Source: an uncultured Solirubrobacterales bacterium (GTDB lineage: Bacteria > Actinomycetota > Thermoleophilia > Solirubrobacterales > 70-9). From it: a DNA stretch of 64,000 nt. The stretch spans positions 164,092 through 228,091 of the forward strand of contig CAWCIS010000006.1 in assembly GCA_963795625.1 (NCBI GenBank). The letters are read 5' to 3'. Shown here one piece after another: positions 1 through 64,000 of this stretch (positions within the stretch are counted from its first letter, which is position 1; the number at the start of each line of letters is the position of its first letter). Under the pieces are notes generated by a model. It made no database searches, had not been told where the DNA came from, and saw only the letters and a program-made list of their open reading frames with translations. The position numbers and the translations under genes were made by a program.

Positions 1-112
1 TGCGTCGCGCTGATCGGCGCGTCCGCGAAATCTGCCGATGGTAATTTGCAGCGGAGATGGCGGGGGCCGTCGGATCGCCACTCTTCTGCCACCGGATTCG
101 ACGTGACGCACC

Positions 113-141
113 TTGATCGCTCAGCAAAAGCTGCCTATGAC
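113..141 (+). promoter_or_regulatory. putative sigma70-like promoter of secreted paralog 1 (TTGATC - 17 nt - TATGAC)
   Basis: TTGATC at 113-118 and TATGAC at 136-141. The same hexamers and spacing recur at the same distance upstream of all seven paralogs. The conserved ~55-nt leader ends in AAGGAG. Confidence 0.4.
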
Positions 142-196
142 TCTCAGGACCGCTCGGCCACAGGGGTCGGGCGACTACTACAAGGAGCGAGATCGA

Positions 197-916
197 ATGA
201 TCCGCAATCTCAAAGTCCTGTTGGCGGCCGCGATGGCGCTGGCAGCCTTCGGCGCCGTCAGCGCCGGCGCCGCTCACGCGGCAGAAGAATTCCACTGTCA
301 GGCGGGGGTGACTCCATGCACAATCACAGCGTCCCAGGATGGCGCCGCTGGTTCGGTGACAGGGTCGCAGGTATTCATCCCTAAAAACAAAGCAGGAGAA
401 ACCGCTTCCTTCAAATGTGGGACGGTGTCAGGAGGCGCGACATCGACCACCGTCACGACCCCAGAACTCACAGTCGGCGCAGCCGGCCTATTGGCATACG
501 GCAGCTGCAAAGTCAACGGCAGCTCTGAAGTCAAAGTCCGGATGAACGAATGCCATTACCTGTTTACAGCGCTCAATGGCGAAACGGTCGCAGGCTCGAT
601 AGTTCACGTCCTGTGCAAAACCGCGAAACACATCGAAATCGAAGTCCCCGAAACCGGCTGCGTATTTGAAGTGACACCGCAGACACTGACGGGGGTTCAT
701 TACCACAACATCGGCACCAAAGGAACCTCCTCGACAGAAACGACAGTCGAAGTAAGCACCAGCATCCCCACCGTCGAGGTCGGCAAAGTGGGTACGGGCT
801 GTCTTCCTAAAGCAGTTGTGGGAGAAACCCTCACTGCCGAATACAAAGGCAACGCGCTCGCCACAGCAGAGAAAGACAACGCCAGCAAAGAAATGGTCGA
901 AGGCTGGTGGGCATAG
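197..916 (+). CDS. Cys-rich secreted protein, paralog 1 of 7 (unknown family)
   Basis: ORF 113..916 trimmed to the ATG at 197, preceded by AAGGAG. Signal peptide MIRNLKVLLAAAMALAAFGAVSAGAAHA. Eight conserved Cys. Invariant C-terminus MVEGWWA. Confidence 0.85.
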   Translation: MIRNLKVLLAAAMALAAFGAVSAGAAHAAEEFHCQAGVTPCTITASQDGAAGSVTGSQVFIPKNKAGETASFKCGTVSGGATSTTVTTPELTVGAAGLLAYGSCKVNGSSEVKVRMNECHYLFTALNGETVAGSIVHVLCKTAKHIEIEVPETGCVFEVTPQTLTGVHYHNIGTKGTSSTETTVEVSTSIPTVEVGKVGTGCLPKAVVGETLTAEYKGNALATAEKDNASKEMVEGWWA

Positions 917-965
917 CCATCAGTTGACGGCATCATGACCGCTGAGTTAGCGATCACGATGTGAT

Positions 966-1001
966 GAAGCGAACGGGCCGCATTGGCGGTCCGTTCGCTT
1001 C
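966..1001 (+). terminator. stem-loop terminator after paralog 1
   Basis: GAAGCGAACGGGCCGC / GCGGTCCGTTCGCTTC forms a 16-bp stem (one G-U pair) with a 4-nt loop, followed by TT. Confidence 0.55.
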
Positions 1002-1020
1002 TTAGAAACCCGTGCATTTC

Positions 1021-1050
1021 TTGACAAGCACTATCCCGTGCCGATACAGT
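1021..1050 (+). promoter_or_regulatory. putative promoter of giant-protein operon 1 (TTGACA - 18 nt - TACAGT)
   Basis: Perfect -35 TTGACA at 1021-1026 and a TANNNT-type -10 at 1045-1050. It lies inside the 5' extension of ORF 1012..5256, which argues for the downstream GTG start. Confidence 0.45.
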
Positions 1051-1116
1051 CCAATGGGATGTCGGGATGAGGAGCATGGGAGTGCTCACCAGGGAAGTAG
1101 CGGAGGGGGGAATCCA

Positions 1117-4100
1117 GTGAAGAGCAAAATCAGCTCGGTGGGCTTGGCCTCTGTGTCGATAGCGCTTTTTTCTGTCGCCATAGCGTTTCTACTGGGAGTT
1201 TCTACCTCCGCAGTGGCCGAAATCGCACCCTTCTGTACTCCGGGAATCCAGGGGGGTAAATGCGAAGACCCACATGGGATAGCGGTTGACACCGAAACCG
1301 GCCGCGTTTACGTAGCCGACTCGGGCAACAACCGCGTTGATGTCTTCCGATCGGACGGCATCTTCCTTTTCACCTTCGGCTGGGGGGTAAAAACCGGCGC
1401 CAACGAACTTCAGACCTGCACCACGGGATGTCAAGCTGGGATTGCCGGCGCGGGCCTTGGTCAGTTCTCCTCGCCGAGCTGGATCGCGGTGGACAACGAT
1501 GCCGCCAGCTCATCCCGGCATGACGTCTACGTCGGCACCGATAACTTCCGCGTCCAGAAGTTCGATCCGAACGGCGAACTCGTCAAAGCTTTCGGTACTG
1601 AAGGCCACGTCGGCAAACAGGGAACCGGCGCCTGCGAATTCGCAAGGGAAAAGGATCCCATCGCCGTGGGCTCGGGTGGCAATGTCTACGTTGCCGACAG
1701 CTTCGATAAAGACGGTCCGGGAAGCGGCCACGTCTTCGTCAGTCGGATCATCGTCTTCAGCTCCAGCTCCTCGGGCGCTTGCTCCGAAATTGAATTACCG
1801 AATATTGAAGGGGACTTCAAGACGATCCAAGCCCTCGCCGTTGATTCGACCGGCCATATCTATGTAACGGTCGAAGCGGACGGCAGGGGCATCCGCAAAT
1901 ACAGCCCCTCTGGAGTACTAGAAAAAGAACTCGATGTCGCGACCGAAACGACGGAAGGTCTTTTTACCCCGAGCTTGTCGATCGATACCGCTGACAATCT
2001 ATTTGCCGAGCAGCTGGCAGAAAGACTGCTCGAAGGCGAAACCGTTGACTTCTTCACCGAGTACTCGCCAGCGGGGGTAAGGCTCAAACACTTCGGCTAT
2101 CTGATCCACCCTGGAGGCCTTGTAGTTCCCGCCCTCGCCGCATACCACAGTCCCAGCGGCGATCTCTACGCCAATGAGGGATCACAGGAAATCAAGTATC
2201 TGCAGCTACCCCCCCCGGGCCCGGTCATAGCCTCGGTGGCGTGCAAGGTGAAAGCAGAAACCCTCGGCAGCAGTAAGGCGACCTTGCAGGCCCGGGTCGA
2301 TCCGGAGGGGAAACAGACGACCTTCCGATTCGAATACGTAACGCAGGATCAGTTCGAACTGAACGAATGGGACCAAGCCGAAATCACCGATCCCTCCACG
2401 CTGCCTGCGGAAGTCGAACTGGAGGAAGCGACGATCGAAGTCAAAGGCCTGAAACCGGAAACCAAATACCATTGCCGGGTTGTCGCCGAAAACGTCGACA
2501 GCGCTACCCCGGTACATGGCGAAGAAGGCACCTTCACGACTCTGGAAGGATTTGAATTTGGCCCCGCCTGGAGCGGGAACGTAGGGGAAACCTCGGCGAC
2601 CATCTTTGTCGATGGCAATCCGCTGGAAACCCCGGCGACGGGCCAGATCGAATACGTCGAAGACGCCAAGTACCAGCCGGACCACTCCTTCGCCGAAGCC
2701 CAGAGCGCGCCGGCGCCGGAACTGGATTTCGGAAACGGCAACACGATGAAGTTGGTGCAGGTGACGCTGAGCGGCCTGAAGCCCGGCACCCTCTATCATT
2801 ACCGCTTGCGGGCTCGTAACGGGACGCCGCCGGAGGGGTTGATCTGCCCCGAACGTAAACCGGCCTGCCCCGAGCTCGAGCACACCTTCAGGACCTACTC
2901 AGTTGGTGCTGCCGGAGCCGGCGAAGCGGACCATCGCCGCTATGAGCTCGTCTCGCCGGGGGAAAAGAACAGCGCCGAAGTGGGGGTATTCGGGCCCGCT
3001 GCGGGCTTCTTCGAGGACCGCGCGATGCGGATCGTGGCGTCGGCGGGCTCCGGCGAAGCGGTCACCTACACTTCTTGGACCTCGTTCGGGCAGGCCGAAG
3101 GGTCTTTCGCGGCCAGCCAGTACCTCTCAAAGCGGACCGAAGGCGGCTGGGTGACCGCAAATACTTCACCCTTCGGCTTCGTCGCCAACGTCCTCGACCC
3201 GCCATATCTGGGCTTCACGCCCGACCTGGGCTACGGAGCGTTCAAAACGACCGAACCGCCGCTGACCGGGGACTGCCGCAAAGGCTCCGAAGACATGTAC
3301 CTGCGCGACAACGAGACGGGGGCCCTGCGTTGCCTCTCGCCGGAAATCTCCGGTGGGCCCAATGCAGCCTGCCTGGTTTTCGCCGGCGCGAGGGAAGACG
3401 GCGGCCGCGTATTCGTGGCCGGCAGACCCGAAGGCGGAGAGTCCTACACCTACAGCCTGTACGAATCGACGCCGAGCGGGATCCAGTTGATCAGCGTGCT
3501 GCCCAGCGGAGAACCGGCGCCGGCGACCCCTGGAACCTCCTTTGGTCCGTCGAGGAGTTCTAGCGGCCCCGAAAACTGCCAGGTCTCGCGCACGCGCCTG
3601 AGCTCGGCGATCTCCAGCGACGGCTCGAAGGTATTCTGGACCTATGTGCCGGAAGCTAGCGTGAGGGTCACCCCGACCGCACCGGGCACTCAGAAAGTGA
3701 CCGTCGCCGGGGCGACCGAAGGCGACTTCACCCTCAGCTTCCAGGATAAAACGACGGCACCGATCGCCCTCAAAGCAAGCGCCGGAGTGCTGCAGGCGGC
3801 GCTCGAATCGCTGTCGACGATCGGGGCCGGCAACGTGGAAGTGTCCGGCTCCGGGCCCTATGTCGTCACCTTCAAGGGAGCGCTGAGCGGCACCGAAGTC
3901 CAACTCAGCTCCAACGCCGGCAACCTTCGGGCTGAACTCACGCAGCTGCTGGTACGCGTCGACAACAGCAAAACCAACCAGCTCGATGCGCCACCACCAC
4001 CGCCTGCAGATCAGAAAAATGTAGGAAAAGGTCCGGCTGGCGGCGGCGTCTTCTGGGCCGCTGCCGCCGACGGCTCCGTCGCCTATTTCACGGCCACCGG

Positions 4101-5256
4101 CAGGCTCACCTCCTCCTCCAAAGCTGCTGCGGGAGAACCGGATCTCTACCGTTATGAACTCGGCAACGCCGAAGAACCGCTAACCGACATCACCAAAGGC
4201 TCGGTTCCGGGCAACGTGCAAGGAGTGGTCGGAGCCTCTGAAGACGGCTCTTATGTCTACTTCGTCGCCAAAGCGGCGCTGACGGGCGAAGCAACGAACG
4301 GCGCCGGGCTAAAAGCCGAAAAAGGCGGTGAGAACCTCTACCTCTACCACGAAGGCCAACTGACGTTTATCGCCACCCTTGCCGCCCCTGAAAACGGCTT
4401 AGGCCGAGACGAAAGCAACTGGTCATCGGAACTGCGGCGCCTAAGCGCCCGCGTCTCCGCCGACGGCAGGCACCTGGCCTTCCTCTCGATCGAAGCGCAG
4501 AAACTGGCGGGCTATGAGAACACCCGCGCCTCAGGCAAACCCTGCGAATACTCCCTGAACGAGAACAGCGCAGAATTCATCGGCAGCTCCCTCTGCTCGC
4601 AGGCCTTCCTCTATGACGCCGACAGCGGCAAGCTGACCTGCGCCTCCTGCAACCCCTCGGGAGCGCGGCCGAAGGGCCCGACGATCTTCCCCAACTGGAG
4701 CAACGGCTTCGAAGGCCCGCGCTACCTCTCCAACAACGGCAAGCGCTTGCTCTTCGTCTCCTTCGACTCGCTGCTGCCGACGGATATCAGCGCAAAGGGG
4801 GACGTCTATGAGTTCGAGCTGCCGGGGGAGGGGACCTGCAGCGAGGCCGCCCCGGCCTTCGACCCGGTCTCCGGGGGCTGCCACCTCCTCGTCTCCAGTG
4901 GCAAAAGCAGCGACGAAAGCTTCCTGATCGATGCGTCAAGCGACGGCCACGACATCTTCTTCTCGACCCGCGACAAATTGGTCGGCTGGGACGTGAACGA
5001 AAACTTCGACATCTACGACTACCGCGAAGGAGGCGGGTTCGCGGAACCGGTGGCAGCATCGGTATGCGGCGGGGAAGCGGGCTGCGTGCCGCCGGCGAGC
5101 CCGCCGCCCGCAGCCTCCGCTCCGGCCACTCCCGGTTTCAGCGGGCCGGGCAACGCGAAGCCGAAGAAGCAAAAGCCCAAGAAGAAGAAGCACAAGCAGG
5201 CCAAGCACAAGAAGAAGGCAAAGCACGCCGGCAAGCAGCGGAGGGCGGGTCGATGA
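1117..5256 (+). CDS. giant exported NHL / FN3-like / PD40 (TolB-like) beta-propeller repeat protein with Lys-rich C-terminal tail
   Basis: GTG at 1117 preceded by GGAGGGGGG. Hydrophobic signal/anchor SVGLASVSIALFSVAIAFLLGVSTSAVA. NHL-like motif GRVYVADSGNNRVDVF. FN3-like modules (TFRFEYV..YHCRVVAEN; YHYRLRARN). PD40-like repeats SSDGSKVFWT, AADGSVAYFT, SEDGSYVYFV, SADGRHLAFLS, SNNGKRLLFVS, SSDGHDIFFST. Tail KPKKQKPKKKKHKQAKHKKKAKH. Confidence 0.85.
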   Translation: MKSKISSVGLASVSIALFSVAIAFLLGVSTSAVAEIAPFCTPGIQGGKCEDPHGIAVDTETGRVYVADSGNNRVDVFRSDGIFLFTFGWGVKTGANELQTCTTGCQAGIAGAGLGQFSSPSWIAVDNDAASSSRHDVYVGTDNFRVQKFDPNGELVKAFGTEGHVGKQGTGACEFAREKDPIAVGSGGNVYVADSFDKDGPGSGHVFVSRIIVFSSSSSGACSEIELPNIEGDFKTIQALAVDSTGHIYVTVEADGRGIRKYSPSGVLEKELDVATETTEGLFTPSLSIDTADNLFAEQLAERLLEGETVDFFTEYSPAGVRLKHFGYLIHPGGLVVPALAAYHSPSGDLYANEGSQEIKYLQLPPPGPVIASVACKVKAETLGSSKATLQARVDPEGKQTTFRFEYVTQDQFELNEWDQAEITDPSTLPAEVELEEATIEVKGLKPETKYHCRVVAENVDSATPVHGEEGTFTTLEGFEFGPAWSGNVGETSATIFVDGNPLETPATGQIEYVEDAKYQPDHSFAEAQSAPAPELDFGNGNTMKLVQVTLSGLKPGTLYHYRLRARNGTPPEGLICPERKPACPELEHTFRTYSVGAAGAGEADHRRYELVSPGEKNSAEVGVFGPAAGFFEDRAMRIVASAGSGEAVTYTSWTSFGQAEGSFAASQYLSKRTEGGWVTANTSPFGFVANVLDPPYLGFTPDLGYGAFKTTEPPLTGDCRKGSEDMYLRDNETGALRCLSPEISGGPNAACLVFAGAREDGGRVFVAGRPEGGESYTYSLYESTPSGIQLISVLPSGEPAPATPGTSFGPSRSSSGPENCQVSRTRLSSAISSDGSKVFWTYVPEASVRVTPTAPGTQKVTVAGATEGDFTLSFQDKTTAPIALKASAGVLQAALESLSTIGAGNVEVSGSGPYVVTFKGALSGTEVQLSSNAGNLRAELTQLLVRVDNSKTNQLDAPPPPPADQKNVGKGPAGGGVFWAAAADGSVAYFTATGRLTSSSKAAAGEPDLYRYELGNAEEPLTDITKGSVPGNVQGVVGASEDGSYVYFVAKAALTGEATNGAGLKAEKGGENLYLYHEGQLTFIATLAAPENGLGRDESNWSSELRRLSARVSADGRHLAFLSIEAQKLAGYENTRASGKPCEYSLNENSAEFIGSSLCSQAFLYDADSGKLTCASCNPSGARPKGPTIFPNWSNGFEGPRYLSNNGKRLLFVSFDSLLPTDISAKGDVYEFELPGEGTCSEAAPAFDPVSGGCHLLVSSGKSSDESFLIDASSDGHDIFFSTRDKLVGWDVNENFDIYDYREGGGFAEPVAASVCGGEAGCVPPASPPPAASAPATPGFSGPGNAKPKKQKPKKKKHKQAKHKKKAKHAGKQRRAGR

Positions 5257-8200
5257 GCGCGGTGAGGAGGTCTCTGGCGATCCTGGCGGCCCTAACGGCG
5301 CTGGCTGCCCCCGCGAGCGCTGCTGCGGCAATCGAAAAGCCGGCCTGGAGCGTGCAGCCCCTGGCGACGCCGACCAACTTCCTGGCGGGCGAACAGAGCG
5401 AATTCAACAAGCAGCCCCGCTACCAGGTGTTCATCACCAACAGCGGCGGCGAAAAGACCAATTCGAGCCCGATCAGGATCACCGACACGCTGCCGGCGGG
5501 GGTGGTGGTGAAAAGCGCAGAGTTGGAACCGCCTCGAGGGTTTCTGGGCTCCCTGGGAAAAGTCTGCAAAACCAAAGTCGCGGGCCAAGTCAGCACGGTC
5601 AGCTGCGAAGTCGAAGAAGCGGTGCCGGCGGGACTGGAACCGGCGCGACTCTCACCGGGCAACCAGATGTTCCTGGAAATCAAAGTGGCGGTGCCGGCGA
5701 CGCTCAGCGGCGCGCTGGTCAACCGGGTGGAAGTGGAAGGGGGCGGCGCGGAAGCGGTGGCGGCGGAGGGGGAGAACGAAGTCAACAGCGAAAACCCTGA
5801 AGCCGGGTTCCAGGAATTCAGGGCCGAACTTACCGGGGCCGACGGGAGGCCGGCGAGCGCGGCCGACTCCCACCCCTACCAGTACACGACGAGCTTCGGG
5901 TTGAACGTGATCGCGGCGCCCCCGGGCGTCACGGGCTCGGTGGTGCCAGCGGGGGGCGATACGAAGAAGATCGAAGTGGCGCTGCCGCCGGGGCTGGCGG
6001 GGAACCCGACCGTGGTGCCGCCCTGCCCGGCGCAGCAGTTCACGACCCACCGTAACGTCTACTCCCCGACCCGGGAAAACTTCATCACCTCGAACGAATG
6101 CCCGGACGCCTCGGTGGTGGGGGTGGCCAACCTGGAGCAGCTGGAAGGGGAATCGGCGGTGTTGGCGACGCCGATCTACAGCCTCGTCCCGCCGAAGGGG
6201 ATGCCGGCACAATTCGGCTTCGAAGTCGTAGGCGGCCCGCTCTACATCAATACGAGGCTGCGCAGCGATGGCGACTACGGGATCACGGCCTTCCTGGCCA
6301 ACATCACCGAGGCGAAGCGGCTGACGGCGGGGCGGTTCACCTTCTGGGGGACGCCGTGGGATGAAAGCCACACGCCAATGCGGGGTGAATGCTCGAAATC
6401 GTGGGAAACGAAATGCAAAGTGCCAGGGGCCGACGGCGCGCGGGCGTTCCTGCGGATGCCGAGCTCGTGCGCGGATCCGCTGGTGACGACGATGAGCTTC
6501 ACGACCTGGACGCGGCCGCCGGCGGCCGCGGGCGAGACCTCGGGGGAAGCGGCACCGACGGCGTGCGCCGCACCGCCGTTCGGGCCGACGATCGAATCGC
6601 GACCGAGCACGGACGTGGCGGACTCACCGGCGGGCCTTCACTTCGACCTGCATCTGCCCCAGCGCGAGCACGAAGGCCCGGCGGACACGGGAGAGGCGGA
6701 CCTGCGCGACGTGGCGGTGGCGCTGCCGAAGGGGCTGGTGGTGAACCCGGCCTCGGCGGATGGGCGCGCCGCCTGTTCTCCCGCTCAAGTCGGCCTGGCG
6801 AGCGCGCCGGGAGCGAGCCCGATCCGCTTCAACCTGGCGGCGGCGAGCTGCCCGGACGCGGCGAAGGTGGGGACGGTGGAAGCAGTGGCACCGGCGCTCG
6901 ATCACCCGATCGCGGGGAGCATCTACCTGGCGACCCAGGAAGAGAACCCCTTCAACAACCTCATCGCCCTCTACGTCGTCTTCGAAGACCCCCGCAGCGG
7001 AATCGTGATCAAGCTCGCCGGCAAGGTCACCCTGGACCCGGCGACGGGACAGGTGTCGACGAGCTTCACGGAAAACCCGCAGGTCCCGGTCGAAGACTTC
7101 AAGTTCGACTTCTTCGAGGGTGCCAGAGCACCGCTTCGCACCCCGATGGCGTGCGGGGACTACACGACCACCTCGACGATGACGCCGTGGACCGCTCCCG
7201 CCGGCCTCAGTACGACGCCCTCAGACTCCTTCCACGTCGGCGCCGGCCCGCAGGGCCCCTGTCCGAGCGGCGCCTTGGACCCAAGGCTCGCCGCCGGGAT
7301 GGCGAACCCCAGCGCCGGCACCTACAGCCCCTTCAGCCTGCGCCTGACCCGGGCCGATGGCACCGGCGAATTCGCCCGCCTCACCACCACGCCGCCGCTG
7401 GGCTTCACGGCCCGCCTGGCCGGGGTCCCCTACTGCCCGCAGGCGGGGATCGACCAGGCGATCGCCCGCGAACATCCCGGCCAGGGCGCCCTCGAGCTCG
7501 CGAACCCGTCCTGCCCGGCGGCCTCCCAGGTCGGAACCGTCAGCGCCGGCGCCGGCGCCGGCCCCACCCCGATCTACACCTCTGGCAAGCTCTACCTCGC
7601 CGGCCCCTACAAAGGTGCCCCGCTCTCGCTGGTGGCGATCATCCCCGCGATCGCCGGCCCCTTCGACCTCGGCACCGTCACCAGCCGGGTCGCCGCCCGC
7701 CTGGACCCCGAAACCGCCCAGGTCACCGCGGTGGCCGACCCGCTGCCGCTGATCCGCTCGGGCATCGTGCTCGACCTGCGCGACCTGCGGGTCAACCTCG
7801 ACCGGCCGGACTTCGCCCTCGCCCCGACCAGCTGCGAACCAAAGAGCGTGGGGGCGACTGTGCAGGGCACCTCGGGCAACTCCGCCACCGTCTCCCAGCG
7901 CTTCCAGGTCGGTGGTTGCGGAGCGCTGAAGTTCAAGCCGTCCGTCTCCCTGACGCTGAAGGGCGGTACGAAGCGATCCGATCACCCGGCCCTCAAAGCG
8001 GTGGTCACCTATCCGCAGAAGGGCCGCTACGCCAACACCGCCAAGGCCTCGGTCGCCCTCCCGCACTCCGAGTTCCTCGAGCAGGCCCACATCCGCACGA
8101 TCTGCACCAGGGTCCAGTTCGCCGCGAACGCCTGCCCCAAAGGCGCGATCTACGGTAAGGCCAAGGCCTTCACGCCACTGCTCGACAAGCCCCTTGAAGG

Positions 8201-8525
8201 CCCGGTCTACCTGCGCTCCTCCTCCAACCCCCTGCCCGACATGGTCCTCGACCTCCACGGCCAGATCGACGTCGTCGGCGTGGCCCGGATCGACTCCCAC
8301 AAGGGCGGCATCCGCTCCAGCTTCGAAGCCGTTCCCGACGCGCCGCTCTCCAAGGTGATCGTCGAACTGCCCGCCGGCAAGAAGGGCCTGCTGGTCAACT
8401 CGCGCAACATCTGCAACCACACCAACCGCGCCACCGCCAACTTCACCGCCCACAACGGCAAGACCTCCGAGTCGCGGCCGGTGCTGAAGGACAGCTGCAG
8501 GGGCAAGAAGCGCAAGAAATCGTAG
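5253..8525 (+). CDS. ~1090-aa exported partner protein (DUF11/CARDB-like N-terminal motif, remainder unknown)
   Basis: ATG at 5253 overlaps the upstream stop (ATGA). Signal peptide MSAVRRSLAILAALTALAAPASAAAA. ITDTLPAGVVV motif. Colinear paralog of 18073..21270 (shared blocks GTPWDESH..RGEC, IYLA..NPF..L(I/L)ALY(V/L)V..(I/V)(V/K)(L/V)AGK(V/L)T(L/P)DP). Ends CRGKKRKKS. Confidence 0.85.
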   Translation: MSAVRRSLAILAALTALAAPASAAAAIEKPAWSVQPLATPTNFLAGEQSEFNKQPRYQVFITNSGGEKTNSSPIRITDTLPAGVVVKSAELEPPRGFLGSLGKVCKTKVAGQVSTVSCEVEEAVPAGLEPARLSPGNQMFLEIKVAVPATLSGALVNRVEVEGGGAEAVAAEGENEVNSENPEAGFQEFRAELTGADGRPASAADSHPYQYTTSFGLNVIAAPPGVTGSVVPAGGDTKKIEVALPPGLAGNPTVVPPCPAQQFTTHRNVYSPTRENFITSNECPDASVVGVANLEQLEGESAVLATPIYSLVPPKGMPAQFGFEVVGGPLYINTRLRSDGDYGITAFLANITEAKRLTAGRFTFWGTPWDESHTPMRGECSKSWETKCKVPGADGARAFLRMPSSCADPLVTTMSFTTWTRPPAAAGETSGEAAPTACAAPPFGPTIESRPSTDVADSPAGLHFDLHLPQREHEGPADTGEADLRDVAVALPKGLVVNPASADGRAACSPAQVGLASAPGASPIRFNLAAASCPDAAKVGTVEAVAPALDHPIAGSIYLATQEENPFNNLIALYVVFEDPRSGIVIKLAGKVTLDPATGQVSTSFTENPQVPVEDFKFDFFEGARAPLRTPMACGDYTTTSTMTPWTAPAGLSTTPSDSFHVGAGPQGPCPSGALDPRLAAGMANPSAGTYSPFSLRLTRADGTGEFARLTTTPPLGFTARLAGVPYCPQAGIDQAIAREHPGQGALELANPSCPAASQVGTVSAGAGAGPTPIYTSGKLYLAGPYKGAPLSLVAIIPAIAGPFDLGTVTSRVAARLDPETAQVTAVADPLPLIRSGIVLDLRDLRVNLDRPDFALAPTSCEPKSVGATVQGTSGNSATVSQRFQVGGCGALKFKPSVSLTLKGGTKRSDHPALKAVVTYPQKGRYANTAKASVALPHSEFLEQAHIRTICTRVQFAANACPKGAIYGKAKAFTPLLDKPLEGPVYLRSSSNPLPDMVLDLHGQIDVVGVARIDSHKGGIRSSFEAVPDAPLSKVIVELPAGKKGLLVNSRNICNHTNRATANFTAHNGKTSESRPVLKDSCRGKKRKKS

Positions 8526-8661
8526 CAGCGAGCGATCCGGGGCCAGATCCCTGCGTGGCGCGAACCCGCACACGCGCGAAGTAGCGACACGGCCCTTGCA
8601 GGGGAAACGCAGGATCTGACCGGTGGCATGGACCCATCCGGGCCGACCATCGTGCCCCAAC

Positions 8662-8690
8662 TTGATCGCTCAGCAAAAGCTGCCTATGAC
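8662..8690 (+). promoter_or_regulatory. putative promoter of paralog 2
   Basis: Same TTGATC-17-TATGAC motif and leader as 113..141. Confidence 0.4.
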
Positions 8691-8745
8691 TCTCAGGACC
8701 GCGCGGCCAGAGGGGCCGGGCGACTACTACAAGGAGCCAGATCGA

Positions 8746-9492
8746 ATGATCCGCAATCTCAAGGTCCTGCTGCTCAGCGCAATGGCGCTGGCAGCCTTCG
8801 GCGCCGTCAGCGCCGGCGCCGCTCACGCGGCAGAAGAATTCCACTGTCAGGCGGGGGTGACTCCCTGCACAATCACAGCGTCTCAGGATGGCGCCGCCGG
8901 CTCAGCGACAGGTGGGCAGGTGTTCATTGTCAAAAACAACCAACCTAAACCAGAAACCGGTTCCTTCAAATGTGGGACGGTGTCAGGAGGCGCGACATCG
9001 ACCACCGTCACGACCCCAGAACTCACAGTCGGCGCAGCCGGCCTATTGGCATACGGCAGCTGCAAAGTCAACGGCAGCTCTGAAGTCAAAGTCCGGATGA
9101 ACGAATGCCATTATCTGTTTACAGCCCTCAATGGCGGAACGACCGCAGGCGCGATAGTCCACGTCCTGTGCAAAACCGAAAAACACATCGAAATCGAAAT
9201 CCTCGAAACCGGCTGCATATTCGAAGTGACACCGCAGACACTGACGGGGGTTCATTACCACAACATCGGCACCAAAGGAACCTCTTCGACAGAAACGACA
9301 GTCGAAGTAAAAATCCCCAACTCCCCCCCCACCTCCCCAGGTATCACCGTCGAGGTCAAAGCAGTGGGTACCGGATGCCTTCCCAAAGCAGCCGTGGGAG
9401 AAACCCTCACCGCCGAATACAACGGCAACGCGCTGGCTACAGCAGAGAAAGACAACACCAATAAAGAAATGGTCGAAGGCTGGTGGGCATAG
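8746..9492 (+). CDS. Cys-rich secreted protein, paralog 2
   Basis: ORF 8623..9492 trimmed to MIRNLKVLLLSAMALAAFGAVSAGAAHA. Carries an insertion KIPNSPPTSPGI in the variable patch. Ends MVEGWWA. Confidence 0.85.
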   Translation: MIRNLKVLLLSAMALAAFGAVSAGAAHAAEEFHCQAGVTPCTITASQDGAAGSATGGQVFIVKNNQPKPETGSFKCGTVSGGATSTTVTTPELTVGAAGLLAYGSCKVNGSSEVKVRMNECHYLFTALNGGTTAGAIVHVLCKTEKHIEIEILETGCIFEVTPQTLTGVHYHNIGTKGTSSTETTVEVKIPNSPPTSPGITVEVKAVGTGCLPKAAVGETLTAEYNGNALATAEKDNTNKEMVEGWWA

Positions 9493-9544
9493 TCATCAGT
9501 CGACTACATCCCGATTGCTGCAGCTAGCGATCAGGACGTGACGA

Positions 9545-9652
9545 GCCGGCACGGACCAAGAAGATAGGCGTGGTCCGTGCCGGCTACTCAACGGGGAGCG
9601 CGCTGGACCGATTTCTGCCTGTCTCTATTCGGCGGACGCGCCGAACAGAGAC
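9545..9652 (+). terminator. conserved double-hairpin intergenic module (copy 1)
   Basis: Hairpin 1 at 9545-9584: GCCGGCACGGACCA / TGGTCCGTGCCGGC. Hairpin 2 at 9621-9652: GTCTCTATTCGGCG-GACG-CGCCGAACAGAGAC. Confidence 0.45.
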
Positions 9653-9724
9653 ACGGCCTTTGCAGGGGAGACGCCGGCTTGCCGGGACTGCCTCGTCAGA
9701 CGGCGTCACTCATCGAGTCCCAGC

Positions 9725-9753
9725 TTGATCGCTCAGCAAAAGCTGCCTATGAC
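9725..9753 (+). promoter_or_regulatory. putative promoter of paralog 3
   Basis: Same motif as 113..141. Confidence 0.4.
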
Positions 9754-9809
9754 TCTCAGGACCGCGCGGCCAGAAGGGGCCGGGCGACTACTACAAGGAG
9801 CGAGATCGA

Positions 9810-10529
9810 ATGATCCGCAATCTCAAAGTCCTGTTGGCGGCCGCGATGGCGCTGGCAGCCTTCGGCGCCGTCAGCGCCGGCGCCGCTCACGCGGCAGAAG
9901 AATTCCACTGTCAGGCGGGGGTGACTCCATGCACAATCACAGCGTCCCAGGATGGCGCCGCTGGTTCGGTGACAGGGTCGCAGGTATTCATCCCTAAAAA
10001 CAAAGCAGGAGAAACCGCTTCCTTCAAATGTGGGACGGTGTCAGGAGGCGCGACATCGGCCACCGTCACAACCCCAGAACTCACAGTCGGCGCAGCCGGG
10101 GCGCTGGCTTACGGCAGCTGCAAAATCAACGGCAGCTCTGAAGTCAAAGTCCGGATGAACGAATGCCATTACCTGTTTACAGCCCTCAATGGCGGAACGA
10201 CCGCAGGCGCGATAGTCCACGTCCTGTGCAAAACCGCGAAACACATTGAAATCGAAACCCCCGAAGACGGCTGCATATTCGAAGTGACACCGCAGACACT
10301 GACGGGGGTTCATTACCACAACATCGGCACCAAAGGAACCTCTTCGACAGAAACGACAGTCGAAATAAACGCCACCGGTATCAGCGTGGAGACCTCCCAT
10401 GTGGGTACCGGGTGTATTCCCAGAGCAGCCGTGGGAGAAACCCTCACCGCTACCTACAACGGCAACGCGCTCGCCACAGCAGAGAAAGACAACACCAATA
10501 AAGAAATGGTCGAAGGCTGGTGGGCATAG
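9810..10529 (+). CDS. Cys-rich secreted protein, paralog 3
   Basis: ORF-track ORF. The signal peptide and first ~80 codons are identical to paralog 1. Ends MVEGWWA. Confidence 0.88.
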   Translation: MIRNLKVLLAAAMALAAFGAVSAGAAHAAEEFHCQAGVTPCTITASQDGAAGSVTGSQVFIPKNKAGETASFKCGTVSGGATSATVTTPELTVGAAGALAYGSCKINGSSEVKVRMNECHYLFTALNGGTTAGAIVHVLCKTAKHIEIETPEDGCIFEVTPQTLTGVHYHNIGTKGTSSTETTVEINATGISVETSHVGTGCIPRAAVGETLTATYNGNALATAEKDNTNKEMVEGWWA

Positions 10530-10581
10530 TCATCAGTCGACTACATCCCGATTGCTGCAGCTAGCGATCAGGACGTGACGA

Positions 10582-10689
10582 GCCGGCACGGACCAAGAAG
10601 ATAGGCGTGGTCCGTGCCGGCTACTCAACGGGGAGCGCGCTGGACCGATTTCTGCCTGTCTCTATTCGGCGGACGCGCCGAATAGAGAC
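10582..10689 (+). terminator. double-hairpin intergenic module (copy 2)
   Basis: Same sequence as 9545..9652, shifted by 1037 nt. Hairpin 2 is perfect here (GAATAGAGAC). Confidence 0.45.
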
Positions 10690-10761
10690 ACGGCCTTTGC
10701 AGGGGAGACGCCGGCTTGCCGGGACTGCCTCGTCAGACGGCGTCACTCATCGAGTCCCAGC

Positions 10762-10790
10762 TTGATCGCTCAGCAAAAGCTGCCTATGAC
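10762..10790 (+). promoter_or_regulatory. putative promoter of paralog 4
   Basis: Same motif as 113..141. Confidence 0.4.
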
Positions 10791-10845
10791 TCTCAGGACC
10801 GCTCGGCCACAGGGGTCGGGCGACTACTACAAGGAGCGAGATCGA

Positions 10846-11565
10846 ATGATCCGCAATCTCAAAGTCCTGCTGCTCAGCGCAATGGCGCTGGCTGCCTTCG
10901 GCGCCCTGAGCGCCGGCGCTGCTCACGCAGCAGAGGAATTCCACTGTCAGGCGGGGGTGGCTCCCTGCACATGGACAGCATCTCAGGATGGCGCAGCGGG
11001 TTCAGCAACAGGGGCGCAACTATTCATCCCTAAAAACAAAGCAGGAGAAACCGCTTCCTTCAAATGTGGGACGGTGTCAGGAGGCGCGACATCGGCCACC
11101 GTCACAACCCCAGAACTCACATTCGGCGCAGTCGGGGCACTGGCTTACGGCAGCTGCAAAGTCAACGGCAGCTCTGAAGTCAAAGTCCGGATGAACGGCT
11201 GTCACTATCTGTTTACAGCCCTCAATGGCGGAACGGCCGCGGGCGCAATAGTTCACATCCTGTGCGAAACCACGCAACACATCGAAAGAGAAGTTCCAGA
11301 AACCGGTTGCATACTAGAAACAACACCGCAGACACTTACCGGGGTTCACTACCACAACATCGGCACCAAAGGAACCAACTCGACAGAAATAACAGTTGAA
11401 ATGAAAGTCTCAGGCCTCGTTGTGGAGGTTGCCAAAGCGGGCACCGGGTGCCTTCCCAAAGCAGCCGTGGGAGAAACCCTCACCGCCGAACTCAATGGCA
11501 ACATGATCTTCACAGCAGAGAAGGACAACGCCAACAAAGAAATGGTCGAAGGCTGGTGGGCATAG
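10846..11565 (+). CDS. Cys-rich secreted protein, paralog 4
   Basis: ORF 10762..11565 trimmed to MIRNLKVLLLSAMALAAFGALSAGAAHA. Ends MVEGWWA. Confidence 0.85.
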   Translation: MIRNLKVLLLSAMALAAFGALSAGAAHAAEEFHCQAGVAPCTWTASQDGAAGSATGAQLFIPKNKAGETASFKCGTVSGGATSATVTTPELTFGAVGALAYGSCKVNGSSEVKVRMNGCHYLFTALNGGTAAGAIVHILCETTQHIEREVPETGCILETTPQTLTGVHYHNIGTKGTNSTEITVEMKVSGLVVEVAKAGTGCLPKAAVGETLTAELNGNMIFTAEKDNANKEMVEGWWA

Positions 11566-11617
11566 TCATCAGTCGACTACATCCCGATTTCTGCAGCTAG
11601 CGATCAGGATGTGACGA

Positions 11618-11724
11618 GCCGGCACGGACCAAAAGATAGGCGTGGTCCGTGCCGGCTACTCAACGGGGAGCGCGCTGGACCGATTTCTGCCTGTCTCTAT
11701 TCGGCGGACGCGCCGAACAGAGAC
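11618..11724 (+). terminator. double-hairpin intergenic module (copy 3)
   Basis: Hairpin 1 at 11618-11656 (loop 1 nt shorter). Hairpin 2 at 11693-11724. Confidence 0.45.
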
Positions 11725-11797
11725 ACGGCCTTTGCAGGGGAGACGCCGGCTTGCCGGGAACTGCCTCGTCAGACGGCGTCACTCATCGAGTCCCAGC

Positions 11798-11826
11798 TTG
11801 ATCGCTCAGCAAAAGCTGCCTATGAC
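11798..11826 (+). promoter_or_regulatory. putative promoter of paralog 5
   Basis: Same motif as 113..141. Confidence 0.4.
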
Positions 11827-11881
11827 TCTCAGGACCGCTCGGCCACAGGGGTCGGGCGACTACTACAAGGAGCGAGATCGA

Positions 11882-12601
11882 ATGATCCGCAATCTCAAAG
11901 TCCTGCTGCTCAGCGCGATGGCGCTGGCGGCCTTCGGCGCCGTCAGCGCCGGCACCGCTCACGCGGCAGAAGAATTCCACTGTCAGGCAGGGGTGGCTCC
12001 CTGCACAATCACAGCGTCCCAGGATGGCGCCGCTGGTTCGGTGACAGGTTCGCAGGTATTCGTCCCCAAAAACAAAGCAGGAGAAACCGGCTCCTTCAAA
12101 TGTGGGACGGTGGAAGGAGGCGCGACATCGGCCACCGTCACAACCCCAGAACTCACAGTCGGCGCAGCCGGGGCGCTGGCTTACAGCAGCTGCAAAGTCA
12201 ACGGCAGCTCTGAAGTCAAAGTCCGAATGCACAGCTGTCACTATCTGTTTACAGCCGTAAACGGCGGAACGGCCGCGGGCGCAATAGTTCACATCCTGTG
12301 CGAAACCGAAGAACACATCGAAATCGAAATCCCCGAAACCAAATGCATATTTGAAGTGACACCGCAGACACTGACGGCGGCGCACTACCACAACATCGGC
12401 ACCAAAGGAACCAACTCGACAGAAACGACAGCCGAAATAAAAGCCACGGGTATCACCGTCGAGGTCAAAGCAGTGGGTACCGGGTGTATTCCCAAAGCAG
12501 GCCTGGGGGAAACCCTCACCGCTACCTACAACGGTAACGCGCTGGCCACAGCAGAGAAAGACAACACCGACAAAGAAATGGTCGAAGGCTGGTGGGCATA
12601 G
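11882..12601 (+). CDS. Cys-rich secreted protein, paralog 5
   Basis: ORF 11642..12601 trimmed to MIRNLKVLLLSAMALAAFGAVSAGTAHA. Ends MVEGWWA. Confidence 0.85.
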   Translation: MIRNLKVLLLSAMALAAFGAVSAGTAHAAEEFHCQAGVAPCTITASQDGAAGSVTGSQVFVPKNKAGETGSFKCGTVEGGATSATVTTPELTVGAAGALAYSSCKVNGSSEVKVRMHSCHYLFTAVNGGTAAGAIVHILCETEEHIEIEIPETKCIFEVTPQTLTAAHYHNIGTKGTNSTETTAEIKATGITVEVKAVGTGCIPKAGLGETLTATYNGNALATAEKDNTDKEMVEGWWA

Positions 12602-12653
12602 CCATCAGTCGACTACACCCCGATTGCTGCTGCTAGCGATCAGGACGTGACGA

Positions 12654-12760
12654 GCCGGCACGGACCAAAAGATAGGCGTGGTCCGTGCCGGCCACTCAAC
12701 GGGGAGCGCGCAGGACCGATTTCTGCCTGTCTCTATTCGGCGGACGCGCCGAATAGAGAC
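12654..12760 (+). terminator. double-hairpin intergenic module (copy 4)
   Basis: Hairpin 1 at 12654-12692. Hairpin 2 at 12729-12760. Confidence 0.45.
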
Positions 12761-12823
12761 ACGGTCTTTGCAGGGCAGAAGCCAGCCCCCCCGGAACTGC
12801 CTCGTCACTCGTCGAGTCCTAGC

Positions 12824-12852
12824 TTGATCGCTCAGCAAAAGCTGCCTATGAA
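12824..12852 (+). promoter_or_regulatory. putative promoter of paralog 6 (TTGATC-17-TATGAA)
   Basis: Same position and spacing as the other copies; the -10 differs by one base. Confidence 0.35.
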
Positions 12853-12907
12853 TCGCGGGACCGCTCGGCCAAGGGGGCCGGGCGACTATTACAAGGAGCG
12901 AGATCGA

Positions 12908-13630
12908 ATGATCCGCAATCTCAAAGTCCTGCTTGCCGCCGCGATGGCGCTGGCAGCCTTCGGCGTCGTGAACGCCGGCGCCGCTCACGCGGCAGGGGAG
13001 CTATTCCACTGTCAGGCGGGGGTGGCTCCCTGCACAATTACAGCGTCCCAGGACGGCGCAGCCGGCACGGCGGCAGGGGCGCAGGTGTTCGTCCCCAAAA
13101 ACAAAGCAGGAGAAACCGGCTCCTTCAAATGCGGGACGGTGGAAGGAGGCGCGACATCGACCACCGTCACAACCCCAGAACTCACATTCGGCGCAGCCGG
13201 CCTACTGGCTTACGGCAGCTGCAAAGTCAACGGCAGCTCTGAAGTCAAAGTCCGGATGAACGGCTGTCACTATCTGTTTACAGCCGCGAACGGCGGAACG
13301 GTCGCAGGTGCGATAATACATGTTCTGTGTACGACCGCAAAACATGTCGAAATCGAAATCCCGGAAACCGGTTGCATATTCGAAGTGACACCGCAAACAC
13401 TGACGGGAGCTCACTACCACAACATCGGTACCTCGGGGACCAGCTCGACAGAAGTAACAGTCGAAGTACAAGTTAGCGGTGTCGTCGTCGAGGTCAAGGC
13501 AGTAGGTATTGGATGCATACCCAGAGCAGCTGTGGGAGACACCCTCACCGCCACCTACAACGGCAATCTGCTCTTTACAGCAGAGAAAGACAACACTAAC
13601 AAAGAGATGGTCGAATTCTGGTGGGCATAA
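12908..13630 (+). CDS. Cys-rich secreted protein, paralog 6
   Basis: ORF 12647..13630 trimmed to MIRNLKVLLAAAMALAAFGVVNAGAAHA. Ends MVEFWWA. Confidence 0.85.
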   Translation: MIRNLKVLLAAAMALAAFGVVNAGAAHAAGELFHCQAGVAPCTITASQDGAAGTAAGAQVFVPKNKAGETGSFKCGTVEGGATSTTVTTPELTFGAAGLLAYGSCKVNGSSEVKVRMNGCHYLFTAANGGTVAGAIIHVLCTTAKHVEIEIPETGCIFEVTPQTLTGAHYHNIGTSGTSSTEVTVEVQVSGVVVEVKAVGIGCIPRAAVGDTLTATYNGNLLFTAEKDNTNKEMVEFWWA

Positions 13631-13679
13631 TCCTAAGTTGACAAGAACCCAACGGGAGGGTACGACGACCGTTTTTTGC

Positions 13680-13715
13680 GTATCTCTATTCGGCGCGCGC
13701 GCCGAATAGAGATAC
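13680..13715 (+). terminator. single palindromic hairpin (variant of hairpin 2)
   Basis: GTATCTCTATTCGGCGCG / CGCGCCGAATAGAGATAC is a 36-nt perfect palindrome. Hairpin 1 is absent in this spacer, and a T6 run precedes the palindrome. Confidence 0.4.
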
Positions 13716-13787
13716 GGCCCTTTGCAGGGCCGAAGCCGGTTCGTCTGGAACCGCTCAAGCAGGCGCGAGGACCCAGCGGACCCCGGC

Positions 13788-13816
13788 TTGATCGCTCAGC
13801 GAGAGCTGCCTATGAA
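13788..13816 (+). promoter_or_regulatory. putative promoter of paralog 7 (TTGATC-17-TATGAA)
   Basis: Same architecture as the other copies, with a more diverged leader. Confidence 0.35.
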
Positions 13817-13870
13817 TTGTGGGAATGCTCGACCACAGGGCCGGGCGACTACGACAAGGAGCGAGATCGA

Positions 13871-14584
13871 ATGATCCGCAATCTCAAAGTCCTGCTGCTC
13901 AGCGCGATGGCGCTGGCGGCCTTCGGCGCGCTCAGCGCCGGCGCCGCTCACGCGGCAGAAGAATTCCACTGTCAGGTAGGGGTGGCACCCTGCACATGGA
14001 CAGGTTCCCAGGATGGTGCAGCGGGTTCAGTAACAGGCGGGCAGGTGCTCGTCATCAAAAACGCCGCAGGAGAAATCGCCTCCTTCAAATGCGGCACGGT
14101 GTCCGGAGGCGCGACATCGACCACCGTCACAACCCCGGAACTCACATTCGGCGCAGCTGGGGCGCTGGCTTACGGCAGCTGTAAAGTCAACGGCAGCTCT
14201 CAGGTCACTGTCCGGATGAACGGCTGTCACTACCTGTTTACAGCCGCAAACGGCAAAACGGAAGCAGGCGCGACAGTTCACATCCTGTGTGCAACCGAAA
14301 AACACATCGAAAGAGAAATTCCAGAAACCGGCTGCATACTAGAAACAACACCGCAGACATTGACCGGAGCTCACTACCACAACATCGGCGCCGGAGCTAC
14401 GACAGAAACGACAGTCGAAGTGAAAGTCAGCGGTGTCGTCGTCGAGGTCAAGGCAGTGGGCAGCGGGTGTCTTCTCCCTGTGAAAGTGGGAGAAACTCTC
14501 ACCGCCACGTACAACGGCAACATGATCATCACAGCAGAGAAAGACAACAGCAACAAAGAAATGGTCGAAGCCTGGTGGGCATAG
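13871..14584 (+). CDS. Cys-rich secreted protein, paralog 7 (most divergent)
   Basis: ORF 13676..14584 trimmed to MIRNLKVLLLSAMALAAFGALSAGAAHA. Ends MVEAWWA. Confidence 0.85.
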   Translation: MIRNLKVLLLSAMALAAFGALSAGAAHAAEEFHCQVGVAPCTWTGSQDGAAGSVTGGQVLVIKNAAGEIASFKCGTVSGGATSTTVTTPELTFGAAGALAYGSCKVNGSSQVTVRMNGCHYLFTAANGKTEAGATVHILCATEKHIEREIPETGCILETTPQTLTGAHYHNIGAGATTETTVEVKVSGVVVEVKAVGSGCLLPVKVGETLTATYNGNMIITAEKDNSNKEMVEAWWA

Positions 14585-14589
14585 CCGTC

Positions 14590-14619
14590 GGTGAGGGGTC
14601 GCCAGGGCGACCCCTCACC
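14590..14619 (+). terminator. GC-rich hairpin terminating the array
   Basis: GGTGAGGGGTCGCC-AG-GGCGACCCCTCACC, starting 6 nt after the stop codon. Confidence 0.55.
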
Positions 14620-14658
14620 TCGCTGATGGCGTAGCGTCCAGGGTCCAGGGGAGATTCC

Positions 14659-14686
14659 TTGACAGATATCCCTTGTTTCCTATAGG
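14659..14686 (+). promoter_or_regulatory. putative promoter (TTGACA - 16 nt - TATAGG)
   Basis: Perfect -35 at 14659-14664 and a -10-like TATAGG at 14681-14686. It would give a ~140-nt leader before the ATG at 14832. Confidence 0.45.
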
Positions 14687-14831
14687 GTCTCTGCGCGGTG
14701 CCCGAACGGGTTCGGGTGCCAGGTTTGAGGACGGGCACGCACGGGGGCGAGGGAGAAGTGGAAAGCAAGGCTCTCCGATCCGTATGGCCACGGTCCCTAC
14801 TTAGAAGACCAGTCTCTAAAGGGAGAGTGAA

Positions 14832-15675
14832 ATGAAGTTGAACCGCTATGTCGGCCTTCTCTTGGCGGTCGCCGGTTTGATCACCGCTTTCGCGGCGCTC
14901 AGCCCGGTGGCCCAGGCCGCGAAACCTAATCCCGGCTACACGCAGTTTGCCGGCTGTCCCAATCTGTATACAGAAAATCCGAACAGCCTCACCTGTCTCC
15001 GCTCCGAAATCAAGAGCGGCAAATTCAAGATGGGGAACAAAGAAGTTCCGATCGAACATCCGATCGTCTTGACGGGCGGGGTCCAAAAACTCTTCTCGCC
15101 GACGCCGGTCTACTTCAACTCCGAAGGCGGACTGACGAAAGTCAAACAGAAAGTCCCCGGCGGCATCATCGGCCTCACCGGATTGACCTGGCTGGCTGAA
15201 TTCCTCGGCATCGAAGCGTTGACGCTGTACGCAACGACCGAATTGGCTGGCACTCCGATCGTTGCCGGCACCGCGTTCGCGCAGCTCGCCGATCAAAGTG
15301 CACCTGGAGAACACGACCGGCGTTCTGGGCAAAAGCTGCTACGTCGGGTCGAACTCGGCTCCGATCGTCCTCAACCTGACGACCGGTACGACCAGCCCGC
15401 CGCCGCCCAACAAACCGATTTCAGGGAAAGAACCGTTCCTTGAATTCGAACCGATTCTGGAAATCCAGAAGGCGAAAAACGGCACCTACGTGGACAACTC
15501 GTTCGCGGCTCCCGGTGCCAACGGCTGCGTCCTGACGCTGTTCGGCTTCATCCCGATCAGCATCAACGGCCTGGTCAACACTCAGTCGGGCCTGCCGTCT
15601 CCGGCTGGGACCAACGAAACGGTGCAGAATTTCGACGCAGAACTCGCTGCGGGCGAACTGGTGTACACCGAATAG
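14832..15675 (+). pseudogene. exported protein of a second small family, interrupted by a +1 frame break (or sequencing error)
   Basis: ORF 14832..15443 has signal peptide MKLNRYVGLLLAVAGLITAFAALSPVAQA and looks protein-like until ~15290, then becomes Arg-rich nonsense. ORF 15262..15675 (frame +1) continues protein-like (IKVHLENTTGVLGKSCYVGS..). Frame +1 is closed upstream by a TGA at 15220-15222. Confidence 0.6.
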
Positions 15676-15709
15676 GCAACGTTTAAAGGGCCAATAGGCC
15701 TGAAGTTCT

Positions 15710-15743
15710 GGCGCGTGGCGGGTTTCCCGCCACGCGCCTTTTT
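15710..15743 (+). terminator. canonical intrinsic terminator
   Basis: 13-bp stem GGCGCGTGGCGGG / CCCGCCACGCGCC with loop TTT, followed by TTTTT. Confidence 0.75.
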
Positions 15744-15823
15744 GTTGGCTGCGTCAGGCAGATACTAGAAAATTCCTATATAGTTACTGAGTAGTTACGA
15801 GGGGTCGTCCGGGAGGGGACGCA

Positions 15824-18076
15824 TTGAGGGGTCGGTTTCTACTTACGCTCGGCGTTTTCGCCATGGCTGCTTGTTGCCTGGCTGCGCTGGCCGGTGCAGC
15901 GATGCCGCAGGTGGACGAGACTTGGGTCGAAGCAGTTGCCACCGACACCGCCGATCTTCATGCGCGGGTCGATAGTGGCGGTCTCGCTAGCACCTACCGC
16001 TTTGACTACATCGCCGAATCCGCTTACCTGGCGAATCTGGAGGCGGGCAGGGAAGGGTTCTTCGGGGCAGCGAGTATTCCCCAGCCGGAAGGCAACCCGG
16101 GCAAAGGCGCCGACAGTCCCGTCACGCAGTCGCTTACCGGCCTGCAGAAGGAAACGAGATATCGCTATCGGGTAGCGATACGCAACGCAGACGGGACCGC
16201 GGCAGGTCCGGAGCGGGTGTTCACGACCAAAGGCGCGGAAGGGCCGCTGGCCCTGCTCGACGGTCGCGGCTGGGAGATGGTCTCCCCAGTCGACAAAAAC
16301 GGCGGTGAGGTCCAAGCGCCCGGGACTGGCGGGAGCGGTGGCGTCTTCCAGGCCGCGTCCCAAGGCGGGGCGGTGACGTTCAGCTCCGTCGCTTCGTTCG
16401 GTGCCGACGCCGGCGGCGCCCCGGCGGGCAGCCAGTACGTCGCGCGCCGCGGACCCGGCGGCTGGGGGACCGAAAACGTGACCGCGCCGCTCGCCGCCGC
16501 CGGCTTCGGCGAAGAACCGGTCGGGGTCCCGTACCAGCTGTTCTCTGCCGGGCTTTCGCTCGGTCTGCTGGCGGCGCCCGACTATCCGCCGCTGCCGGGG
16601 ACCCCAGCACCGCCGGGCTATGGCAACTACTACTTGCGGGATGCCGCCGGCGCCTACTCAGCGCTCCTCACCTATGGCGACATCGCTCGCCTGACGGTGC
16701 CACCGCAGGACTTCGAGCTGAGCTTCGCCGGCGCTTCCACGGATCTCTCGCACATCGTGCTCTCGAGCTGCGCGGCCTTGACTGAAAACGCGACCGAAGT
16801 GCCGGGCTCCGGCACGGGCTGCGATCCGAAAGCGCCCAACCTCTATGTGCGCTCGGCAGCTGGCTGGCGATTGCTGAACCTGCTGCCGGGCGATTCCATC
16901 GGCACGCCGCCGGGCCGACTGGCCGCCCCCGCGGGCGCGGTCTCGGCCGACGGCTCGCGCGTCTTCTGGACCGACGGGTCCGACCTCTATCTCAACCAGG
17001 AAGGCGCCGGCTCGGTCCAGGTCGACGGTGCCGTCGGCGGCGGTGGGACCTTCCAGACCGCCGCGGCCGACGGCTCGGTCGTCTACTTCACCAAGGGCGG
17101 CAGCCTTTACCGCTACGACGTCGCCGGAGAAGCGACCGCGGACCTGACTCCCGGTGGCGGCGTGATCGGGGTACTGGGCGCCTCCGCCGACGGCTCGGCG
17201 GGGTACTACGCCACCACCGCCGGGGTCTTCCTCAACCGGGCCGGCGTCACCACCGGCCCGTTCGCCTCCGCCGTCGACCCCTCGAGCTTCCCGCCGAGTA
17301 CCGGGACCGCCCGAGTCAGCGCCGACGGCAACAGCCTCGCCTTCCTCTCTTCGGCCGAACTCACCCCGTACGACAACACCGAAACCACCACCAGCGGGCC
17401 CGGCAAACCCGTCTCCGAGGTCTATCTCTACGACGCCGGCGCAAACAAGCTCACCTGCGTCTCCTGCAACCCCACCGGGGAACGCCCGAAGGGGCCCTCG
17501 ACGATCCCTGGCGCGATCGCCAACGGCCCGGGCGAAGGCGCCACCCGTGCCTACAAGCCGCGGGCGCTCAGCGCCGACGGCGACCGCCTCTTCTTCGACA
17601 CCCGCGACGCGCTGGTCCCCAGGGCCGACACGAACGGGGAACCTGACGTCTACGAGTGGGAGGCAGACGGCAGCGGCACCTGCGCTCGAGCCGCCGGATG
17701 CCTGCAGCTGATCTCCTCCGGCAGCGGTCGCCCCGCCTCCTTCGTCGATGCCAGCGCGAACGGCGAGGACGTCTTCTTCCTCACCGCCAACTCGCTGGTC
17801 GGGACCGATCCTGGCTCGGTCGACCTCTACGACGCCCGCGAAGGCGGCGGCTTCGCCGAACCGCCGCCCCCGTTCATCTGCGAAGAGGACGCCTGCCAGC
17901 CGCTGCCGCCGCCCCCCGACGACCCCACTCCTGGCACCCTCGTGCCGACCGGCGGCAACCCGCCGGTTCACTTCCCGAAGGCCCACAAGACGAAGCCTCG
18001 GCACAAGCGCAAGCACCGGGCCCAGCGCCGGCAACGAAGTGGGCGCCACCACAGCAGGCCGGAGGGGAGACGATGA
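15824..18076 (+). CDS. exported FN3-like / PD40 beta-propeller protein with Arg/Lys/His-rich tail (shorter paralog of 1117..5256)
   Basis: Signal peptide MRGRFLLTLGVFAMAACCLAALAGAA. FN3-like TYRFDYI..RYRYRVAIRN. PD40-like SADGSRVFWT, AADGSVVYFT, SADGSAGYYA, SADGNSLAFLS, SADGDRLFFDT, SANGEDVFFLT. The C-terminal block YDAREGGGFAEPPPP..C..C is shared with the first giant protein. Tail KAHKTKPRHKRKHRAQRRQR. Confidence 0.85.
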   Translation: MRGRFLLTLGVFAMAACCLAALAGAAMPQVDETWVEAVATDTADLHARVDSGGLASTYRFDYIAESAYLANLEAGREGFFGAASIPQPEGNPGKGADSPVTQSLTGLQKETRYRYRVAIRNADGTAAGPERVFTTKGAEGPLALLDGRGWEMVSPVDKNGGEVQAPGTGGSGGVFQAASQGGAVTFSSVASFGADAGGAPAGSQYVARRGPGGWGTENVTAPLAAAGFGEEPVGVPYQLFSAGLSLGLLAAPDYPPLPGTPAPPGYGNYYLRDAAGAYSALLTYGDIARLTVPPQDFELSFAGASTDLSHIVLSSCAALTENATEVPGSGTGCDPKAPNLYVRSAAGWRLLNLLPGDSIGTPPGRLAAPAGAVSADGSRVFWTDGSDLYLNQEGAGSVQVDGAVGGGGTFQTAAADGSVVYFTKGGSLYRYDVAGEATADLTPGGGVIGVLGASADGSAGYYATTAGVFLNRAGVTTGPFASAVDPSSFPPSTGTARVSADGNSLAFLSSAELTPYDNTETTTSGPGKPVSEVYLYDAGANKLTCVSCNPTGERPKGPSTIPGAIANGPGEGATRAYKPRALSADGDRLFFDTRDALVPRADTNGEPDVYEWEADGSGTCARAAGCLQLISSGSGRPASFVDASANGEDVFFLTANSLVGTDPGSVDLYDAREGGGFAEPPPPFICEEDACQPLPPPPDDPTPGTLVPTGGNPPVHFPKAHKTKPRHKRKHRAQRRQRSGRHHSRPEGRR

Positions 18077-21000
18077 GGCGCTCGCGCGCAGTCGCCCTGA
18101 GCCTGGCGCCGCTCGCCGCCCTGCTCCTGCTCGCCCCGATCGCCATGGCAGCGGCCCCCAGCGTCACCACCTCTTCCGCCACCAACGTGCAGGGCATCTC
18201 GGCCCTGCTGCGGGGCAAAGTCGACCCCGGCGGCGCCGTCACTTCCTACCGCTTCGAATACGTCGACCAAGCGAGCTTCGAAGCCGACCAGCCCAACGGC
18301 TTCGCCCACGCCATCCGCACGCCGGATGCCCCGCTCGAAGGCAGCGGCGAACGCGACGTCAGCGCCACCGTCACCGGGCTCGCCCGGGACACCGCCTACC
18401 GCTACCGCCTCACCGCCGAAAACGCCGGCGGCACCGCAACCGGCCTGCCCCAGCCATTCACCACCTTCCACGGGTTCGGCTTCCGCTCCGGGGACGGCTT
18501 CGACGTCGCGATCACGCAGGAAGGGGGGATCACGCCCGAGCTCCACGCCGGCTCGCACCCGCACGCAATCACCACCACGATCAACTTCAACCTCGCCGGC
18601 GAATCCGCCGAACACCCCGGCGTCCCGGTCAGCGACGGCGACGCCCGCGACCTCGAGCTGGAAATGCCACCCGGCCTGATCGAAAACCCGAGCGCGGTCT
18701 CCAAGTGCAGCCAGGACGAATTCCACACTTCGCGCGTCTCCCAGTTCGAAGCCAGCCGCTCCGGTGAGAACTGTCAGCCGCTGAGCCAGATCGGCGTGGT
18801 TGAGATCCGCTCCAGCGCTGGAGGGGGGAGCATCCGCAGCTTCGGGATCTTCAACCTCGAACCGCCCCCCGGCTTCCCCGCGCAGATCGGCTTCAGCCCC
18901 TACGGCGTGCCGGTCGCCTTCACCCCGCACATCCGCGAGCTCGGCGGCGAATTCGGGACCACGCTGGACCTCCACAACCTCACCCAGAAGTTCGACGTCT
19001 ACGGGCTGACGCTGACGATCTGGGGGACGCCCTGGACGATCGACCACAACGGCCAGCGCGGCGAATGCCTGAACGAGGCCGAACCCGACATCCCCTTCGG
19101 CAAATGCCCGGTCGAACAGGGGATCAGGCCCCACCTACCGTTCTCTTACCTGACGCTCCCGGCCTCCTGCGGCGCCCCGCTCCGCTTCGGGATCGCCGCG
19201 ACCTCCTGGCAGCAGCCTGGAGCGGTGACCGCCAGCGCCCTCAGCCGCGACTCCTCTGGCACCCCGGCGGGGCTCACCGAATGCCCCCGCCTGCTCTTCG
19301 AACCGAGGACGACGACCCAGGCGACCAACCCCCGCGCCTCCGCGCCCAGCGGCTTCGACTTCAGCCTCACCCCCGCCGAAGAAGCGCTGACCAACCCCAA
19401 CCGCCGCGTCCCTTCGCAGGCGCGGCGGGCGGTCGTCACCCTGCCCGAAGGGATGACGGTCAACCCCTCGCTGGCCGCCGGGCTCGGCTCCTGCAGCCCC
19501 GCCGGCTACGCCGCCGAGTCCGCGACCTCGCCGCCCGGTGCCGGTTGCCCGGAAAACGCGAAGATCGGCACCTTCACCGTCCAGAGCCAGCTCTTCGAAG
19601 AAACGGTGAAAGGCGCGATCTACCTCGCCGAGCCCGACGACCCGGCCACCGCGGCGCCCGGCGCCGAGAACCCCTTCGACTCGCTGCTCGCCCTCTACCT
19701 GGTCGCCAAGATTCCCGCCCGCGGTGTGGTCGTCAAGGTGGCGGGCAAGCTGACCCCCGACCCGGGCAGCGGGCGCCTGACCGCGGTCTTCGACGACCTG
19801 CCGCAACTGCCCTACTCGAACCTCAAGATGCACTTCCGGGAAGGGCAGCGGGCGCCGCTGGTGACGCCCTCGGCCTGTGGCAGCTTCGCGACCCAGGTCG
19901 ACCTCACTCCCTGGAACGCCCCCGGCGTCACCGCCCACTCGGCGCCGAGCTTCACGGTCGCCAAGGGGCTCGGCCCGGGTGGCGCCTGCCCCGACGGCTC
20001 ACTGCCGCCGTTCGCCCCCGGCTCGGTCGCCGGCAGCTTCGGCGGTGCCGCCGGGTCCTACTCGCCCTTCCTCCTGCACCTGACCCGCGCCGACTCCGAA
20101 CAGGAGCTGACCTCCTACTCGGCGACCCTGCCGCCCGGGCTCACCGGCAAGATCGCCGGCATCCCCTTCTGCCCGGACGCGGCGATCGCCGCCGCCAAGG
20201 CCAAGACCGGCAGGGAAGAGGAACGACATCCCTCCTGCCCGGCGGCGAGCGAGATCGGCCACACGGTCAGCGGCTACGGCGCCGGCGCCGTGCTCGCCTA
20301 CGCGCCCGGCAAGCTCTACCTGGCCGGCCCCTACCGCGGCTCCACCTTCTCGGTCGTCGCGATCGACTCGGCGACGGTGGGCCCGTTCGACCTCGGCGTC
20401 GTCGTCGTGCGCTCGGCGATCCGGGTCGACCGCCGCACCGCCCAGGTCTCGATCGACTCCTCCAACTCGGACCCGATCCCCCACATCCTCAGCGGCGTGC
20501 CGATCCACCTCCGCGATGTCCGCGTCTACATCGACCGGCCCGAAACCACGCTCAACCCGACCAGCTGCGACCCCTCCTCCGTGGTCTCGGTCCTGACCGG
20601 CGCCGGCGCCGGCTTCGCCGACCCCGGCGACGACAGCACCGCCCGGGTGCCGAGCCGCTTCCAGGTCTCCGGCTGCTCGGACCTCGGCTTCGCCCCCCGC
20701 TTCGGCCTCCACCTCAAGGGCGCCACCAGGCGCGGCAGCTACCCGTCGCTCAGCGTCGACCTGCGGCCGCGCCGCGGCGACGCCAACATCGGCCGCGCCG
20801 TCGTCACCCTGCCGCCCGGCCTCTTCCTCGCCCAGGGGCACATCGAGACCGTCTGCACCCGGCGCCAGTTCGACGCGGAACACTGCCCGCCGGGAGCGGT
20901 CTACGGGCAGGCGACGGCGGTGACGCCGCTGCTGGCCTCTCCCCTGCGGGGCCCGGTCTACCTGCGTTCCTCGGACAACACCCTGCCGGACCTGGTGATC

Positions 21001-21270
21001 CCGCTGCGCGGCAACGGCATCGCGATCGACCTGGTCGGCCGGATCGACTCCCACCACGGGGGTCTGCGCGCCACCTTCGACGTGGTCCCGGACGCGCCGG
21101 TGACGAAGTTCGGGCTGACGATGAGGGGCGGCAAGCGCTCGCTCCTCGTCGTCGCCGAAGACGTCTGCGCGCATCCGCAGCGGGAGACGGCCCTGTTCCT
21201 CGGCCACGACAACGCCGGCTCGGTGGCGCATCCGCCGCTGCAGGCGGAGTGCGGGAGGGGGAAGGGATGA
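18073..21270 (+). CDS. ~1065-aa exported partner protein (paralog of 5253..8525)
   Basis: ATG at 18073 overlaps the upstream stop (ATGA). Signal peptide MRRSRAVALSLAPLAALLLLAPIAMAAA. N-terminal FN3-like TSYRFEYV..AYRYRLTAEN. Colinear with 5253..8525. Confidence 0.85.
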   Translation: MRRSRAVALSLAPLAALLLLAPIAMAAAPSVTTSSATNVQGISALLRGKVDPGGAVTSYRFEYVDQASFEADQPNGFAHAIRTPDAPLEGSGERDVSATVTGLARDTAYRYRLTAENAGGTATGLPQPFTTFHGFGFRSGDGFDVAITQEGGITPELHAGSHPHAITTTINFNLAGESAEHPGVPVSDGDARDLELEMPPGLIENPSAVSKCSQDEFHTSRVSQFEASRSGENCQPLSQIGVVEIRSSAGGGSIRSFGIFNLEPPPGFPAQIGFSPYGVPVAFTPHIRELGGEFGTTLDLHNLTQKFDVYGLTLTIWGTPWTIDHNGQRGECLNEAEPDIPFGKCPVEQGIRPHLPFSYLTLPASCGAPLRFGIAATSWQQPGAVTASALSRDSSGTPAGLTECPRLLFEPRTTTQATNPRASAPSGFDFSLTPAEEALTNPNRRVPSQARRAVVTLPEGMTVNPSLAAGLGSCSPAGYAAESATSPPGAGCPENAKIGTFTVQSQLFEETVKGAIYLAEPDDPATAAPGAENPFDSLLALYLVAKIPARGVVVKVAGKLTPDPGSGRLTAVFDDLPQLPYSNLKMHFREGQRAPLVTPSACGSFATQVDLTPWNAPGVTAHSAPSFTVAKGLGPGGACPDGSLPPFAPGSVAGSFGGAAGSYSPFLLHLTRADSEQELTSYSATLPPGLTGKIAGIPFCPDAAIAAAKAKTGREEERHPSCPAASEIGHTVSGYGAGAVLAYAPGKLYLAGPYRGSTFSVVAIDSATVGPFDLGVVVVRSAIRVDRRTAQVSIDSSNSDPIPHILSGVPIHLRDVRVYIDRPETTLNPTSCDPSSVVSVLTGAGAGFADPGDDSTARVPSRFQVSGCSDLGFAPRFGLHLKGATRRGSYPSLSVDLRPRRGDANIGRAVVTLPPGLFLAQGHIETVCTRRQFDAEHCPPGAVYGQATAVTPLLASPLRGPVYLRSSDNTLPDLVIPLRGNGIAIDLVGRIDSHHGGLRATFDVVPDAPVTKFGLTMRGGKRSLLVVAEDVCAHPQRETALFLGHDNAGSVAHPPLQAECGRGKG

Positions 21271-23451
21271 GGTTGGGGCGGCTCGTCACCTTGTTGGCGC
21301 TGCTGGCCGTCGCGAGCGCGGCGACGGCTGCCCGCGCCGACGCGGCGCTGCCCAACCACGACCTCGAAAAAATCGAAATAACCGCGGGCCGGGGAGGCGC
21401 GCCGCTGAAAGATGCCTGTGGGGTCGCGATCGACCCCGTCGGTTCCCGCGGCCGCGTCTTCGTCGCCAACTACTACGAACACGTCGTCTATGTCTTCCTG
21501 CCCAAAGGGAGCGAAGGATTCGAATTCGAACAGGCGCTCGAAATCCCCCAGGCGCCGGTCCCGCCGAGCGGCAAACCGGTCAGCGGGCCCTGCGACCTCG
21601 CGATCGACTCCAAAGGCAACCTCTACGTCAACCGCTGGCATTACGACGTCCTCAAGTATCCGCGCCTGGGTACGAGCTCACCCTCTTTCGGACCTCCGAC
21701 GGTTCTGGATCCGAACGGATCGACCAGCGTCACCGCCGACGCCGCCGACCATGTGTACGTCGACGATCGCACCTACGTGGCCGAGTACGAATCCTCGGGA
21801 GCGCCTGTCCTCGACGGCGACGGCGAACCGCTGCGGATCGGCCTCGGGAGCCTCGACAGCGGTTATGGAGTCGCCGTCTCGGATTTCCCCGGGGCCCTCG
21901 GTTTTCCCTCTACCGCGGGATGGGTGTATGTGGCTGATGCGGCCGACAACACGGTGAAGGTCTTCGACCCGGCCAAAGGCCCGTCCGCACCGCCTGAAGT
22001 GATCGACGGCGGGGGAACGCCGCAGCTCGGCTTCAGCTCCCTGCGCGACGCCGACCTCGCCGTCGACCCCGCCGACGGCCATCTCTACGTGGTCGACAAC
22101 CTGCAGCCCTTCTTCGTGGAACCCGAAGCCGTGGTCGATGAGTTCAGCTCGCTCGGCCACTTCCGCGGCACGGTGCCCACGGACTCGGCCAGCGGCCACC
22201 CGACCAAAGTCGTCGATGCAGAACCCAGCGCGGTCGCGATCGACTCCGGCAAGCTCTACCTGACCAGCGGCAACTACTTCGTCGACGGCGACGAACCGGC
22301 ACACAGCCGCTCGCGAGTTCTGATCTTCGGTCCGGGGGAGCACTTCGAAACCGGGATCCTCAAGGTCGTCAAGACGGGCAGCGGCACCGGCACCGTTTTC
22401 AGCAACAGCCCGGGTGGTCTCGGCTGCGGCACTGTCTGCGAAGGCGAATTCACCCAGGGGATAACGGTCAGCCTCACCGCTGTGCCCGCCCCCCACAGCC
22501 GCTTCGTCGAGCTGGACCAATTGCAAACCGCAGGCCGCACTGCCATCGCGCTGCAGCCTGGGAATGACCGCGGCCCCCGAAGAAGTCGGCGCCGAGTTCG
22601 AAGCGATCCCGCAGCTGCCGTTGACCGTGACCCGCTCGGGCAGTGGCAGCGGCACCGTGTTCAGCACCCCAACCGGGCTCGAATGTGGCGGTGGCTGCGA
22701 AGCCTCCTTCGACGAAGGCTCGACCGTGACCCTGTCGGCCGAACCCGCCGCGGGCAGCGCCCTCGCCGGCTGGGTGGGCTGCGAAGCCGAAACCGCCGCG
22801 GGCGCCTGTGTCGTCGAGATGGATGCCGCGCGCTCGGTCAGCGCCCGCTTCGACCCCCTCCCCGAAGTGAGCCCACCGCCTCCCCCGCCACGCCCACCGC
22901 ACACCCTCGCCGTCTCCGTGGTCGGGACCGGTTCCGCGGGCGGCACCGTGGTCAGCGAGCCGGTCGGCATCGAGTGCGGCGCCAACTGCGCCCGGCAGTA
23001 TGCCGACGGCACCGTGCTCACCCTGCGCGCCAACCCCGCCTCCGGCTCCAAGCTGCTCGGCTGGGGTGGATGCGACAACTCCAGCGGCAACGCCTGCACG
23101 GTCGCGCTGGGCGGCGACAAGACGGTCGTCGCCGCCTTCGGGCCGGGCTTGCGCGGCGCCCTGCGGGCGCGCAAGCTGCTCGCCCGGGGAGCCACCGGCA
23201 CCCTGCGCGTCTCGGTGCCGGCCGCGGGGGCCCTCACCGTCAGCAGCAAGGGGGTGCAGCCAAGCAAACAACTGCCGCTGCGCGCCGGCGAGACGACTGT
23301 CCCGATCCGGCTCGACGGGGCCGGCCGCCGCTCCCTGCGCAAGGCCCGTGGCGGCAAGCTGAAGCGCACCCTTGCCCTGGCCTTCACTCCCTTCGACGGC
23401 GGCGACACCATCCGCGCCACCGCGGCGGCCACCTTCGAGCTCGGCCGCTAG
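21267..23451 (+). pseudogene. exported NHL-repeat protein with three InlB-B-repeat-like modules, interrupted by a +1 frame break near 22512 (or sequencing error)
   Basis: ATG at 21267 overlaps the upstream stop (ATGA). Signal peptide MRLGRLVTLLALLAVASAATAARA. NHL-like GRVFVANYYEHVVYVF, GWVYVADAADNTVKVFD, GHLYVVDN. The repeat GSG.GTV.S.P.G..CG..C...F..G..V.L.A.P..GS...GW.GC....C.V occurs three times. The first repeat reads ..HSRFVE in frame 0 and continues WTNCKPQAALPSRCSLGM.. in frame +1 (ORF 22564..23451). Confidence 0.65.
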
Positions 23452-23897
23452 CCGTTGCCCTTCTCGTCGAGCCATTTCTGGGCTTCCTCGACGACGTCGG
23501 ATTTCAGCTCCAGATAGAGAGCTATGAGTTCGGCTTCGCAGGTGCGGTTTCCCGCCATCCAGGCCTCGTGCAGGAAGCCCCACATGTGGATCGTGCTCGG
23601 GAGGCTGAGGTTGAGCGCGTCGGCGGAATCCTCCATGAGCTCTTTGAAATCGGCTTCGAAGTGCTTGATCGCGACCGCCGGGATGTCGGGTTTCCGCTGG
23701 GTCGTGCGGGCGTCCATCTGGGCCTGGCCGGCGCGGATGCCGGCGAACCAGGCAAGCTCGAGGAACTCGTCCATCTCCTCGGTCTGCTCATGGTCAAGGT
23801 CGAGGGACTCTCCGCCCTTCCTCCGCAAGGGCTTGAGATCTCGCTCTCGCGCCGCCAGGAGATCGCGTTCGAAGTCTTCGCTGTCGAGCGACGACAC
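23448..23897 (-). CDS. hypothetical acidic helical protein
   Basis: ORF-track ORF of 149 aa with protein-like composition. It is convergent with, and overlaps by 4 nt, the end of the NHL gene. Confidence 0.5.
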   Translation of the reverse strand: MSSLDSEDFERDLLAARERDLKPLRRKGGESLDLDHEQTEEMDEFLELAWFAGIRAGQAQMDARTTQRKPDIPAVAIKHFEADFKELMEDSADALNLSLPSTIHMWGFLHEAWMAGNRTCEAELIALYLELKSDVVEEAQKWLDEKGNG

Positions 23898-24214
23898 TGC
23901 GCCAGTTTAGCTAAATAGAAATGAACCGGTATTCCTTTATGTACAACTGGAGTTCTCAAAGGGACGGGCTCGTGACGAATCGCGGCCAAGGTATTGACGA
24001 TCGTCGTCGTGAGCACGCTGATCGCGATTAGACCGGCAAGGCAGTAGCGCAGGTTCCGGTTCGTCTTGCGCTTCGTTTCGCGCTCTTTGACCTCAACCTC
24101 GGTCAGCAGTTCTTCGCACCTGTCTTCCCGCTGAGCCTTGGCCCGCGAGACCTCCGTTTCAGCCGCGATCCGCTCGGTTTCGACCCGCCGGCGCTCGCGC
24201 TCCTCAGGAGACAC
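23522..24214 (-). other. ORF whose first ~100 codons look like a small coiled-coil + single-TM protein; true 3' end unclear
   Basis: MSPEERERRRVETERIAAETEV.. is followed by a TM segment YCLAGLIAISVLTTTIVNTLAAI. Downstream the ORF overlaps 23448..23897 out of frame and turns Arg/Ser-rich. Confidence 0.3.
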
Positions 24215-24436
24215 TCGACCGGACTCCGGTCAACTGATAGTCACGGTGTGAAATTCCTACCCCCACCCTTTGCGCTGAACGGTGAAGACTGTAGCGGAAC
24301 CGTTTAGTTCCTGTCAAGGAACAGTTCGGTTTAACCGTTACTCGAATTGAGCGGTATAGGCGTGCTTTCCGGTGCTGGCTTACTAACCGGTTAAAGGTGA
24401 CACACTGTTACTCGTGTGACCGACGACCGTTGGTCG

Positions 24437-25000
24437 TCAGAGCCCAGCCGGGTGCCGTGCCACGAAGCCACTGGTGTCTACGCTGGCCTGGTGCCAGCGC
24501 GGGCCGGTCACGCCCGGTGGGGCGTCGCGGGTGTCGAAGCGGAGCCCGGCGACGACCATGAAGACATGGTGGGCGTTGGCGTAGACGGTGATCCAGCGGC
24601 CGACGCCTGCCTCTCCCCAATAGGCGAGCTGGCCGGAGACCACCGTCGTCGCCAGCAGATCGGCACCGTGGAGGGCATAGCCGACCGCCCCCGAGCAGTC
24701 GTAGCCACGGGTGAACCAGCTGGTGTGGCCGCCACCCCATACATAGGGCCGACCGTCGATCTGGTCGGCGGCGGCGATCACTTCCTTCACCGCGGGTGGG
24801 GAACCGGGGGGCGCAATCGCGCGACCGTCGACCAGGTCGGCGCCGCAGTCGCCGCTGGTCCGCTGCGGCCCCGGCGGATCGGAGGTGCAGCCCGCGCCCC
24901 ACGGCACCGCGGCCGCCGCGGCGGCCGGGCCGAGTGCGGCCGCCAGCGCGAGCGTCGCGCCGGCGGCAACAATGGCCAGCTTCTCTCCGATCCCGATCAA
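24437..25000 (-). CDS. secreted NlpC/P60 (C40) family peptidoglycan peptidase
   Basis: RPYVWGGGH..GYDCSGAVGY..H motif. ORF 24437..25330 trimmed to a TTG giving signal peptide (M)IGIGEKLAIVAAGATLALAAALGPAAAAAA. The start is uncertain. Confidence 0.75.
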   Translation of the reverse strand: MIGIGEKLAIVAAGATLALAAALGPAAAAAAVPWGAGCTSDPPGPQRTSGDCGADLVDGRAIAPPGSPPAVKEVIAAADQIDGRPYVWGGGHTSWFTRGYDCSGAVGYALHGADLLATTVVSGQLAYWGEAGVGRWITVYANAHHVFMVVAGLRFDTRDAPPGVTGPRWHQASVDTSGFVARHPAGL

Positions 25001-25047
25001 GGCACCAGGCAGGCTAGTAGCCCGGCGGGCCCCGCGCGGTTTCGGCC

Positions 25048-25620
25048 TCAGGGTTGCGGCACGTAGGTGAGGATCGCGATGCCGTCGCCGACCGTCCTCG
25101 AGTCGGCCAGCTTCAGCGCCAGCTTCTCCTCGCCGGCGCCGAAGAGGCGCTTGCCGCTGCCGAGGACGACCGGGAAGACCATCAGCCGCAGCTCGTCGAC
25201 CAGGCCGTGCTCGAGCAGCCCCTGCACCAGCTGGGCGCTGCCGGCCACGAGGATCACGCCGTCGACCTCGCTCTTGACCCTCGCGATCTCCGCGGCGAAG
25301 TCGCCGGAGAGCACCGTCGTGTTGTTCCACTCCGCCGCCTCGAGCGTCGAGGAGACGACGTACTTCGGCATCGAGTTCATCTTCTCCGCGAACCCGGCCT
25401 CGTCGCTCATCCCCGGCCAGGCGGCGGCAAAGCCGTCGTAGGTGCGCCGGCCCAGCAGCTGCGCCTCGGCCTCGACCAGCTCGTCGAGCTTGAACTTGTC
25501 GCCCTCGGGCCCGCGCTCGATCGCGAAGGTCCAGCCCCCGTGCTTGTAGTCCTCGCCGCCGCCAGGCGCCTCGATGACCCCGTCCAGCGAGATGAACTCG
25601 GTTACGACGATCCTGCCCAT
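25048..25620 (-). CDS. dihydrofolate reductase family protein (RibD C-terminal domain type)
   Basis: MGRIVVTEFISLDGV..GRRTYD..KYVVSSTL..ILVAGSAQLVQ..DELRLMVFPVVLG. ATG at 25620 preceded by AAGGAG. Confidence 0.85.
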   Translation of the reverse strand: MGRIVVTEFISLDGVIEAPGGGEDYKHGGWTFAIERGPEGDKFKLDELVEAEAQLLGRRTYDGFAAAWPGMSDEAGFAEKMNSMPKYVVSSTLEAAEWNNTTVLSGDFAAEIARVKSEVDGVILVAGSAQLVQGLLEHGLVDELRLMVFPVVLGSGKRLFGAGEEKLALKLADSRTVGDGIAILTYVPQP

Positions 25621-25738
25621 GATTTCTCCTTCTCGAGCTTGGCTTTCAAGGGGACGACGAACGAGCGCCGGCGAAATCGACACGGTTGCAAAGTCTTGCG
25701 AGACGTGGCCTATCGTCAGAGCCCGATAGGTTCGCGGC

Positions 25739-26314
25739 ATGGAGGCCCACCGGTCATACGAGCGCTTCGAGCAGGGGCAGCAGCTGGCCAGCGGTGGCGA
25801 GAGTCACGTCGGGCCGCACTACGGGCGCAACGCGGCCCTGGTCGTGGCGGTGATGGCGGCCTTCCTCGCGGTGGCCACCTTCCTCTCCAACGAGGCGGTG
25901 AAACACGTGATCACCGGGGAGACCCACCGGGCCGAGGCCTCGGCCCGGCTGGAGACGAACCGGATCCGGATCGACGTCGCCGAAGGCAACGCGACGATGC
26001 TGCGGGTGCTGGGCGCCGGCGGGCCGGGTGAGCACGAAGCGGCGGTGGCCGCAGGGGTGCACGAGGCCCGCATCGTCGAGGAGCTGGAGCCGACCGACGC
26101 CCGCCTCACCGCCGAGATCGAGCAGCACAAGCACGAGACCGACGACGCCAACGCCCAGCACGTCGATTACGAGCTGGCCGAGGTCGGCCTCCAGGTCGGG
26201 ATCGTCCTCGCCTCCGTCTCGATCATCGCCCGCCGCCGCTGGCTGCTCGGCGCCGCCGGTGCCGCCGCGACCGCCGGCGTCGTCCTGCTGCTGGTCGGCC
26301 TGCTGCTCGTCTGA
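25739..26314 (+). CDS. membrane protein, DUF4337-like (family assignment by recollection)
   Basis: 191 aa with an N-terminal TM (AALVVAVMAAFLAVATFL), a helical middle and two C-terminal TM segments. Confidence 0.6.
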   Translation: MEAHRSYERFEQGQQLASGGESHVGPHYGRNAALVVAVMAAFLAVATFLSNEAVKHVITGETHRAEASARLETNRIRIDVAEGNATMLRVLGAGGPGEHEAAVAAGVHEARIVEELEPTDARLTAEIEQHKHETDDANAQHVDYELAEVGLQVGIVLASVSIIARRRWLLGAAGAAATAGVVLLLVGLLLV

Positions 26315-26361
26315 GCTCGCAGCATTGTGCTGGCCGGGGCATGCAAAATGCTGCGAGCTCA
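26312..26361. terminator. perfect 15-bp inverted repeat between convergent genes; copy of a dispersed palindromic element
   Basis: TGAGCTCGCAGCATT ..20 nt.. AATGCTGCGAGCTCA. The two arms contain the stop codons of both flanking genes. A degenerate second copy lies at 36027..36077. Confidence 0.6.
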
Positions 26362-27777
26362 GACGCGGGCGAGGTGCCGCAGCGCTGACTGCGCCGCGTT
26401 GTAGCCGCCCATGCCGTGGACGCCGCCGCCGGGAGGCGTCGCCGCCGAGCAGATGTAGTGGCCGGGGATGCCGGTCGCGTAGGGGTCGAGGGCGAGGCGG
26501 GGGCGGATCGTCATCTGCCAGGGGGTGTTGGCACCGCAGACGATGTCGCCGCCGACGTAGTTGAGGTTGTGGGCGGCGAACTCGGCGGGCGAGCGGGTCG
26601 AGGTGGCGACGATGCGCTCGCGCAGGCCGGGGGCGAAGCGCTCGATCTGGTCGAGCACGGCGGTCTCGCCATCCCCGTCGTAGCCGTTGGGCACGTGCGC
26701 GTACGCCCAGATCGGGTGGACGTCCCCGGCCGAGCGCCGGGGGTCGGCGAGGTACTGCTGGCAGACCAGGACGAAGGGGCGGGCCGGCATGCGGCCGCGG
26801 TTGATGTCGCGCTCGGCGGCGACCATCTCCTCGAAGGAGCCGCCCACGTGGACGGTGCCGGCGCGGCGGCAGGCCTCGGCCGTCCACGGCACACCGCCCT
26901 CGACCGCGAGGTCGACCTTGAAGGCGGCCGGGCCGTGCTTGTAGCGGCGGTAGGCGCGGGCGACCCGCAGCGGCAGCCGGTCGCCGGCGATCGCGGCGAC
27001 GGCGCCGGGGGCGAGGTCGAAGGCGACCACGTCGGGGGAGCCGAGCTCGGCCAGCGAGCTCACCTGGACTCCGGTCTCGACCCTGCCGCCGTTCTCGCGC
27101 AGCTCCGCCACCAGCGCGTCGGCCAGCGACTGCGAACCGCCGCCGGCGACCGGCCAGCCGACGCTGTGCCCGGCGGCGATCAGCGCCATCCCGACCGAGG
27201 CGCTCAGCGGCCGCGTCAGCGGGCTGAAGGAGTGGGCGGCGACGCCGCCGAACAGCGCCCGCGCCCGCGCCGTCTTGAAGCCGCGGGTCAGCAGCGAGGC
27301 CGGCGCCGCGGCCGGGATCCCGAAGCGGGCGAAAAGCAGCGGGTGCCGGGTCCGGTGCAGGACCGGCGCCATCAGGTCCTCGTTGAGCGCGTCGAAGTTG
27401 CTCGCTGAGGAGGCGAAGAGACGGCGCCAGGGGGGCCCGTCCTCGTCGAGCCCGGCCACGGTCTCCTCCAGCGAGCGCACCATCGTCGCCGCGTCGCCGC
27501 CGTCGAGCGGGTGGGCGAGGTCGACCTCGGGCCGGCACCACTCCAGGCCGTGTCGCTCGAGCCCGAGCGAGCGGAAGAAGGGCGAGGCCGCCGCCATCGG
27601 GTGGCCCGCCGCGCAGACGTCGTGGATCGCTCCCGGCACGGTCAGTTCGGCGCTGCGGGTGCCGCCGCCGATCGTCTCCGCCGCCTCCAGCACCGTCACC
27701 TCGACCCCGGCCCGCGCCAGCGCCACCGCGCAGGCCAGCCCGTTCGGCCCGGAGCCGACGATCGTCGCCGTGCTCAT
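26359..27777 (-). CDS. phytoene-desaturase-family (CrtI-like) NAD(P)/FAD-dependent oxidoreductase
   Basis: MSTATIVGSGPNGLACAVALARAGVEVTVLEAAETIGGG Rossmann motif. C-terminal ..CSAATPPGGGVHGMGGYNAA. Trimmed from the 1054-aa ORF 26359..29523. Confidence 0.85.
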   Translation of the reverse strand: MSTATIVGSGPNGLACAVALARAGVEVTVLEAAETIGGGTRSAELTVPGAIHDVCAAGHPMAAASPFFRSLGLERHGLEWCRPEVDLAHPLDGGDAATMVRSLEETVAGLDEDGPPWRRLFASSASNFDALNEDLMAPVLHRTRHPLLFARFGIPAAAPASLLTRGFKTARARALFGGVAAHSFSPLTRPLSASVGMALIAAGHSVGWPVAGGGSQSLADALVAELRENGGRVETGVQVSSLAELGSPDVVAFDLAPGAVAAIAGDRLPLRVARAYRRYKHGPAAFKVDLAVEGGVPWTAEACRRAGTVHVGGSFEEMVAAERDINRGRMPARPFVLVCQQYLADPRRSAGDVHPIWAYAHVPNGYDGDGETAVLDQIERFAPGLRERIVATSTRSPAEFAAHNLNYVGGDIVCGANTPWQMTIRPRLALDPYATGIPGHYICSAATPPGGGVHGMGGYNAAQSALRHLARV

Positions 27778-29567
27778 GCCGGCGCCGCGGCGGGTACCGC
27801 CGGCCCCACCCGCCGCTCGACCGCGACCGGGAACTCGAACGACTCTTCCAGCCAGGGCTGGCGCTCGACCATGTCGGCGACGGCGACCGAGCCCTCCTCG
27901 ACCAGCCCGGTGGCGGCGTCGTAGATCGCGTAACGCTGGATGCCGCTGCCGACCGCTTCGGACTCCAGCGTCACCACCCGCACCTCGCCCGGCGCGAAGC
28001 CACAGCGCTCCTGCACCGCCTCCAGCAGCTGGCGCCCGTGGAAGTGGCCGTCGCCGAAGTTCCAGCCGTTGACGACGTTGGAGATCAGCTCGCCCTCGCG
28101 CGCGTCGTAGGCCTCGACGTCGTCGACGGCGTGGGGGAGGAGGGCGTTGAGCGCGCGCCCGTGCGAGTGCATCGCGCGGAAGGCGAGGCCCTTGTTGAGC
28201 AGGAAGTCGGCCGTCTCGCGGTCGTAGATCTCGGCCACCTGGTCGCCGACCACCCGCGCCGCCTTGGTCATCCGCTCGTCCAGTCTCGCTTCGGCGCCGC
28301 TGCCCTTGCGGAACAGCCACTGCGTCGTCGCCCAGTTGCCCGCGTAGTAACGCATCGAGGGCAGGAAGGAGACCTTGTCGGGGCGGAAGTTGCCGAGCAC
28401 CGGCAGGCCGAGGCAGACGATCGCGATGCCGGCGATCAGCAGCGGGTCGTCGAGCGAGGTCAGCGGCACGTCGCCGTAGTGGCCGAAGAGGAAGAGCGTC
28501 CCGAAGATCATGAAGATGTTCCACTCCAGCGGCACCGCCAGCGGGAACATCGAGGTGATGTTGAGGTGGAAGAGGATCATCCCGACGATCGCGATCGCGC
28601 GAACGGTGTTGTTGTCCACGGTAAGCAGGATCAGCGGCCAGCCGAGCTCCTGCACGGTGCCGAAGTGGGAGATGTTGGCCGCCAGTTTCGAGGGCCGCAT
28701 GTCCTCCGGGTAGTCGCGCCACATCTTCCGTTTCAGCGACTTCGGCCCGACCAGCGGCGCGTTGCTGATCATCACCGAGACGACGAAGGGGAAGTGACGG
28801 TTCAGCTTCGAGGAGGCGGCGCCCCACCAGATGAAGATGAAGACGAACTGCCAGGCGACGATCCACTGGCTGGGCGCGAAGAGGCCCACCGCGAGCATCA
28901 TTGCGTAGATTTCCGGCCGCGCGCCGAGGAAGGAGACCTTGTCGCGCAGGCCGAGCAGGGCGAGGAAGCCGAGCAGGATGCCGATGCCGGCGGGATCGAG
29001 ATGCCGGACCCCAGGAACCAGGATGAGTTCGGGCAGGCTCGGGTTGCCGATGTTGACCACGTTCTGGACCCCGGAGCCGAAGAGCAGATAGAAGCCGGTG
29101 GCGAGTACTCCTATATAGAGCGCCACGTCGAGCCAGGTGCGCCGCGTCCCTTTCGTGAACGGCACCCGGTCCGGCCACGGCGGCAGCCGCACCGTCCCCG
29201 GCCGCAGCCAGTAGAGCGGCCCGCCGATCGGCGGCACGAAGCGGAAGCTGAGCGGCATCGAGCCGGCCCCGAGCCCGAGGATCTCCCACAGCAGCGTCCA
29301 GACCGCGAACTTCTCGAACACGATCGGCTGCGTCCACCAGTCGCCGAAGTTGCCGATGCCCCCCAGTCCCGGCGTGGTCGAGATCGCCAGCAGCGCCCCG
29401 CCCGCGTAGACGACCAGCTTCAGCGCGTAGAGCAGGTAGACGAACGAGGGCGACCCGAACCCGTTCTCCCCCCAGTCCTGCACCAGCGGCTTGATCCGCG
29501 CCAGGTGCGGCTTGCGCTTCCACTCCTCCAACTCGAACGGCGGCGGAGCTGGCGAGAGGAAGCTCAT
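27774..29567 (-). CDS. large polytopic membrane protein, DUF3556-like (family by recollection)
   Basis: 597 aa with many hydrophobic segments. Its stop overlaps the start of the downstream oxidoreductase (ATGA). Confidence 0.7.
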   Translation of the reverse strand: MSFLSPAPPPFELEEWKRKPHLARIKPLVQDWGENGFGSPSFVYLLYALKLVVYAGGALLAISTTPGLGGIGNFGDWWTQPIVFEKFAVWTLLWEILGLGAGSMPLSFRFVPPIGGPLYWLRPGTVRLPPWPDRVPFTKGTRRTWLDVALYIGVLATGFYLLFGSGVQNVVNIGNPSLPELILVPGVRHLDPAGIGILLGFLALLGLRDKVSFLGARPEIYAMMLAVGLFAPSQWIVAWQFVFIFIWWGAASSKLNRHFPFVVSVMISNAPLVGPKSLKRKMWRDYPEDMRPSKLAANISHFGTVQELGWPLILLTVDNNTVRAIAIVGMILFHLNITSMFPLAVPLEWNIFMIFGTLFLFGHYGDVPLTSLDDPLLIAGIAIVCLGLPVLGNFRPDKVSFLPSMRYYAGNWATTQWLFRKGSGAEARLDERMTKAARVVGDQVAEIYDRETADFLLNKGLAFRAMHSHGRALNALLPHAVDDVEAYDAREGELISNVVNGWNFGDGHFHGRQLLEAVQERCGFAPGEVRVVTLESEAVGSGIQRYAIYDAATGLVEEGSVAVADMVERQPWLEESFEFPVAVERRVGPAVPAAAPA

Positions 29568-29586
29568 GCCGCCAATGCTCTCACGC

Positions 29587-30240
29587 CTAGTGCTTCTTCT
29601 TGCCCTTCTTCGCCTTCTTGACGCACTTCGCCTTGCCGCGCACGGTCTTCTTCAGGAATCCCCTCTTGCACTTGAGCACCGGCTTCTTGGCGGTCGGCGT
29701 CGGGGCGGGGAGGGCGGTGGAGGCACCGTCGCTTGCGGCCGCCGGCGGAGGCGTCTCGGTCGGGGTGGTCCCGCCGCCACCGGTGGTCACCGCGCTGGCC
29801 TTGCCGCGGACGGCCAGGGCGGTGCGGCCGCTGTCGGGATCGACGGCGATGCCGACCGGCCTCCAGAACGGCAGTTCACCGGACGGGGTCGCGTTCCAGC
29901 CGATCGTGGGCCGAGGGGTCACCACGGTCGGGCTGCTTTCCGGCATTGCCGCCTTCACCCCGCACGCTCCCAGCTCGTTTTCGCCCGGCGGCGCGGTGAC
30001 GGTTTGTTTGTAGGAGCCGTAGACGTCGGTGTTCACCGGCTGCGCCACCGCGATCGGCGCCAGCAGCGCGGCCGCGGGCCAACTCAACCCTGAACCCCGA
30101 ACTGCATCATTTTCGAAAGCTTCAGGATTACGAACGTGATGCAGTTTGTCCGACCTAGTCCTATCGGCAGTTCGCGACCGAACCTTTAGCTTTTTCGAAA
30201 TTAATTTCGAAAAAATCTTCAGAGCCTCTTTCAGAGCCAA
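29587..30240 (-). CDS. exported Thr/Pro-rich protein with Lys-rich Cys-containing C-terminal tail
   Basis: Hydrophobic LSWPAAALLAPIAVAQP. Tail KKPVLKCKRGFLKKTVRGKAKCVKKAKKGKKKH. The start is uncertain because the first ~45 codons lie in an AT-rich, intergenic-looking stretch. Confidence 0.5.
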   Translation of the reverse strand: MALKEALKIFSKLISKKLKVRSRTADRTRSDKLHHVRNPEAFENDAVRGSGLSWPAAALLAPIAVAQPVNTDVYGSYKQTVTAPPGENELGACGVKAAMPESSPTVVTPRPTIGWNATPSGELPFWRPVGIAVDPDSGRTALAVRGKASAVTTGGGGTTPTETPPPAAASDGASTALPAPTPTAKKPVLKCKRGFLKKTVRGKAKCVKKAKKGKKKH

Positions 30241-30261
30241 GAATCGGCGGATCGCCGTAGC

Positions 30262-31329
30262 TCAGAGCGTGATCACGTGGGCGCTATTCGGCGCGACCCG
30301 GCCCTCGAGCACGTCGAGATAGGCCTCGCGGACGCCCTCGAAGCCCTCGCTGGGGATCGTCTGCAGCCAGCCGGCGGTCCACTCGCAGAAGGGGTGCCAG
30401 GCGCCGGCGACGCGTTGCTCCAGCGCGGCCCGCCCCCAGTCCTGGGAGCGCTTGACGACGCGGTCGGGGGCGAAGAAGAAGGTCGGCGTCGGGCCGGGCA
30501 GCTCGGCGTCTCCCCCTCCGAACTCCTCCCAGTGCGTGACGCCCACGGCCATGCTGTGGACGAGCTCGTCGCCGTAGTGGGAGTGGACCGCTTGGCGCAC
30601 CTCGGCGTCGCCGGCGACGTCGACGTAGGTGGCGGGACCGCGCTCGAGCGAGTCGATCGCGTCGTAGGTGACGGTGCGGCCGTAGATCCCGAGGCCGGCG
30701 ACGAACTCGGCGCTGCGCGGCGAGGTCAGGCCGACCAGCTCGATCCCGTCGCGCTGGGCGAGCAGGAAGGCGGCGGCGATTGCGGTCTTGCTGGAGGCAC
30801 TGGAGATGACGATCGGGCCGCGCTCGGTAAATCCCTCGTCGCCGAGCTGGTCGTCGATCAGGAAGGAGGTGAAGAAGAGCGGCCGCAGCAGCATCTGGAT
30901 CGCCTCGGTGCCGGGCCGGTAGAAGGGGTCGGCTGCGGTGGCCAGGTAGCGGTGGTAGGCGGAGGGCAGCGCCGCCCGGTGCGGCGAGCCGTCGACGAAC
31001 CCGCCCGGGTCGACGCTGACCGGCGTCACCAGCAGCCGCGAGGACGGCGGCAGGTAGCCGTAGACGCGGGTCCCGACCTCGACCCCCTCGGCCTCGCTGC
31101 GCTCGACCTCGGCGAAGCCCCACATCGGCACCCGTCCCCAGCCGTCGTCGGCGGGGAAGAAGTCCCAGTAGGACATCGCCTCGCCCATCACCGCGTAGGT
31201 GATGTTGTTGGCGGTCAGCCCGAAGCTGTCGACCCGCAGCAGCGCCTGGCCGGGCGCAGGCGCCGGCGCCTCCGACTCGGCGATGCGACACTCGCGCAGA
31301 TCGTCGCGCTTGACCAGAAAGTCGCTCAT
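30262..31329 (-). CDS. DUF2855 family protein
   Basis: LLRVDSFGLTANNITYAVMGEAMSYWDFFPADDGWGRVPMWGFAEV..GTRVYGYLPPSS matches my recollection of the DUF2855 N-terminal signature. Confidence 0.75.
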   Translation of the reverse strand: MSDFLVKRDDLRECRIAESEAPAPAPGQALLRVDSFGLTANNITYAVMGEAMSYWDFFPADDGWGRVPMWGFAEVERSEAEGVEVGTRVYGYLPPSSRLLVTPVSVDPGGFVDGSPHRAALPSAYHRYLATAADPFYRPGTEAIQMLLRPLFFTSFLIDDQLGDEGFTERGPIVISSASSKTAIAAAFLLAQRDGIELVGLTSPRSAEFVAGLGIYGRTVTYDAIDSLERGPATYVDVAGDAEVRQAVHSHYGDELVHSMAVGVTHWEEFGGGDAELPGPTPTFFFAPDRVVKRSQDWGRAALEQRVAGAWHPFCEWTAGWLQTIPSEGFEGVREAYLDVLEGRVAPNSAHVITL

Positions 31330-31345
31330 CCCTGAGGGGATGGTC

Positions 31346-32710
31346 TCACGGCTTGCCGCGTTTGTAGAGCCAGCGCTGGAACAGCGGGCCGAGGTCGCGG
31401 CCGGAGACTTCCTCGGCGAGGGCGACGAACTGGTCGATGTCGGCGTTGCCGTAGCGGTGCCCGGTCGCCCAGCGGCGCAGCGTCTTCAGCATCTCCGCGG
31501 TCCCGATCTTCAGCCGCAGCGCCTCCAGCGCCATCGCCCCGCGCACGTAGGTGGAGGCGGCGAAGATGCTCTCCGCCGTGCCCGGATGACCTGAGGGCGG
31601 GTCCCAGAACTTCGTACTGGAAGCGGGGACGCGGTTGAGGGTGTGGAAGATCTGGGCGGCGCTGCGGCCGCCGTGGCGCTCGGCGTAGTACCACTGGGCC
31701 CAGGTCGCGAAGCCCTCGTTGAGCCAGATGTTGGGCCAGCGCTCGAGCCCGACCGAGTCGCCGAACCACTGGTGCGCGGTCTCGTGGACGACGGTGGTGA
31801 GGTCGGGGACGAAGGCGTAGGTCGGCCGGGTCTGGGTCTCCAGCGCGTAGGCGAAGTCGGCGACGTCGACGATCGAGCCCGCGGCGTCGAACGGGTAGGG
31901 ACCGAAGATGGCGCTCTCGAAGTGGACCACCTCCGGCAGCTTGCGCAGCACCGGCCAGGTGTCGGCGGCCAGCCGCGGGTCGACCAGGGTCCAGGTCGGG
32001 GTCGCGCCGATCTTGCCGCTGACCAGCCGGCCGCGGCCGATCTCGATCCCGGCCAGGTAAGGGGCCATCGGCTCCGCGGCACTCCAGCTGTAGGCGGTCT
32101 GGGCGCCGCGCCGAGACACTTCGGTCAGGCGCCCGTTGGCGACGCCCTTCAGCCCCCGCGGCACCGTGATCTCGAAGCTGAAGAGGGCCTTGTCCGTAAG
32201 GGTGTTGTTACAGGGGATCCAGGTGGCGGTGCCGATCGGCTCGCCGACCGCGAGGGCGCCGTCGTCGGTCCGGTACCAGCCCTCCTGGGAGCCGTCGGGA
32301 TCGGTCAGCAGCTGGGGCACGCCCTGGTAGTGGACGACAGTGGTGAATTCTTCACCGCCACTGGGTGGGACCCGCGGCGACACCTTCAGCTTGCCGCGGC
32401 CGCGACTGAACTGGGCCGGCCTGCCGTCGACGCTGACCGCGGTCACCTCGAGCCCGTTGAGATCGAGCGAGAAGTGGCTCAGCCGCTGGGTGGCGCTTGC
32501 CTCGATCGTCGTCGTCGCGTTGACCCGGCCGTTGCGGGGCTGGTAGGCGAGCTCGATGTGGTAGTCGGAGACGTCGTAGCCGCGGTTGCCGCTGCGCGGG
32601 AAGAAAGGGTCGCGGGCTTCGGTCCCGGCCGCCGCCGCGCTCGCCGCGAGCAGGCCGGCGAGGACGAGGGTGAAGCAGAGTAGGAGGCGCGCAAGCCGGG
32701 TCCTTGGCAA
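31346..32710 (-). CDS. secreted M1-family zinc metallopeptidase (aminopeptidase N-like)
   Basis: Signal peptide MPRTRLARLLLCFTLVLAGLLAASAAAA. HETAHQWFGD (HExxH) followed by WLNEGFATW. Confidence 0.9.
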   Translation of the reverse strand: MPRTRLARLLLCFTLVLAGLLAASAAAAGTEARDPFFPRSGNRGYDVSDYHIELAYQPRNGRVNATTTIEASATQRLSHFSLDLNGLEVTAVSVDGRPAQFSRGRGKLKVSPRVPPSGGEEFTTVVHYQGVPQLLTDPDGSQEGWYRTDDGALAVGEPIGTATWIPCNNTLTDKALFSFEITVPRGLKGVANGRLTEVSRRGAQTAYSWSAAEPMAPYLAGIEIGRGRLVSGKIGATPTWTLVDPRLAADTWPVLRKLPEVVHFESAIFGPYPFDAAGSIVDVADFAYALETQTRPTYAFVPDLTTVVHETAHQWFGDSVGLERWPNIWLNEGFATWAQWYYAERHGGRSAAQIFHTLNRVPASSTKFWDPPSGHPGTAESIFAASTYVRGAMALEALRLKIGTAEMLKTLRRWATGHRYGNADIDQFVALAEEVSGRDLGPLFQRWLYKRGKP

Positions 32711-32792
32711 GCCTCTGATCCTACGCGCCGCGGACCCCCAAGACGATTGCTCGGCGGGCAGGCCCGTGGGTGGCGCCCACTACGCTCGGCCT

Positions 32793-33269
32793 GTGGCCCG
32801 CATCCACATCCTCGAGCGCGAGCAGCGTGTCGCGCTGCCACTCGAGCGCGCCTTCGAGTTCTACGGCGACGCCCGCAACCTCGAGGCGCTCACGCCGCCC
32901 TGGCTCGGCTTCCGCCTCACCACGCCGGCGCCGCGGCCGATGCGCACCGGCGCCCTGATCGGCTACAGGCTGAAGCTGCACGGCCTGCCGGTGCGCTGGA
33001 CGACGCGGATCGAGGCCTGGGAGCCGCCGCACCGCTTCGTCGACGTGCAGCTCTCCGGTCCGTACACGCTCTGGGAGCACACCCACACCTTCGAGGGGAA
33101 CGACGACGGTACGATCGCGATCCGCGACCGCGTCCGTTACTCCCTCCCCCTCGGCCCGCTCGGCGAGCTCGCCCACGCCCTCTTGGTGCGCCGCGACCTG
33201 CGGCGGATCTTCGACTACCGCCGCGATGCGGTCGCCAAGCTGTTGATCCCTGAGCCCGCCCGGGGTTAG
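32793..33269 (+). CDS. SRPBCC-family (cyclase/dehydrase-like) protein
   Basis: GTG at 32793. ..LERAFEFYGDARNLEALTPPWLGFRL..GYRLKLHGLPVRWTTRIEAWEPPHRFVDVQLSGPYTLWEHTHTF.. Confidence 0.75.
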   Translation: MARIHILEREQRVALPLERAFEFYGDARNLEALTPPWLGFRLTTPAPRPMRTGALIGYRLKLHGLPVRWTTRIEAWEPPHRFVDVQLSGPYTLWEHTHTFEGNDDGTIAIRDRVRYSLPLGPLGELAHALLVRRDLRRIFDYRRDAVAKLLIPEPARG

Positions 33270-33279
33270 GCTGTCCGCA

Positions 33280-33726
33280 ATGGCCGATCCGAAGTTGCCA
33301 CTGAGTGGGGGATGCATGTGCGGCGGCGTCCGCTTCGAGCTCTCCGAGCCACTGCTCGGCGCCCTCTTCTGCCACTGCAAGCGCTGCCAGCGGCGCACCG
33401 GCACCGGCGTCTCGACCACCGCCCTGACCGCTCCTGGCTCCTATCGCACGGTCGCCGGCGAGGATCTCGTCAGCATCTGGGACCCGGGCGACGGCGGTTA
33501 CCTCAAGGCCTTCTGCTCGCGCTGCGGCAGCCAGCTCTTCACCACCAATCCCGAGGACCCCGAGATCCTCGCGATCCGCATGGGCGCGCTCGACGAGGAC
33601 CCCGGCATCCGCCCTTCCGTCCACCAGTTCGTCGGCTACGCCGCGCCCTGGTTCCCCGTCGCGGACGACGGGCTGCCGCGGTTCCCCGAGCGGGTCGGCG
33701 CCTCCGCGCCGCTGCCGGATCCCTAG
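33280..33726 (+). CDS. GFA family (glutathione-dependent formaldehyde-activating / CENP-V-like) Zn protein
   Basis: GGCMCGGVRFE .. CHCKRCQRRTG .. CSRCGSQLF cysteine pattern. Confidence 0.85.
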   Translation: MADPKLPLSGGCMCGGVRFELSEPLLGALFCHCKRCQRRTGTGVSTTALTAPGSYRTVAGEDLVSIWDPGDGGYLKAFCSRCGSQLFTTNPEDPEILAIRMGALDEDPGIRPSVHQFVGYAAPWFPVADDGLPRFPERVGASAPLPDP

Positions 33727-33756
33727 CCGCTGCCGGCGGATCGTCGCTTCGCCGGG

Positions 33757-35043
33757 TCAGCGGCGCTCGTTCAGCCGCGCCGCCTGGGTCGTCAGGTACT
33801 GCTGCTCGGGCAGGCTGTTGGTGCGGTCGGCAGCCCGACGGTACTCGGCGATCGCGGCGTCGGTGTCCCCCGAGCGCTCCAGCAGGTGGGCGCGGGTGGC
33901 GTGGAGGCGGTGGTGGCCCTCGAGCGAGTCGTCGAGCTCGGCGAGCAGGGTCAGCCCGGCCTCGGGGCCGTCGACCATCGCCGCCGCGATCGCGCGGTTG
34001 AGGGCGACCATCGGGTTGCCGGCGATCCGCTCCAGGAGGCCGTAGAGGCCGAGGATCTCGCGCCAGTCGGTGTCCTCGGGACGGGCGGCCCGGGCGTGCT
34101 CGACGGCGATCGCCGCCTGCAGCTGGTACTCGCCGACGGCGCCGCGGGAGACCGCCTCGGCGAGCAGCGCCGTGCCCTCCGCGATCGCCTCCCGGTCCCA
34201 GAGCGAGCGGTCCTGCTCGGCCAGCGGCACCAGCTTGCCGCCGGCGTCGGCGCGGGCCGGGCGGCGGGCGTCGGTCAGCAGCATCAGCGCCAGCAGCCCG
34301 GTGACCTCCGGGTCCTCGGGCAGGGCGAGGCGGGCGATCCGCGCCAGCCGGATCGCTTCGGCGGCGAGCTCGGCCCGGCCCAGGTCGGGGCCGCCGCTGG
34401 TCAGGTAGCCCTCGTTGAAGATCAGGTAGACGACGCGGAGCACCGAGCGCAGGCGTTCCGGGCGCTCGTCCGCGGCGGGCATCCGGAACGACTCCGGCGA
34501 GGCCTCGATGCTCTTCTTGGCGCGGCTGATCCGCTGCGCCATCGTCGCTTCGGGAACCATGAAGGCGCTGCCGATCTCCGCCGTGGTCAGGCCGGCGACC
34601 GCACGCAGAGTGAGGGCGATCGCCGAGGCCGGGGTCAGCGCCGGGTGGCAGCACATGAACATCAGGACCAGGGTGTCGTCGCTGTCGCCGGCGGTGCCGG
34701 GCTCGCTCGGAGGTGCCGCCGCCTCTGCCCGGTCGGCCGCCACCGCGTCCTCGCGCCCGCGCCGCGCCGTCTCGCTGCGGATGCGGTCGGTCATCCGCCG
34801 CGAGGCGACGTGGATCAGCCAGCCGACCGGGCTCTCCGGCACCCCCTGCGCCGGCCACTGCCGCGCCGCCTCGATCATCGCCTCCTGCACCGCATCCTCG
34901 GAATCGCCGAAGTCGCCGAAGCGCCGCACGACCGCGGCGAGAGCCCGCGGCGCCGCCTCACGCAGCAGGCTCTCGGCATCGGGGAGTCGCCTCACGTTCC
35001 GCGGTTCCGTTTCCACGTGATGGGTGGGTCTCGAACCGCGCAA
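33757..35043 (-). CDS. ECF-type RNA polymerase sigma factor with long C-terminal extension
   Basis: Region 2: SEDAVQEAMIEAARQWP..PVGWLIHVASRRMTDRIR. Region 4: LRAVAGLTTAEIGSAFMVPEATMAQRISRAKKSI. The TTG start immediately follows the upstream YciI stop. Confidence 0.85.
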   Translation of the reverse strand: MRGSRPTHHVETEPRNVRRLPDAESLLREAAPRALAAVVRRFGDFGDSEDAVQEAMIEAARQWPAQGVPESPVGWLIHVASRRMTDRIRSETARRGREDAVAADRAEAAAPPSEPGTAGDSDDTLVLMFMCCHPALTPASAIALTLRAVAGLTTAEIGSAFMVPEATMAQRISRAKKSIEASPESFRMPAADERPERLRSVLRVVYLIFNEGYLTSGGPDLGRAELAAEAIRLARIARLALPEDPEVTGLLALMLLTDARRPARADAGGKLVPLAEQDRSLWDREAIAEGTALLAEAVSRGAVGEYQLQAAIAVEHARAARPEDTDWREILGLYGLLERIAGNPMVALNRAIAAAMVDGPEAGLTLLAELDDSLEGHHRLHATRAHLLERSGDTDAAIAEYRRAADRTNSLPEQQYLTTQAARLNERR

Positions 35044-35442
35044 CTAGTGCTCGATCGGGCCCATCACCTCGCGGACCTCGATCGCCTGCTGGATCGGGGC
35101 GCCGTCGTGGGCGGGCGCGGCCGAGGCCCGGGCGGCGATCTCCAGCGCCCGCTCGGTCGACTCGACGTCGATCATCCGGTAGCCGGCGAGCAGCTCCTTC
35201 GACTCCGGGAAGGGGCCGTCGGTGATGACGGGAGCGGCGCTGCCGTCGGAGACGACGAATTTGGCCAGCTCCGGGGTGGTCAGCGCTTGTGCCTCGACCA
35301 GCTCGCCCCGCTCGCGCAGCTCGGCGTTGAGGTCCTTCTGGAAGGCGATGTGAGCCTCGATCGCCTCCGGCGCCCACTCGCTCATCACCGGCACGTCCTC
35401 GCGCATCATTCCTCCGTAGTCCTGCAGCAGCATGAACTTCAT
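35044..35442 (-). CDS. YciI-family (YCII/DGPF domain) protein
   Basis: MKFMLLQDYGG..ITDGPFPESKELLAGYRMIDV..ALEIAAR. ATG at 35442 preceded by AAGGAGG. Confidence 0.85.
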   Translation of the reverse strand: MKFMLLQDYGGMMREDVPVMSEWAPEAIEAHIAFQKDLNAELRERGELVEAQALTTPELAKFVVSDGSAAPVITDGPFPESKELLAGYRMIDVESTERALEIAARASAAPAHDGAPIQQAIEVREVMGPIEH

Positions 35443-35569
35443 CGTTCGCCTCCTTGTTCGTCGCGCCCGATTGGCGCGTTCACCAGTCTGTCGGAGCCGC
35501 GGCCGCGTTCTCGACATCGGCGTAAAGATCTTTTCGGGAGCGCCGCCCCGCCGCCCGGAGTTGCGCTCG

Positions 35570-35887
35570 CTAGAGCTCGAACTCGCCGCGCCGTCCCTCC
35601 GGGACCAGCTCGGCGTACTCGCGGTGCCGCTGGATATATGCCTTGACAAAAGGGCAGAAGGGCAGCACCGCGAGGCCGCGCTCGCGGACGTCGTCGAGGG
35701 CGAAGACGATCAGCTTGCTTCCCAGCCCCTGTCCCTCGAAGCGCTCGTCGATCTCGGTGTGGTTGAAGGCGATCTGCCCAGGCCGGAGCTTGTAGGTGAC
35801 GAAGCCGGCGAGCTCGCCCTCCACCCGGATCTCGTAGCGCTGCTCCTCGCCGTTGTCGCCGATCGCGATCGCGCCGTCGGTCGTCAT
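35570..35887 (-). CDS. small GNAT-family N-acetyltransferase (YjdJ-like)
   Basis: YEIRVEGELAGFVTYKL..IAFNHTEIDERFEGQGLGSKLI..LPFCPFVKAYIQRH. Confidence 0.8.
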   Translation of the reverse strand: MTTDGAIAIGDNGEEQRYEIRVEGELAGFVTYKLRPGQIAFNHTEIDERFEGQGLGSKLIVFALDDVRERGLAVLPFCPFVKAYIQRHREYAELVPEGRRGEFEL

Positions 35888-36026
35888 CCTCGGTCGCCCT
35901 CGACTTCGTCGACCATCTCGTAGTGAGCGACCCCGCGCCAGACCCTGGCGATCACCTGAGCACGGTGGGATTGGCGGCGCGGCATGCCGCCGATCCTATG
36001 CGCGGCCGCGCCACTATGAACCACGC

Positions 36027-36077
36027 GAGCTCGCAGCATTTTGCCGGTCATGGCATGCAAAATCCTTCGAGTTCAGA
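36027..36077. repeat. degenerate copy of the palindromic element seen at 26312..26361
   Basis: GAGCTCGCAGCATT..GGCATGCAAAAT..CGAGTTCAGAC. The left arm and loop end are conserved; the right arm carries substitutions. Confidence 0.5.
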
Positions 36078-36097
36078 CTTCAGGGTCGACGCTGCGC

Positions 36098-36373
36098 CTA
36101 CTCGGGCCTGTCCAGCTCCCGCTCGCGCTCGTCGGCCTTGCGCTCGTTCAGCTCGGCCTCGGCGGCGGCGCGTTTGGCGCGCTCCTCGGCCAGCTGAGCC
36201 TCGGCGCGGGCGTCGTGTGCCTGCTCGCGGTGATGGTCGACGTCGTCGTGCTTGGCCTGGACCTGGGTGCGGGCGAGCTGCTCGGTGCGTTTGCGCTTGG
36301 ACGCGGCCGAGACCAGCGCGGCGACGATGACCAGTACCACTACGACGATGATCACGATCAGAACGGTGGACAT
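36098..36373 (-). CDS. small N-terminally anchored coiled-coil protein (hypothetical)
   Basis: MSTVLIVIIVVVVLVIVAALVSAA is followed by a charged helical region. Confidence 0.5.
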   Translation of the reverse strand: MSTVLIVIIVVVVLVIVAALVSAASKRKRTEQLARTQVQAKHDDVDHHREQAHDARAEAQLAEERAKRAAAEAELNERKADERERELDRPE

Positions 36374-36436
36374 GGGATTCCTCTCCTCGATTGCCTGCCA
36401 CAGGCGGCCGGCTTCGACCGGGCGCTCCCCGTCCGA

Positions 36437-38461
36437 CTACTTCCCCCGTTCGCTCGACCCCGAAACCACGGTCGGCACCTCGTCGGAGTGGCAGAGCTCC
36501 TCCGAGAGCCGGGCGATCGCCGCGTCCAGCTCCGGCGCCTCCGGCTCCCAGTCGGCGACCAGGCTGGCGAGGCTGCGCTCGCGCGCGGCCAGCAGCCGCC
36601 CGCGCATCGCCAGCCCGGCGACGGTCAGGGACGCCGGCGCGCCGGCGCTCTCGACCAGGCCGCGACCGTGCAACCGCTCCATCCCTTCGCGCAGCCGACC
36701 GCGATCCGCCTCCTCGCCGACCGCAAGCGCAGCGGCCGGGATCGCTCCCTCCTCGGCCCGCCCCAGCAGCCAGACCTCGGCCGGGGTCAGCTCGACCTCG
36801 GCTTCGGCGATCACGCCCTCGATGAAGCGGCGGGTGCGCTCGCGGCCGACCAGGCGGCTGAGCTCGCGGGTGATCTCGCGCAGCGAGTCGGTGTCCTGGG
36901 GCGCCGCGAAGGCGTCGCCCAGGTCGCGGTCCTCGATCGTTTTGCGCAGGGGCCGCTCCTCCAGCAGCCAGGCGAGCAGGAAGGCGACGCCGACCACCGC
37001 GGCGGCGATCAGGAAGACGGTCGAGATCGAGTCGGTGAAGGAGTGCACGTAGCTGTCGTGCAGGGCCGCCGGCAGCGCCTTCAGCTGCGCCGGGTCGATC
37101 TGGCCGGCGGAGAGCCCGGCCGCCGCGGGCGAGTTCGGCGGCAAGCTGGTGGAGAGCTCGCTCGCCAGCCGGTTGGCGAAGATCGCGCCGAGGATCGCGG
37201 TCCCGAGCGAGCCGCCGATCGAGCGGAACAGGGTCGCCGAGGAGGTGGCGACGCCGAGCTGGGAGTAGGGGACGGCGTTCTGGACCGCCAGCACCAGCAC
37301 CTGCATGACGAAGCCGAGGCCGGCGCCGAGCACGAGCATGAAGAGGCCGGCCTCGAGCGAGCTGGTGCCGGGCTCGAGGCTGGAGAGCAGCAGCAGCCCG
37401 ATCGCGGCGACCGCGGTGCCGATGATCGGGAAGCGCTTGTAGCGGCCGTTGCGGGAGATCAGCTGGCCGGAGCCGATCGAGGCGACCAGCAACCCCGCCA
37501 TCAGCGGCACCAGCTGCAGGCCGGAGGCGGTCGGGCTGAGCCCGCGCACGACCTGCTGGAACAGCGGCAGGTAGGTGAGGGCGCCGAACAGGGCGAAGCC
37601 GACGACGAAGCCGATCGCGCTGGTGACGCGGAAGACCGGGTTGCGGAACAGCTCCGGCGGCAGCACCGGCTCGGCCGCGAGGTGCTCGACCCGGACGAAA
37701 GCGGCCAGCGCCACCACGGAGAGCAGGCCGAGGCCGATCACGGTGGCCGAGTCCCAGGCGTAGGTGGTGCCGCCGAGCGTGGTCAGCAGCACCAGCGAGG
37801 CGAGCGAGACGCCGAGCAGGGCCGTGCCGAGGTAGTCGACCTTGTGCTGCTTGCGCTCGCCGGCGCTCGGCAGCGCCACCGCCAGCACCACCAGCGCCAG
37901 CAGTCCCAGGGGGATGTTGATGTAGAAGATCCAGCGCCAGCTGGCGTGGCTGGTGAAGAAGCCGCCGATCAGCGGCCCGGCGACGCTGGCGACGCCGAAG
38001 ACGGCCCCGAACAGGCCCATGTAGCGGCCGCGTTCGCGCGGCGAGACGACGTCGCCGACGGCGGCCTGGGCGCTGACCATCAGCCCGCCGCCGCCCAGCC
38101 CCTGGATCGCCCGGAAGGCGATCAGCTCGGTCATGCTCTGCGCTTGGCCGCAGAGCGCGGAGCCGATCAGGAAGAGGATCAGCGCTCCCTGCAGCACCAC
38201 CTTGCGCCCGTAAAGGTCGCCGAGCTTGCCGTAGAGCGGGGTGACGATCGTGATCGCCAGCAGGTAGGAGGTGACGACCCAGGAGAGGTGGTTGAGCCCG
38301 CCCAGCTCGCCGACGATCGTCGGCAGGGCGGTCGAGACGATCGTCTGGTCCAGCGCCGCCAGCAGCATCGTCAGCATCAGCGCGCCGATCACGATCAGCA
38401 CGCGCCGTTTCGGCGTCGCCTCCGCGGCCTCCGCGGTGTCGGGTGCGATCGCCTCGGCCAT
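36437..38461 (-). CDS. DHA2 (EmrB/QacA-type) MFS transporter with ~170-aa cytoplasmic C-terminal extension
   Basis: [47 protein letters not shown] 36437..38605 trimmed to [11 protein letters not shown] (ATG at 38461). Confidence 0.88.
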
Positions 38462-38567
38462 GCCGGTCAGGGTAACCCCCTCTTTCGAGATCGCGTCCGA
38501 GCCCGGGCCACGGCCTCTGCCGGTGCGCTCGTTGATCGCGCCGGCCGGGTGCGGGAGCATCCACGGC

Positions 38568-39089
38568 GTGGGCGGTGCCGGAAAGGAGAGCGAGGGGCTG
38601 TGCATCGAGCGCGCCGGCGCCGCGCGCCTCGACGATCTGCGACCGCTCTGGGAATCGCTGAGCCGCCACCACGTCGCCGTCGCCCCCGATCTGCGGGCGC
38701 TGGGCGAGGTGCGCCCGGCCGCGGACTCGTGGGCGGTGCGCCGTGAGCTCTACCTGGAGCTGTTGGCCGAGCCCGGCGCCTTCGTCCAGATCGCCGAGGT
38801 TGCAGGAGCGCCGGTCGGCTATGCGCTGGTCCACATGCGCGGCCCCGAGGAGAGCTGGACGACCGGGCCCGTGGCCGAGCTGGAGACCCTGGCGGTGTTG
38901 CCCGGGCATCGTGGCAACGGCATCGGCACGGCCCTGGTCGAGGCCGTCTACGGCGAGCTGCGGCGGCTCGGCATCGGCCACCTCGGCGTCGGCGTGATCG
39001 CCGCCAACGCGGAGGCGATCCGCTTCTACGAGCGCCTCGGCCTAATGCCCTTCATGGTCGGCTACATCGGCAAAGTGCCAACGTCCTAG
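38568..39089 (+). CDS. GNAT-family N-acetyltransferase
   Basis: ..[33 protein letters not shown]. The start is uncertain (GTG at 38568, or a CTG a few codons later). The 5' part of ORF 38271..39089 is antisense to the MFS gene. Confidence 0.75.
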
Positions 39090-39107
39090 CCCGCCGGCGC
39101 GTCCCCT

Positions 39108-39404
39108 TCAGCGGCTGTGCAGCAGGCGCCCGACCGCGCCCATCATCTCCTCGGTCAGCTCCTCGCGATCGGCGGGGGTGGCGGCGCCGACGACGCAGTG
39201 GCGCGCGTGCTCGCCGAGCAGGGCCAGGGCGACCTTGTCGAGCGCCGCCTGGGCGGCGGAGATCTGGGTGAGGATGTCGATGCAGTAGCGCTCCTCCTCG
39301 ACCATCCGCTCGAGGCCGCCGACCTGGCCCGAGATCCGCCGTAGCCGGTTCTTGATCTTGTCCTTGTCGCCGATGTAGCCGGGGTGCTCCGGGCGCTTCG
39401 CCAT
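39108..39404 (-). CDS. csoR: CsoR/RcnR-family metal-sensing repressor
   Basis: KNRLRRISGQVGGLERMVEEERYCIDILTQISAAQAAL..EHARHC (Cys..His..Cys ligand pattern). Confidence 0.9.
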   Translation of the reverse strand: MAKRPEHPGYIGDKDKIKNRLRRISGQVGGLERMVEEERYCIDILTQISAAQAALDKVALALLGEHARHCVVGAATPADREELTEEMMGAVGRLLHSR

Positions 39405-39442
39405 CTCGCTCCTCCTCGCGGTTGTCCCGGCGATTGTAGCTG

Positions 39443-39460
39443 ATACCCCCCTAGGGTATA
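39443..39460. promoter_or_regulatory. putative CsoR operator (GC-tract inverted repeat)
   Basis: ATACCCCCCTAGGGTATA lies in the csoR-copA divergent intergenic region. It resembles the TACCC-N-GGGTA type operators known for CsoR. Confidence 0.6.
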
Positions 39461-41713
39461 GTGAGTGAGATGAGTCAGACCAGGGAGCAAGAGCGGATCG
39501 AGCTGCCGATCGAGGGCATGACCTGCTCCTCCTGCGCGGGCCGGGTCGAGAAGCGCCTGAACGCGATCGCGGGGGTCGAGGCGACGGTCAACTTCGCCAC
39601 CGAGCGGGCCGCGGTCAGCTTCGATCCGGCCCGGGTCGAGACCCGGGACCTGGTCGCGGCGGTCGGGGAGACCGGCTACGCGGCTTCGCTGCCCACGGGG
39701 CCGGGTGCGGCGAGCGCGGACGACGAGCCCGACTCCAGCGCCGACCTGCGCCGCCGGCTCGTCTTCGCCGCCGCGCTCTCGCTGCCGGTGCTGCTGATGG
39801 CGATGATCGAGCCGCTGCAGTTCGAGTACTGGCAGTGGGTCTCGCTGGCACTGGCGGCGCCGGTCGTGCTCTGGGCGGGTCGGCCCTTCCACCAGGCGGC
39901 CTGGCTGAACCTGCGCCACGGCGCGGTGACGATGGACACGCTGATCTCGCTCGGCACCCTGGCGGCGCTGGGCTGGTCGCTGGTCGCCCTCTGCTTCCTC
40001 GGCGCCGGCGAGCCGGGAATGACGATGCCGTTCGAGCTCGTCACCCCGCGCGACGCCGCCCCCGACCAGATCTACCTCGAGGTCGCCGCCGTCGTCACCA
40101 CCTTCCTCCTTGCCGGCCGCTACTTCGAGGCGCGCGCCAAGCGCCGCGCCGGGGCGGCGCTGGAGGCCCTGCTCGGGCTCGGCGCCAAGGACGTCGCCGT
40201 GCTCGACGCGGCGGGGGAGGAGCGGCGGATCCCCGTCGCCGACCTCGCCGTCGGCGACCGCTTCGTCGTCCGGCCCGGCGAGAAGGTCGCCACCGACGGC
40301 GTCGTCGAGCTCGGCTCCTCCGCCGTCGACCGCTCGCTGCTGACCGGCGAGTCGGTGCCGGTCGAGGTCGGGCCGGGGGACGAGGTGGTCGGCGCCACCG
40401 TCAACGTCGGCGGTCGGCTGGTGGTCCGCGCCGGCCGGGTCGGGGAGGACACCGCCCTGGCCCAGATCGCCCGCCTGGTCAGCGCGGCCCAGACCGGCAA
40501 GGCCCCGGTCGAGCGCCTGGCCGACCGCGTCAGCGCCGTCTTCGTCCCGGCCGTGATCCTCGCCGCGCTGGGCACGCTCGGCTTCTGGCTGCTCGACGGC
40601 GCCGGCGCGACCTTCGCCTTCACCGCCGCGGTATCGGTGCTGATCATCGCCTGCCCCTGCGCGCTCGGGCTGGCGACGCCGACGGCGCTGCTGGTCGGGA
40701 CCGGCCGCGGCGCCCAGCTCGGGCTGCTGATCAAGGGCCCGGAAGCGCTGGAGTCGACGCGGCGGATCGACACCGTCGTGCTCGACAAGACCGGCACGGT
40801 GACGACGGGGGAGATGGCGGTGGTCGCGGTGCACCTGGCGCCGGGGGTCGACGAGGCCGAGGCGCTGCGCCTGGCGGGCGCGGTCGAGGACGCCTCCGAG
40901 CACCCGATCGCGCGGTCGATCGCCGCCCGCGCCAAGGCGGGCGGGACGGTGCTCCCGGCGGTCGCGGAGTTCGTCAACAGCTCCGGCCTGGGAGTGCAGG
41001 GGGTCGTCGACGGGCATGCGGTGATCGTCGGCCGCGTCGCCTTCCTCGAGGACTGGGCGATGCACCTGACCCCGGAGCTGGAGGCGGCACGGAGCGAGGC
41101 CGAAAGCCTGGGCCGGACCGTCGTCGCCGCTGGCTGGGACGGCGAGGCGCGGGCGCTGTTCGTCGTCGCCGACACGGTCAAGGCGACCAGCGCCGAGGCG
41201 GTGCGCCGGTTGCGCCAGCTCGGCCTGCGGCCGCTGCTGCTGACCGGCGACAACGGGGCGACCGCCGCCGCGGTGGCGGCCGCGGTCGGGATCGAGGAGG
41301 TCGTGGCCGAGGTGCTGCCGGCGGAGAAGGCGGCCGAGGTCGAGCGCCTGCAGGCGCGGGGTCGCGTCGTGGCGATGGTCGGCGACGGCGTCAACGACGC
41401 CCCGGCGCTCGCCCAGGCCGACCTCGGCCTGGCGATCGGGACCGGCACCGACGTCGCGATCGAGGCCTCCGACATCACCCTGGTCGCCGGCGACCCCCGC
41501 GCCATCGCCGACGCGATCCGCCTCTCCCGCCGCACCCTGGCGACGATCAAGGGAAACCTCTTCTGGGCCTTCGCCTACAACGTCGCGGCGCTGCCGCTGG
41601 CGGCGGCGGGCCTGCTCAACCCGATCGTCGCCGGCGCGGCGATGGCCCTCTCCAGCATCTTCGTCGTCACCAACTCGCTGCGCCTGCGCGGGTTCACGCC
41701 GCGGCGCGGCTAG
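39461..41713 (+). CDS. copA: copper-translocating P1B-type ATPase
   Basis: HMA domain [43 protein letters not shown]. The start may be the ATG at 39470 rather than the GTG at 39461. Confidence 0.95.
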
Positions 41714-41722
41714 AGCAGTCGC

Positions 41723-41770
41723 CACGAGGAGTGCATTCCCCATCTATATGGCGGTGAATGCACTCCTCGT
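41723..41770. terminator. bidirectional hairpin between convergent genes
   Basis: ACGAGGAGTGCATTC ..17 nt.. GAATGCACTCCTCGT is a perfect 15-bp inverted repeat. Confidence 0.6.
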
Positions 41771-41808
41771 CATTTCAGAGCCCGTGCTCGTGCACGCGAC
41801 CACGGAGA

Positions 41809-42900
41809 TCAGCGGGCCGGCAGCGTGAACACCGGCAGCGGCTTGTCGACCGGCTCGCACAGCGCCGCCGGCGCTTCCTCGCGGACCAGCGTGCGGCGCA
41901 GCTGGACGAAGGCGACCGAGCCGAGGATCGCCGGGATCCCGAGCTGGACGACGCGGTAGGCGAGCACGGCGGCGGTCGCCTGTGAGAGCGGGCTGCCGTA
42001 GAGGGTCAGCGCGCCGATCAGGCCGCCGTCGATCCCGCCGATGCCCCCGGGCAGGGGGATCAGCCCGCCGAGCTGCCCGATCACGTAGGCGAAGACGAAG
42101 GCGGCGAAGGGCGGCGTGCTGCCGAAGGCCGCGAAGGCGGCGGCGAGGGCGACGACGTCGAGCGCCATGTAGCCGACCGAGCCGAGCAGGGCGTAGGGCT
42201 GGCGCGCCCGCAGCAGCCCGGCCGCGTCGTGGACGCCGTCGGCGATCGTCACCGCGGCGCGGCGGACGAAGCGCCCGGCCCGGGCTCGCCGTCCCTCGTT
42301 CTCGGTCGCGGCGCCCGGTTCCGGCCCGACCTGGCGCAGGATCCGCGGCAGCACCGCGACCAGCACGATCGCCGCCACCGCCAGCCCGCCCAGCGCCCAG
42401 GTGAGGATCAGCGGCCCGCCACCCGGCAGCACCCCCGTCGCCAGCGCCAAGCCGAAGAAGGCGGCGCAGAGGAAGTTCGGCGCGCTGGTGAGGACGAAGA
42501 AGGCGACGCTGCGCCGGGCGATCCGGTCGGCGCCCATCCCGCCCTGCCGCAGCGCCCAGGCCCCCAGTGCCAGCCCGCCGACGCCGCCGGCCGGGACCAG
42601 CACGTTGGTCCCCTGCTCCGCCATCCCGATCTCGTAGCTGAACCGCCAGCCCAGCCGTGTGCAGAAGACCCCGCGGAAGGCGACTACATAGGAGAGGCAG
42701 GAGGCGACCTCGAGGAAGAACAGCGCGACCAGCCAGACCCCATCCGCATGCGCGAACCGCTCCCGCACCTCGTCCAGCCCCGGCAGCGTGCTTATAAGAA
42801 GTGCCACGACCACCCCGACCAGCACCAGTCCCCCGGCGCGACGGGCGAAGCCGCCGGCGCTCAGTTCGCGCGGGAGCGGTTCCGGCAGAGACGAGGCCAT
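41809..42900 (-). CDS. polytopic membrane protein, UPF0104 / lysyl-PG-synthase-TM-like (flippase-like)
   Basis: 363 aa with ~8 hydrophobic segments. The family call rests on overall pattern only. Confidence 0.6.
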   Translation of the reverse strand: MASSLPEPLPRELSAGGFARRAGGLVLVGVVVALLISTLPGLDEVRERFAHADGVWLVALFFLEVASCLSYVVAFRGVFCTRLGWRFSYEIGMAEQGTNVLVPAGGVGGLALGAWALRQGGMGADRIARRSVAFFVLTSAPNFLCAAFFGLALATGVLPGGGPLILTWALGGLAVAAIVLVAVLPRILRQVGPEPGAATENEGRRARAGRFVRRAAVTIADGVHDAAGLLRARQPYALLGSVGYMALDVVALAAAFAAFGSTPPFAAFVFAYVIGQLGGLIPLPGGIGGIDGGLIGALTLYGSPLSQATAAVLAYRVVQLGIPAILGSVAFVQLRRTLVREEAPAALCEPVDKPLPVFTLPAR

Positions 42901-43028
42901 CGTCAGCGATCTTTGCAGCCCCGCCGGCCCGGCAATGTGCCCCGCCTGCGGGTCGGTATTTTAGGTTAGGTTGCCGCGATCACTCAAAGTCCTTACAGAG
43001 CTCGGCCTCCTGCCGCCCCCTCGCTGAC

Positions 43029-44525
43029 GTGACGCCCGATGCCCCAGAGGTAATCCCGACCACCGGCACCGTGCGGCTCGTACCGGACCCCCGCTCGCTC
43101 GAGGCGCTGGGACGCAACCACACCCTCGAGGCCGCCCTGGCGGAGTTGGTGGACAACTCGATCGACGCCGGGGCCGCGAATGTATCCATCCGCTTCATAC
43201 GTGCCAAGGGGCGATTGGTCAGGCTGCTGGTCGTCGACGACGGCACCGGAATGGACGAGGGGAGTATCGACATCGCGATGACGGTGGGGGGAGACCGCCG
43301 TTACGACGAGGCCGAGATCGGGCGATTCGGCCTCGGCTTGAAGGCGGCTTCGTTCAGTCAGGCGCGAAGCGTCACGGTGGTGTCGGCGGCGCGGGGATGC
43401 GCAGCCACCGGCCGGCGCCTGCAGATCGCACACGCCAAGCGTGACTACCGTTGCGAGATCGTCGACGCCGATTTCGCCACCCGTCAGCTCGCGCGGAACT
43501 GGGGGTTCTCGACCAGATCGACCGGCACCATCGTGCGCTGGGACGATGTCAAGGGCTTTCCGGCTCTGGACGACGAAGAGACGATCGACCGCTTTCTCCA
43601 GGCGGCGATTGCCAGGATTCGAACCCATCTGGGCCTGATCTTCCACAGGATCCTCGAGACTGGCGCGGTCCATCTTTTCCTCGACGTCGAGGATGGGGGA
43701 GAGGCGATTATGCACTCGGAGGTCACCCCCCTCGACCCGTTCGGCTATCCGCGGAGCGGTGCCGCCGGTTGGCCGAAACGACTCGCGGCGAGCGGAGCAA
43801 CCGGAGAGCTGTTGCTGGACTGTCACATCTGGCCGGGGCGCTCGACCATCGACCAGTTTCGGCTCGATGGCAACCTGATCCAGCGCCAGGGGCTCTTCGT
43901 CTACTACAACGGGCGACTCGTACAGTGCGGCGGCTGGAACGGTCTGTGTCACGAGGACAAGCAGCTCAACCTGGCGCGCGTAGCCCTCGACATCGAGGGG
44001 GACGTCGCTCAGATGGTGTCTCTGAAGCCGGAGAAGAACGGTGTCGAGGTCGGCCCCGACTTCGTCTCGGCGATCTACGCCGCGGAGGCAGCCGACGGCA
44101 CCGCCTTCGCTGCCTACATCGAACAGGCGCGCGGGGTTCTCAAGGCCGCTAATCGTCGCCGGCGCGTGCGTCCCGCCGTCATCCCGCCGGGGACCGGGAT
44201 CTCGCCACGGGTTCGCCGCGCGCTTTCGCGCGAGCTGACGTTCAAGGATGAGGATCCGGTCGAGGTTCGCTGGGCGGCCTTCGAAGACGACGATTTCTTC
44301 GAGATCGACCGCGAGCAGGGCGTGCTCTGGTTGAACAGCCGCTATCGCCGAGCCCTCGCCGGTGGGCGCAGCGGGTCGCTCAACGACCTGCCCGTGGTCA
44401 AGGCGCTGATGTTTCTCCTGGTCGAGAACATCTACGCCGGGCAGAACATGGGGCCTCGCGACAAGGACAACGTCGAGATGTGGCAGGCGATTCTGACCGC
44501 CGCCGCCCGGGACGAGCTCGGATGA
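43029..44525 (+). CDS. GHKL (Bergerat-fold, MORC/MutL-like, HATPase_c_3-type) ATPase
   Basis: N-box AELVDNSIDAGA, G1 VVDDGTGM, G2 GRFGLGLK. The start is set at the GTG at 43029 because the longer ORF 42801.. overlaps the opposite-strand gene. Confidence 0.85.
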   Translation: MTPDAPEVIPTTGTVRLVPDPRSLEALGRNHTLEAALAELVDNSIDAGAANVSIRFIRAKGRLVRLLVVDDGTGMDEGSIDIAMTVGGDRRYDEAEIGRFGLGLKAASFSQARSVTVVSAARGCAATGRRLQIAHAKRDYRCEIVDADFATRQLARNWGFSTRSTGTIVRWDDVKGFPALDDEETIDRFLQAAIARIRTHLGLIFHRILETGAVHLFLDVEDGGEAIMHSEVTPLDPFGYPRSGAAGWPKRLAASGATGELLLDCHIWPGRSTIDQFRLDGNLIQRQGLFVYYNGRLVQCGGWNGLCHEDKQLNLARVALDIEGDVAQMVSLKPEKNGVEVGPDFVSAIYAAEAADGTAFAAYIEQARGVLKAANRRRRVRPAVIPPGTGISPRVRRALSRELTFKDEDPVEVRWAAFEDDDFFEIDREQGVLWLNSRYRRALAGGRSGSLNDLPVVKALMFLLVENIYAGQNMGPRDKDNVEMWQAILTAAARDELG

Positions 44526-45520
44526 CCGCAGCCGCCCACGGGGGGCGAATGATGACTCCGGCCGTCCTGATGGAGCACTGGCACAACGGGGTCCCGGTCA
44601 TCGTTCCCCTCACGGGCACGCCGGAGTTGCGCCTATGGATCGATTCCACTCGCCGCCGACTTACCTTGCGGGCGCCGTCCAGCTCAGGCACCCAGCTGCC
44701 GGTCAACACGTTGGCGCACGTCAGCGTCGAGACCGTGATCGAGAACGGCGTCTCCTACGTGGAGATCTCCACCACCGACAAGGATCTCGTCTTCGACGGC
44801 TACGCGATGTTGATGGCTGTCGCCGATCGCATCCAGCTTGGCGGCGCCGAGGCGGTGGCCGCACTGGAGGAGACCCTGGCGACTTGGGGGGCGATCCTCG
44901 CCGCCCGGGCCCGCCTCAGCCCGGGCGCGGAAATCGGCCTCTTCGGCGAGCTGCTGGTCGTGCGCGGCTTGCTGGCCGCAGATGCGGCCGGTATCGGAGC
45001 TTGGCGAGGGGGTTTCGGCGAGGAGCACGACTTCGGATTTGCCGAAGCCGACCTCGAGGTGAAGACCACCAGCGGCGAGCGCCGTCATCACTGGATACAT
45101 GGCCTGGCCCAGCTGCTCGGGACTGACGGCAGCCCGCTCTGGATTCTCTCCCTGCAGATAACCCGCGGCGGCGACGGGCAGGGCCTGAGGCTGCCGGAGC
45201 TCATCGACGAGGTTCTTGCCGCGGTCGATGGACAGGGTCGAGACCGAGTCGAGCAGAATCTCGCAGGCGCCGGTTGGCACGAGGCACAGCGTGACCTCTA
45301 CGTCGAGCGCTGGCGGCCGCGCACGGCCCCCCTGCTGCTCCGAGTCGACGGCCGGTTCCCCCGCCTGACCGCGCCCTTGTTGTCCGCTCTAGCCGTCGAC
45401 ACCGGGTCGCTGCACCGGGTCGACTACGAGATCGACCTGACCGACCGACAGCCATCCCCCGATCCTCCACCCGCCGTGGTGGAAATCCTGACCCAGATGG
45501 AGGCGAACCCCGATGAGTGA
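44522..45520 (+). CDS. PD-(D/E)XK-motif nuclease-like protein
   Basis: ATG at 44522 overlaps the upstream stop (ATGA). GLFGELLVV .. EEHDFGF..ADLEVKTT (E..D..E-x-K). Confidence 0.75.
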   Translation: MTAAAHGGRMMTPAVLMEHWHNGVPVIVPLTGTPELRLWIDSTRRRLTLRAPSSSGTQLPVNTLAHVSVETVIENGVSYVEISTTDKDLVFDGYAMLMAVADRIQLGGAEAVAALEETLATWGAILAARARLSPGAEIGLFGELLVVRGLLAADAAGIGAWRGGFGEEHDFGFAEADLEVKTTSGERRHHWIHGLAQLLGTDGSPLWILSLQITRGGDGQGLRLPELIDEVLAAVDGQGRDRVEQNLAGAGWHEAQRDLYVERWRPRTAPLLLRVDGRFPRLTAPLLSALAVDTGSLHRVDYEIDLTDRQPSPDPPPAVVEILTQMEANPDE

Positions 45521-48464
45521 CGCGGAGAACCAGACGCTCTTCCAGATCTACGCGTCCACGCTGGACGCGATGAAGGCGGCGGGCCCGACCGCTCTGGGCC
45601 GGCGGGTCAGGTTCGAGGCGGAGGAGCGCGGTTCGGTGGAGATGGCCGATCCGGCGGTCCTCATCGACCATATCGCCGCCGCACCGGTGGACGATCTCCT
45701 GCTGACGAAGTTGCGCCTCACCCTGGCGACCTGGGATGCCGGGACGCTCGGTTCGTGGATGGCGGAGACGGCACCGCGGACCCCCGAGCGCCGTGCCCGG
45801 ATCTACGAGGTGCTCGAGCTCGAGGCGCCGCTGGTCGAGTGCCTCGGCCGGGCGATGCCGGTCGCAACCGACCAGGCAGTGATCGTCAGCACTGAGTTCG
45901 AGCCGTGGTACGGCCGGGTCATGGCGGAGCGCCACCCCTTCTACTGGCAGCACTATGCGGACTGCCTGGCGACTGACTGGGACGAGGACGCGATCGCCGC
46001 CCTCGATCTCAACACGACCCGGATCGTCGAGCGCCTCAGCGATCCCGAGCGGGCGGAGGCATTTCAGGCCAAGGGGCTGGTGGTGGGCTATGTCCAGAGT
46101 GGCAAGACCGCGAACTTCATCGGGGTTATCGCCAAGGCGATCGACGCCGGCTATCGGCTGATCGTCGTGCTTACCGGTACCACCGGGCTGCTGCGTGGCC
46201 AGACCCAGCGCCGGATCGACAAGGAGCTGGTCGGCTACGAGAACCTGATGCGGGGGATCGACCCAGAGGACGCGGAGGCCATGTTGTCGGTCGACTACGC
46301 CGACGATCCCGACTGGGAGGACTTCGTGCGTCACGGCGCCCTGCCGTCGACGCTCGGCGTATCGGATGTGTATCGCCTGACCACCCGTGAGGGTGATTAC
46401 AAGAGCCTCCAGCAGGGGATCTCGTCCCTGGACTTCGACCGGATCGATCCCACCAAGCCGCACAACGCGGCGGTCAATCTGCACCGCGTGCCGACCCGGA
46501 TCGCGATCGTCAAGAAGAACAAGCAGGTGCTCACCAAGCTGGTCAAAGACCTCAAGCGCATCACTGCCCGTCTCGGTGACATTCCCGCCCTGATCGTCGA
46601 CGACGAGTCAGACCAGGCATCGATCAACACCTCCAACCCGGACAAGTGGGAGCAAGGTCGACCCGAGCGCACCGCGATCAACGGCCTGATCTCGGAGTTG
46701 CTGGAAATGCTTCCCCGGGGCCAGTACGTGGGATATACGGCTACGCCATTCGCCAACGTCTTCGTGGATCCCAGTGACGCGGTAGACATCTTTCCGCGGA
46801 ACTTCATTCTCTCGCTGGACCGGGCACCGGGGTACATGGGCGCGACCGAGTTCCACGATCTCGAACGCCTACCGGAGGACGAGGTCAGGACCGTTGCCAA
46901 CTCCAATGGCCTCGCCTTCGTCAGGTCGATCGACGAGGAGGATGTCGAGGCGACGATGCAGGAAGCGCTTGACATGTTCGTCCTGACCGGGGCGATCAAG
47001 CTGTTTCGAGAGCAGGCCGGCGACCGCGCCGATCGCTTCAAACACCACACCATGCTCGTCCATCAATCGGTTAAACAGGCGGACCATCGCGAGCTCGCTG
47101 AGAGCTTTAGAGAGTTGTGGCGCGCCGCCGGCTACTACGCGGCGGCGGGCCACGCCCGGCTCGAAGAGCTGTTCGATTCCGATGTCAAAGAGGTGATGGC
47201 CGCCCGTCACGGCAAGGACGAGCCGGTGCCGCAGGCGTTCGCCGACATCAAGCCCTTCCTTGCCGAGGTCGTCGCGAGGGTCGATGGTCCCGACGGCGAT
47301 CCGGTCCTCATCGTCAACGGCGACAGGGAGGCCGCGAAGGAAGAGGTCGATTTCGACAGCCGCGGCGTCTGGCGGATCCTCCTCGGCGGTGCCAAGCTGT
47401 CGCGAGGGTTCACCGTCGAGGGACTCACGGTCTCCTACTACCGGCGGGTCACCAGGCAGGCGGACACGCTGATGCAGATGGGTCGCTGGTTCGGCTTTCG
47501 CGACGGTTACCAGGATCTGGTCCGCCTCTACATCGACCGGGGCGGGTCGGGCACCGAGTCGACCCTCGATCTCTACCGGGCCTTCGAGGCAGCGTGCAGG
47601 TCAGAGGAGTTGTTTCGGACCGAGCTGGCGCGATACGCGAAGGTCGAGGACGGCGTTCCCGCGATCACGCCGAAGGAGGTGCCGCCGCTCGTTGCCCAGC
47701 ATCTGGCCTGGCTCAAGCCGGCCGCCTCCAACAAGATGTACAACGCGCAGCTGGTCGAGCGGCGGTCCCCCGGCGAGCGTCTGGAGCCGACCGGATACCC
47801 GGCGGATGTCGGCGCGATCCGACGGAACACGGAGGTGTTGTCGCCGTTGCTCGCCTTGGCCGACAAGGAGGGGAGCTTCGAGCACTTGGCGAGGGATGGA
47901 GCTCGTCCTCTGCCCGCCCTCTACGGCTTCATCGAGCACCAGGGCTTTGTCGAGATCCTGAAGGAGCTGCGCTGGCAGCCCGATGACCATTTTGCCGCCG
48001 ATCTGGCCTGGCTCGAAGGCCTCGACTCCGAACAGATCGAGGATTGGGCGGTCGTCTTGCCACAGCACGTAGGCGGAGGGCCGCGGGCAACCCTGAAGGG
48101 CCACGGGTCGCTCAGCGTCTTCCGCCGCCGCCGGCGGCGCGGCCCGCTGTTCGGGGCAATCAGCGATCCGAAGCATCGACCGGTTGCGGACCGTATCGCC
48201 GGTGTCGGGGATCTCGACGATCCGCTGGCCGGCTCCCTGCATCGTCCCCGGCGCGGTGCCGTGCTGGTTTACCCGGTGGTCGAGTACGAGGAGGAGGATG
48301 AGGTTCCGGAGGAGCTGGACGCGAGCGAGGTCGTCATCGCCCTGGTTTTCGTCGCGCCGACCTCGACCGGCTCACCCGACGGCAGGTTGGTGCAGTTCGT
48401 AGTCCGCGACAAGAGCCGGGAACAGGAGCCGATCGTCGACGCGCCGTCCTCGAACGACGGCTAG
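45513..48464 (+). CDS. Z1-domain P-loop NTPase (983 aa)
   Basis: The start overlaps the upstream gene by 8 nt. Walker A GYVQSGKTANF. Walker B / DExx LIVDDESDQAS. The size and motif order match my recollection of Z1-domain proteins found next to Dcm/Vsr genes. Confidence 0.8.
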   Translation: MSDAENQTLFQIYASTLDAMKAAGPTALGRRVRFEAEERGSVEMADPAVLIDHIAAAPVDDLLLTKLRLTLATWDAGTLGSWMAETAPRTPERRARIYEVLELEAPLVECLGRAMPVATDQAVIVSTEFEPWYGRVMAERHPFYWQHYADCLATDWDEDAIAALDLNTTRIVERLSDPERAEAFQAKGLVVGYVQSGKTANFIGVIAKAIDAGYRLIVVLTGTTGLLRGQTQRRIDKELVGYENLMRGIDPEDAEAMLSVDYADDPDWEDFVRHGALPSTLGVSDVYRLTTREGDYKSLQQGISSLDFDRIDPTKPHNAAVNLHRVPTRIAIVKKNKQVLTKLVKDLKRITARLGDIPALIVDDESDQASINTSNPDKWEQGRPERTAINGLISELLEMLPRGQYVGYTATPFANVFVDPSDAVDIFPRNFILSLDRAPGYMGATEFHDLERLPEDEVRTVANSNGLAFVRSIDEEDVEATMQEALDMFVLTGAIKLFREQAGDRADRFKHHTMLVHQSVKQADHRELAESFRELWRAAGYYAAAGHARLEELFDSDVKEVMAARHGKDEPVPQAFADIKPFLAEVVARVDGPDGDPVLIVNGDREAAKEEVDFDSRGVWRILLGGAKLSRGFTVEGLTVSYYRRVTRQADTLMQMGRWFGFRDGYQDLVRLYIDRGGSGTESTLDLYRAFEAACRSEELFRTELARYAKVEDGVPAITPKEVPPLVAQHLAWLKPAASNKMYNAQLVERRSPGERLEPTGYPADVGAIRRNTEVLSPLLALADKEGSFEHLARDGARPLPALYGFIEHQGFVEILKELRWQPDDHFAADLAWLEGLDSEQIEDWAVVLPQHVGGGPRATLKGHGSLSVFRRRRRRGPLFGAISDPKHRPVADRIAGVGDLDDPLAGSLHRPRRGAVLVYPVVEYEEEDEVPEELDASEVVIALVFVAPTSTGSPDGRLVQFVVRDKSREQEPIVDAPSSNDG

Positions 48465-48916
48465 CGGCCCGGGCCCTGCCGCAGCCGCGATCGCACCACC
48501 CGCTCGACCCGGTCGGCCGCCGCGACGGGATCCTCGTGCTCCCAGAACCTCAGCACCGCCCAGCCGTGCTCGTCCAGCACCCGGTTGGTCGCGGCGTCGC
48601 GCTCGCGGTTGCGGGCCAGCTTGCGCTCCCAGAACTCGGCGTTCGCCACGGGCTTGGTCCCGTGCTCGGGGCAGGAGTGCCAGAAGCAGCCGTCGACATA
48701 GACGGCGACCCGGGCCGGCCCGAGGACGATGTCGGCGCGCGAGCGCAGGCCGCGGACCGGTGCCCGGTCGACGCGGAAGCGCAGGCCGCGGCGGTGCAGC
48801 TCCGAGCGCAGCGCCAGCTCGGGGGCGGTGTCGCGGCGGCCGAGGCGGGACATCTCGGCGCTCTTCGCGGCGGAGGACGGGACCGGTCGAGTTGGCGCTG
48901 GGCGCTTCTTGCTCAC
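48461..48916 (-). CDS. vsr: very-short-patch repair endonuclease
   Basis: RDTAPELALRSELHRRGLRFRV..ADIVLGPARVAVYVDGCFWHSCPEH..FWERKLARNRERD. Shares a CTAG stop overlap with the Z1 gene. Confidence 0.9.
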   Translation of the reverse strand: MSKKRPAPTRPVPSSAAKSAEMSRLGRRDTAPELALRSELHRRGLRFRVDRAPVRGLRSRADIVLGPARVAVYVDGCFWHSCPEHGTKPVANAEFWERKLARNRERDAATNRVLDEHGWAVLRFWEHEDPVAAADRVERVVRSRLRQGPGR

Positions 48917-48984
48917 CCCGCCGCACCTTAATGGCCGCCCGGATCGGGCCTGGCGCGATCCGGGCGAGAACCTACCCTCCGTTT

Positions 48985-49876
48985 ATGTCCCTTTTCGCCT
49001 CCGCCGAAGCGCCCGACCACGACCCCGAGCTCGACCTGGTTCTGGCTCGGCTGCGGGCTCTGGCCGGCGCCGATCCGGCGGCCAGGTTCGGGGCCGCGAT
49101 CCGGCGCTCGATCGACGAGGTCCTGGACGGCCCGCGCACCGGCCGCTGGGCCTTCTCCCAGCTCGAAGAAGACGGAGAAGACCTACGTCGGCACCAAGCT
49201 CAAGATCGTCGTCCGCACCTCCCTCGGCCTCGAGCCCGGGACGGTCCTCGACCTCGAGATCGAGGGTCACCCGGTCGACATCAAGTGGGGGATGAACAGC
49301 GGCTGGCAGATCCCGGAGGAGGCGGTCGGCCGCATCTGCCTCTGCCTCGGCGGGCTGCGGCGGATGTCGGAGTTCCAGGTCGGCGTCGTCCGCTGTCGCC
49401 CGGAGTACCTCAACGAGGGCGCCAACCGCGATCGCAAGAAGACCCTCTCGGCGGCGGGGCGGGCGGCGATGAGGTTCCTGGTCCCGGCGACGCCGCTGCC
49501 GGAGAACTTCGTCGCCGAGATGGACCCCGCGCTGCGCACCGAGGTGATGGGGGAGGACTCGATCCAGGCCCGGGTGACCAGGCTCTTCACCCTGCTGACC
49601 CGGACGCCGATCCCCCGCGACGCGATCGCCACGGTCGCGCGCACGACCGGCGATCCGATGCGCCGCGTCCGCGCCGATGCCTGGGCGGGCGATCCCCTCG
49701 ACGGAGTGCGGATCCTCTCGGCCAAGTACGGCAACGCGGTGATCGAGGCGCTCGGCTACCCCCGCCTCGCCCCCGGCGAGTTCATGTCGATCCCCCAGCG
49801 TGAGATCGACGGGCTCTCGGATCAGCGCAAGCGCGCGCTTCCCGAGCACGTCCGAGCCCGGTTCGCCTTCGACTAG
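48985..49876 (+). pseudogene. NaeI-family type II restriction endonuclease, +1 frame break at ~49166 (or sequencing error)
   Basis: The N-terminal part (frame of ORF 48760) reads ..IDEVLDGPRTGRWAFSQLE. The C-terminal part (frame of ORF 49292) reads KTEKTYVGTKLKIVV..LDLEIEGHPVDIKWGMNSGWQIPEEAVGRICL.. Deleting one A in CTCGAAGAAG restores QLEKTEKTYVGT. Confidence 0.7.
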
Positions 49877-49887
49877 CTAGGAGGGTC

Positions 49888-50967
49888 CTAGGCGGCGGCT
49901 GCCGTCAGCTCCGCCGCGGGGCGGGCGCCGGCCCGCCGGTCGAGCCCGGTCGCGACCGCCTCGGCGATGTGCCGGGCCAGCAGCGGGGGCACCGCGTTGC
50001 CGATCTGGCGAGCGACGCTGGTCATCGACTGCTCCTCGGGAAAGATGAAGTCATCCGGGAAGCTCATGCACCGCGCCGCCTCCCTGGGGGTGATCGGACG
50101 GTGGGCCGAGGGGTGCAGGTAGCGTCCTTTCTCGGGCTTGAAGAACTCGGTGCGGATCGTGTAGGCGGGGCGGTCCCACCAGAGCCGTCCGAAGACATCC
50201 GTCGTCCCGCTCGGCTTCTCGCGCCAGCACCGGGGCACCAGATCGGCCAGGCCGGCGCGGTCGAGGTTGCGCTGCATCGCGAACCGGTTGCCGCCGTCGC
50301 GTGGGACCGCCTTATAGCGGCGCACGCTCTCGGGGCGCGGATTGCGGGCCCGGTGCCAGGCTCGCCCGTCTGGGCGCAGCGATAGACCTGCAACCGCCCG
50401 GCGGAAGCTCACCCACGGTTCCCGCCGCTCCTCGGTCGCCAGGTTCGGGTCGCCGTGGGTCGCCTTGGGCCAGGGGACGCCCCCGTTGCGGATGCCGATG
50501 ACGATCGCTCGCCGCCGGCGTTGCGGTACGCCATAGTCGGCAGCGTTAAGGATGTCGCCCTCGACCTCAAAGCCGAGTCCCTCGGCACGTTTCCTGAACT
50601 CCCCGTACTCGGCCGAGCGCAGCAGCTCCGGCACGTTCTCCATTACGAAGGCGCTGGGCCCGGCCTGTTCGAGAGCCCGCAGGTACTCCTGCCAGAGCCC
50701 CCGCCGCTCGAAGCCGACCGCATCGCGGTTGAGCGGCGAGAACCCTTGGCAGGGGGGCCCGCCGATGAGGACGTCGGCGCTCTGAAAGCTCGCCACATCC
50801 TCGATCCGGGCCTCGGCGATGTGGTCGCCGAAGTTCCGGCGGTAGGTCGCGGCGGCGTCCGCGTCGGCCTCGACCGCGAGGATCGAGCGGAAGCGTTCGC
50901 TGTCCTCAAATCCACGGGTCATGCCGCCGCAGCCGGCGAAGAGATCGATCAGCGTGTAGCGCTCCAT
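49888..50967 (-). CDS. DNA (cytosine-5)-methyltransferase
   Basis: Motif I LFAGCGG, motif IV GGPPCQGFS, motif VI ENVPELL, motif X QIGNAVPPLLA. Confidence 0.95.
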   Translation of the reverse strand: MERYTLIDLFAGCGGMTRGFEDSERFRSILAVEADADAAATYRRNFGDHIAEARIEDVASFQSADVLIGGPPCQGFSPLNRDAVGFERRGLWQEYLRALEQAGPSAFVMENVPELLRSAEYGEFRKRAEGLGFEVEGDILNAADYGVPQRRRRAIVIGIRNGGVPWPKATHGDPNLATEERREPWVSFRRAVAGLSLRPDGRAWHRARNPRPESVRRYKAVPRDGGNRFAMQRNLDRAGLADLVPRCWREKPSGTTDVFGRLWWDRPAYTIRTEFFKPEKGRYLHPSAHRPITPREAARCMSFPDDFIFPEEQSMTSVARQIGNAVPPLLARHIAEAVATGLDRRAGARPAAELTAAAA

Positions 50968-51002
50968 CTCCTCAACATATGACCTGGTCCGGCGGCTCGG
51001 CC

Positions 51003-51383
51003 CTAGGGCCGCCCAAGCTTTTCGAGCTGCTCCTCGACGCGACCGAGGCAGGCGCCGAGCTGGTCTCTTATCTCGAAGTCCCAGAAGCGCAGGACATCCC
51101 AGCCGGCTTCACGCAGCGCCGCCTCTTGCTGCCGGTCGCGCTCCTGCGTGCGGCGGATCTTTCCGTCCCAGTACGCGCTCAGCTTGCCGGGCGTGAAGTG
51201 ATCGGGGTGGCCGTGCCAGAAGCCACCGTCGACGAAGATCGCAAGGCGCCACCGGGTAAAGGCGATATCCGGTTTTCCCGGCAGGCCTTCGGGGTGGCAT
51301 CTGTAACCAGCCAGACCCTGCTCTCGCAGGGCGCGGCGCAGTGCGACCTCCGGACGCGTATCGCGACTCTTGATCGCCGCCAT
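51003..51383 (-). CDS. vsr: very-short-patch repair endonuclease (second copy)
   Basis: SRDTRPEVALRRALREQGL..PGKPDIAFTRWRLAIFVDGGFWHGHP..YWDGKIRRTQERD. Confidence 0.9.
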   Translation of the reverse strand: MAAIKSRDTRPEVALRRALREQGLAGYRCHPEGLPGKPDIAFTRWRLAIFVDGGFWHGHPDHFTPGKLSAYWDGKIRRTQERDRQQEAALREAGWDVLRFWDFEIRDQLGACLGRVEEQLEKLGRP

Positions 51384-51454
51384 GTTCCGGGACCGGCCCG
51401 GCGTAGGAGAGAAACGAGGGGAGCCGATGGGAAAAGGCTACTGCGACAAGATGC

Positions 51455-52720
51455 TCAGGCCGCCAGAGTGAGGGCATCCCGCTCGCGTGGCCCGGGCGCT
51501 TCCCAGTCTCCGCTGGAATATTCGAGTGCGCGGCGGGCGGTCATAGCCGCCGCCCGGCCCAGCAAGGGTGGCACGGCGTTGCCGATCTGCTTGAGCATCT
51601 GCCACTCGCTCGTCTTAAAGACGAAGCCATCGTGGAATGACTGCAGCCGGGCTGCCTCTCGCACCGTGATCCAGCGCTCGTGCCGGGGGTGGACCCACTC
51701 AGAGAGGTCGCGATGCATCTGGGCGAGCAGGGTATGAGCGGGGCGGTTGGGGTGGAGCCGCCGCCACTTCTCCGGCCGTAGCCCGTCCCAGACGCCAGGA
51801 GGGAGGGAATCGCCCTTGGCTCCGGGAAGAAGCTGGGCGATAAGCAGTTTGCGCCGCTCCTGGATCTCCTTCGTGTGATGATTGTGGAGGAGGAGGCTGC
51901 CACCGGCACGAGCCTGCTTCTCGGCGGCGGAGTAGTAGCTGCCGTCGGTGTCGAGCCTCAGCTCCTCGCGGATGGGATTGAGCGAGCGCAGCCGCGGATA
52001 TGGCAGCGGCTCATCGTCGGGCGAGACGAGGCGAGGCAGATCCCCGATCGCCTGGCGAACGGTGGTCTCGGGCTGCCGCTCAAGCGCGGCGATCATCTCG
52101 ATCCACTCCCCGGCGGGCAGAGGAAGCTCAAGATCGTCCCGGGTTCCGAAAAAGACCGCGCGCTTGCGCAGCTGCGGAACGCCGAAGTCAGTCGCCGGCA
52201 GGACCCGGACCTCGGCGTTCGCGTAGCCCGCGCCCCGCAGTGCTTCCAGTGCCTGCTTGGCGAAGGTGCCCTTGGCCATCATCAGCATGTTGGGAACGTT
52301 CTCCATCAGAAAGGCTCGCGGCTGCAGGTCACTCAGCAGGCGAACGAACTCTCCATAAAGGACGTTGCGGGGATCGTTGAGATCGCGAGTGCCGATCTGG
52401 GAGTAGCCCTGGCAGGGCGGCCCGCCGAAGACGAGGTCTATCTCGGTCTCGTCTAAAGCGGCGAAGCGCTCCCTCTGACGTTCCCAGCGAGGGTCGCCTT
52501 TGACCCGGAAAGCCTCGATCGTCTCCTCGAACAGAGGAACTCCGGGGAAGTTATGCCGGTAGGTCTCAGCCGCGTAGCGGTCGTTCTCGACGGCAGCGGC
52601 AATGCCGAAGCCTGCCAGCTTCACCCCCTCACAGAAGCCGCCGCAACCCGAGAAGAGGGAAACGGCCTTGAGACTGGTCTGAGGTGAAGTTGGCATGAGC
52701 ACCGTGGAAGCTAATCTCAC
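51455..52720 (-). CDS. DNA (cytosine-5)-methyltransferase (second)
   Basis: LFSGCGG, GGPPCQGYS, ENVPNML, QIGNAVPPLL. The start may be the internal ATG at 52696. Confidence 0.95.
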   Translation of the reverse strand: MRLASTVLMPTSPQTSLKAVSLFSGCGGFCEGVKLAGFGIAAAVENDRYAAETYRHNFPGVPLFEETIEAFRVKGDPRWERQRERFAALDETEIDLVFGGPPCQGYSQIGTRDLNDPRNVLYGEFVRLLSDLQPRAFLMENVPNMLMMAKGTFAKQALEALRGAGYANAEVRVLPATDFGVPQLRKRAVFFGTRDDLELPLPAGEWIEMIAALERQPETTVRQAIGDLPRLVSPDDEPLPYPRLRSLNPIREELRLDTDGSYYSAAEKQARAGGSLLLHNHHTKEIQERRKLLIAQLLPGAKGDSLPPGVWDGLRPEKWRRLHPNRPAHTLLAQMHRDLSEWVHPRHERWITVREAARLQSFHDGFVFKTSEWQMLKQIGNAVPPLLGRAAAMTARRALEYSSGDWEAPGPRERDALTLAA

Positions 52721-52812
52721 GCGGAGACAAAAGCAGAGAAATCTCCGTGGGAGAATACACAGTAGGCTGATACGCCGTAGACGTTAGAGATGCCTGATCA
52801 TAGGCTGACCAG

Positions 52813-53064
52813 GTGAGCGCACTTTCGGAACAGTTCGGCGGCGTGGTCCGGCGTGAGCGCGAATCACGAGGAATTTCTCAAGAGCGGCTCGCCCACCTGG
52901 CGGATCTCGATAGGACCTATGTCCAGCGTCTGGAGCAGGGCAGGTACAGCCCTACGCTCGACACCATCGAGCGGCTCGCCAGGGCCCTTCAGCGTTTCCC
53001 CTCAGAGCTCGTTGCGCTGGCAGATGGCTTCGAAGCCGAAGATGCCGAGGACGAGGTTTCCTGA
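52813..53064 (+). CDS. XRE-family HTH protein, R-M controller (C) protein-like
   Basis: 83 aa with ISQERLAHLADLDRTYVQRLEQG. Divergent from the MTase and 2 nt upstream of the endonuclease gene. Confidence 0.8.
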   Translation: MSALSEQFGGVVRRERESRGISQERLAHLADLDRTYVQRLEQGRYSPTLDTIERLARALQRFPSELVALADGFEAEDAEDEVS

Positions 53065-53066
53065 GG

Positions 53067-54077
53067 ATGCCGTTCGCATTTGATGCTGCCCTCAGCTCTG
53101 AACTCGCACCTGATCTGAGGCCGATCGAGGATCGCCGGAACAATCCCGTTCGGGGCAGGCCAACTCTGTTCCGCCTCGCCCAGGCAAACATGCTCGCCTA
53201 TACCTTTCCGCACTTCGTGCCGGGTTTTGCCGAGGCAGGAATCAATCATCTGCCTTTCCCGGAACTCCTCAGCCGCCCGATTGAGAACGCGCAGAGATAT
53301 GGACGGCAGCTCTACGGCCAGCAATTTGATGTCTCCCCAAACCAGATGGCAAAGGTTGCCGGTGACATATTTCAGGAAGTTGAGGCAGCGGCGCTCTGGA
53401 ACGCGGCAGCCCGGTGGAACCGCTTTATGGCCGGGGGCGTATGGGAGCGGCAGCCCCGATATACGGCCCCGGCTGTAAAGCCGGACATATCGCGCCAGGT
53501 GGCGGTTGTAAGTCTGCCTCGACGCTATGACTGGGTCCGGCTTCTGACTCCGAATACCGCAGATGTCATCGAAGCAGTACGCGCTGACCTCGCGCGGCAT
53601 GATCTTCTCCTGCCGACCTCGACGCCGGACATCATCGTCACCGTTTTGCCCCCCGAGTGCCGGCTCTCGCCTGATTTTTCCTCGGACGTGCCCAATATCG
53701 GCCATCAGTCCCAGAAGGTGCTGAAGCTGGCTCACAAGCAGCTGGAGGGAAGGGTTGCCGCGGGCGAGATCATCCTCGCGATAGCCCTCAAGAAAAGCCT
53801 GCGCAGCGACCGTCTCTACCAGCCTCTGTACGAGGCAAACATCATGCAGCTACTGCTCGAAGGAAAACTAGATGCGCCACGGGTAGATTTCGAAGTTCAT
53901 ACTCTGGAATCGGCTGGCACCGCCGCGCTCGACACCTACCGCGCCGCCTCGCTCGCAGCGGTGGCGACCGGCAAAGCAATCCCGCACCGCGCGATTCGGG
54001 ATCTCTATGAGCCCTCCAGCGCGGATGAGCTGGTCAGGCGCTTCCTCGGCTTTCTCGATGAACGCACCGCCTGGTAA
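53067..54077 (+). CDS. NgoMIV/Cfr10I-family (CCGG-core) type II restriction endonuclease
   Basis: TPDIIVT (PD) followed by ALKKSLRSDRLYQPLYE. The K, R(+4)-S-D(+6)-R(+7) and E(+14) spacing equals what I recall for NgoMIV K187/R191/D193/R194/E201. A/T-richer codons than the neighbours. Confidence 0.7.
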   Translation: MPFAFDAALSSELAPDLRPIEDRRNNPVRGRPTLFRLAQANMLAYTFPHFVPGFAEAGINHLPFPELLSRPIENAQRYGRQLYGQQFDVSPNQMAKVAGDIFQEVEAAALWNAAARWNRFMAGGVWERQPRYTAPAVKPDISRQVAVVSLPRRYDWVRLLTPNTADVIEAVRADLARHDLLLPTSTPDIIVTVLPPECRLSPDFSSDVPNIGHQSQKVLKLAHKQLEGRVAAGEIILAIALKKSLRSDRLYQPLYEANIMQLLLEGKLDAPRVDFEVHTLESAGTAALDTYRAASLAAVATGKAIPHRAIRDLYEPSSADELVRRFLGFLDERTAW

Positions 54078-54141
54078 GCCCTTTAAATCAGCGAGACTGC
54101 GGCCGGCACTGCCTACTGCGGATGCTCGCGGACATGGCGAA

Positions 54142-55278
54142 TCAGCGCCCGAACCAGCGGGCGCGCCGGCTTGAGCCGAACTCCTGCTTCAGCGCCATCT
54201 GCTCCGCCGAGGGCGGGTTGAAGCTGCCGGTTTTCTCCGGCCCGGAGAGGAAGTCGATGTCGACGCTGCCGATCCGGTCCTGGCCGAACTCGATGTAACA
54301 GGTGCCCTGGCCAAGGTGGCGCCCGGGCGGATCGCCCGCGCCGAGCTCGGCGATCAGGGCCTGGGCGACGACGCGGGCCGCGCCCTCGGCGAAGACTCCC
54401 GCCTTCGGCACCCCGGCTGTGGCGACGTCGCCGACCGCGTAGACGCCGGGGAAGCGCGTCTTCAGGGTCGCGGGGTCGACCGGGACGAAGCCCTCCTCGG
54501 CGAGGCCGCTTGCGAGGACGACCTCGGGCGCGCGGTGCTTGGGCACCCCGAGGAAGAGGTCGAAGGGAAGCTCGCCGCCGTCGTCGAGGATCGCGACGTC
54601 GCGCTCGGGGTCGAGCGCGGTGACCCGCCGGCCCGCGATCAGCTCGATCCCGCGCCGCTCGAACTCGGCTTCGAGCGCGCCCGAGGCCTCCGGCGAGGGC
54701 GGGACCGGCCGGCCGAAGGGGATCGCGAAGGAGATCCGGCAGGCCTCGCGGACGCCGCGGGCCCGCAGTTCGTCGTCGAGCATCAGCGCGCACTCGCTCG
54801 GCGCCGGCGGGCACTTGAACGGCGCCCCGCAGACGCCGATCAGAGCGTGGCCGGCGGCGAAGGTGGGGAGGATCTCGGCCACCCGTTCGGCGCCGGCGAC
54901 CGAGTAGAACTCGTTGCCCGCCTCGGCGAGGCCGGGCGTGGCGTCGAGGTCATAGTCGGCGCCGAGGGCGACGACGAGGAAGTCGGCATCGTGGACGCCG
55001 GCGTCGGTGGTCACCCGCCTGGCCTCCGGGTCGATCGCGGTGACGGTCTCGCGCAGAATCCGCACCCCGGGCTTGGCGACCTCGCGGTAGGGCAGCCGCA
55101 CCGCGTCGCCGCCGACCCCGCGGAACATCAGGTCGAGCTTCGAGTAGCCGAAGACGAAGGCGTCGGACTTGTCGATCACCGTCACCTCGGCGTCCCCGCC
55201 GAGCGCCTCCGAGAGCTTCGTGCTCAGCTCCAGCCCGCCGAAGCCGGCACCGAGGATGAGGATGCGCGCGGCCACCAA
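54142..55278 (-). CDS. sulfide:quinone oxidoreductase-like NAD(P)/FAD-dependent oxidoreductase
   Basis: ILILGAGFGG Rossmann motif, FKCPPAPSE, VYAVGDV. Confidence 0.8.
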   Translation of the reverse strand: MVAARILILGAGFGGLELSTKLSEALGGDAEVTVIDKSDAFVFGYSKLDLMFRGVGGDAVRLPYREVAKPGVRILRETVTAIDPEARRVTTDAGVHDADFLVVALGADYDLDATPGLAEAGNEFYSVAGAERVAEILPTFAAGHALIGVCGAPFKCPPAPSECALMLDDELRARGVREACRISFAIPFGRPVPPSPEASGALEAEFERRGIELIAGRRVTALDPERDVAILDDGGELPFDLFLGVPKHRAPEVVLASGLAEEGFVPVDPATLKTRFPGVYAVGDVATAGVPKAGVFAEGAARVVAQALIAELGAGDPPGRHLGQGTCYIEFGQDRIGSVDIDFLSGPEKTGSFNPPSAEQMALKQEFGSSRRARWFGR

Positions 55279-55298
55279 TGCGAGATCCTAGTCGCCCG

Positions 55299-55736
55299 AT
55301 GTGGCTCCAACGGACGATCCGGCTGCGCCCGTGCCCGCGCGGCTTCCACCTCGTCACCGCCGAGGTGCTGGAGGCACTGCCCGAGCTGCGGGAGATCTCG
55401 GTTGGCGTCCTCCACCTGACGATCCAGCACACTTCGGCCTCCCTGGCCCTGAGTGAGAACGCCTCGCCGGAAGTGCGCGACGACTTCGAGGCCTGGTTCG
55501 ACCAGGCGGTGCCGGAACGGGCCCCGTACTGGACCCACACCCTGGAGGGCGACGACGACATGCCCGCCCACATCAAGGCGGCCCTGCTCGGCCCCTCGCT
55601 GACCCTGCCGCTGACCCGCGGCCGCCCCGCGCTCGGCACCTGGCAGGGGATCTACCTCTGCGAGCACCGCGATCATGGCGGCGCCCGCTCGGTCGTCGCC
55701 ACTGCCGCGGGCGAGCCGGCGGCGCGGCGGCGCTGA
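55299..55736 (+). CDS. YjbQ / UPF0047 family protein
   Basis: MWLQRTIRL..RGFHLVT..GVLHLTIQHTSASL..DMPAHIKAALLGPSLTLP..GTWQGIYLCEHR. Confidence 0.88.
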   Translation: MWLQRTIRLRPCPRGFHLVTAEVLEALPELREISVGVLHLTIQHTSASLALSENASPEVRDDFEAWFDQAVPERAPYWTHTLEGDDDMPAHIKAALLGPSLTLPLTRGRPALGTWQGIYLCEHRDHGGARSVVATAAGEPAARRR

Positions 55737-55837
55737 GCGTCGATCGCCCGACGCCTATCCCGAATCTCGCTGTAACGCTGCCCTCTGTCAGCGGACTGCA
55801 CGGCAGAAGTCCACATCCCGAACAGAGGAGCAAGCTG

Positions 55838-57028
55838 ATGAGAGTTCTGAATCGTGCCGGCCTGGCGATGGCCGCGCTCGTGGCCGTGTGTGCCCTGGCA
55901 GCCGGTCCCGCCAGTGCCCGACCGTTCCATCATTTCCCGCCGCCGCGATCGCCCCATCATTCGCCGCCGCCATTTCATCCTCCCGTGCCGCCACGGTCGA
56001 ATCATCCCGTCTTCGTCCAGACCGACGACCCGGCCGGCAACCAGATCGTCGCCTACGACCAGGCGGCCAACGGCAGCCTCACTGAGGTCGGCACCTACGC
56101 CACCGGCGGTCTCGGCGGCGTGTTGGAAGGCTCGGTCGTCGACCACCTCGCCTCGCAGGCCTCACTCACCTACGACGGCGACAACGGGCTGCTCTACGCG
56201 GTCAACGCCGGCAGCAACACGGTCTCGGTCTTCTCCGTCTCCGGCGACCGCCTCAGCCTGCGCCAGGTGATCGATTCCGGCGGGGCGTTCCCGGTCAGCG
56301 TCGCCGTCAGCCACGGGCTGGTCTATGTGCTGAACGCCGAGGAAGGCGGATCGGTGCAGGGCTACCGGGTCGGATTCGGTCGCCTCTTCCCGATTCTCGG
56401 CTCCGCCCGCCCGCTCGGCCTCGACCCCGCCAAAACGCCGCAGTTCGTCAATACGCCGGGCCAGCTCGCCTTCTCCCCCGACGGCTCGCAGCTGATCGTC
56501 ACGACGAAGGCCAACGGCAGCAACATCGACGTGTTCCAGGTGCGGGCGTTCGGACGGCTCTCGCCGGCCCCGGTCGTCAACTCCGAGCCGGGGACCGTCC
56601 CGTTCGGGGTCACCTTCGATCAGCAGGGCAACCTGATCGTCTCCCAGGCCGGCCCCAACGCGGTGGCGAGCTACTCGCTGCACGGGGACGGAACCGTGGT
56701 GCCGATCTCCTCGGCGTTGACCGGAGGGGCGGCGACCTGCTGGATCGTCCGCTCGGGCAGCGTGCTCTATGCCTCCAATGCCGGCAGCGGCACGCTCAGC
56801 AGCGTTGCCTCCGGCCTCAACGGCCAGCTGACGTTCATCGCCAACACCGAAACCCACGGTGGCACCGTTGACGCCGCGGTCTCGGCCGGCTCGCGATTCC
56901 TCTACGTCCAGGCCGGCGCCGCCGGCATCGTCGACGAGTTCGCGATCGGCGCCGGTGGCGCCCTGACCAAAGTCGGGTCCGTCACGGTCCCGGGCGCGGT
57001 CGGCGGCGAGGGCATCGTCGCCCTCTAG
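55838..57028 (+). CDS. secreted beta-propeller protein (lactonase/YncE-like) with His/Pro-rich N-terminal linker
   Basis: Signal peptide MRVLNRAGLAMAALVAVCALAAGPASA. Repeated ..LYAVNAGSNTVSVF.., ..LVYVLNAEEG.., ..FSPDGSQLIV.. blades. Confidence 0.75.
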   Translation: MRVLNRAGLAMAALVAVCALAAGPASARPFHHFPPPRSPHHSPPPFHPPVPPRSNHPVFVQTDDPAGNQIVAYDQAANGSLTEVGTYATGGLGGVLEGSVVDHLASQASLTYDGDNGLLYAVNAGSNTVSVFSVSGDRLSLRQVIDSGGAFPVSVAVSHGLVYVLNAEEGGSVQGYRVGFGRLFPILGSARPLGLDPAKTPQFVNTPGQLAFSPDGSQLIVTTKANGSNIDVFQVRAFGRLSPAPVVNSEPGTVPFGVTFDQQGNLIVSQAGPNAVASYSLHGDGTVVPISSALTGGAATCWIVRSGSVLYASNAGSGTLSSVASGLNGQLTFIANTETHGGTVDAAVSAGSRFLYVQAGAAGIVDEFAIGAGGALTKVGSVTVPGAVGGEGIVAL

Positions 57029-57102
57029 CGAGGGTCCGTCCCAGGTGAAGCTACGGCGTTCCCAGATTCGTAATCTGAGCGCCGTAGCTTGCCTGGCGAT
57101 TC

Positions 57103-57717
57103 GTGGATCCGCACTGCCCTACAGCCAACAGCGTCGGCGACGAGGAGCTGGTTTCGCGATTGCGCGCAGGCGAGGAGAGCGCCTTCGTCCTGCTCGCCTC
57201 TCGCCACCAGGCCGCGATGCTGCGACTCGCCTCCTCCTTCGTCTCCAGCACGGCGATCGCCGAGGAGGTCGTCCAGGACACCTGGTTGGCCGTCCTCCGC
57301 GGGATCGACGGGTTCGCCGGCCGCTCTTCGTTCAAGACCTGGCTGCTGGCGATCCTCGTCAACCGGGCTCGGAGCACGGGCGTGCGTGAGCGCCGCAGCC
57401 TGCCGATCGGCGATGCCGGGCCGGCAGTCGACCGCTCCCGCTTCGACGCGGAGGGAGCCTGGATGTCGCCGCCGCAGCATTGGGTGGAGGAGAGCGACGA
57501 CCGGATGCTCGCCGAGGGCGTGGGTGAGACGCTCGGCCTCGCCCTGAGGCGATTGCCGCCGCGCCAGCGGGCGGTGGTAATGCTGCGGGACGTCGAGGGA
57601 CTCGGCAGCGAGGAGGTCTGCGACGTGCTCGAGATCAGCGAAGGGAACCAGAGGGTCCTGCTGCACCGCGGCCGCAGCCGCTTGAGACAGTCGCTCGAGG
57701 AGTCCGTAAGGGTATGA
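57103..57717 (+). CDS. ECF sigma factor
   Basis: Region 2: AIAEEVVQDTWLAVLRGIDGF..SFKTWLLAILVNRAR. Region 4: MLRDVEGLGSEEVCDVLEISEGNQRVLLHRGRSRLR. Confidence 0.9.
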   Translation: MDPHCPTANSVGDEELVSRLRAGEESAFVLLASRHQAAMLRLASSFVSSTAIAEEVVQDTWLAVLRGIDGFAGRSSFKTWLLAILVNRARSTGVRERRSLPIGDAGPAVDRSRFDAEGAWMSPPQHWVEESDDRMLAEGVGETLGLALRRLPPRQRAVVMLRDVEGLGSEEVCDVLEISEGNQRVLLHRGRSRLRQSLEESVRV

Positions 57718-57974
57718 AGATGCTGCGCCGTCGCAACGAACTCGCCTGCCGAGAGATCGTCGAGCTCGTCACCGCGTACCTCGACGGCTCGATGCCCCGC
57801 TCCCAGCGCCGCCGCTTCGAGGCGCACCTCTCGGGTTGCTCCAACTGCACCGAGTACCTGGCGCAGATGCGGACGACGATCCGGCTCACCGGCCGTCTTG
57901 GCAACGAGGACCTGACCCCGGAGATGGAGGACGACCTCCGCGAGGTCTACCGGCGCTGGCATTCGGAAGGGTGA
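57714..57974 (+). CDS. zinc-finger (zf-HC2) anti-sigma factor
   Basis: 4-nt ATGA overlap with the sigma gene. HLSGCSNC motif. Confidence 0.85.
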   Translation: MKMLRRRNELACREIVELVTAYLDGSMPRSQRRRFEAHLSGCSNCTEYLAQMRTTIRLTGRLGNEDLTPEMEDDLREVYRRWHSEG

Positions 57975-58108
57975 GCGAGGGCGTGCGGGTGCAGTCGCGG
58001 CCGGTTGTCCTATTCGGCCGCGCCCGTTCGTCTTAGGGGCAGGTGGTCGAATGACGATCGCCGGGACGCTCGCCTGAGCGTGCGACCATCCACATCAAGG
58101 AGGCTTCA

Positions 58109-58453
58109 ATGCAATACATGCTGCTGATCTATTCGGGTGACTCGATGGACGAGTTCGGGAAGCTCTCCGAGCCCGAGCAGAAGGCGATCCTCGGCGAGTA
58201 CTACGCGATCTCCGAGCTCCCGGCCGTCCGCGGCGGCGACCAGCTGCAGCCGGGGGACACCGCGACCACGATCCGGGTCGAGGACGGGCGCACCCTGACC
58301 ACCGACGGCCCCTTCGCGACGACCAAGGAGGTACTCGGCGGCTACTACCTGCTCGAGGCCGACGACATCGACGCGGCGCTGGAGATCGCGGCCCGCATCC
58401 CGGCGGCCAGGATGGGCGGCGCGATCGAGGTGCGGCCGGTGGTGGAGCGCTGA
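58109..58453 (+). CDS. YciI-family protein (second)
   Basis: MQYMLLIY..TDGPFATTKEVLGGYYLLEA..ALEIAARIP. AAGGAGG lies upstream. Confidence 0.85.
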   Translation: MQYMLLIYSGDSMDEFGKLSEPEQKAILGEYYAISELPAVRGGDQLQPGDTATTIRVEDGRTLTTDGPFATTKEVLGGYYLLEADDIDAALEIAARIPAARMGGAIEVRPVVER

Positions 58454-59640
58454 TCGAGGGCGTCTTCCGCCGCGAGTGGGGGCGGGTCCTCGCCACCCTG
58501 ATCGGCTTCCTCGGCGACTTCGACCTCGCCGAGGAAGCCGCCCAGTCCGCCTTTGCCGCCGCCGCGGAGCGCTGGCCGCGAACCGGCGAGCCCGCCAACC
58601 CCCGCGCCTGGCTGATCACGACCGCCCGCAACCTGGCGATCGACCGCATCCGCCGCGAGCGCACGCTCGCCGCCAAGACCCGCCTACTGGAGGTGCCCGA
58701 GTCGATGGAGGAGGAGCCCACGGACATCGCTTTTCCCGACGAGCGCCTGGAGCTGATCTTCACCTGCTGCCACCCGGCGCTCGGGACCGAGGCGCAGGTG
58801 GCGCTGGCGCTGCGCACCCTCGGCGGCCTCAGCACCGCCGAGATCGCCCGCGCCTTCCTCGTCTCCGAGCCGACGATGTCGAAGCGGCTGATCCGCGCCA
58901 AACGCAAGATCAGGGAGGCCGGGATCCCCTTCCGGGTGCCGCCCGCCCACCTGCTTCCCGATCGCCTGGCGGTGGTGCTCGGGGTCGTCTACCTGATCTT
59001 CAACGAGGGCTACGGCGGTCGCAACGAGCTCGCCGCCGAGGCGATCTGGCTGGGTGGGGCGCTGGTCGAACTGATGCCCGACGAGCCCGAAGCCCACGCC
59101 CTGCTCGCCCTGATGACGCTTCACGACGCCCGCCGCTCCGCCCGCTTCGCCGACGGCTCGCTGGTGCTCTTGGAGGACCAGGACCGCTCGCTCTGGGACC
59201 GGGGGCAGATCGAGCGCGGGCGCGCGTCCCTCGAACGCGCCGTCGCGCTCGGCGGCAGAGGGCAGTACTCGGTGGAGGCCGCGATCGCCTCCCTCCACCT
59301 CGACGATCCGCCGGACTGGCCGCAGATCGCCGCCCTCTACGGCCGGCTGCACTCCCTCACCGGCTCGGCCGTGGTCGAGCTGAACCGGGCGGTGGCGATC
59401 GCCGAAGCCGGCGAGGTCGAGGCCGGGCTGGCGGCGCTCGAGCCGCTCGAGCTGGAGCATTACCACCACCTCCACGCCGCCCGGGCCGAGCTGCTGCGCC
59501 GGCTCGGCCGGGAGCGGGAGTCCCGCGCCGCCTACGACCTCGCGCTGGCGCTGGTCCACTCCGACTCGGAGCGGTCTTTTCTGGAACGAAGGCGCGGCGA
59601 GCTCGTCGAGGGCAAGGGGGGCGATGGGCGGAGCGGTTGA
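58450..59640 (+). CDS. ECF-type sigma factor with long C-terminal extension (second); no canonical start codon for region 2
   Basis: The frame is open upstream of the first in-frame ATG/GTG/TTG at 58693 and encodes VFRREWGRVLATLIGFLGDFDLAEEAAQSAFAAAAERWP..AWLITTARNLAIDRIRRER (sigma region 2). A CTG at 58450 overlaps the YciI stop (CTGA). Confidence 0.7.
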   Translation: MIEGVFRREWGRVLATLIGFLGDFDLAEEAAQSAFAAAAERWPRTGEPANPRAWLITTARNLAIDRIRRERTLAAKTRLLEVPESMEEEPTDIAFPDERLELIFTCCHPALGTEAQVALALRTLGGLSTAEIARAFLVSEPTMSKRLIRAKRKIREAGIPFRVPPAHLLPDRLAVVLGVVYLIFNEGYGGRNELAAEAIWLGGALVELMPDEPEAHALLALMTLHDARRSARFADGSLVLLEDQDRSLWDRGQIERGRASLERAVALGGRGQYSVEAAIASLHLDDPPDWPQIAALYGRLHSLTGSAVVELNRAVAIAEAGEVEAGLAALEPLELEHYHHLHAARAELLRRLGRERESRAAYDLALALVHSDSERSFLERRRGELVEGKGGDGRSG

Positions 59641-59813
59641 GCGGCCGCCCGCCGCCTCTCCGCCAGCGACGCATCGCCGACGCCCCAGGCCAGGCGCTCG
59701 GCGAGCTGACGCCGGGAGTGCTCGGAGGCGAGGTGGATGGCATCGACTCGCTCGCGGTAGACGACCTCGCCGCCGCCCTCGGTCGTGTCGGTGACGATCA
59801 GGATCTGCGTCAT
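59532..59813 (-). CDS. small hypothetical protein
   Basis: MTQILIVTDTTEGGGEVVYRERVDAIHLASEH.. with GAGGAGG upstream of the ATG at 59813. Its 3' end overlaps the sigma gene on the opposite strand. Confidence 0.35.
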   Translation of the reverse strand: MTQILIVTDTTEGGGEVVYRERVDAIHLASEHSRRQLAERLAWGVGDASLAERRRAAAQPLRPSPPLPSTSSPRLRSRKDRSESEWTSASARS

Positions 59814-59931
59814 CTTCTCCTCCTCGGTTGGGTCTTGTCCGAGGATGGACCCGAAAGCTTCAGCGCAGGTCAACCGGAGGTAAAAGCTCGTCCCCGGATC
59901 CCCTCCGACCCTCTGCCCAAGGCCAAGAACC

Positions 59932-60654
59932 TTGGTACCGTCCGCCGCGATGGGCCTCTTCAGTCGGAAGCAAGATTCAGGTGGGGGAATCACGGTCCCG
60001 GAGGGCATCGTGGCCGCAATGACCGAGTACGGACAGCGGCGATTGCGCGATGCCGACGCTCCGGGGCCAGTCCATGAGGAACTCGAATCCCTCGCCGCCG
60101 ATGACCAGAAGGCTTGGGTAGAGGCATTGAGCCAGGTCATCGTCCCCGTCGGGGGCGTGACGGCTTACGGCGCGTCCACCCTCGTGATGCTGTGCCTCAA
60201 CCATCCCGTCGAGCTTGCTGCCTACTGTCGCCTCCTCGATACCGCTCTCGACTATCTGCGCGCGGAAGGGGTGCCGGAGGTTGAACTGTCCATCAACGAG
60301 CGGAGCTACTGGCGCCGTAGGCATCCCGATCAGGCCTGGCTACAGCCTGTCGCTTCTCGCCCGGCCGAGTCATCCCTGACTCCACTCGCGGTTAGCGAGG
60401 AGCGGAAGCTCACTGTCATGGATGCCTCCCCGGACTCAAAGGCAATCTACGTCTTGCACTCCGCGGAGGGCGGGTACGTCTGGGCTCTCGATATGCCCAG
60501 CGAGGACGGATCGGGGCGTATCCGAGAAGAGCGCGGGCACGCCGGTACTCTCAGTGAGCTCTACGCTGAGCTCGCCGAGAATCTGCCTCCTAGTTACTGG
60601 GTTGATCCTGAGTTTGCGCAGTTCCTGCCTTTCCCGTACTCCCGTCCGCAATAG
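59932..60654 (+). CDS. hypothetical protein
   Basis: 240-aa ORF with protein-like composition and lower GC than the surroundings. Confidence 0.5.
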   Translation: MVPSAAMGLFSRKQDSGGGITVPEGIVAAMTEYGQRRLRDADAPGPVHEELESLAADDQKAWVEALSQVIVPVGGVTAYGASTLVMLCLNHPVELAAYCRLLDTALDYLRAEGVPEVELSINERSYWRRRHPDQAWLQPVASRPAESSLTPLAVSEERKLTVMDASPDSKAIYVLHSAEGGYVWALDMPSEDGSGRIREERGHAGTLSELYAELAENLPPSYWVDPEFAQFLPFPYSRPQ

Positions 60655-60721
60655 GGCCGGGGGCAGGGTTGCGACGATGAACCCACGAACGCGTAGGCCC
60701 TCGGGCGCTCGCCCGTCGCGG

Positions 60722-61798
60722 TCACGGTAGGACGCATTCGGCACTGATCCTCTGGACGCCGGCGATCAGGTCGATCCGCTCTGGCAGGGTGTCGAGGCGA
60801 TCGGCGAGCAGGTAGACGATGACCGCCAGACCCAACGCCCTGGCGCCGGCGATTCCGATCACCCCTGGTGCGCCGCCGCTGGCCACGATCACGAAGGGCC
60901 CGCCCCAGGTCATCCCAGCCGCCGCCCGACGGCCCCAGCGCATATTGGTGCGGTGGGTGCCCCGCAGTTCCTCCAGCTTGACCCCAAGCACTCCCGTGTT
61001 GACGGCACGGGTGCTGAAAAGCTTCGCGACCTCCTCCTCGCAGTGTGGTGCGCGAACAACGGTGCCCAGTGCCCACGCTGAGACGCCTGAGTGTTTCTCG
61101 GCGGTCTGCTCGGCGAGGAGGTCGAATTGAAAGTCCGTGAGTGCCTCGCGGAGAACATCGGAGCCGACGATCGAGAGCAACTTGCGCACTCCGCGCCGGA
61201 AAAGGCCGTTGCCGCCACCTGACAGCCGGAAGGGATTGGGCATGTTGGCAAGGTGGACGAGCGCCTCCGAGGCTTGGCCGAGGCCGGCGGCGAACAATCC
61301 AACGGTGAACTTGCCGGCTGGCTCGGCGGCGGAGGTGACCAACTCCGTTATGGCCGCTTTGGCAATGTCCAGCGAGCCTTGAGGTGGGAGCGCAGCGCCG
61401 GCCATGCCGTCGGGCAGCTGCTGCGGAAAGGCCCTGCGGGCATCTTCGAGTATCTCGGCAACCGGCTCGAGATACTCGGGTCGGGAGGCGATCTCCTCGC
61501 CAGATGCGCCGGTGGGCGAGAAAATCGCGTTCTCGGCTTCAAGGCGCAGAAGGTCGGCACCGACGATGAAATCGAGCGCGGCCGCGGCGAGAGAAGCGGT
61601 CTCGAGATCTGGGTCTGAAAGCACCGGTGCCTCGGAGGCGATTGCCTCCCCGAGCGCCTCGGAGGTATCTAGCAGTGCGGTGGTGCGCTCGACGTCAAGC
61701 CCATCGCCAGGCAGCTCAAGGCCACGATCGGTCTCAACGAAGCAGGCTTCGACTGCGATCAGGTAAGAACTGAAAGCTCCGGCCGTCTCCAGTCTCAT
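60722..61798 (-). CDS. hypothetical protein with C-terminal hydrophobic segments
   Basis: 358-aa ORF. The C-terminus GGPFVIVASGGAPGVIGIAGARALGLAVIVYLLA suggests a membrane anchor. Confidence 0.5.
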   Translation of the reverse strand: MRLETAGAFSSYLIAVEACFVETDRGLELPGDGLDVERTTALLDTSEALGEAIASEAPVLSDPDLETASLAAAALDFIVGADLLRLEAENAIFSPTGASGEEIASRPEYLEPVAEILEDARRAFPQQLPDGMAGAALPPQGSLDIAKAAITELVTSAAEPAGKFTVGLFAAGLGQASEALVHLANMPNPFRLSGGGNGLFRRGVRKLLSIVGSDVLREALTDFQFDLLAEQTAEKHSGVSAWALGTVVRAPHCEEEVAKLFSTRAVNTGVLGVKLEELRGTHRTNMRWGRRAAAGMTWGGPFVIVASGGAPGVIGIAGARALGLAVIVYLLADRLDTLPERIDLIAGVQRISAECVLP

Positions 61799-62079
61799 TT
61801 GTCAGGCCCGCATTCCTTATCCATGCTAACTCTCATTTCATCATGTACGAGATGCCATGTACACCTTGTTCGCCTGATTCTTCCTGGTAGCCTGCTGCCT
61901 CTTCTCTGCCGCGTCCAAGAGGGGCGGCGGTAGCCGAAGACCAGTCAGCGGAGACATGCAAAGGTGAACCGAGAGAGCCTTGGGATCCTGAGAGGGACCC
62001 ACACCCTTATCTTCCTCTTCGCTCCGAGTGGACTCGCGCTGCTCGGCTGCGGCGATGGGAGAACGGAGATGAGTACCCG

Positions 62080-62307
62080 ATGAGCGCGATTACCGTCGCC
62101 TGGCTGGCAGTTGCTGCGCTGGGACTGATCGATGCATTTCGCCATTCGAGCGCGGAATGGGACTATGCAGATCGAGAACGCACCTTCTGGGTCGTCTTCA
62201 TGCTCTTCCTCGGCCCGATCTTCGTGGCTCTATACCTGATCTTCGTCCGCCCTCGTTTCCCCGATCACGCCGCCAAGCAGCAAGCTGACCAGTTTCTGAA
62301 GCGATGA
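62080..62307 (+). CDS. small two-TM protein, PLD-nuclease-N-terminal (PLDc_N)-like
   Basis: WLAVAALGLIDAF..ERTFWVVFMLFLGPIFVALYLIF. Confidence 0.55.
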   Translation: MSAITVAWLAVAALGLIDAFRHSSAEWDYADRERTFWVVFMLFLGPIFVALYLIFVRPRFPDHAAKQQADQFLKR

Positions 62308-62335
62308 CTCCAAGAGCGCGCGCGATCGAGGGTGG

Positions 62336-63202
62336 GTGGTGGCAGTGATCGACGTCATCGAGGTGCCGGCAGCCGGCACGGCCGCGGATGTTGCCGAGCA
62401 GGGGCTGATCTTCCCCGTCCCCGGTGCGCAGAAGAACACCGTGGTATTCGAGCCTCGCGATGGCGACTCGATCCAGTCGCTCACCGCCAAGTCCCTCGAG
62501 TTCAAGGTCGGCAACCGCACCATGTTGCGCGTGCGCAAGGTGCGCATCGACATCTTCATCACCGATGCCCGCTTCGCCGTCGCCTGCAGTAAGTACGACA
62601 AGGGGGGTGGCTGGGTCGGCGGTGCGACGGCGATGGTCGTCTTCAACACGGTGAGCAAGGCTCGCGCGAAGCTGCGCTCACGCGGCAGGATGCTCGCCGG
62701 CCAGGTGCGCTATCCATGGCTGCGGTGGGTGGCCAGCTCGCCGAAGACGGGCTACACGAGCGAGGAGACCCTGATCCTTCAGTGCGCGGCCGAGAACGGC
62801 ACGGCGATGACGCTGACGCTGACCTTGCCGAAGAACATCGAGGCCTCGCGGGTCGCCGCTGAGATCGCCGATCGAGCGGCTCGCTACCGGCTCTCCAGCG
62901 AGAAGCTCGACGGCGAGGCCAGGGCGGGGATCGAAGCCCACCTCAGCAGCCAATCCCGAGTAGTTGCGGGCGGCGAGAAGCAGGTGTTCGAAATGGCGGC
63001 CCCGATGCCGATCGGCGAGCACTCGGCCCGGATCGCCCCCCAGGCGGATCTGCTCCCGGCGTCGGAGGTCACAGTCTCCGAGCCGGCTCCCACCCCGCCA
63101 TCGCCGCCATCCCCCGAGGAGGCGTTCTGCACCGCCTGCGGCGAGGGGGTCGGCGCTGAGGACGTCTTCTGCTCTGCCTGTGGAGAGAAAGTCGAGACGT
63201 GA
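62336..63202 (+). CDS. hypothetical protein with C-terminal zinc ribbon
   Basis: An N-terminal ~200-aa domain and a Pro-rich linker are followed by FCTACGEGV..FCSACGEKV. Confidence 0.6.
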   Translation: MVAVIDVIEVPAAGTAADVAEQGLIFPVPGAQKNTVVFEPRDGDSIQSLTAKSLEFKVGNRTMLRVRKVRIDIFITDARFAVACSKYDKGGGWVGGATAMVVFNTVSKARAKLRSRGRMLAGQVRYPWLRWVASSPKTGYTSEETLILQCAAENGTAMTLTLTLPKNIEASRVAAEIADRAARYRLSSEKLDGEARAGIEAHLSSQSRVVAGGEKQVFEMAAPMPIGEHSARIAPQADLLPASEVTVSEPAPTPPSPPSPEEAFCTACGEGVGAEDVFCSACGEKVET

Positions 63203-64000
63203 GCGAGGGCAGCGGCGCCGCACTCACTGAGTCGATCTTCTGCGGTGCGTGCGGCGCCGGGATTGACCCCGGCGCGCGCTTCTGCCGTTCCTGTGGTGCC
63301 GATCAGCTGCAGTTCTCCGAGCCCGAGCCCGAGCCCGAGCCGGCGCTGAGCGCCGGGGGTGGGCTCCGCGACGCGCTCACCGAACGTCACGGGTTCGCCC
63401 CCAGTCAGCCTCCGCTTGGCGATGGCGCCTTCGAGCCCGGCGAGGGCGGCGTCGTTGGCGCGCTTGAGGGCCTGCCGCTGCGCGTCGAGGAGGGCAGCCG
63501 GCCCGAGGGTGGGGCCCCGCTGATCCGGGTCCGCTTCGGACTCGCCGGCGGCGATCCCGAGGCCGTGAAGAAGGCGCTTAGCGAGGTCCCTGCCTGGCGC
63601 GTCTCGGCGGGCCGCACGGGAGTCGAGGTCCTGGCTGCTCAGGAGGACAGTGGCGGCGACACTGACGCTGTGCTCACTTACGTCGAGGACCTGGCCCGGC
63701 GCGCCGCTGCCGCGATGGAGTCAGAGAAGCCTCCCAGCGATAGCGCCCGGGCTCTCACGGTCTGCGGCTATCCCCAGTGGGTGCAGACGCCTGACACCAC
63801 CGATGTCGATGGGGTCCAGCTGCGTCACTTCGAGCTGGAGAATGGAGAGGCCGAGTGGGAGGAGCTGGCGGTGCGACTGGCGCCGAGCGCCGACGGTGCG
63901 ATGTTTGCGACGGGGACCTGGGATGAAGAAGAGCCGTTCATCTCGTTGATGGGCAGGGTGGTGCTGATGCGGCAGGACGACGGTGGCCGCGAGACGTCGG
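63199..64000 (+). CDS. hypothetical protein with N-terminal zinc ribbon (3' end outside the window)
   Basis: Not in the ORF track because no stop is reached. GTG at 63199 overlaps the upstream stop (GTGA). My hand translation reads VSEGSGAALTESIFCGACGAGIDPGARFCRSCGADQLQFSEPEPEPEP.. and stays open to 64000. Confidence 0.6.
   Translation, partial: MSEGSGAALTESIFCGACGAGIDPGARFCRSCGADQLQFSEPEPEPEPALSAGGGLRDALTERHGFAPSQPPLGDGAFEPGEGGVVGALEGLPLRVEEGSRPEGGAPLIRVRFGLAGGDPEAVKKALSEVPAWRVSAGRTGVEVLAAQEDSGGDTDAVLTYVEDLARRAAAAMESEKPPSDSARALTVCGYPQWVQTPDTTDVDGVQLRHFELENGEAEWEELAVRLAPSADGAMFATGTWDEEEPFISLMGRVVLMRQDDGGRETS

Follow-up and report, generated by a model that had tools for sequence, protein, structure and literature searches.

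Several described surface systems resemble the gene cluster analyzed here, each in some of its parts. S-layer families with variable paralogs exist, for example sap of Campylobacter fetus, and S-layer genes are typically monocistronic and carry a structured 5' leader. Cysteines are mostly absent from S-layer and pilin proteins, and the combination of small size and eight cysteines is unusual for S-layer proteins. The exosporium of Bacillus combines a nap of the collagen-like protein BclA with a basal layer of the cysteine-rich proteins ExsY/CotY. Finally, fibrillar adhesins are defined by the presence of a stalk, an adhesive domain and an anchor (PMC8286594). The CLIPPER/DUF11 domain was described as a stalk domain of such adhesins, and some DUF11 domains do not form a Lys-Asn isopeptide bond (bioRxiv 10.1101/2025.04.25.650565).

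The block studied here covers positions 113-23451 of the window, i.e., the whole analyzed stretch of 64,000 nt from an uncultured Solirubrobacterales bacterium (GCA_963795625.1, contig CAWCIS010000006.1, positions 164,092-228,091), and constitutes a real, conserved and apparently undescribed gene cluster of soil Solirubrobacterales. All 13 genes lie on the plus strand, none of them has a rival on the opposite strand, and they encode seven S paralogs, the giants G1 and G2, the partners P1 and P2, one X and one N (Table 1). Position 113, which the first-pass annotation had taken as the start, is no start codon; the TTG at this place belongs to a promoter-like -35 box. The annotation's claim that every gene begins with a signal peptide was borne out, as exactly one hydrophobic segment is present in each product (13/13), which is N-terminal and followed by an AxA-type site; none of the 13 products has a C-terminal membrane segment or hydrophobic window. 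The absence of sortase/LPXTG, usher, secretion ATPase, transporter and regulator from the block, which had been noted as well, also holds: Pfam and NCBIfam searches revealed no sortase, usher, chaperone, prepilin peptidase, secretion ATPase, transporter or regulator within it, and a regular expression search of the block proteins revealed no L[PA]xT[GANS] near any C-terminus. Furthermore, no toxin/immunity domain, SLH, LysM, CWB2 or enzyme signature was found in the block, the thioester motif CxEQ is absent from every block protein, and a sortase was found neither among the 20 flank ORFs scanned with Pfam nor in related loci. In both X and N a single extra base breaks the reading frame, in X at ~15288 (frames 14832-15443 and 15262-15675) and in N at ~22512, whereas the orthologs of both are intact (the N ortholog in locus L001 has 732 aa). 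Should these frameshifts be genuine mutations rather than errors of the assembly, the copy present here may be partly non-functional.

Table 1. Coordinates of the genes and regulatory elements of the block within the window.
Feature	Position	Strand	Description
Promoter-like element + leader	113-196	+	TTGATC-17 nt-TATGAC, then ~55-nt leader with hairpin and AAGGAG, upstream of A1
S paralog A1	197-916	+	239 aa, signal peptide MIRNLKVLL..., 8 Cys, C-terminal WWA
Giant G1	1117-5256	+	1379 aa from GTG 1117; ORF opens at 1012
Partner P1	5253-8525	+	1090 aa
Tandem S array A2-A7	8746-14584	+	own promoter-like element per gene; spacers 98-100% identical
S paralog A2	8746-9492	+	
S paralog A3	9810-10529	+	
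S paralog A4	10846-11565	+	
S paralog A5	11882-12601	+	
S paralog A6	12908-13630	+	
S paralog A7	13871-14584	+	
X	14832-15675	+	~280 aa, exported
Intrinsic terminator, canonical	15710-15738	+	13-bp stem then T run, 3' of X
Giant G2	15824-18076	+	750 aa
Partner P2	18073-21270	+	1065 aa
N	21267-23451	+	NHL propeller then InlB-B-repeat (Flg_new_2) domains

The order S-G1-P1-S(n)-X-G2-P2-N(-Z) on a single strand recurs in a Solirubrobacterales MAG and in further contigs. The system is hence conserved, its families being found together and in this order in other genomes as well; the neighbourhood comparison had been proposed with the first-pass annotation. The cluster order is seen in 15 of the 17 soil-metagenome loci of at least 5 kb, and the remaining two stop just 3' of S. 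The same MAG carries at least five S-G-P modules plus S arrays, and G-P pairs are repeated in tandem in other genomes. In many related loci the gene of a collagen-like protein lies immediately 5' of the cysteine-rich S gene(s); none is found inside the window, which begins at the A1 promoter, so that an upstream copy is possible. The pairs G1/P1, G2/P2 and P2/N are connected by ATGA stop/start overlaps, and the same 4-nt overlaps are present in the loci L001, L011, L012, L055, L056 and L059. The block might be no system at all, expanded paralog families of unrelated exported proteins having come to lie side by side by chance. This is contradicted by the synteny, as gene order and strand are kept between genomes with S proteins merely ~41% identical, and also by the conserved stop/start overlaps and by a codon signature that the cluster families share and that is absent from the flanks, making this explanation extremely improbable.

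The codon signature also bears on the origin of the block. The GC3 value of the S genes is 0.61-0.65 compared to 0.90-0.97 in most genes of the 25-42 kb flank (0.79 in the lowest), in line with the earlier observation that the small genes are richer in A/T-ending codons. However, the accessory origin that had been deduced from it is not supported: the A-ending bias recurs in the orthologous clusters of genomes at this level of S divergence, the flanking genes RibD_C, DUF2855 and lactonase are syntenic with cluster-bearing genomes, and plasmid and phage sequences gave no match to the cluster. Since other genomes share the bias, with the cluster at a syntenic position of the chromosome, it is not a sign of recent acquisition and is a conserved property of the system.

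Each S gene is a unit of its own, with a promoter-like element and two hairpins, a conserved one in the leader and one after the stop codon. The promoter-like element is found before all seven S copies, with identical copies of the element upstream of A1 at 8662, 9725, 10762, 11798, 12824 and 13788, each 84 nt 5' of the S start codon; its -10 box (TATGAC/TATGGA) does not end in the usual T and is missed by a strict consensus scan. The leader hairpin is 85% paired and shows covariation, 7 of 8 pairs being changed on both sides between genomes. Two 20-nt arms of 90% complementarity form the hairpin 3' of the S stop codon (9539-9590 and its copies), the core of which is a perfect 13-nt arm starting at 9545, 10582, 11618 and 12654, and the S spacers contain a second inverted repeat of 14 bp starting at 9621, 10658, 11693 and 12729.

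As described in the first-pass annotation, S comprises seven paralogous, cysteine-rich proteins of ~240 aa; they have a length of 237-248 aa, are 77-89% identical among themselves and contain 8 Cys each, which are kept across the S family. No match was found in Pfam, NCBIfam or PDB for S and X and none in PHROGs for S, P and X, and the confident structure model of S matched no solved fold, including S-layer proteins and pilins. The Pfam searches that had been suggested thus place neither S nor X in a characterized family, and no confident homology of the small paralogs and partners to a family of known function emerged. According to the model, S apparently adopts a new all-beta fold with four probable disulfides. 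The probable surface fibre or coat would be built largely from families without known relatives. X is the most conserved family of the system, is usually single-copy and has invariant His, Cys and Asp residues.

The S proteins might form a two-dimensional S-layer-type lattice or sheath over the cell, with G, P, X and N as anchoring or accessory proteins and without any fibre. The monocistronic S genes with their structured 5' leader would suit such a lattice, as would the composition of the mature protein, which is acidic (pI 5.2-5.5) and Thr-rich (13-15%), and the size of the S family in soil metagenomes (3084 representatives). Moreover, the S paralogs look exchangeable by gene conversion, as in S-layer variation systems: their variation is mosaic with 60-100% identity per 60-nt window, beside the nearly identical spacers. 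However, no SLH, CWB2 or other anchoring domain was found, and just one of 40 S-family members showed a match, to SbsC_C with an E of 0.12, i.e., at chance level. The mature S protein is small (~210 aa) and has 8 Cys, and its model resembles no solved S-layer protein. Natural proteins with 2-4 tandem S domains behind a single signal peptide suit a linear polymer at least equally well, and we regard the lattice as distinctly unlikely.

The same tandem arrays of diversified, small, cysteine-rich secreted proteins and the many system copies per genome could also be expected if S were a set of secreted toxins or bacteriocins of a polymorphic competition system, G and P mediating delivery or receptor binding. 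A polymorphic toxin variant had been considered in the first-pass annotation, but no toxin, immunity, secretion-ATPase or transporter gene is present in or beside any module, the C-termini of G and P are conserved polybasic tails, and the empty PHROGs search speaks against it as well. The variation of S is spread along the whole protein with a conserved C-terminus and no concentration in a C-terminal toxin cassette, and dN/dS among the S paralogs is below 1 (0.29-0.61). Toxins are therefore very unlikely.

The giants and partners can in part be assigned to known folds. G1 is composed of an NHL propeller (PF01436, 49.8 bits, Pfam cutoff 20), two FN3-like domains (fn3 is recognized by Pfam too), an ~85-aa domain that also occurs on proteins of phage tails and capsids, a C-terminal part resembling PD40 and a polybasic tail, and a promoter-like site is located 5' of its gene at 1021-1050. 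The PD40 label (PF07676) given earlier to both giants stands weakly for this part of G1 (24.1 bits, cutoff 20.9) and falls for G2, which reaches just 9.3 bits and stays below every Pfam threshold. G2 aligns to residues ~380-1370 of G1 with 29-37% identity, and the N-terminal NHL part is absent from it. In N, Pfam recognizes Flg_new_2 (E 2e-11), and in its intact ortholog also NHL (34.2 bits); the NHL repeats of the G1 N-terminus and of N have sequence matches in the PDB including TRIM71 and PknD (1rwi).

P1 and P2 are 41% identical over 934 aa, and P has 16 invariant Cys. P1 starts with a CLIPPER/DUF11-like domain (PF01345, residues 50-163), which at 17.9 bits is below the cutoff of 24.6; a series of Ig-like beta-sandwich domains and a polybasic tail come next. 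In P2, the N-terminal position is taken by an FN3-like instead of a CLIPPER-like domain. Some P homologs are annotated as TIGR01451 or PF01345, and a phmmer search against the PDB showed no sequence-level homology of P to solved structures. The structure model (pLDDT 77) is a chain of beta-sandwiches, for which Foldseek returned the Ig-like domains of PrgB (8beg; E 1e-12, probability 1.0), four entries of antigen I/II C123 (3qe5, 7l0o, 6e3f, 4tsh; probability 1.0) and the CLIPPER domain 9ifr of CnaA-like fold (probability 1.0, TMt 0.71, rmsd 4.2 over 151 columns). Judged by this model, P is a long string of Ig-like domains such as make up the stalks of Gram-positive fibrillar adhesins, which gives substance to the fibre or adhesin suggested in the first-pass annotation. 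Two other assignments of P were rejected: an alpha-2-macroglobulin/thioester protein, as A2M and C3 gave Foldseek TM values of at most 0.10 and CxEQ is missing, and a chaperone-usher component, as the match to SafDAA is a generic Ig-fold match and usher/chaperone Pfam hits were not obtained. Measured against the definition of fibrillar adhesins, P has a signal peptide and a tandem Ig-like stalk and no known adhesive Pfam domain, and in place of a known surface anchor just the polybasic tail; the propellers of the paired G could serve as adhesive domain. In 39 P homologs, the last 20 residues contain a median of 8 K/R, compared to 7.9% K/R protein-wide, the tail of P2 in this window being weak (3 K/R), and the G tails contain 14-17 K/R per 30 residues (17 in the last 30 aa of G1).

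Without a recognized anchor, all these products might be released as soluble binders for the capture or sensing of polymers or nutrients, the propellers and Ig-like domains acting as binding modules without any assembly on the cell. Proteins secreted by soil bacteria often carry NHL, PD40 and FN3 modules, and near-invariant polar residues of S (H33, D48, H57, Y101, Y121, N219, E225) could form a binding site. However, H33 and H57 are missing in distant S-family members, none of the loci examined has a linked gene for an enzyme, transporter or sensor, and the polybasic tails, the adhesin-type stalk fold and the translational coupling favour an assembled structure, so that released binders appear unlikely.

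As an overall view, conserved order and uncharacterized S and X families agree with the undescribed extracellular or cell-surface system postulated earlier, and the best explanation, with about even chances, is that this block represents the core chromosomal copy of an envelope system with many components that is specific to the Solirubrobacterales (class Thermoleophilia) and most likely forms an adhesin-like fibre or coat. In such a fibre or coat, matched production of G and P would give a long scaffold with a propeller head and an Ig stalk. Since no recognized wall-anchoring module (LPXTG, SLH, LysM, CWB2) is present, we infer surface retention from the basic tails, which may hold G and P non-covalently on the anionic Gram-positive wall and replace sortase and LPXTG. 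Gene organization and natural tandem fusions suggest S as the abundant building block that polymerizes on the G-P scaffold or decorates it, and an invariant base or assembly factor may consist of X plus G2-P2-N, joined in other genomes by Z. The multiple S paralogs and S-G-P modules, shuffled by gene conversion, might vary the exposed surface, which could serve ligand range or the evasion of phages and predators. In its most specific form this would be a new appendage that needs no sortase, usher or known secretion/assembly machine, in which disulfide-locked S of new fold (with an invariant MIRNLK-type signal peptide) sits on a tail-held heterodimer of propeller and Ig stalk, X is an assembly or cross-linking factor and gene conversion is programmed variation; we put this forward tentatively, as a possibility that is on balance doubtful. 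If true, an abundant soil lineage would use gene conversion of paralogous modules for programmed surface variation.

Compared to the known systems, the block shares with S-layer families an abundant-looking acidic candidate subunit with structured 5' leader and several paralogs homogenized and shuffled by recombination, and S differs from them by the lack of an anchoring domain, its Cys-richness and its mature size. Because every S copy has its own promoter, it is not a silent-cassette system, in contrast to sap of Campylobacter fetus. With the exosporium, many related loci have in common a collagen-like gene beside the cysteine-rich S gene(s), yet the S system is Sec-exported and not assembled by a mother cell, and there is no sequence similarity. 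Sortase and chaperone-usher pilus operons follow a similar logic, in that a small, hairpin-ended major-subunit gene, separate and apparently strongly expressed, precedes large accessory genes and subunit paralogs occur; the block differs by the absence of sortase, usher, chaperone, prepilin peptidase and pilin motif, the S fold is no pilin, and the host is presumably monoderm. NHL repeats connect the G1 N-terminus and N with NHL ectodomains such as the sensor domain of M. tuberculosis PknD and TRIM-NHL proteins, but the cluster proteins have no kinase or transmembrane part and fuse the repeats to FN3 and PD40-like modules and a basic tail. Finally, with the fibrillar adhesins (antigen I/II SpaP/SspB C123, Enterococcus PrgB) P shares the signal peptide and the long Ig-like chain, whereas it differs in having no LPXTG/sortase and no known adhesive tip domain, in its many disulfides and a polybasic tail at the place of the sorting signal, and in being always translationally coupled with a beta-propeller giant, with S genes alongside.

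All credible genes in the block at 113-23451 (n = 13) lie on the plus strand of a window with a GC content of about 0.70, and every product starts with one hydrophobic stretch at its N-terminus and, behind it, a cleavage-type site rich in Ala, bearing out the claim of the first-pass annotation that all 13 genes encode exported proteins; a second membrane segment was found in none of them. The block comprises seven small paralogs (S; A1 to A7), two giants (G1 and G2), their partners (P1 and P2), an exported protein X and a protein N. The TTG at position 113, which had been taken as a gene start, belongs to a promoter-like -35 box, and the first S gene has its start codon at 197. Scans with Pfam, NCBIfam and motifs revealed no sortase, LPXTG, usher, ATPase, transporter or regulator in the block, as had been claimed. 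S, X, P, G2 and Z, a further gene following N in other genomes, had zero matches above threshold in Pfam, NCBIfam and PHROGs, and nothing in the window was picked up by Rfam or tRNA scans. Tat export was rejected because an RR is found only in P1 and P2 of this window and is absent from the family consensus, a lipoprotein reading because the lipobox Cys is absent, and a thioester/A2M reading because no block protein contains CxEQ. Likewise, a prophage reading was rejected, as the phage-family matches consist only of one decoration-type G1 domain and of Gly-X-Y repeats.

Coordinates of the block genes, of further window genes and of collagen-like genes at related loci (L001, L012, L057) in other genomes or metagenomes
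Feature	Position	Strand	Description
A1	197-916	+	S paralog
A2-A7	between 8746 and 14584	+	S paralogs
G1	1117-5256	+	giant
P1	5253-8525	+	partner
X	14832-15675	+	split by one extra base at ~15288
G2	15824-18076	+	giant
P2	18073-21270	+	partner
N	21267-23451	+	split by one extra base at ~22512
HATPase_c_3 protein	42801-44525		in restriction-modification-like island
Z1-domain protein	45513-48464		in restriction-modification-like island
C-5 cytosine methylase	49888-50967	-
C-5 cytosine methylase	51455-52720	-
Collagen-like gene	L001 374-1201
Collagen-like gene	L012 5170-6030
Collagen-like gene	L057 5093-5896
Collagen-like genes	several metagenome loci

The single extra bases in X and N are the sole two frameshifts in the block, and intact orthologs exist elsewhere (X, 282 aa; N, 732 aa), the frameshifts being either real mutations or assembly errors. 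Both extra bases sit 1-3 nt past AGCT (CAGCTCgCCGATC and GTCGAGcTGGACC). Given the two m5C methylases of the window, systematic miscalling of a base at a methylated motif is conceivable, as are real pseudogenes. The methylases belong to a restriction-modification-like island at 42801-52720, in parts of which the GC content is lower.

The S paralogs share 77-89% identity and eight Cys residues. No match to Pfam, NCBIfam, PHROG or PDB sequences was obtained for S, even by scanning all 40 aligned members. When 1.84 billion representatives were searched with a profile, 3084 S relatives (representatives at 50% identity) were retrieved, 1314 of them at E <=1e-10. Among the 3084 are natural proteins in which one signal peptide precedes two to four S domains in tandem. 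AlphaFold predicts an all-beta structure with high confidence (pLDDT 87, pTM 0.80), including two strands of 16-17 residues, for which Foldseek retrieved no significant match from PDB and BFVD (best E 0.02-0.04, TM <=0.31); matches to beta-barrels, galectins and glucanases were rejected as weak and noise-level. The checks proposed for a small paralog thus led to neither a characterised family nor a solved fold, and judged against PDB and BFVD the modelled S domain is a candidate new fold. The S signal peptide MIRNLKVLLAAAMALAAFGA, encoded at 197-280, shows 85% identity among members with mature parts of 41% identity, a result partly favored by the collection of homologs, and MIRNLK... is retained in very distant members (P0243, P0252 and locus L046). 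It recalls motif-bearing signal peptides of the YSIRK type; YSIRK-like motif-bearing signal peptides direct site-specific secretion. Mature S is acidic (pI 5.2-5.5), contains 13-15% Thr and ends in WW[AE]. In hhalign comparisons, S showed homology to neither P nor X beyond the signal peptides. An S-layer-type lattice is improbable as an explanation of the cluster, S being devoid of an S-layer anchoring domain.

The giants had been described as PD40/FN3 proteins. This applies to G1, weakly as regards PD40, for which protein Pfam reports NHL (49.8 bits) and fn3 together with FN3-like domains and, when the C-terminal third is scanned alone, PD40 (24.1 bits; cutoff 20.9), and it does not hold for G2, which stays below every Pfam threshold and is alignable to residues ~380-1370 of G1. 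Within G1, a domain of ~85 aa (FTLSFQDKTTAPIA...VVTFKGALSG; window ~3615-3900; residues 834-931 of the 1379-aa protein, 869-966 from the ORF start at 1012) matches phage tail-tip cage and major capsid proteins in PDB (9d93, 9d9w) as well as the PHROG major-tail and tail-sheath families, and looks like a decoration-type module that phages have as well.

P1 and P2, with 41% identity along 934 aa, belong to a family that has 16 invariant Cys residues and more than 578 clusters of ~1090-aa homologs, all of these homologs being annotated as "hypothetical" or TIGR01451. P1 gave no match to PDB sequences, and its Pfam score for CLIPPER/DUF11 is under threshold. In the P model (pLDDT 77), beta-sandwich domains follow one another in a chain. 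Its best Foldseek matches are PrgB of Enterococcus, in the Ig-like stalk (E 1e-12, probability 1.0), antigen I/II C123 (four structures, probability 1.0) and 9ifr, a CLIPPER domain (TMt 0.71); multi-Ig proteins of a generic kind are also among the matches, i.e., integrin alpha and, at very low TM, A2M/C3. CLIPPER is the new name of DUF11 and is a stalk domain of fibrillar adhesins (bioRxiv 10.1101/2025.04.25.650565). The checks suggested for a partner therefore gave no Pfam match above threshold and a model of an Ig-type stalk chain. N contains InlB-B-repeat (Flg_new_2) domains and its ortholog NHL repeats (Pfam). Both G and P carry polybasic C-terminal tails, with a median of 8 K/R among the last 20 residues of P in 39 homologs compared to 7.9% overall, and 17 (G1) and 14 (G2) K/R among the last 30 residues. 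These basic tails would tether a G-P scaffold to the anionic wall. The alternative, release of the products as binding proteins, is unlikely, though it deserves slightly more weight than an S-layer-type lattice, and tethering at the surface is the preferred reading.

X is the most conserved component of the cluster and has 2656 relatives (clusters at 90% identity), the best 120 of which are 63-100% identical to the query. Its invariant residues include H157, C169, D221, C232 and N249, and the motif FAAPGANGCVLTLFGFIPISINGLVN is strongly conserved (alignment A6). Profile comparison to Pfam and PDB sequences gave no match. Of all components of the cluster, X is the likeliest candidate enzyme or assembly factor.

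The architecture of the cluster recurs in other genomes. The Solirubrobacterales MAG MFD02360.bin.2.153 shows the order small-G1-P1-small-X-G2-P2-N-Z on a single strand, with identities to the window of 41% for S, 51% for G1, 63% for P1, 66-80% for X, 72% for G2, 79% for P2 and 58-66% for N, and two further long contigs have the same gene order. Moreover, soil and rhizosphere metagenomes yielded 42 S loci, 17 of them of at least 5 kb; G and/or P adjoin S on the same strand in 15 of these 17, and the remaining two end directly after S. The proposed test of gene-neighbourhood conservation thus revealed co-occurrence of the S, G and P families in the same order in other genomes. We conclude that the genes of the block form one system; the view that there is no system at all fits poorly. 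The MAG contains at least five S-G-P modules and S-only arrays, and other genomes have tandem G-P-G-P or five S genes ahead of G-P. A collagen-like gene with Gly-X-Y repeats, an N-terminal membrane anchor and a GC3 of 0.56-0.67 is often located directly 5' of S or G-P modules. On one of the two further long contigs (L058, 12008-16844), an IS21-type transposase/IstB and group II intron reverse-transcriptase fragments lie between X and G2 and split the core cluster.

The window begins at the promoter-like element of A1, and its flank genes RibD_C, DUF2855 and lactonase also adjoin modules in other genomes. As the flanks are common to other genomes and tblastn against plasmid and phage collections gave no match, the cluster is a vertically inherited chromosomal feature of Solirubrobacterales. 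The A/T-rich codon ends noticed earlier in the small genes are real: S genes have a GC3 of 0.61-0.65, G1 of 0.74 and P1, G2, P2 and N of 0.82-0.89, most flank genes lying at 0.90-0.97. It is A-ending codons in particular that are favored: AAA makes up 95% of Lys codons in S genes and 13% in flank genes, GAA 86% and 10% of Glu codons, ACA 40% and 0% and ACT 3% and 1% of Thr codons. This preference spans the whole system, graded S > X > G1 > P/G2/N (1-23451 compared to 24000-42000), with a GAA share of 70-81% in G and P. Across the window and four related loci (L001, L012, L055, L056), GAA accounts for 48-88% of Glu codons in the cluster and 8-15% in the flanks, AAA and ACA being extreme in S. 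Three other genomes show the same A-ending signature, which is absent from their flanks; the bias is therefore a conserved trait of the system and no sign of recent transfer. Recent horizontal acquisition was rejected on the retained signature and the conserved gene order, and the accessory origin that codon use had suggested was dropped, also in view of the common flanks and the lack of plasmid or phage matches. Our best guess is that the bias is due to selection linked to high expression.

All seven S genes are preceded by an identical TTGATC-17 nt-TATGAC, 84 nt 5' of the ATG, followed by a hairpin leader and AAGGAG. A strict sigma-70 scan did not call these elements, which are therefore termed promoter-like. 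Over 34 S genes taken from different contigs, pairing of the leader structure reaches 78% compared to 29-49% with slid pairing partners, and 7 of the 8 pairs of the inner hairpin are altered on both sides. In many genomes (window 113-196 and copies, L001-L051) a promoter-proximal GGATTGAC is complementary to GTCAATCC, located between Shine-Dalgarno sequence and AUG, and this pairing shows compensatory and G-U changes, e.g., GGATAGCC/GCCTATTC and GGATTGC/GCAATCC, with 65-77% pairing in the outer helices. It could be a leader stem occluding the ribosome site in a putative transcript, or a split operator. A hairpin with a perfect 13-bp core follows each array gene. Between it and the next promoter-like element, each array spacer contains a 14-bp inverted repeat, GTCTCTATTCGGCG-GACG-CGCCGAATAGAGAC (9621-9652, 10658-10689, 11693-11724, 12729-12760), perfect in two of the four spacers and with one mismatch in the other two, as a candidate operator or second terminator.

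A canonical terminator is located 3' of X, G1 has its own promoter-like site, and ATGA overlaps join G1/P1, G2/P2 and P2/N, likewise in orthologs. These signals, together with the elements and hairpins of the individual S genes, suggest monocistronic S genes and the units G1-P1, X and G2-P2-N, a layout expected for an abundant subunit and scaffold proteins in matched amounts. Within 60-nt windows, paralog identity swings between 60% and 100%, and the spacers behind A2, A3 and A4 match each other at 98-100% despite a coding dS of 0.12-0.47, a pattern typical of ongoing gene conversion in which coding diversity is kept. The dN/dS of S is 0.29-0.61.

As a summary, we rate the cluster as a probable locus for a surface fibre or adhesin, made up largely of families that lack characterisation. 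In the mechanism that we consider most likely, G and P would form an elongated surface scaffold with a propeller head on an Ig stalk, and S would be an abundant and variable subunit that either polymerises on this scaffold or coats it. X with G2-P2-N, and Z elsewhere, would act as invariant base or assembly factor, and extra S-G-P modules and gene conversion would vary the exposed surface. Solirubrobacterales are abundant, little-cultured soil Actinomycetota, and their cell envelope has, to our knowledge, hardly been characterised. The cluster and its extra modules occupy tens of kilobases per genome and consist mainly of large protein families without annotation, the S domain being a candidate new fold. 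If it encodes a surface fibre or coat, this structure would determine how the cells meet soil particles, roots, phages and predators. It would also show that Gram-positive surface structures can be built and anchored by a further route, independent of sortase, and would give several thousand "hypothetical proteins" names and a testable function.

No system of this kind described in Solirubrobacterales or Conexibacter was found in the literature searched, which, with the conserved co-occurrence and the lack of a known family for S and X, upholds the initial reading as an undescribed surface system; there is a real chance that it represents a new kind of assembly. The toxin variant of that reading is unlikely: a toxin system fits poorly, and membership tests placed the cluster outside the polymorphic toxins, as well as outside chaperone-usher pili and thioester proteins. 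It differs from sortase-anchored proteins in having neither LPXTG nor sortase and from S-layer proteins in having no anchoring domain. Among known systems, the cluster would work most like the fibrillar adhesin or pilus loci of Gram-positive bacteria.

Follow-up and report, generated by a model that had tools for sequence, protein, structure and literature searches.

Several families of bacterial surface proteins are held at the wall non-covalently, among them the Cwp/CWB2 proteins of C. difficile (including the HMW and LMW chains of SlpA), the SLH proteins and the choline-binding proteins, and within the actinobacteria the mycobacterial adhesins HBHA and Hlp/LBP carry Lys-rich C-terminal tails. 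The Actinomycetota are generally single-membraned, and the Solirubrobacterales rank with the commonest actinobacteria of soil that have not been cultured; to our knowledge, hardly anything is known of their surface. Fibrillar adhesins, according to the criteria that we took from PMC8286594, are extracellular and combine a stalk of tandem domains, a terminal adhesive region and an anchoring motif, one or a few identical chains spanning the fibril.

Here, we analysed a stretch of 64,000 nucleotides (hereafter, the window) from an uncultured Solirubrobacterales bacterium (assembly GCA_963795625.1, contig CAWCIS010000006.1, positions 164,092 to 228,091), in which two pairs of genes, each encoding a ‘giant’ and a ‘partner’ protein, are followed by a third gene. 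No paper on the giant/partner family was found in the literature. The explanation that we favour, with moderate confidence, is a two-chain head-and-stalk surface assembly of 1:1 composition, held by charge and not by sortase, and adhesin- or receptor-like in function.

Coupled gene pairs within a conserved cassette

The features of the window considered below are as follows (positions in the window, strand, description).

197–916, +: extra copy of a gene for a Cys-rich small secreted protein, upstream of giant 1 (context)
1021–1050, +: promoter-like site TTGACA-18-TACAGT, lying approx. 67 nt before the start of giant 1 (10 of 12 consensus matches; consensus match only)
1117–5256, +: giant 1, putative type-1 head protein (1379 aa; GTG start; signal peptide)
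3617–3909, +: insert of approx. 95 aa in the giant 1 propeller (residues 834–931), a gap in the alignment of the giants
5075–5253, +: Pro-rich linker and K/R/H tail of giant 1, the last codons including GGAGGG (5240–5245)
5253–8525, +: partner 1, putative type-1 stalk protein (1090 aa)
8746–14584, +: six tandem copies of the same Cys-rich small protein gene, between partner 1 and giant 2 (context)
14832–15675, +: gene of a second family of small secreted proteins, 282 aa long in locus L002 (context; frame break near 15289)
15710–15738, +: intrinsic-terminator-like hairpin (13-bp stem, T run), set between the small genes upstream and the operon of giant 2, which it separates
15824–18076, +: giant 2, putative type-2 head protein (750 aa; TTG start; signal peptide)
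18073–21270, +: partner 2, putative type-2 stalk protein (1065 aa)
18154–18477, +: N-terminal FN3 of partner 2, after the signal peptide
18478–19287, +: partner 2 module A, homologous beta module
19288–20007, +: partner 2 module B, homologous beta module
20008–20682, +: partner 2 module C, homologous beta module
20683–21267, +: partner 2 module D, homologous beta module
21267–23451, +: third coupled gene, a predicted secreted NHL-like propeller with InlB-B/Flg_new_2-type repeats (+1 frame break near 22509–22512)

The locus has a lower G+C content than its flanks, and the GC3 of the pair genes is below that of neighbouring housekeeping genes in the window. No RNA run contained the locus, parts of which were present in only three soil DNA runs. 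The Cys-rich small genes between partner 1 and giant 2 are missing from most related genomes, L002 having one; the second small secreted family was recovered as two tblastn segments in different frames, at 66% and 80% identity.

The ATG of partner 1 (5253–5255) overlaps the TGA stop of giant 1 (5254–5256), giving a 4-nt overlap, and a Shine-Dalgarno GGAGGG inside the last codons of giant 1 (5240–5245) serves partner 1. ATGA likewise forms the junctions between giant 2 and partner 2 (18073) and between partner 2 and the third gene (21267), all three overlaps lying exactly where the first-pass annotation had placed them. The overlap of the third gene is thereby confirmed, but its reading frame is broken (+1, near 22509); an independent soil contig has one base fewer at this position. 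All 10 giant–partner pairs of this genome, which are only 30–55% identical, have an NTGA overlap preceded by GGAGG. The same holds for 64 of 66 pairs at loci outside this genome, and 59 of 61 orthologous junctions between partner 2 and the NHL gene show the 4-nt overlap. Because this arrangement is so consistently kept, translational coupling of giant and partner is under selection.

The two pairs had been presented as a duplication. They are homologous (giants 37% identical, partners 41%), but they do not result from a local duplication, because the copies resemble each other less (37–41%) than they resemble orthologues in other genomes (51–79%). They are the two fixed halves, type 1 and type 2, of an old five-gene cassette. 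This cassette (giant 1, partner 1, giant 2, partner 2, NHL protein) occurs in synteny in dozens of genomes of the Solirubrobacterales; the same order recurs across 79 loci and also in L001 and L002, where giant 1 orthologues were found, and some Conexibacteraceae genomes carry the cassette too. Nor is the genome limited to two copies: its 2.5 Mb hold at least 10 intact pairs, giant–partner pairs making up 3.4% of its bases. Genomes contain between 2 and 21 cassettes, the family is present in all 19 genomes of the genus that were searched (this one and 18 congeners), and it comprises 4,201 clusters at 50% identity (E ≤ 1e-30). Adjacency of giant and partner in other genomes, set beforehand as the test of the pairing, proved conserved, a giant being located directly upstream of 66 of the 78 partners. 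Partner-like proteins lacking an upstream giant are the other 12 (at the thresholds of this analysis) and a protein of 7,221 aa.

Divergence between paralogues is approximately 50% for the giants and the N-terminal third of the partners, and 9–20% for the C-terminal two-thirds of the partners. A mirror-tree (Mantel) comparison of giants with partner halves in six paralogous pairs yielded r values of 0.93–0.97, which we rejected as evidence of co-evolution because they reflect a shared duplication history and a single outlier, the pair of the window itself.

At least 33 clusters of proteins of approximately 2,000 aa join giant and partner in the same order as the genes. These fusion proteins are 51–75% identical across the junction, are matched along their length by both the giant and the partner HMM, keep the polybasic stretch internally and have lost the partner signal peptide; in two genomes, the fusion genes lie at a syntenic site and are translated without a break. 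The clade was accepted after checks of synteny, unbroken translation and signal peptide loss; an apparent fusion in L077, with a frame shift before the tail and an intact partner signal peptide, was rejected. The fusions are independent evidence that giant and partner work as one unit, and because some relatives make both as one protein, the two very probably act together. A fusion does indicate functional linkage, and not contact between the chains in the split form. The proposal that coupling marks a two-component unit is in this respect borne out by conserved adjacency, the 4-nt overlap and the fusions, whereas physical interaction is what we infer. The natural fusions would also provide a ready single-chain construct for structural work.

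Two proteins that are co-expressed yet independent, produced together for the same target with no complex between them, could account for the partner-like proteins that occur without a giant, and for the signal peptide and basic tail that each protein has of its own. Such independence is hard to square with a fusion conserved across 51–75% identity, and the 4-nt overlap is retained in nearly every pair despite approximately 50% protein divergence; we consider it unlikely.

Architecture of the putative heads and stalks

Giant 1 consists, in order, of a signal peptide, an NHL propeller, two FN3-like domains, a PD40-type propeller, a Pro-rich linker and a polybasic tail (+18). Its NHL repeats, already recognized at first pass, score 50 bits against a Pfam cut-off of 20, which places it in the NHL repeat family. 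In the structure model of giant 2, the signal peptide is followed by an FN3 domain (residues 28–135), a TolB/tricorn-type propeller (approx. 145–675), a disordered Pro-rich linker and a polybasic tail (+14). Pairwise alignment gave 37% identity between the giants over 414 C-terminal residues (E 6e-51) and 29% in the middle part; the common terminal block (YD.REGGGFAEP, C....C) and the basic tails that had been noticed by eye lie within the 37% region. The propeller insert of giant 1 is missing from giant 2 and from other type-1 paralogues (paralogue identity at residues 901–950 is zero), and it matches PHROG tail proteins.

The PD40 label attached to the giants holds. The modelled propeller matches those of tricorn, TolB and S9 peptidases with a Foldseek probability of 1.0, and weak PD40 Pfam matches (E ≤ 1, best 1.2e-05) occur in 31 of 41 homologues, but the window's own proteins have no significant match, giant 2 having none at E ≤ 1. 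No peptidase family was matched, and in the giant 2 model the disordered tail comes directly after the propeller with no peptidase domain following. On the strength of the model, the giant is best described as a predicted PD40/TolB-type beta-propeller and not as an S9 peptidase or tricorn protease.

The product of the third gene gave only a weak ScyF-type match (ScyF/NHL in NCBIfam), and its orthologues gave faint NHL matches. Shuffling of domains between the two versions of the pair had been suggested from the NHL repeats of giant 1 and of this downstream gene. Direct transfer is not supported, because the two NHL regions have no significant similarity (best E 0.02) and each arrangement is conserved at its own cassette position.

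The partners are, as first described, colinear and diverged (41% identity over 934 residues in pairwise alignment). In partner 1, a signal peptide and a DUF11-like N-domain precede four homologous beta modules, and the chain ends in a short basic tail, CRGKKRKKS. The homology of the four modules is supported by hhalign (probability 84–99%), and the partner model is an all-beta rod, of which the modules may be disulfide-bonded beta-sandwiches. Fold searches retrieved only strings of Ig/MG/FN3/DUF11-like sandwiches, the best PDB fold match being the Ig-like domains of PrgB; whole-chain searches returned generic multi-sandwich matches only, at TM-scores of approximately 0.1. The four-module rod had no Pfam or PDB sequence match, and PDB chain sequence searches with both the giant and the partner families gave nothing useful. 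An alpha-2-macroglobulin/TEP assignment was likewise rejected: no CGEQ motif was found, the all-beta model has no helical domain, and the fold matches (TM approx. 0.1) concern MG-like sandwiches only. The putative stalk is an undescribed four-module protein, with no Pfam family, solved relative or annotation. In the 7,221-aa relative, the B–C unit is repeated approximately 15 times, other relatives attach different N-terminal heads to the same core, and domain fusion and fission are common in the wider family.

Export, attachment and competing explanations

Signal peptides are predicted on all five proteins (giants, partners and third protein), and the pairs most likely act at the cell surface. 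The proteins have no membrane helix elsewhere, no C-terminal helix, no LPXTG or LPXTA motif and no anchor Pfam domain. Sortase (PF04203) was found neither in this genome, which is 79% complete, nor in 16 of the 18 congeners, control genomes being positive; families of the order that have sortase also carry giant–partner pairs. The giants combine acidic bodies (net −69 and −37) with basic tails (+18 and +14). Basic tails are present on all giants and most partners, that of partner 2 being nearly neutral, and few ORFs of the genome outside these families carry one. Teichoic acid was considered as the tail ligand and is unsupported, TagF-type synthesis genes being detected in none of the 31 genomes searched; the obvious anionic wall ligand is thus missing. 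The polybasic stretch needs no free C-terminus, because it is kept inside the fusion proteins, and it could be a processing site or an intra-complex contact instead of a wall anchor.

In the head-and-stalk assembly that we favour, the first gene of each pair would encode a variable head, made of FN3 and/or NHL domains and a TolB-type propeller, with a flexible Pro-rich linker and a K/R/H tail of 25–45 residues. The ribosome ending the head would re-initiate at the overlapping NTGA start to produce the stalk, with its variable N-terminal domain, four homologous modules and short basic tail, and this coupling would yield roughly equal amounts of both chains. Once exported through their Sec signal peptides, head and stalk would associate 1:1, and the polybasic tails would hold the assembly to the envelope by charge. 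The assembly may act in binding, adhesin- or receptor-like, and vary in its head and in the stalk's N-terminal third; neither a known adhesive nor a known anchor domain was detected by Pfam in giants or partners. Together with the NHL protein, the pairs of type 1 and type 2 form one conserved cassette.

A more speculative version, which is possible but doubtful, is that the K/R/H tails are a lineage-specific, sortase-independent docking system, in which the tail of the giant, surviving as an internal linker in the fusion clade, plugs a fast-evolving propeller head onto its cognate stalk or onto an anionic layer of the envelope. The cassettes would in that case make up a modular and rapidly diversifying set of surface receptors, with a copy number (2–21) tuned by duplication, gene conversion and decay, and single-membrane bacteria would have a new way to build and vary their surface.

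Alternatively, the proteins could be subunits of an S-layer or envelope lattice, the paralogues being alternative lattice variants. Non-covalently wall-held surface layers of two subunits are known (e.g. C. difficile SlpA), and the large genome share (3.4%), the lack of a covalent anchor and the family's presence in all 19 genomes agree with such a role. However, 2–21 diverged cassettes per genome contrast with the usual one or few highly expressed genes, the GC3 is lower than in housekeeping neighbours in the window, and the (B–C)n expansion to 7,221 aa suggests a fibre, not a lattice, so that we regard a lattice as quite unlikely. An extracellular capture or enzyme system for soil polymers, comparable to the multi-copy Sus-like pairs, would fit the many paralogous pairs with variable binding-type domains, and in tricorn and S9 peptidases a catalytic domain follows a propeller of this type; it seems very unlikely, as neither giant nor partner has a catalytic domain by Pfam, NCBIfam, PDB sequence or fold search, and no transporter or hydrolase genes are conserved beside the cassette. 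Lastly, a phage or mobile element remnant (e.g. tail-fibre or receptor-binding proteins), to which the G+C below that of the flanks and the PHROG tail matches of the giant 1 insert might point, is highly improbable given the Sec signal peptides on all proteins, the absence of other phage genes, the old chromosomal synteny and the generic sandwiches to which the viral fold matches amount.

Comparison with described systems

The head-and-stalk assembly recalls several known designs. In integrin alpha, a propeller head stands on Ig-like legs, which are among the fold matches of the partner; integrin alpha is however a membrane-anchored eukaryotic protein of a single chain, and with TM approximately 0.1 the resemblance is an analogy only. 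The core of the giant shares its fold with the propellers of TolB/PD40, tricorn and DPP-IV, but it lacks the TolB N-domain, the Pal context and a peptidase domain after the propeller, and it adds an N-terminal FN3 or NHL and a C-terminal polybasic tail.

The Cwp/CWB2, SLH and choline-binding proteins also form large paralogous families with a common attachment element and a varying exposed part, and the two chains that SlpA yields form a complex at 1:1, an arrangement also suggested here by the fusion and split forms. There is no sequence similarity between these families and the giants or partners, and their anchors are folded repeats with known ligands, whereas the candidate here is an unstructured K/R/H tail. 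For this tail, an analogy would be HBHA and Hlp/LBP, the basic low-complexity C-terminus of which binds surface polyanions, as proposed for the K/R/H tails; HBHA is nevertheless small, has no Sec signal and a coiled-coil body, and is not homologous.

Gram-positive fibrillar adhesins (MSCRAMM, antigen I/II, PrgB-type) offer a further parallel. Like them, the pairs are predicted to be exported, with an N-terminal binding-type head, a rod of tandem beta-sandwiches, a repeat number that expands in relatives and a C-terminal candidate anchoring element. From their signal peptides, the proteins are predicted to be extracellular, the stalk is made of tandem modules, and the terminal region shows binding-type folds (FN3, DUF11-like, NHL, propeller) with no match to a known adhesive domain family. 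Unlike in fibrillar adhesins, head and stalk are here two coupled polypeptides, except in the fusion clade, so that no single chain spans the fibril; there is no Pfam stalk family, and a polybasic tail is found in place of a known anchoring motif or domain. The sortase-anchored surface proteins and pili differ in the same way, no sortase gene and no LPXTG-type signal being present here. If the model of a head and stalk anchored by charge is true, these pairs would bring a new stalk domain, a new means by which bacteria lacking sortase attach surface proteins, and a version of the fibrillar-adhesin design that is split over two chains.

Gene order and translational coupling

The first-pass annotation had reported three 4-nt overlaps between consecutive genes (at 5253, 18073 and 21267), and these positions are exactly right. 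The features involved are as follows:

Upstream of giant 1: promoter-like site
1117-5256: giant 1 (‘head’ protein, with propeller and FN3 domains), N-terminal signal peptide
5253-8525: partner 1 (candidate ‘stalk’ protein), N-terminal signal peptide
15710-15738: strong terminator hairpin, ahead of the giant 2 operon
15824-18076: giant 2, N-terminal signal peptide
18073-21270: partner 2, N-terminal signal peptide
21267-23451: third coupled gene (NHL/Flg_new_2 protein), signal peptide, +1 frame break near 22509-22512

A GGAGG-type Shine-Dalgarno sequence lies ahead of each overlap (the source genome has a G+C content of 70%), and this combination of NTGA overlap and GGAGG is kept in all 10 pairs of the same genome, where giants are just approximately 30-55% identical. 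In other genomes, a recognizable giant lies directly upstream of 66 of 78 partners, with a 4-nt overlap at 64 of these 66 junctions; likewise, the NHL gene directly follows 61 of 76 type-2 partners, overlapping by 4 nt in 59 cases. The coupling is under selection. As for the frame break in the third gene, a soil metagenome of independent origin, from 2018, contains a 157-nt contig (2 mismatches) with one base fewer exactly at 22509; the break thus probably stems from faulty assembly or is a lesion peculiar to this strain.

The two pairs had also been described as a duplication. Their homology holds, as giants 1 and 2 share 37% identity over their last approximately 400 residues (29% in the middle) and the partners are colinear (41% identity over 934 residues), but a local event does not account for it. 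Indeed, identity to the orthologue in L002, a locus on a long contig from a related genome, is 51-79% for the window genes, in every case above that between the two window copies, and among 79 loci in dozens of Solirubrobacterales assemblies the commonest unit is giant 1, partner 1, giant 2, partner 2, NHL protein. The two copies therefore represent a type-1 and a type-2 half of a single cassette, and these halves diverged anciently. L002 and L001, a similar locus, show the order giant 1, partner 1, small Cys-rich gene(s), giant 2, partner 2, NHL/Flg_new_2 protein, with a gene of the 282-aa family also present in L002; in most of the 79 loci, the interval between partner 1 and giant 2 is devoid of small genes. 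The relatives' records all come from uncultured Solirubrobacterales.

Several local peculiarities were observed. Two 300-nt stretches, each belonging to a different Cys-rich gene copy (162-461 and 9775-10074), are 99% identical and flank the giant 1 operon, which is therefore located inside a seven-copy tandem array under conversion or duplication; a single copy occurs at this site in L002 and none in most other related genomes. The 282-aa-family secreted protein gene (14832-15675) is broken near 15289 and lies in two frames; its L002 orthologue aligns to it by tblastn in two segments. The first operon and the array (window 1-16000) are lower in G+C (58-65%, with a GC3 of 0.64-0.84) than housekeeping genes further along the window (GC3 0.90-0.97), yet this locus is syntenic in related genomes.

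Architecture of the two chains

In the model of giant 2 (pLDDT 82, pTM 0.80), FN3 and a large propeller are followed by a C-terminus that is disordered. Fold comparison places it beside the propellers of tricorn, TolB and S9/DPP-IV peptidases, the catalytic domains of tricorn and of the S9/DPP-IV peptidases being absent from giant 2 in the fold search; weak PD40 matches were detected in 31 of 41 homologues. Giant 1 additionally carries an NHL propeller and two FN3-like domains. It alone has a domain of approximately 95 aa inserted in the propeller (window 3617-3909, residues 834-931), which matches phage tail families (phrog_10909 ‘major tail protein’, E 2.4e-08; phrog_2839 ‘tail sheath’, E 3e-04); a relative, P0317, has a similar module.

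The model of partner 2 (pLDDT 84, pTM 0.71) is wholly beta and matches, with low TM-scores, only strings of Ig/MG/FN3/DUF11-type sandwiches, including PrgB, the MG domains of alpha-2-macroglobulin and integrin legs. No sequence match to the partner core was found in Pfam, NCBIfam or PDB. Profile-profile comparison resolves this core into four homologous modules, A to D, and a 7,221-aa secreted protein from another family of the order (genome G309, contig C7, loci L004/L005), with no giant gene upstream, is organized as A-(B-C)x~15-D; rods or stalks typically show such multiplication of a repeat unit. In other relatives, the same core is preceded at the N-terminus by a head of another kind, made of NHL+FN3 or other repeats. 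Among type-1 paralogues of the window's own genome, the giants and the first approximately 400 partner residues differ by approximately 45-58%, against only 9-20% for the remaining two-thirds of the partner, which indicates a variable head and distal stalk third and a constant proximal stalk. Gene conversion could contribute to this constancy.

Natural fusions and spread of the family

In some longer relatives, giant and partner form one chain. A junction-spanning search yielded at least 33 clusters of 1,884-2,116 aa from JGI, ENA, NCBI and Logan assemblies, 51-75% identical over the junction. Both the giant and the partner HMM match along the fusions, in which domain order follows gene order, the polybasic stretch persists between propeller and FN3 domains, and no signal peptide of the partner is left. 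Two of them, from different genomes, share a syntenic site and have unbroken translation; an apparent fusion in another locus, L077, was rejected as a frame shift. To us, these sequences argue more strongly than any other available evidence for giant and partner acting as a single unit in equal amounts, as the coupling would ensure. Beside them, head and stalk being co-expressed yet independent appears unlikely. Two fusion proteins (P0413 and P0428) are recorded under Methanosarcina sp. and Nitrososphaerota archaeon MAGs; their 52-54% identity to Solirubrobacterales fusions suggests that these contigs are probably mis-binned.

The window's own assembly (2.54 Mb, 79% complete) contains at least 10 intact pairs, which together with degraded ones occupy approximately 86 kb (3.4%). 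The family was found in 19 of 19 genomes of the genus (18 congeners and this one), with 2-21 strong matches each, and 4,201 clusters (50% identity) in public data match the partner profile at E <= 1e-30. Heavily degraded partner or giant copies (C3:299809-308367 and C4:133167-138057 of the same genome), with many stops and frame changes, indicate that the family also decays.

Charged tails and comparison with known surface proteins

A K/R/H-rich stretch, free of any hydrophobic segment or LPXTG motif, forms the C-terminus of every giant and of most partners. In giants, this tail follows a Pro-rich linker that is disordered in the model; giants 1 and 2 combine strongly acidic bodies (net -69 and -37) with basic tails (+18 and +14). 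A crude screen of the proteome detected such tails on 22 of approximately 2,087 coding-like ORFs, 14 of them giants or partners. Five of the 8 others share a Cys-containing variant, CxxGFxKKxxxGKxxCxK, with a signal-peptide-like N-terminus in one of the five (crude screen):

Window 29587-30261 (-)
C1:36028-37098
C1:419452-421017
C6:298455-302306
C6:491115-492968

One more is ribosomal-protein-like, a false positive. Motifs of the Cys-containing type also terminate many giants of other genomes. The window's own genome lacks sortase (PF04203), as do 16 of 18 congeners, closed genomes included; the enzyme was found in other families of the order. Teichoic acid genes of the TagF type (Glyphos_transf) were detected in none of the 31 genomes searched.

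From these data, we infer as the best reading a two-chain head-and-stalk assembly, in terms of physical complex, location and function alike. Sec would export both chains, re-initiation at the overlap would supply head and stalk in equal amounts, and the assembly would probably be kept on the envelope by charge and probably have a binding role. That head and stalk constitute an S-layer is somewhat less probable than their independence, and nutrient capture is slightly more doubtful again. A phage remnant is, alone among the alternatives, in practice excluded.

The closest known kind to this proposed head-and-stalk assembly is the Gram-positive fibrillar adhesin, with which it agrees on two of the five published criteria (PMC8286594). 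It departs from two others, having no known anchor and two chains instead of one. As regards the fifth, an adhesive region at a terminus, the N-terminal FN3, DUF11-like and NHL domains and the propellers have folds of a binding type, and no match to a known adhesive domain family was found. Its distinguishing features are a stalk module not described before, a division into two coupled chains and a candidate attachment by charge.

Follow-up and report, generated by a model that had tools for sequence, protein, structure and literature searches.

Arrays of head-to-tail genes encoding similar secreted proteins, alike at both ends and differing in a short internal patch, raise the question of whether such a locus serves to diversify a protein, to supply more of it, or both. 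We consider this question for the window, a 64,000-nt stretch of the genome of an uncultured Solirubrobacterales bacterium. Seven intact plus-strand paralogs (237–248 aa each, pairwise identity 77–89%) of an exported-protein family, for which we use the working name S, are encoded in the window. Six of them form the head-to-tail array described by the sequence-only reading, with a unit period of 1029–1064 nt (960 nt for the last unit), and the seventh lies apart, also as described (Table 1).

Table 1. Positions of the S genes, their associated elements and the neighbouring genes in the window.
Feature	Position	Strand	Description
S0	197..916	+	239 aa; isolated seventh copy, upstream of giant genes A and B
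S1	8746..9492	+	248 aa; two Pro-rich insertions: QP, and PNSPPTS inside the patch
S2	9810..10529	+	239 aa; copy chosen for the structure model
S3	10846..11565	+	239 aa
S4	11882..12601	+	239 aa
S5	12908..13630	+	240 aa
S6	13871..14584	+	237 aa; most divergent copy; last of the array, adjoins gene C
Common upstream motif, starts	113, 8662, 9725, 10762, 11798, 12824, 13788	+	before S0–S6
Promoter-like motif of S1	8662..8690	+	TTGATC-17 nt-TATGAC
Same promoter-like motif, other copies	113–141, 9725–9753, 10762–10790, 11798–11826, 12824–12852, 13788–13816	+	
Variable patch of S2	10362..10415	+	EINATGISVETSHVGTGC; distal part of long strand 181–197 and start of loop 198–210, ending at Cys202
Equivalent patch segments	S0 749–802, S1 9304–9378, S3 11398–11451, S4 12434–12487, S5 13463–13516, S6 14417–14470	+	
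Spacer hairpin 1	10582..10621	+	15-bp G+C-rich stem, no U tract
Spacer hairpin 1, further copies	9545–9584, 11618–11656, 12654–12692	+	
Spacer hairpin 2	10659..10688	+	palindrome TCTCTATTCGGCG..CGCCGAATAGAGA
Spacer hairpin 2, further copies	9622–9651, 11694–11723, 12730–12759, 13683–13712	+	
Terminal hairpins	966–1001, 14593–14616	+	one each, after S0 and after S6
Neighbour A	1012..5256	+	about 1400 aa, secreted; NHL repeats, FN3/Ig-like and PD40-like domains, Lys-rich C-terminal tail
Neighbour B	5253..8525	+	1090 aa, secreted; chain of Ig-like beta-sandwich domains; paralogous to E
Neighbour C	14832..15675	+	about 280 aa, secreted; read in two frames in the window
Neighbour D	15824–18076	+	A-like C-terminal half
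Neighbour E	18073–21270	+	B-like

The array is a real multigene family and not the assembly artefact against which the same reading had cautioned, since the copies differ from each other at 55–144 of 246 polymorphic sites, and arrays of similar kind, with the same gene order, are found again in independent assemblies.

All seven copies are preceded by a common motif, TTGATCGCTCAGC[A/G]A[A/G]AGCTGCCTATGA, followed by a 5' leader estimated at ~55 nt and an AAGGAG Shine-Dalgarno site in the context AAGGAGC[G/C]AGATCGAATG, so the claim of a separate promoter-like motif, leader and Shine-Dalgarno site for each unit holds in seven copies out of seven. The motif is not called by a strict sigma-70 consensus scan, as the last base of its second hexamer is C or A. 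Still, other genomes have a TTGAC[CT]-17/18-TAT... motif at the equivalent place before their S genes, and this positional conservation of promoter architecture suggests that each S unit is transcribed separately. Hairpins had been noted after most units, and indeed five spacers contain one or two long hairpins apiece (the folding z-score of the 319-nt spacer is –6.0; for hairpin 2 there are 10 matches vs. 0 expected), with others after S0 and S6. As these hairpins lack U tracts, their function as terminators is assumed.

Alignment of the copies confirms the invariance of eight cysteines and of the C-terminal K-E-M-V-E-[GFA]-W-W-A, while the description of the first ~180 residues as near-invariant was overstated: 101 of the 249 alignment columns vary, ~65 of them before the patch. 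Residues 1–29 of S2 are predicted to be a Sec signal peptide and are followed by 15 beta-strands in a confident all-beta model (pLDDT 89.8); S is likely to be exported by Sec and cleaved between AHA and AE. No fold match to the S2 model was found in PDB and BFVD, and no sequence match to S, in Pfam, NCBIfam, PHROG and PDB sequences. The proteins are acidic (pI 5.1–5.4, GRAVY about 0), and a search for LPXTG/LAXTG motifs yielded none. The mature domain of ~210 residues is probably held by four disulfides. One of them, C34–C41, is supported by the loss of both cysteines together in 55 of 55 cases; the other three are assumed to pair sequentially. The signal peptide has the motif MIRNLK[VI]L[LI]AAAMALAAFGA, which is confined to the S family within the loci examined, and is better conserved than the rest of the protein, with the family entropy of 0.5 bits at residues 1–20 vs. 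1.2–2.5 bits in the mature domain.

Homologs of S constitute about 270–300 clusters, none of them named, and their source genomes include Solirubrobacterales and "Actinomycetes" MAGs (two genomes). The homologs often form arrays of 2–6 genes, the copy number between genomes ranging from 1 to 6 or more, and many genomes retain divergent S paralogs. In some relatives, two to four S domains are joined in one chain; these proteins come from metagenome contigs and contain near-identical repeats, and one of them, checked in its contig, was confirmed as an ORF within an array of single-domain S genes. In the fused proteins the W-[WYH] pair is internal, followed by a linker of 5–9 residues and the next domain, whereas the suggestion of the sequence-only reading was that the aromatic C-terminal tripeptide could be a sorting signal. 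This suggestion is weakened: the W-W pair falls in the last beta-strand of the S2 model, some family members terminate in W-W-T-A-T-V-A or W-H-A-T-V-A, and the internal position in fused relatives indicates that the motif is probably structural.

Concerted evolution of the copies, also proposed earlier, is supported by sequence comparison. Identity along the array unit is mosaic: S0 and S2, for instance, match perfectly (100%) from –13 to +230 but at 86–88% beyond that point. In 11 of the 21 copy pairs the longest identical run is significant (permutation p < 0.01), and the spacers upstream of S2–S4 are 98–100% identical over about 300 nt. The S gene preceding gene C in a close relative is only 55–60% identical to each of the seven copies, while the flanking genes C–F of the same relative are 76–90% identical to their counterparts in the window; the copies therefore resemble one another more than they do the positional S gene of the relative. 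Together with three metagenomic sequences they form a clade with 73–89% identity, the next relatives showing 57–66%. These data support sequence exchange between S paralogs by gene conversion.

Variation is most concentrated in the patch, which maps to the tip of one long beta-hairpin in the model and is likely exposed there. The patch strings had been quoted correctly (positions 9301–9375 in S1 translate to VEVKIPNSPPTSPGITVEVKAVGTG), and the patch does prove to be a hot spot, with 31.7 nonsynonymous changes in its 23 codons vs. 124.5 in the remaining 197 codons of the mature protein (Fisher p = 1.6e-6), that is, a density 2.25 times that of the rest. Another variable segment, which includes an indel, is present at alignment columns 61–75 (omega 0.89). 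The patch is not independently different in every copy: those of S5 and S6, and likewise those of S1 and S4, are nearly the same and lie within significant conversion tracts. The data do not demonstrate diversifying selection on this loop, the explanation offered by the sequence-only reading. The pairwise Nei-Gojobori method gives the patch an omega of 0.63, and change counting one of 0.96–1.14 (binomial p = 1.0 vs. neutrality), compared to 0.39 elsewhere, and the value is never significantly above 1; replacements in the patch accumulate at about the neutral rate. Moreover, in three other paralog arrays (L011, L008, and L003) the differences are spread along the protein with no comparable concentration in this segment. 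As the patch segment is the highest-entropy, indel-rich, and least constrained part of the whole S family, relaxed constraint explains the pattern equally well.

These observations bear on two readings of the copies. The copies might offer a range of binding or antigenic variants, possibly for phage or predator evasion or for varied ligand binding, with positive diversifying selection acting on the hairpin tip and conversion keeping the scaffold uniform. The hot spot itself would fit, given that synonymous density is similar in the patch and outside it and that the N:S ratio differs between them (p = 0.03), as would the 7-residue insertion within the S1 patch, the persistence of patch differences despite the homogenized spacers upstream of S2–S4, and the other patch variants found in each of three further close relatives. 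However, the omega values, the family-wide laxity of the segment, its behavior in the other arrays and the copying of patch variants between paralogs all speak against it, and we regard this reading as unlikely, although with only seven sequences, recombinant ones, the power of selection tests is low either way. Pure dosage amplification, with redundant copies producing one abundant protein and all differences, including the patch, being neutral drift incompletely erased by conversion, seems to us more doubtful still. It agrees with the patch omega of about 1 and purifying selection elsewhere, with the promoter, Shine-Dalgarno site, and signal peptide kept identical in every copy, with the variable copy number, and with the absence of the hot spot from other arrays. 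On the other hand, dS between the copies is 0.19–0.47, hence they have long remained intact and under purifying selection rather than decayed, and the retention of divergent paralogs in many genomes likewise speaks against this reading.

An artefact of collapsed or expanded repeats, or a recently acquired mobile or phage island, is very improbable. The array region has 58% G+C vs. ~70% elsewhere, the near-identical spacers could confuse an assembler, and genes C and F are both read in two frames in the window, hinting at sequencing errors. But all copies are distinct and intact, the arrays and gene order recur in independent assemblies, and S genes have low G+C and low GC3 in all the genomes examined, not just at this locus. 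There are also no phage or plasmid matches, and no integrase, reverse transcriptase, or transposase domains among ~37 window ORFs scanned.

Two giant secreted proteins, A and B, are encoded between S0 and S1. The stop codon of A overlaps the start of B (ATGA), and D and E (15824..21270) are translationally coupled. The best PDB fold matches of the B model, a chain of beta-sandwich domains, are PrgB and antigen I/II (C123) adhesin domains (Foldseek E = 1e-15 to 1e-6, probability 1.0), with low global TM-scores (0.1–0.3), as expected of a flexible multi-domain chain; unlike these adhesins, B has no LPXTG motif and its C-terminus is basic. This likeness concerns B only. In other genomes S homologs often adjoin giant proteins that carry Ig-like or beta-propeller domains, and the linkage of S to A/B or C/D/E modules is found again. 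It is not obligate, as the L003 and L005 arrays sit among housekeeping genes.

Several known systems resemble the array in part. In filament-subunit arrays, such as those of the several flagellins in Caulobacter or Vibrio and the archaellin flaB arrays, adjacent paralogs, each complete and expressed, specify versions of a single structural protein that is abundant outside the cell. The S array likewise has several adjacent complete paralogs with conserved ends, a variable middle (exposed in filament subunits), and lineage-dependent copy number. However, S has no sequence or fold similarity to these subunits, is a predicted Sec-exported, probably disulfide-bonded, all-beta domain (in the model), and no genes of assembly or export machinery were found near the array. 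S may nevertheless polymerize, as the fused multi-domain relatives suggest. Surface families diversified by conversion (Neisseria opa and pilE/pilS, Borrelia vlsE, Anaplasma msp2, Mycoplasma vsa/vlp) share with S conserved ends, localized variable segments, and conversion tracts between copies. In contrast to them, all seven S copies have a promoter-like motif, a Shine-Dalgarno site, a signal peptide, and a full ORF, and the array has no single expression site, promoterless cassettes, or phase-variable repeat tracts; besides, the source seems to be an environmental actinobacterium rather than a host-restricted pathogen. Streptomyces chaplins are small secreted actinobacterial paralogs with conserved cysteines, often clustered, that exist in short single-domain and long two-domain forms; their domain of about 40 residues is hydrophobic and amyloid-forming, and the long chaplins have sortase signals. 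S is similar in being an actinobacterial secreted family with conserved cysteines, encoded by single-domain genes and also found as fused multi-domain proteins, but differs in its length of about 210 residues, its acidity, and the lack of both sortase motifs and Pfam matches. Finally, like the YSIRK-G/S signal peptides of Gram-positive surface proteins and the ESPR of autotransporters, both family-specific, the S signal peptide is conserved well beyond the needs of export, although its motif is different.

Taken as a whole, a lineage-specific tandem expansion of the uncharacterized exported family S, with the roles suggested below, is the reading we favor, at somewhat better than even likelihood. 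Each S gene would form one transcription unit, with the hairpins serving as terminators, and its product would be exported by Sec, cleaved after AHA, and stabilized as a mature domain by four disulfides. As some relatives fuse two to four domains in one chain, S may act as a repeated module, possibly arranged head to tail, with the hairpin tip as its exposed, tolerant or specificity-bearing face, and it may often work alongside its giant adhesin-like neighbors, which contain Ig-like and beta-propeller domains. Judging by context and analogy, the array may provide a component abundant outside the cell or on its surface, both at high dosage and as a mixture of isoforms.

The ORF listing and a motif search of the window reveal exactly seven plus-strand genes starting with MIRNLKVLL and ending with WWA, and no such gene on the opposite strand. 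These genes, S0 to S6, encode paralogs of a predicted secreted Cys-rich protein; S1–S6 form a tandem array and S0 is located apart. The same seven copies are recovered in register by repeat finding, with start-to-start spacings in the array of 1058–1064, 1036, 1036, 1026–1029, and 954–963 nt. The proteins are 237–248 aa long, with identity to S0 of 77–89%; there is no variation at the eight Cys positions, in most of the signal peptide, or in the nine-residue C-terminus K-E-M-V-E-x-W-W-A. An earlier sequence-only reading had delimited the array by the S1 promoter motif and the hairpin following S6, hence the anatomy is as described there, with seven genes, promoter-like motifs, SD sites and hairpins all recovered. 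The notion of a near-invariant scaffold is overstated: 101 of 249 alignment columns vary, about 65 of them before the patch (the variable segment just upstream of Cys202), and a second variable, indel-bearing spot is found at columns 61–75. The patch peptides had been quoted correctly (9301–9375 translates as VEVKIPNSPPTSPGITVEVKAVGTG), and their strings do differ in every copy, but they are not independent, as the patches of S5 and S6 and those of S1 and S4 are nearly alike and lie inside significant shared tracts.

Coordinates of the S genes in the window
Gene	Position	Strand
S0	197–916	+
S1	8746–9492	+
S2	9810–10529	+
S3	10846–11565	+
S4	11882–12601	+
S5	12908–13630	+
S6	13871–14584	+

Upstream of every copy we observe the motif TTGATCGCTCAGC[A/G]A[A/G]AGCTGCCTATGA[C/A], as well as AAGGAGC[G/C]AGATCGAATG. 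The arrangement recurs for S genes of the Solirubrobacterales and Actinomycetes metagenome-assembled genomes (MAGs): TTGAC[CT] and TAT[AG]..., separated by 17–18 nt, lie about 85 nt before the ATG, with a G+C-rich leader and an AGGAG site after them. A strict sigma-70 scan of the window does not call the S motif because the second hexamer ends in C or A; promoter activity is thus predicted from positional conservation and not from a consensus match, and the array is likely transcribed unit by unit.

The spacers, whose length of about 300–340 nt is conserved between arrays, have two hairpins, one G+C-rich with 15 bp and the other palindromic (10 matches of the latter versus none expected), with a folding z of –6.0 and no match in Rfam; S0 and S6 are followed by one hairpin each. 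Spacers upstream of S2–S4 (9493–9809, 10530–10845, and 11566–11881) are 98–100% identical (K = 0.010–0.016), and the genes they precede differ by dS 0.19–0.31. Constant spacers as a rule of the family, due to a functional RNA or to selection against homogenization of the genes, were rejected, since in three other loci (L007, L008, L011) spacers are less conserved than coding sequences; hence the identity is best taken as the trace of a recent conversion or of unequal crossover.

Identity along the copies, taken in sliding windows, is mosaic-like: between S0 and S2 it is 100% from –13 to about +230 and 86–88% further on, and it reaches 100% between S0 and S1 over +227 to +317 and between S1 and S2 over +467 to +527. 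When the 246 polymorphic sites of the seven copies were permuted in the style of GENECONV, with the longest identical run per pair as the statistic, p < 0.01 was obtained for 11 of the 21 pairs, that is, conversion tracts are present. A PHI-like incompatibility test for recombination, which has little power with seven sequences and saturating incompatibility, is not significant (p = 0.16). On the contig of a close relative (L009/L010), genes C, D, E, and F are 76–90% identical to those downstream of S6 in the window (dS 0.23–0.55), while the S gene preceding C shares only 55–60% identity with the individual window copies S0–S6 (dS 0.85–1.27). The seven copies form a clade with three metagenomic proteins at 73–89% identity, and all other relatives are at most 66% identical. 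This within-genome likeness, combined with conversion tracts, is characteristic of concerted evolution or of an expansion specific to the lineage: the paralogs are closer to each other (77–89%) than to their positional counterpart, in support of the concerted evolution proposed earlier.

Changes between the copies concentrate in the patch. Counted per alignment column, there are 31.7 nonsynonymous and 12.3 synonymous changes in the 23 codons of the patch, and 124.5 and 105.5, respectively, in the 197 codons of the rest of the mature protein. The patch exceeds the rest 2.25-fold in nonsynonymous density (Fisher p = 1.6e-6), with no difference in the synonymous density (p = 0.59). The resulting omega is 0.96 for the patch, 1.14 for its 20-codon core, and 0.39 for the rest; the pairwise Nei–Gojobori estimates are 0.63 (dN 0.39, dS 0.62) for the patch and 0.34 for the rest. 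The ratio of nonsynonymous to synonymous changes in the patch differs from that in the rest (p = 0.03) but not from neutrality (binomial p = 1.0), the power of these tests on seven recombinant sequences being low. Hence, dN/dS in the patch, ranging from 0.63 to 0.96–1.14 by method, is neither well below one nor significantly above it. In 69 more distant family members the patch segment (residues 191–210) has the highest entropy, 2.4–2.5 bits, with indels, and in the paralog arrays L011, L008, and L003 the hot spot is absent, with differences spread along the protein. Taken together, these observations mean that of the proposed diversifying selection on one loop the hot spot is real, and omega is not significantly above one; relaxed constraint accounts for the hot spot as well as diversifying selection does.

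The S family matches no curated family or solved structure in the collections searched. S0 and S1 have no Pfam hits, the best E-value among 78 family members is 0.006, with hits scattered over unrelated families, and NCBIfam and PHROGs contain no S match. A PDB profile search yields nothing at E ≤ 1, and a Foldseek comparison of the S model with PDB and BFVD, nothing at E ≤ 0.001, with query-normalized TM below 0.3. At 90% identity, a single query collects 151 clusters of relatives and a profile collects 296, and 270 clusters are formed at 50% identity; all are unnamed or “hypothetical,” and a profile search of 5.8 billion proteins gave only unnamed ones. The only named source genomes in the profile scan are one Solirubrobacterales MAG and one “Actinomycetes” MAG. 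A full-text literature search found nothing relevant to S, so that neither the family nor its apparent fold or conserved signal peptide has a description in the literature searched, the type of system itself being known.

The confident AlphaFold2 model, built from a 78-sequence alignment (pLDDT 89.8, pTM 0.82), comprises the signal helix and then 15 beta-strands, of which several span 12–17 residues. Mapping the patch onto a predicted structure, as suggested by the sequence-only reading, places it in the distal part of strand 181–197 and the following loop, just before Cys202, at the modeled tip of a long beta-hairpin. Across the family the Cys residues are conserved, and loss of C34 and of C41 coincides in 55 of 55 cases, an argument for their pairing; the other three disulfide pairs are putative. 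Mature S is acidic (pI 5.1–5.4) and not hydrophobic. Like a Sec signal, the N-terminus shows an n-h-c arrangement, and cleavage is predicted between AHA and AE. The signal peptide MIRNLK[VI]L[LI]AAAMALAAFGA (197–283 in S0) is the most conserved part of the family, with entropy of about 0.5 bits at residues 1–20, compared to 1.2–2.5 bits in the mature domain; among the fetched loci it is present on S proteins only, and could be a dedicated routing signal. In every genome examined (the window and L001–L013), S genes have G+C content of 51–60% and GC3 of 0.55–0.76, with surroundings at 60–70% G+C and GC3 of about 0.9 in most other window genes; hence this is a persistent trait of the family and not a sign of recent transfer.

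Several relatives (P0121, P0122, P0155, P0184, P0211, P0131) carry two, three or four S domains per polypeptide, and some of the fused repeats are nearly identical. P0184 is a genuine ORF (L013, 1310–3307), flanked by single-domain S genes on its contig. The repeat starts at the position following the predicted signal cleavage site, at (G)EFHC, and the next repeat begins 5–9 residues past the W-[WYH] pair of the previous one. The fusions thus fix the domain boundaries, supporting cleavage between AHA and AE, and show the aromatic pair in internal positions, which argues against the former suggestion that the C-terminal aromatic tripeptide could be a sorting signal. They also suggest that S domains may work next to each other or head-to-tail.

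The gene order in the window is S0; A–B; S1–S6; C–D–E–F, where A, B, and C encode secreted proteins. The product of A, about 1400 aa long, contains NHL repeats, FN3/Ig-like and PD40-like segments. The ORF start of A at 1012 is probably too early; the likely true start is a GTG near 1117, before the signal-like VKSKISSVGLASV..., and just upstream of it, at 1021–1050, there is a near-consensus sigma-70-like promoter TTGACA-18-TACAGT. D has its C-terminal half in common with A, and identity between E and B is 40%; in A/B (5253–5256) and D/E (18073–18076) the stop codon of the first gene overlaps the start codon of the second (ATGA), implying translational coupling. As A/D and B/E are paralogous pairs, the locus consists of repeated [S(n)]-[propeller protein]-[Ig-chain protein] modules. 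The family of B counts at least 578 clusters and is represented by several paralogs in a genome, and some relatives carry only the label “uncharacterized repeat protein (TIGR01451 family).” The model of B (pLDDT 84.5) is a chain of beta-sandwich domains, whose best PDB fold matches are Ig-like domains of PrgB and C123 domains of antigen I/II adhesins. A, B, and D lack the LPXTG motif and end in strongly basic Lys/Arg/His tails (5120–5256, 8490–8525, and 17950–18076), preceded by a Pro-rich stretch in A and D; the consensus tail of the B family is likewise K-rich. These tails may be a non-covalent cell-wall anchor.

In other genomes, the order S, A, B, S, C, D, E of L001 is as in the window, while A-B-S(5)-A-B is found in L008, S(5)-A-B in L011, and S-C-D-E-F in L009/L010, with one to six S copies per array. 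In L003 and L005 the arrays are surrounded by housekeeping genes, among them dnaE, mgsA, and one for an aldehyde dehydrogenase; linkage of S to the A/B and C/D/E modules is frequent, not obligate. The rest of the window is ordinary chromosome and a restriction-modification or defense cluster with a local dip in G+C (42798–52783), encoding a HATPase_c_3 protein, a Z1-domain protein (990 aa), Vsr and NaeI-like endonucleases, and two C-5 cytosine methyltransferases.

In its behavior the S array resembles both other tandem gene families for extracellular subunits and families of surface proteins that gene conversion has shaped. Several known systems were considered and rejected. Programmed antigenic-variation cassettes of the pilE/pilS, vlsE or msp2 type, with one expression site and promoterless, partial silent cassettes, are excluded, as all seven copies have a promoter-like motif, SD, ATG, signal peptide, and stop codon. 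Sortase-anchored surface proteins or pilins have a C-terminal LPXTG-type motif, a hydrophobic stretch, and a basic tail, with a sortase nearby; S ends in ...KEMVE[GFA]WWA, and the window ORFs scanned encode no sortase domain, nor an integrase or reverse transcriptase. A type IV pilin or archaellin would have a class III signal and a retained hydrophobic N-terminal helix, while S has a Sec-type n-h-c signal, and repeats of the fused relatives begin right after the AHA/AE site. A target of a diversity-generating retroelement (DGR) would have a reverse transcriptase and a template repeat nearby; no reverse transcriptase domain is present in about 37 window ORFs scanned, and the only repeats of the patch in the window are the paralogous patches. 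Finally, outer-membrane beta-barrels have a C-terminal beta-signal with an aromatic last residue and a transmembrane barrel fold; the final residue of S is A, E, T or L, not aromatic, the aromatic pair is at –3/–2 or internal, and OmpA-type hits have E of about 0.1 and TM of 0.2.

On balance, we somewhat favor a lineage-specific tandem expansion of an uncharacterized, exported, disulfide-stabilized beta-protein, likely an abundant extracellular or surface component; confidence is high in the anatomy and evolution and modest in the function. The S units would be transcribed one by one and homogenized by gene conversion, varying most at a near-neutrally evolving hairpin tip, and the protein, most likely abundant outside or on the surface of the cell, would often work with the neighboring giant adhesin-like proteins. 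A selected repertoire of binding or antigenic variants is a less probable alternative: the excess of nonsynonymous changes at the hairpin tip speaks for it, but omega there is not significantly above one. Pure dosage amplification with neutral differences between copies seems rather unlikely; it is consistent with the neutral ratio in the patch, and omega in the rest of the mature protein is 0.34–0.39. An artefact or a mobile island is very improbable. Gene C (14832–15675, about 280 aa) is split into two frames at about 15287/15289, after ...AGTAFAQL, being either a pseudogene or a one-base sequencing error, and in both L001 and L009 a single ORF encodes its counterpart, 66–86% identical; gene F (21399–23439), a homolog of the 725-aa protein following E in L009, switches frame near 22492–22505. 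Such frame breaks, two in 8 kb, point to indel errors of the assembly; nevertheless, all seven S genes are intact, and plasmid and phage collections, which would point to mobile-element, phage or plasmid origin, contain no S match.

A more specific variant of the surface role, which we consider speculative and rather improbable, is that S is the building block of an undescribed Solirubrobacterales surface fiber or sheath, assembled without sortase from a new four-disulfide fold stacked head-to-tail. Stacking would be non-covalent or, in some lineages, in the form of fused chains of two to four domains, with routing by the dedicated, ultra-conserved signal peptide. The neighboring giant Ig-like and beta-propeller proteins would decorate or cap the fiber, and the tandem genes would supply mixed isoforms with hairpin tips as the exposed surface.

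The window thus presents a clean, quantifiable case of bacterial concerted evolution, with clear mosaic tracts and with a separate promoter motif and an intact ORF for each copy. The analysis also defines a family that comprises, at 50% identity, at least 270 clusters and has a confident predicted fold without a known analog and an unusually conserved signal peptide, recurring beside giant adhesin-like proteins. At present this is a well-documented uncharacterized paralog family and not a new mechanism. Thermoleophilia, including Solirubrobacterales, are abundant soil actinobacteria, and to our knowledge their cell surface is almost unstudied. If S is a surface polymer or a binding repertoire, it would provide a handle on the envelope biology of this clade and on its interactions with phages or predators.
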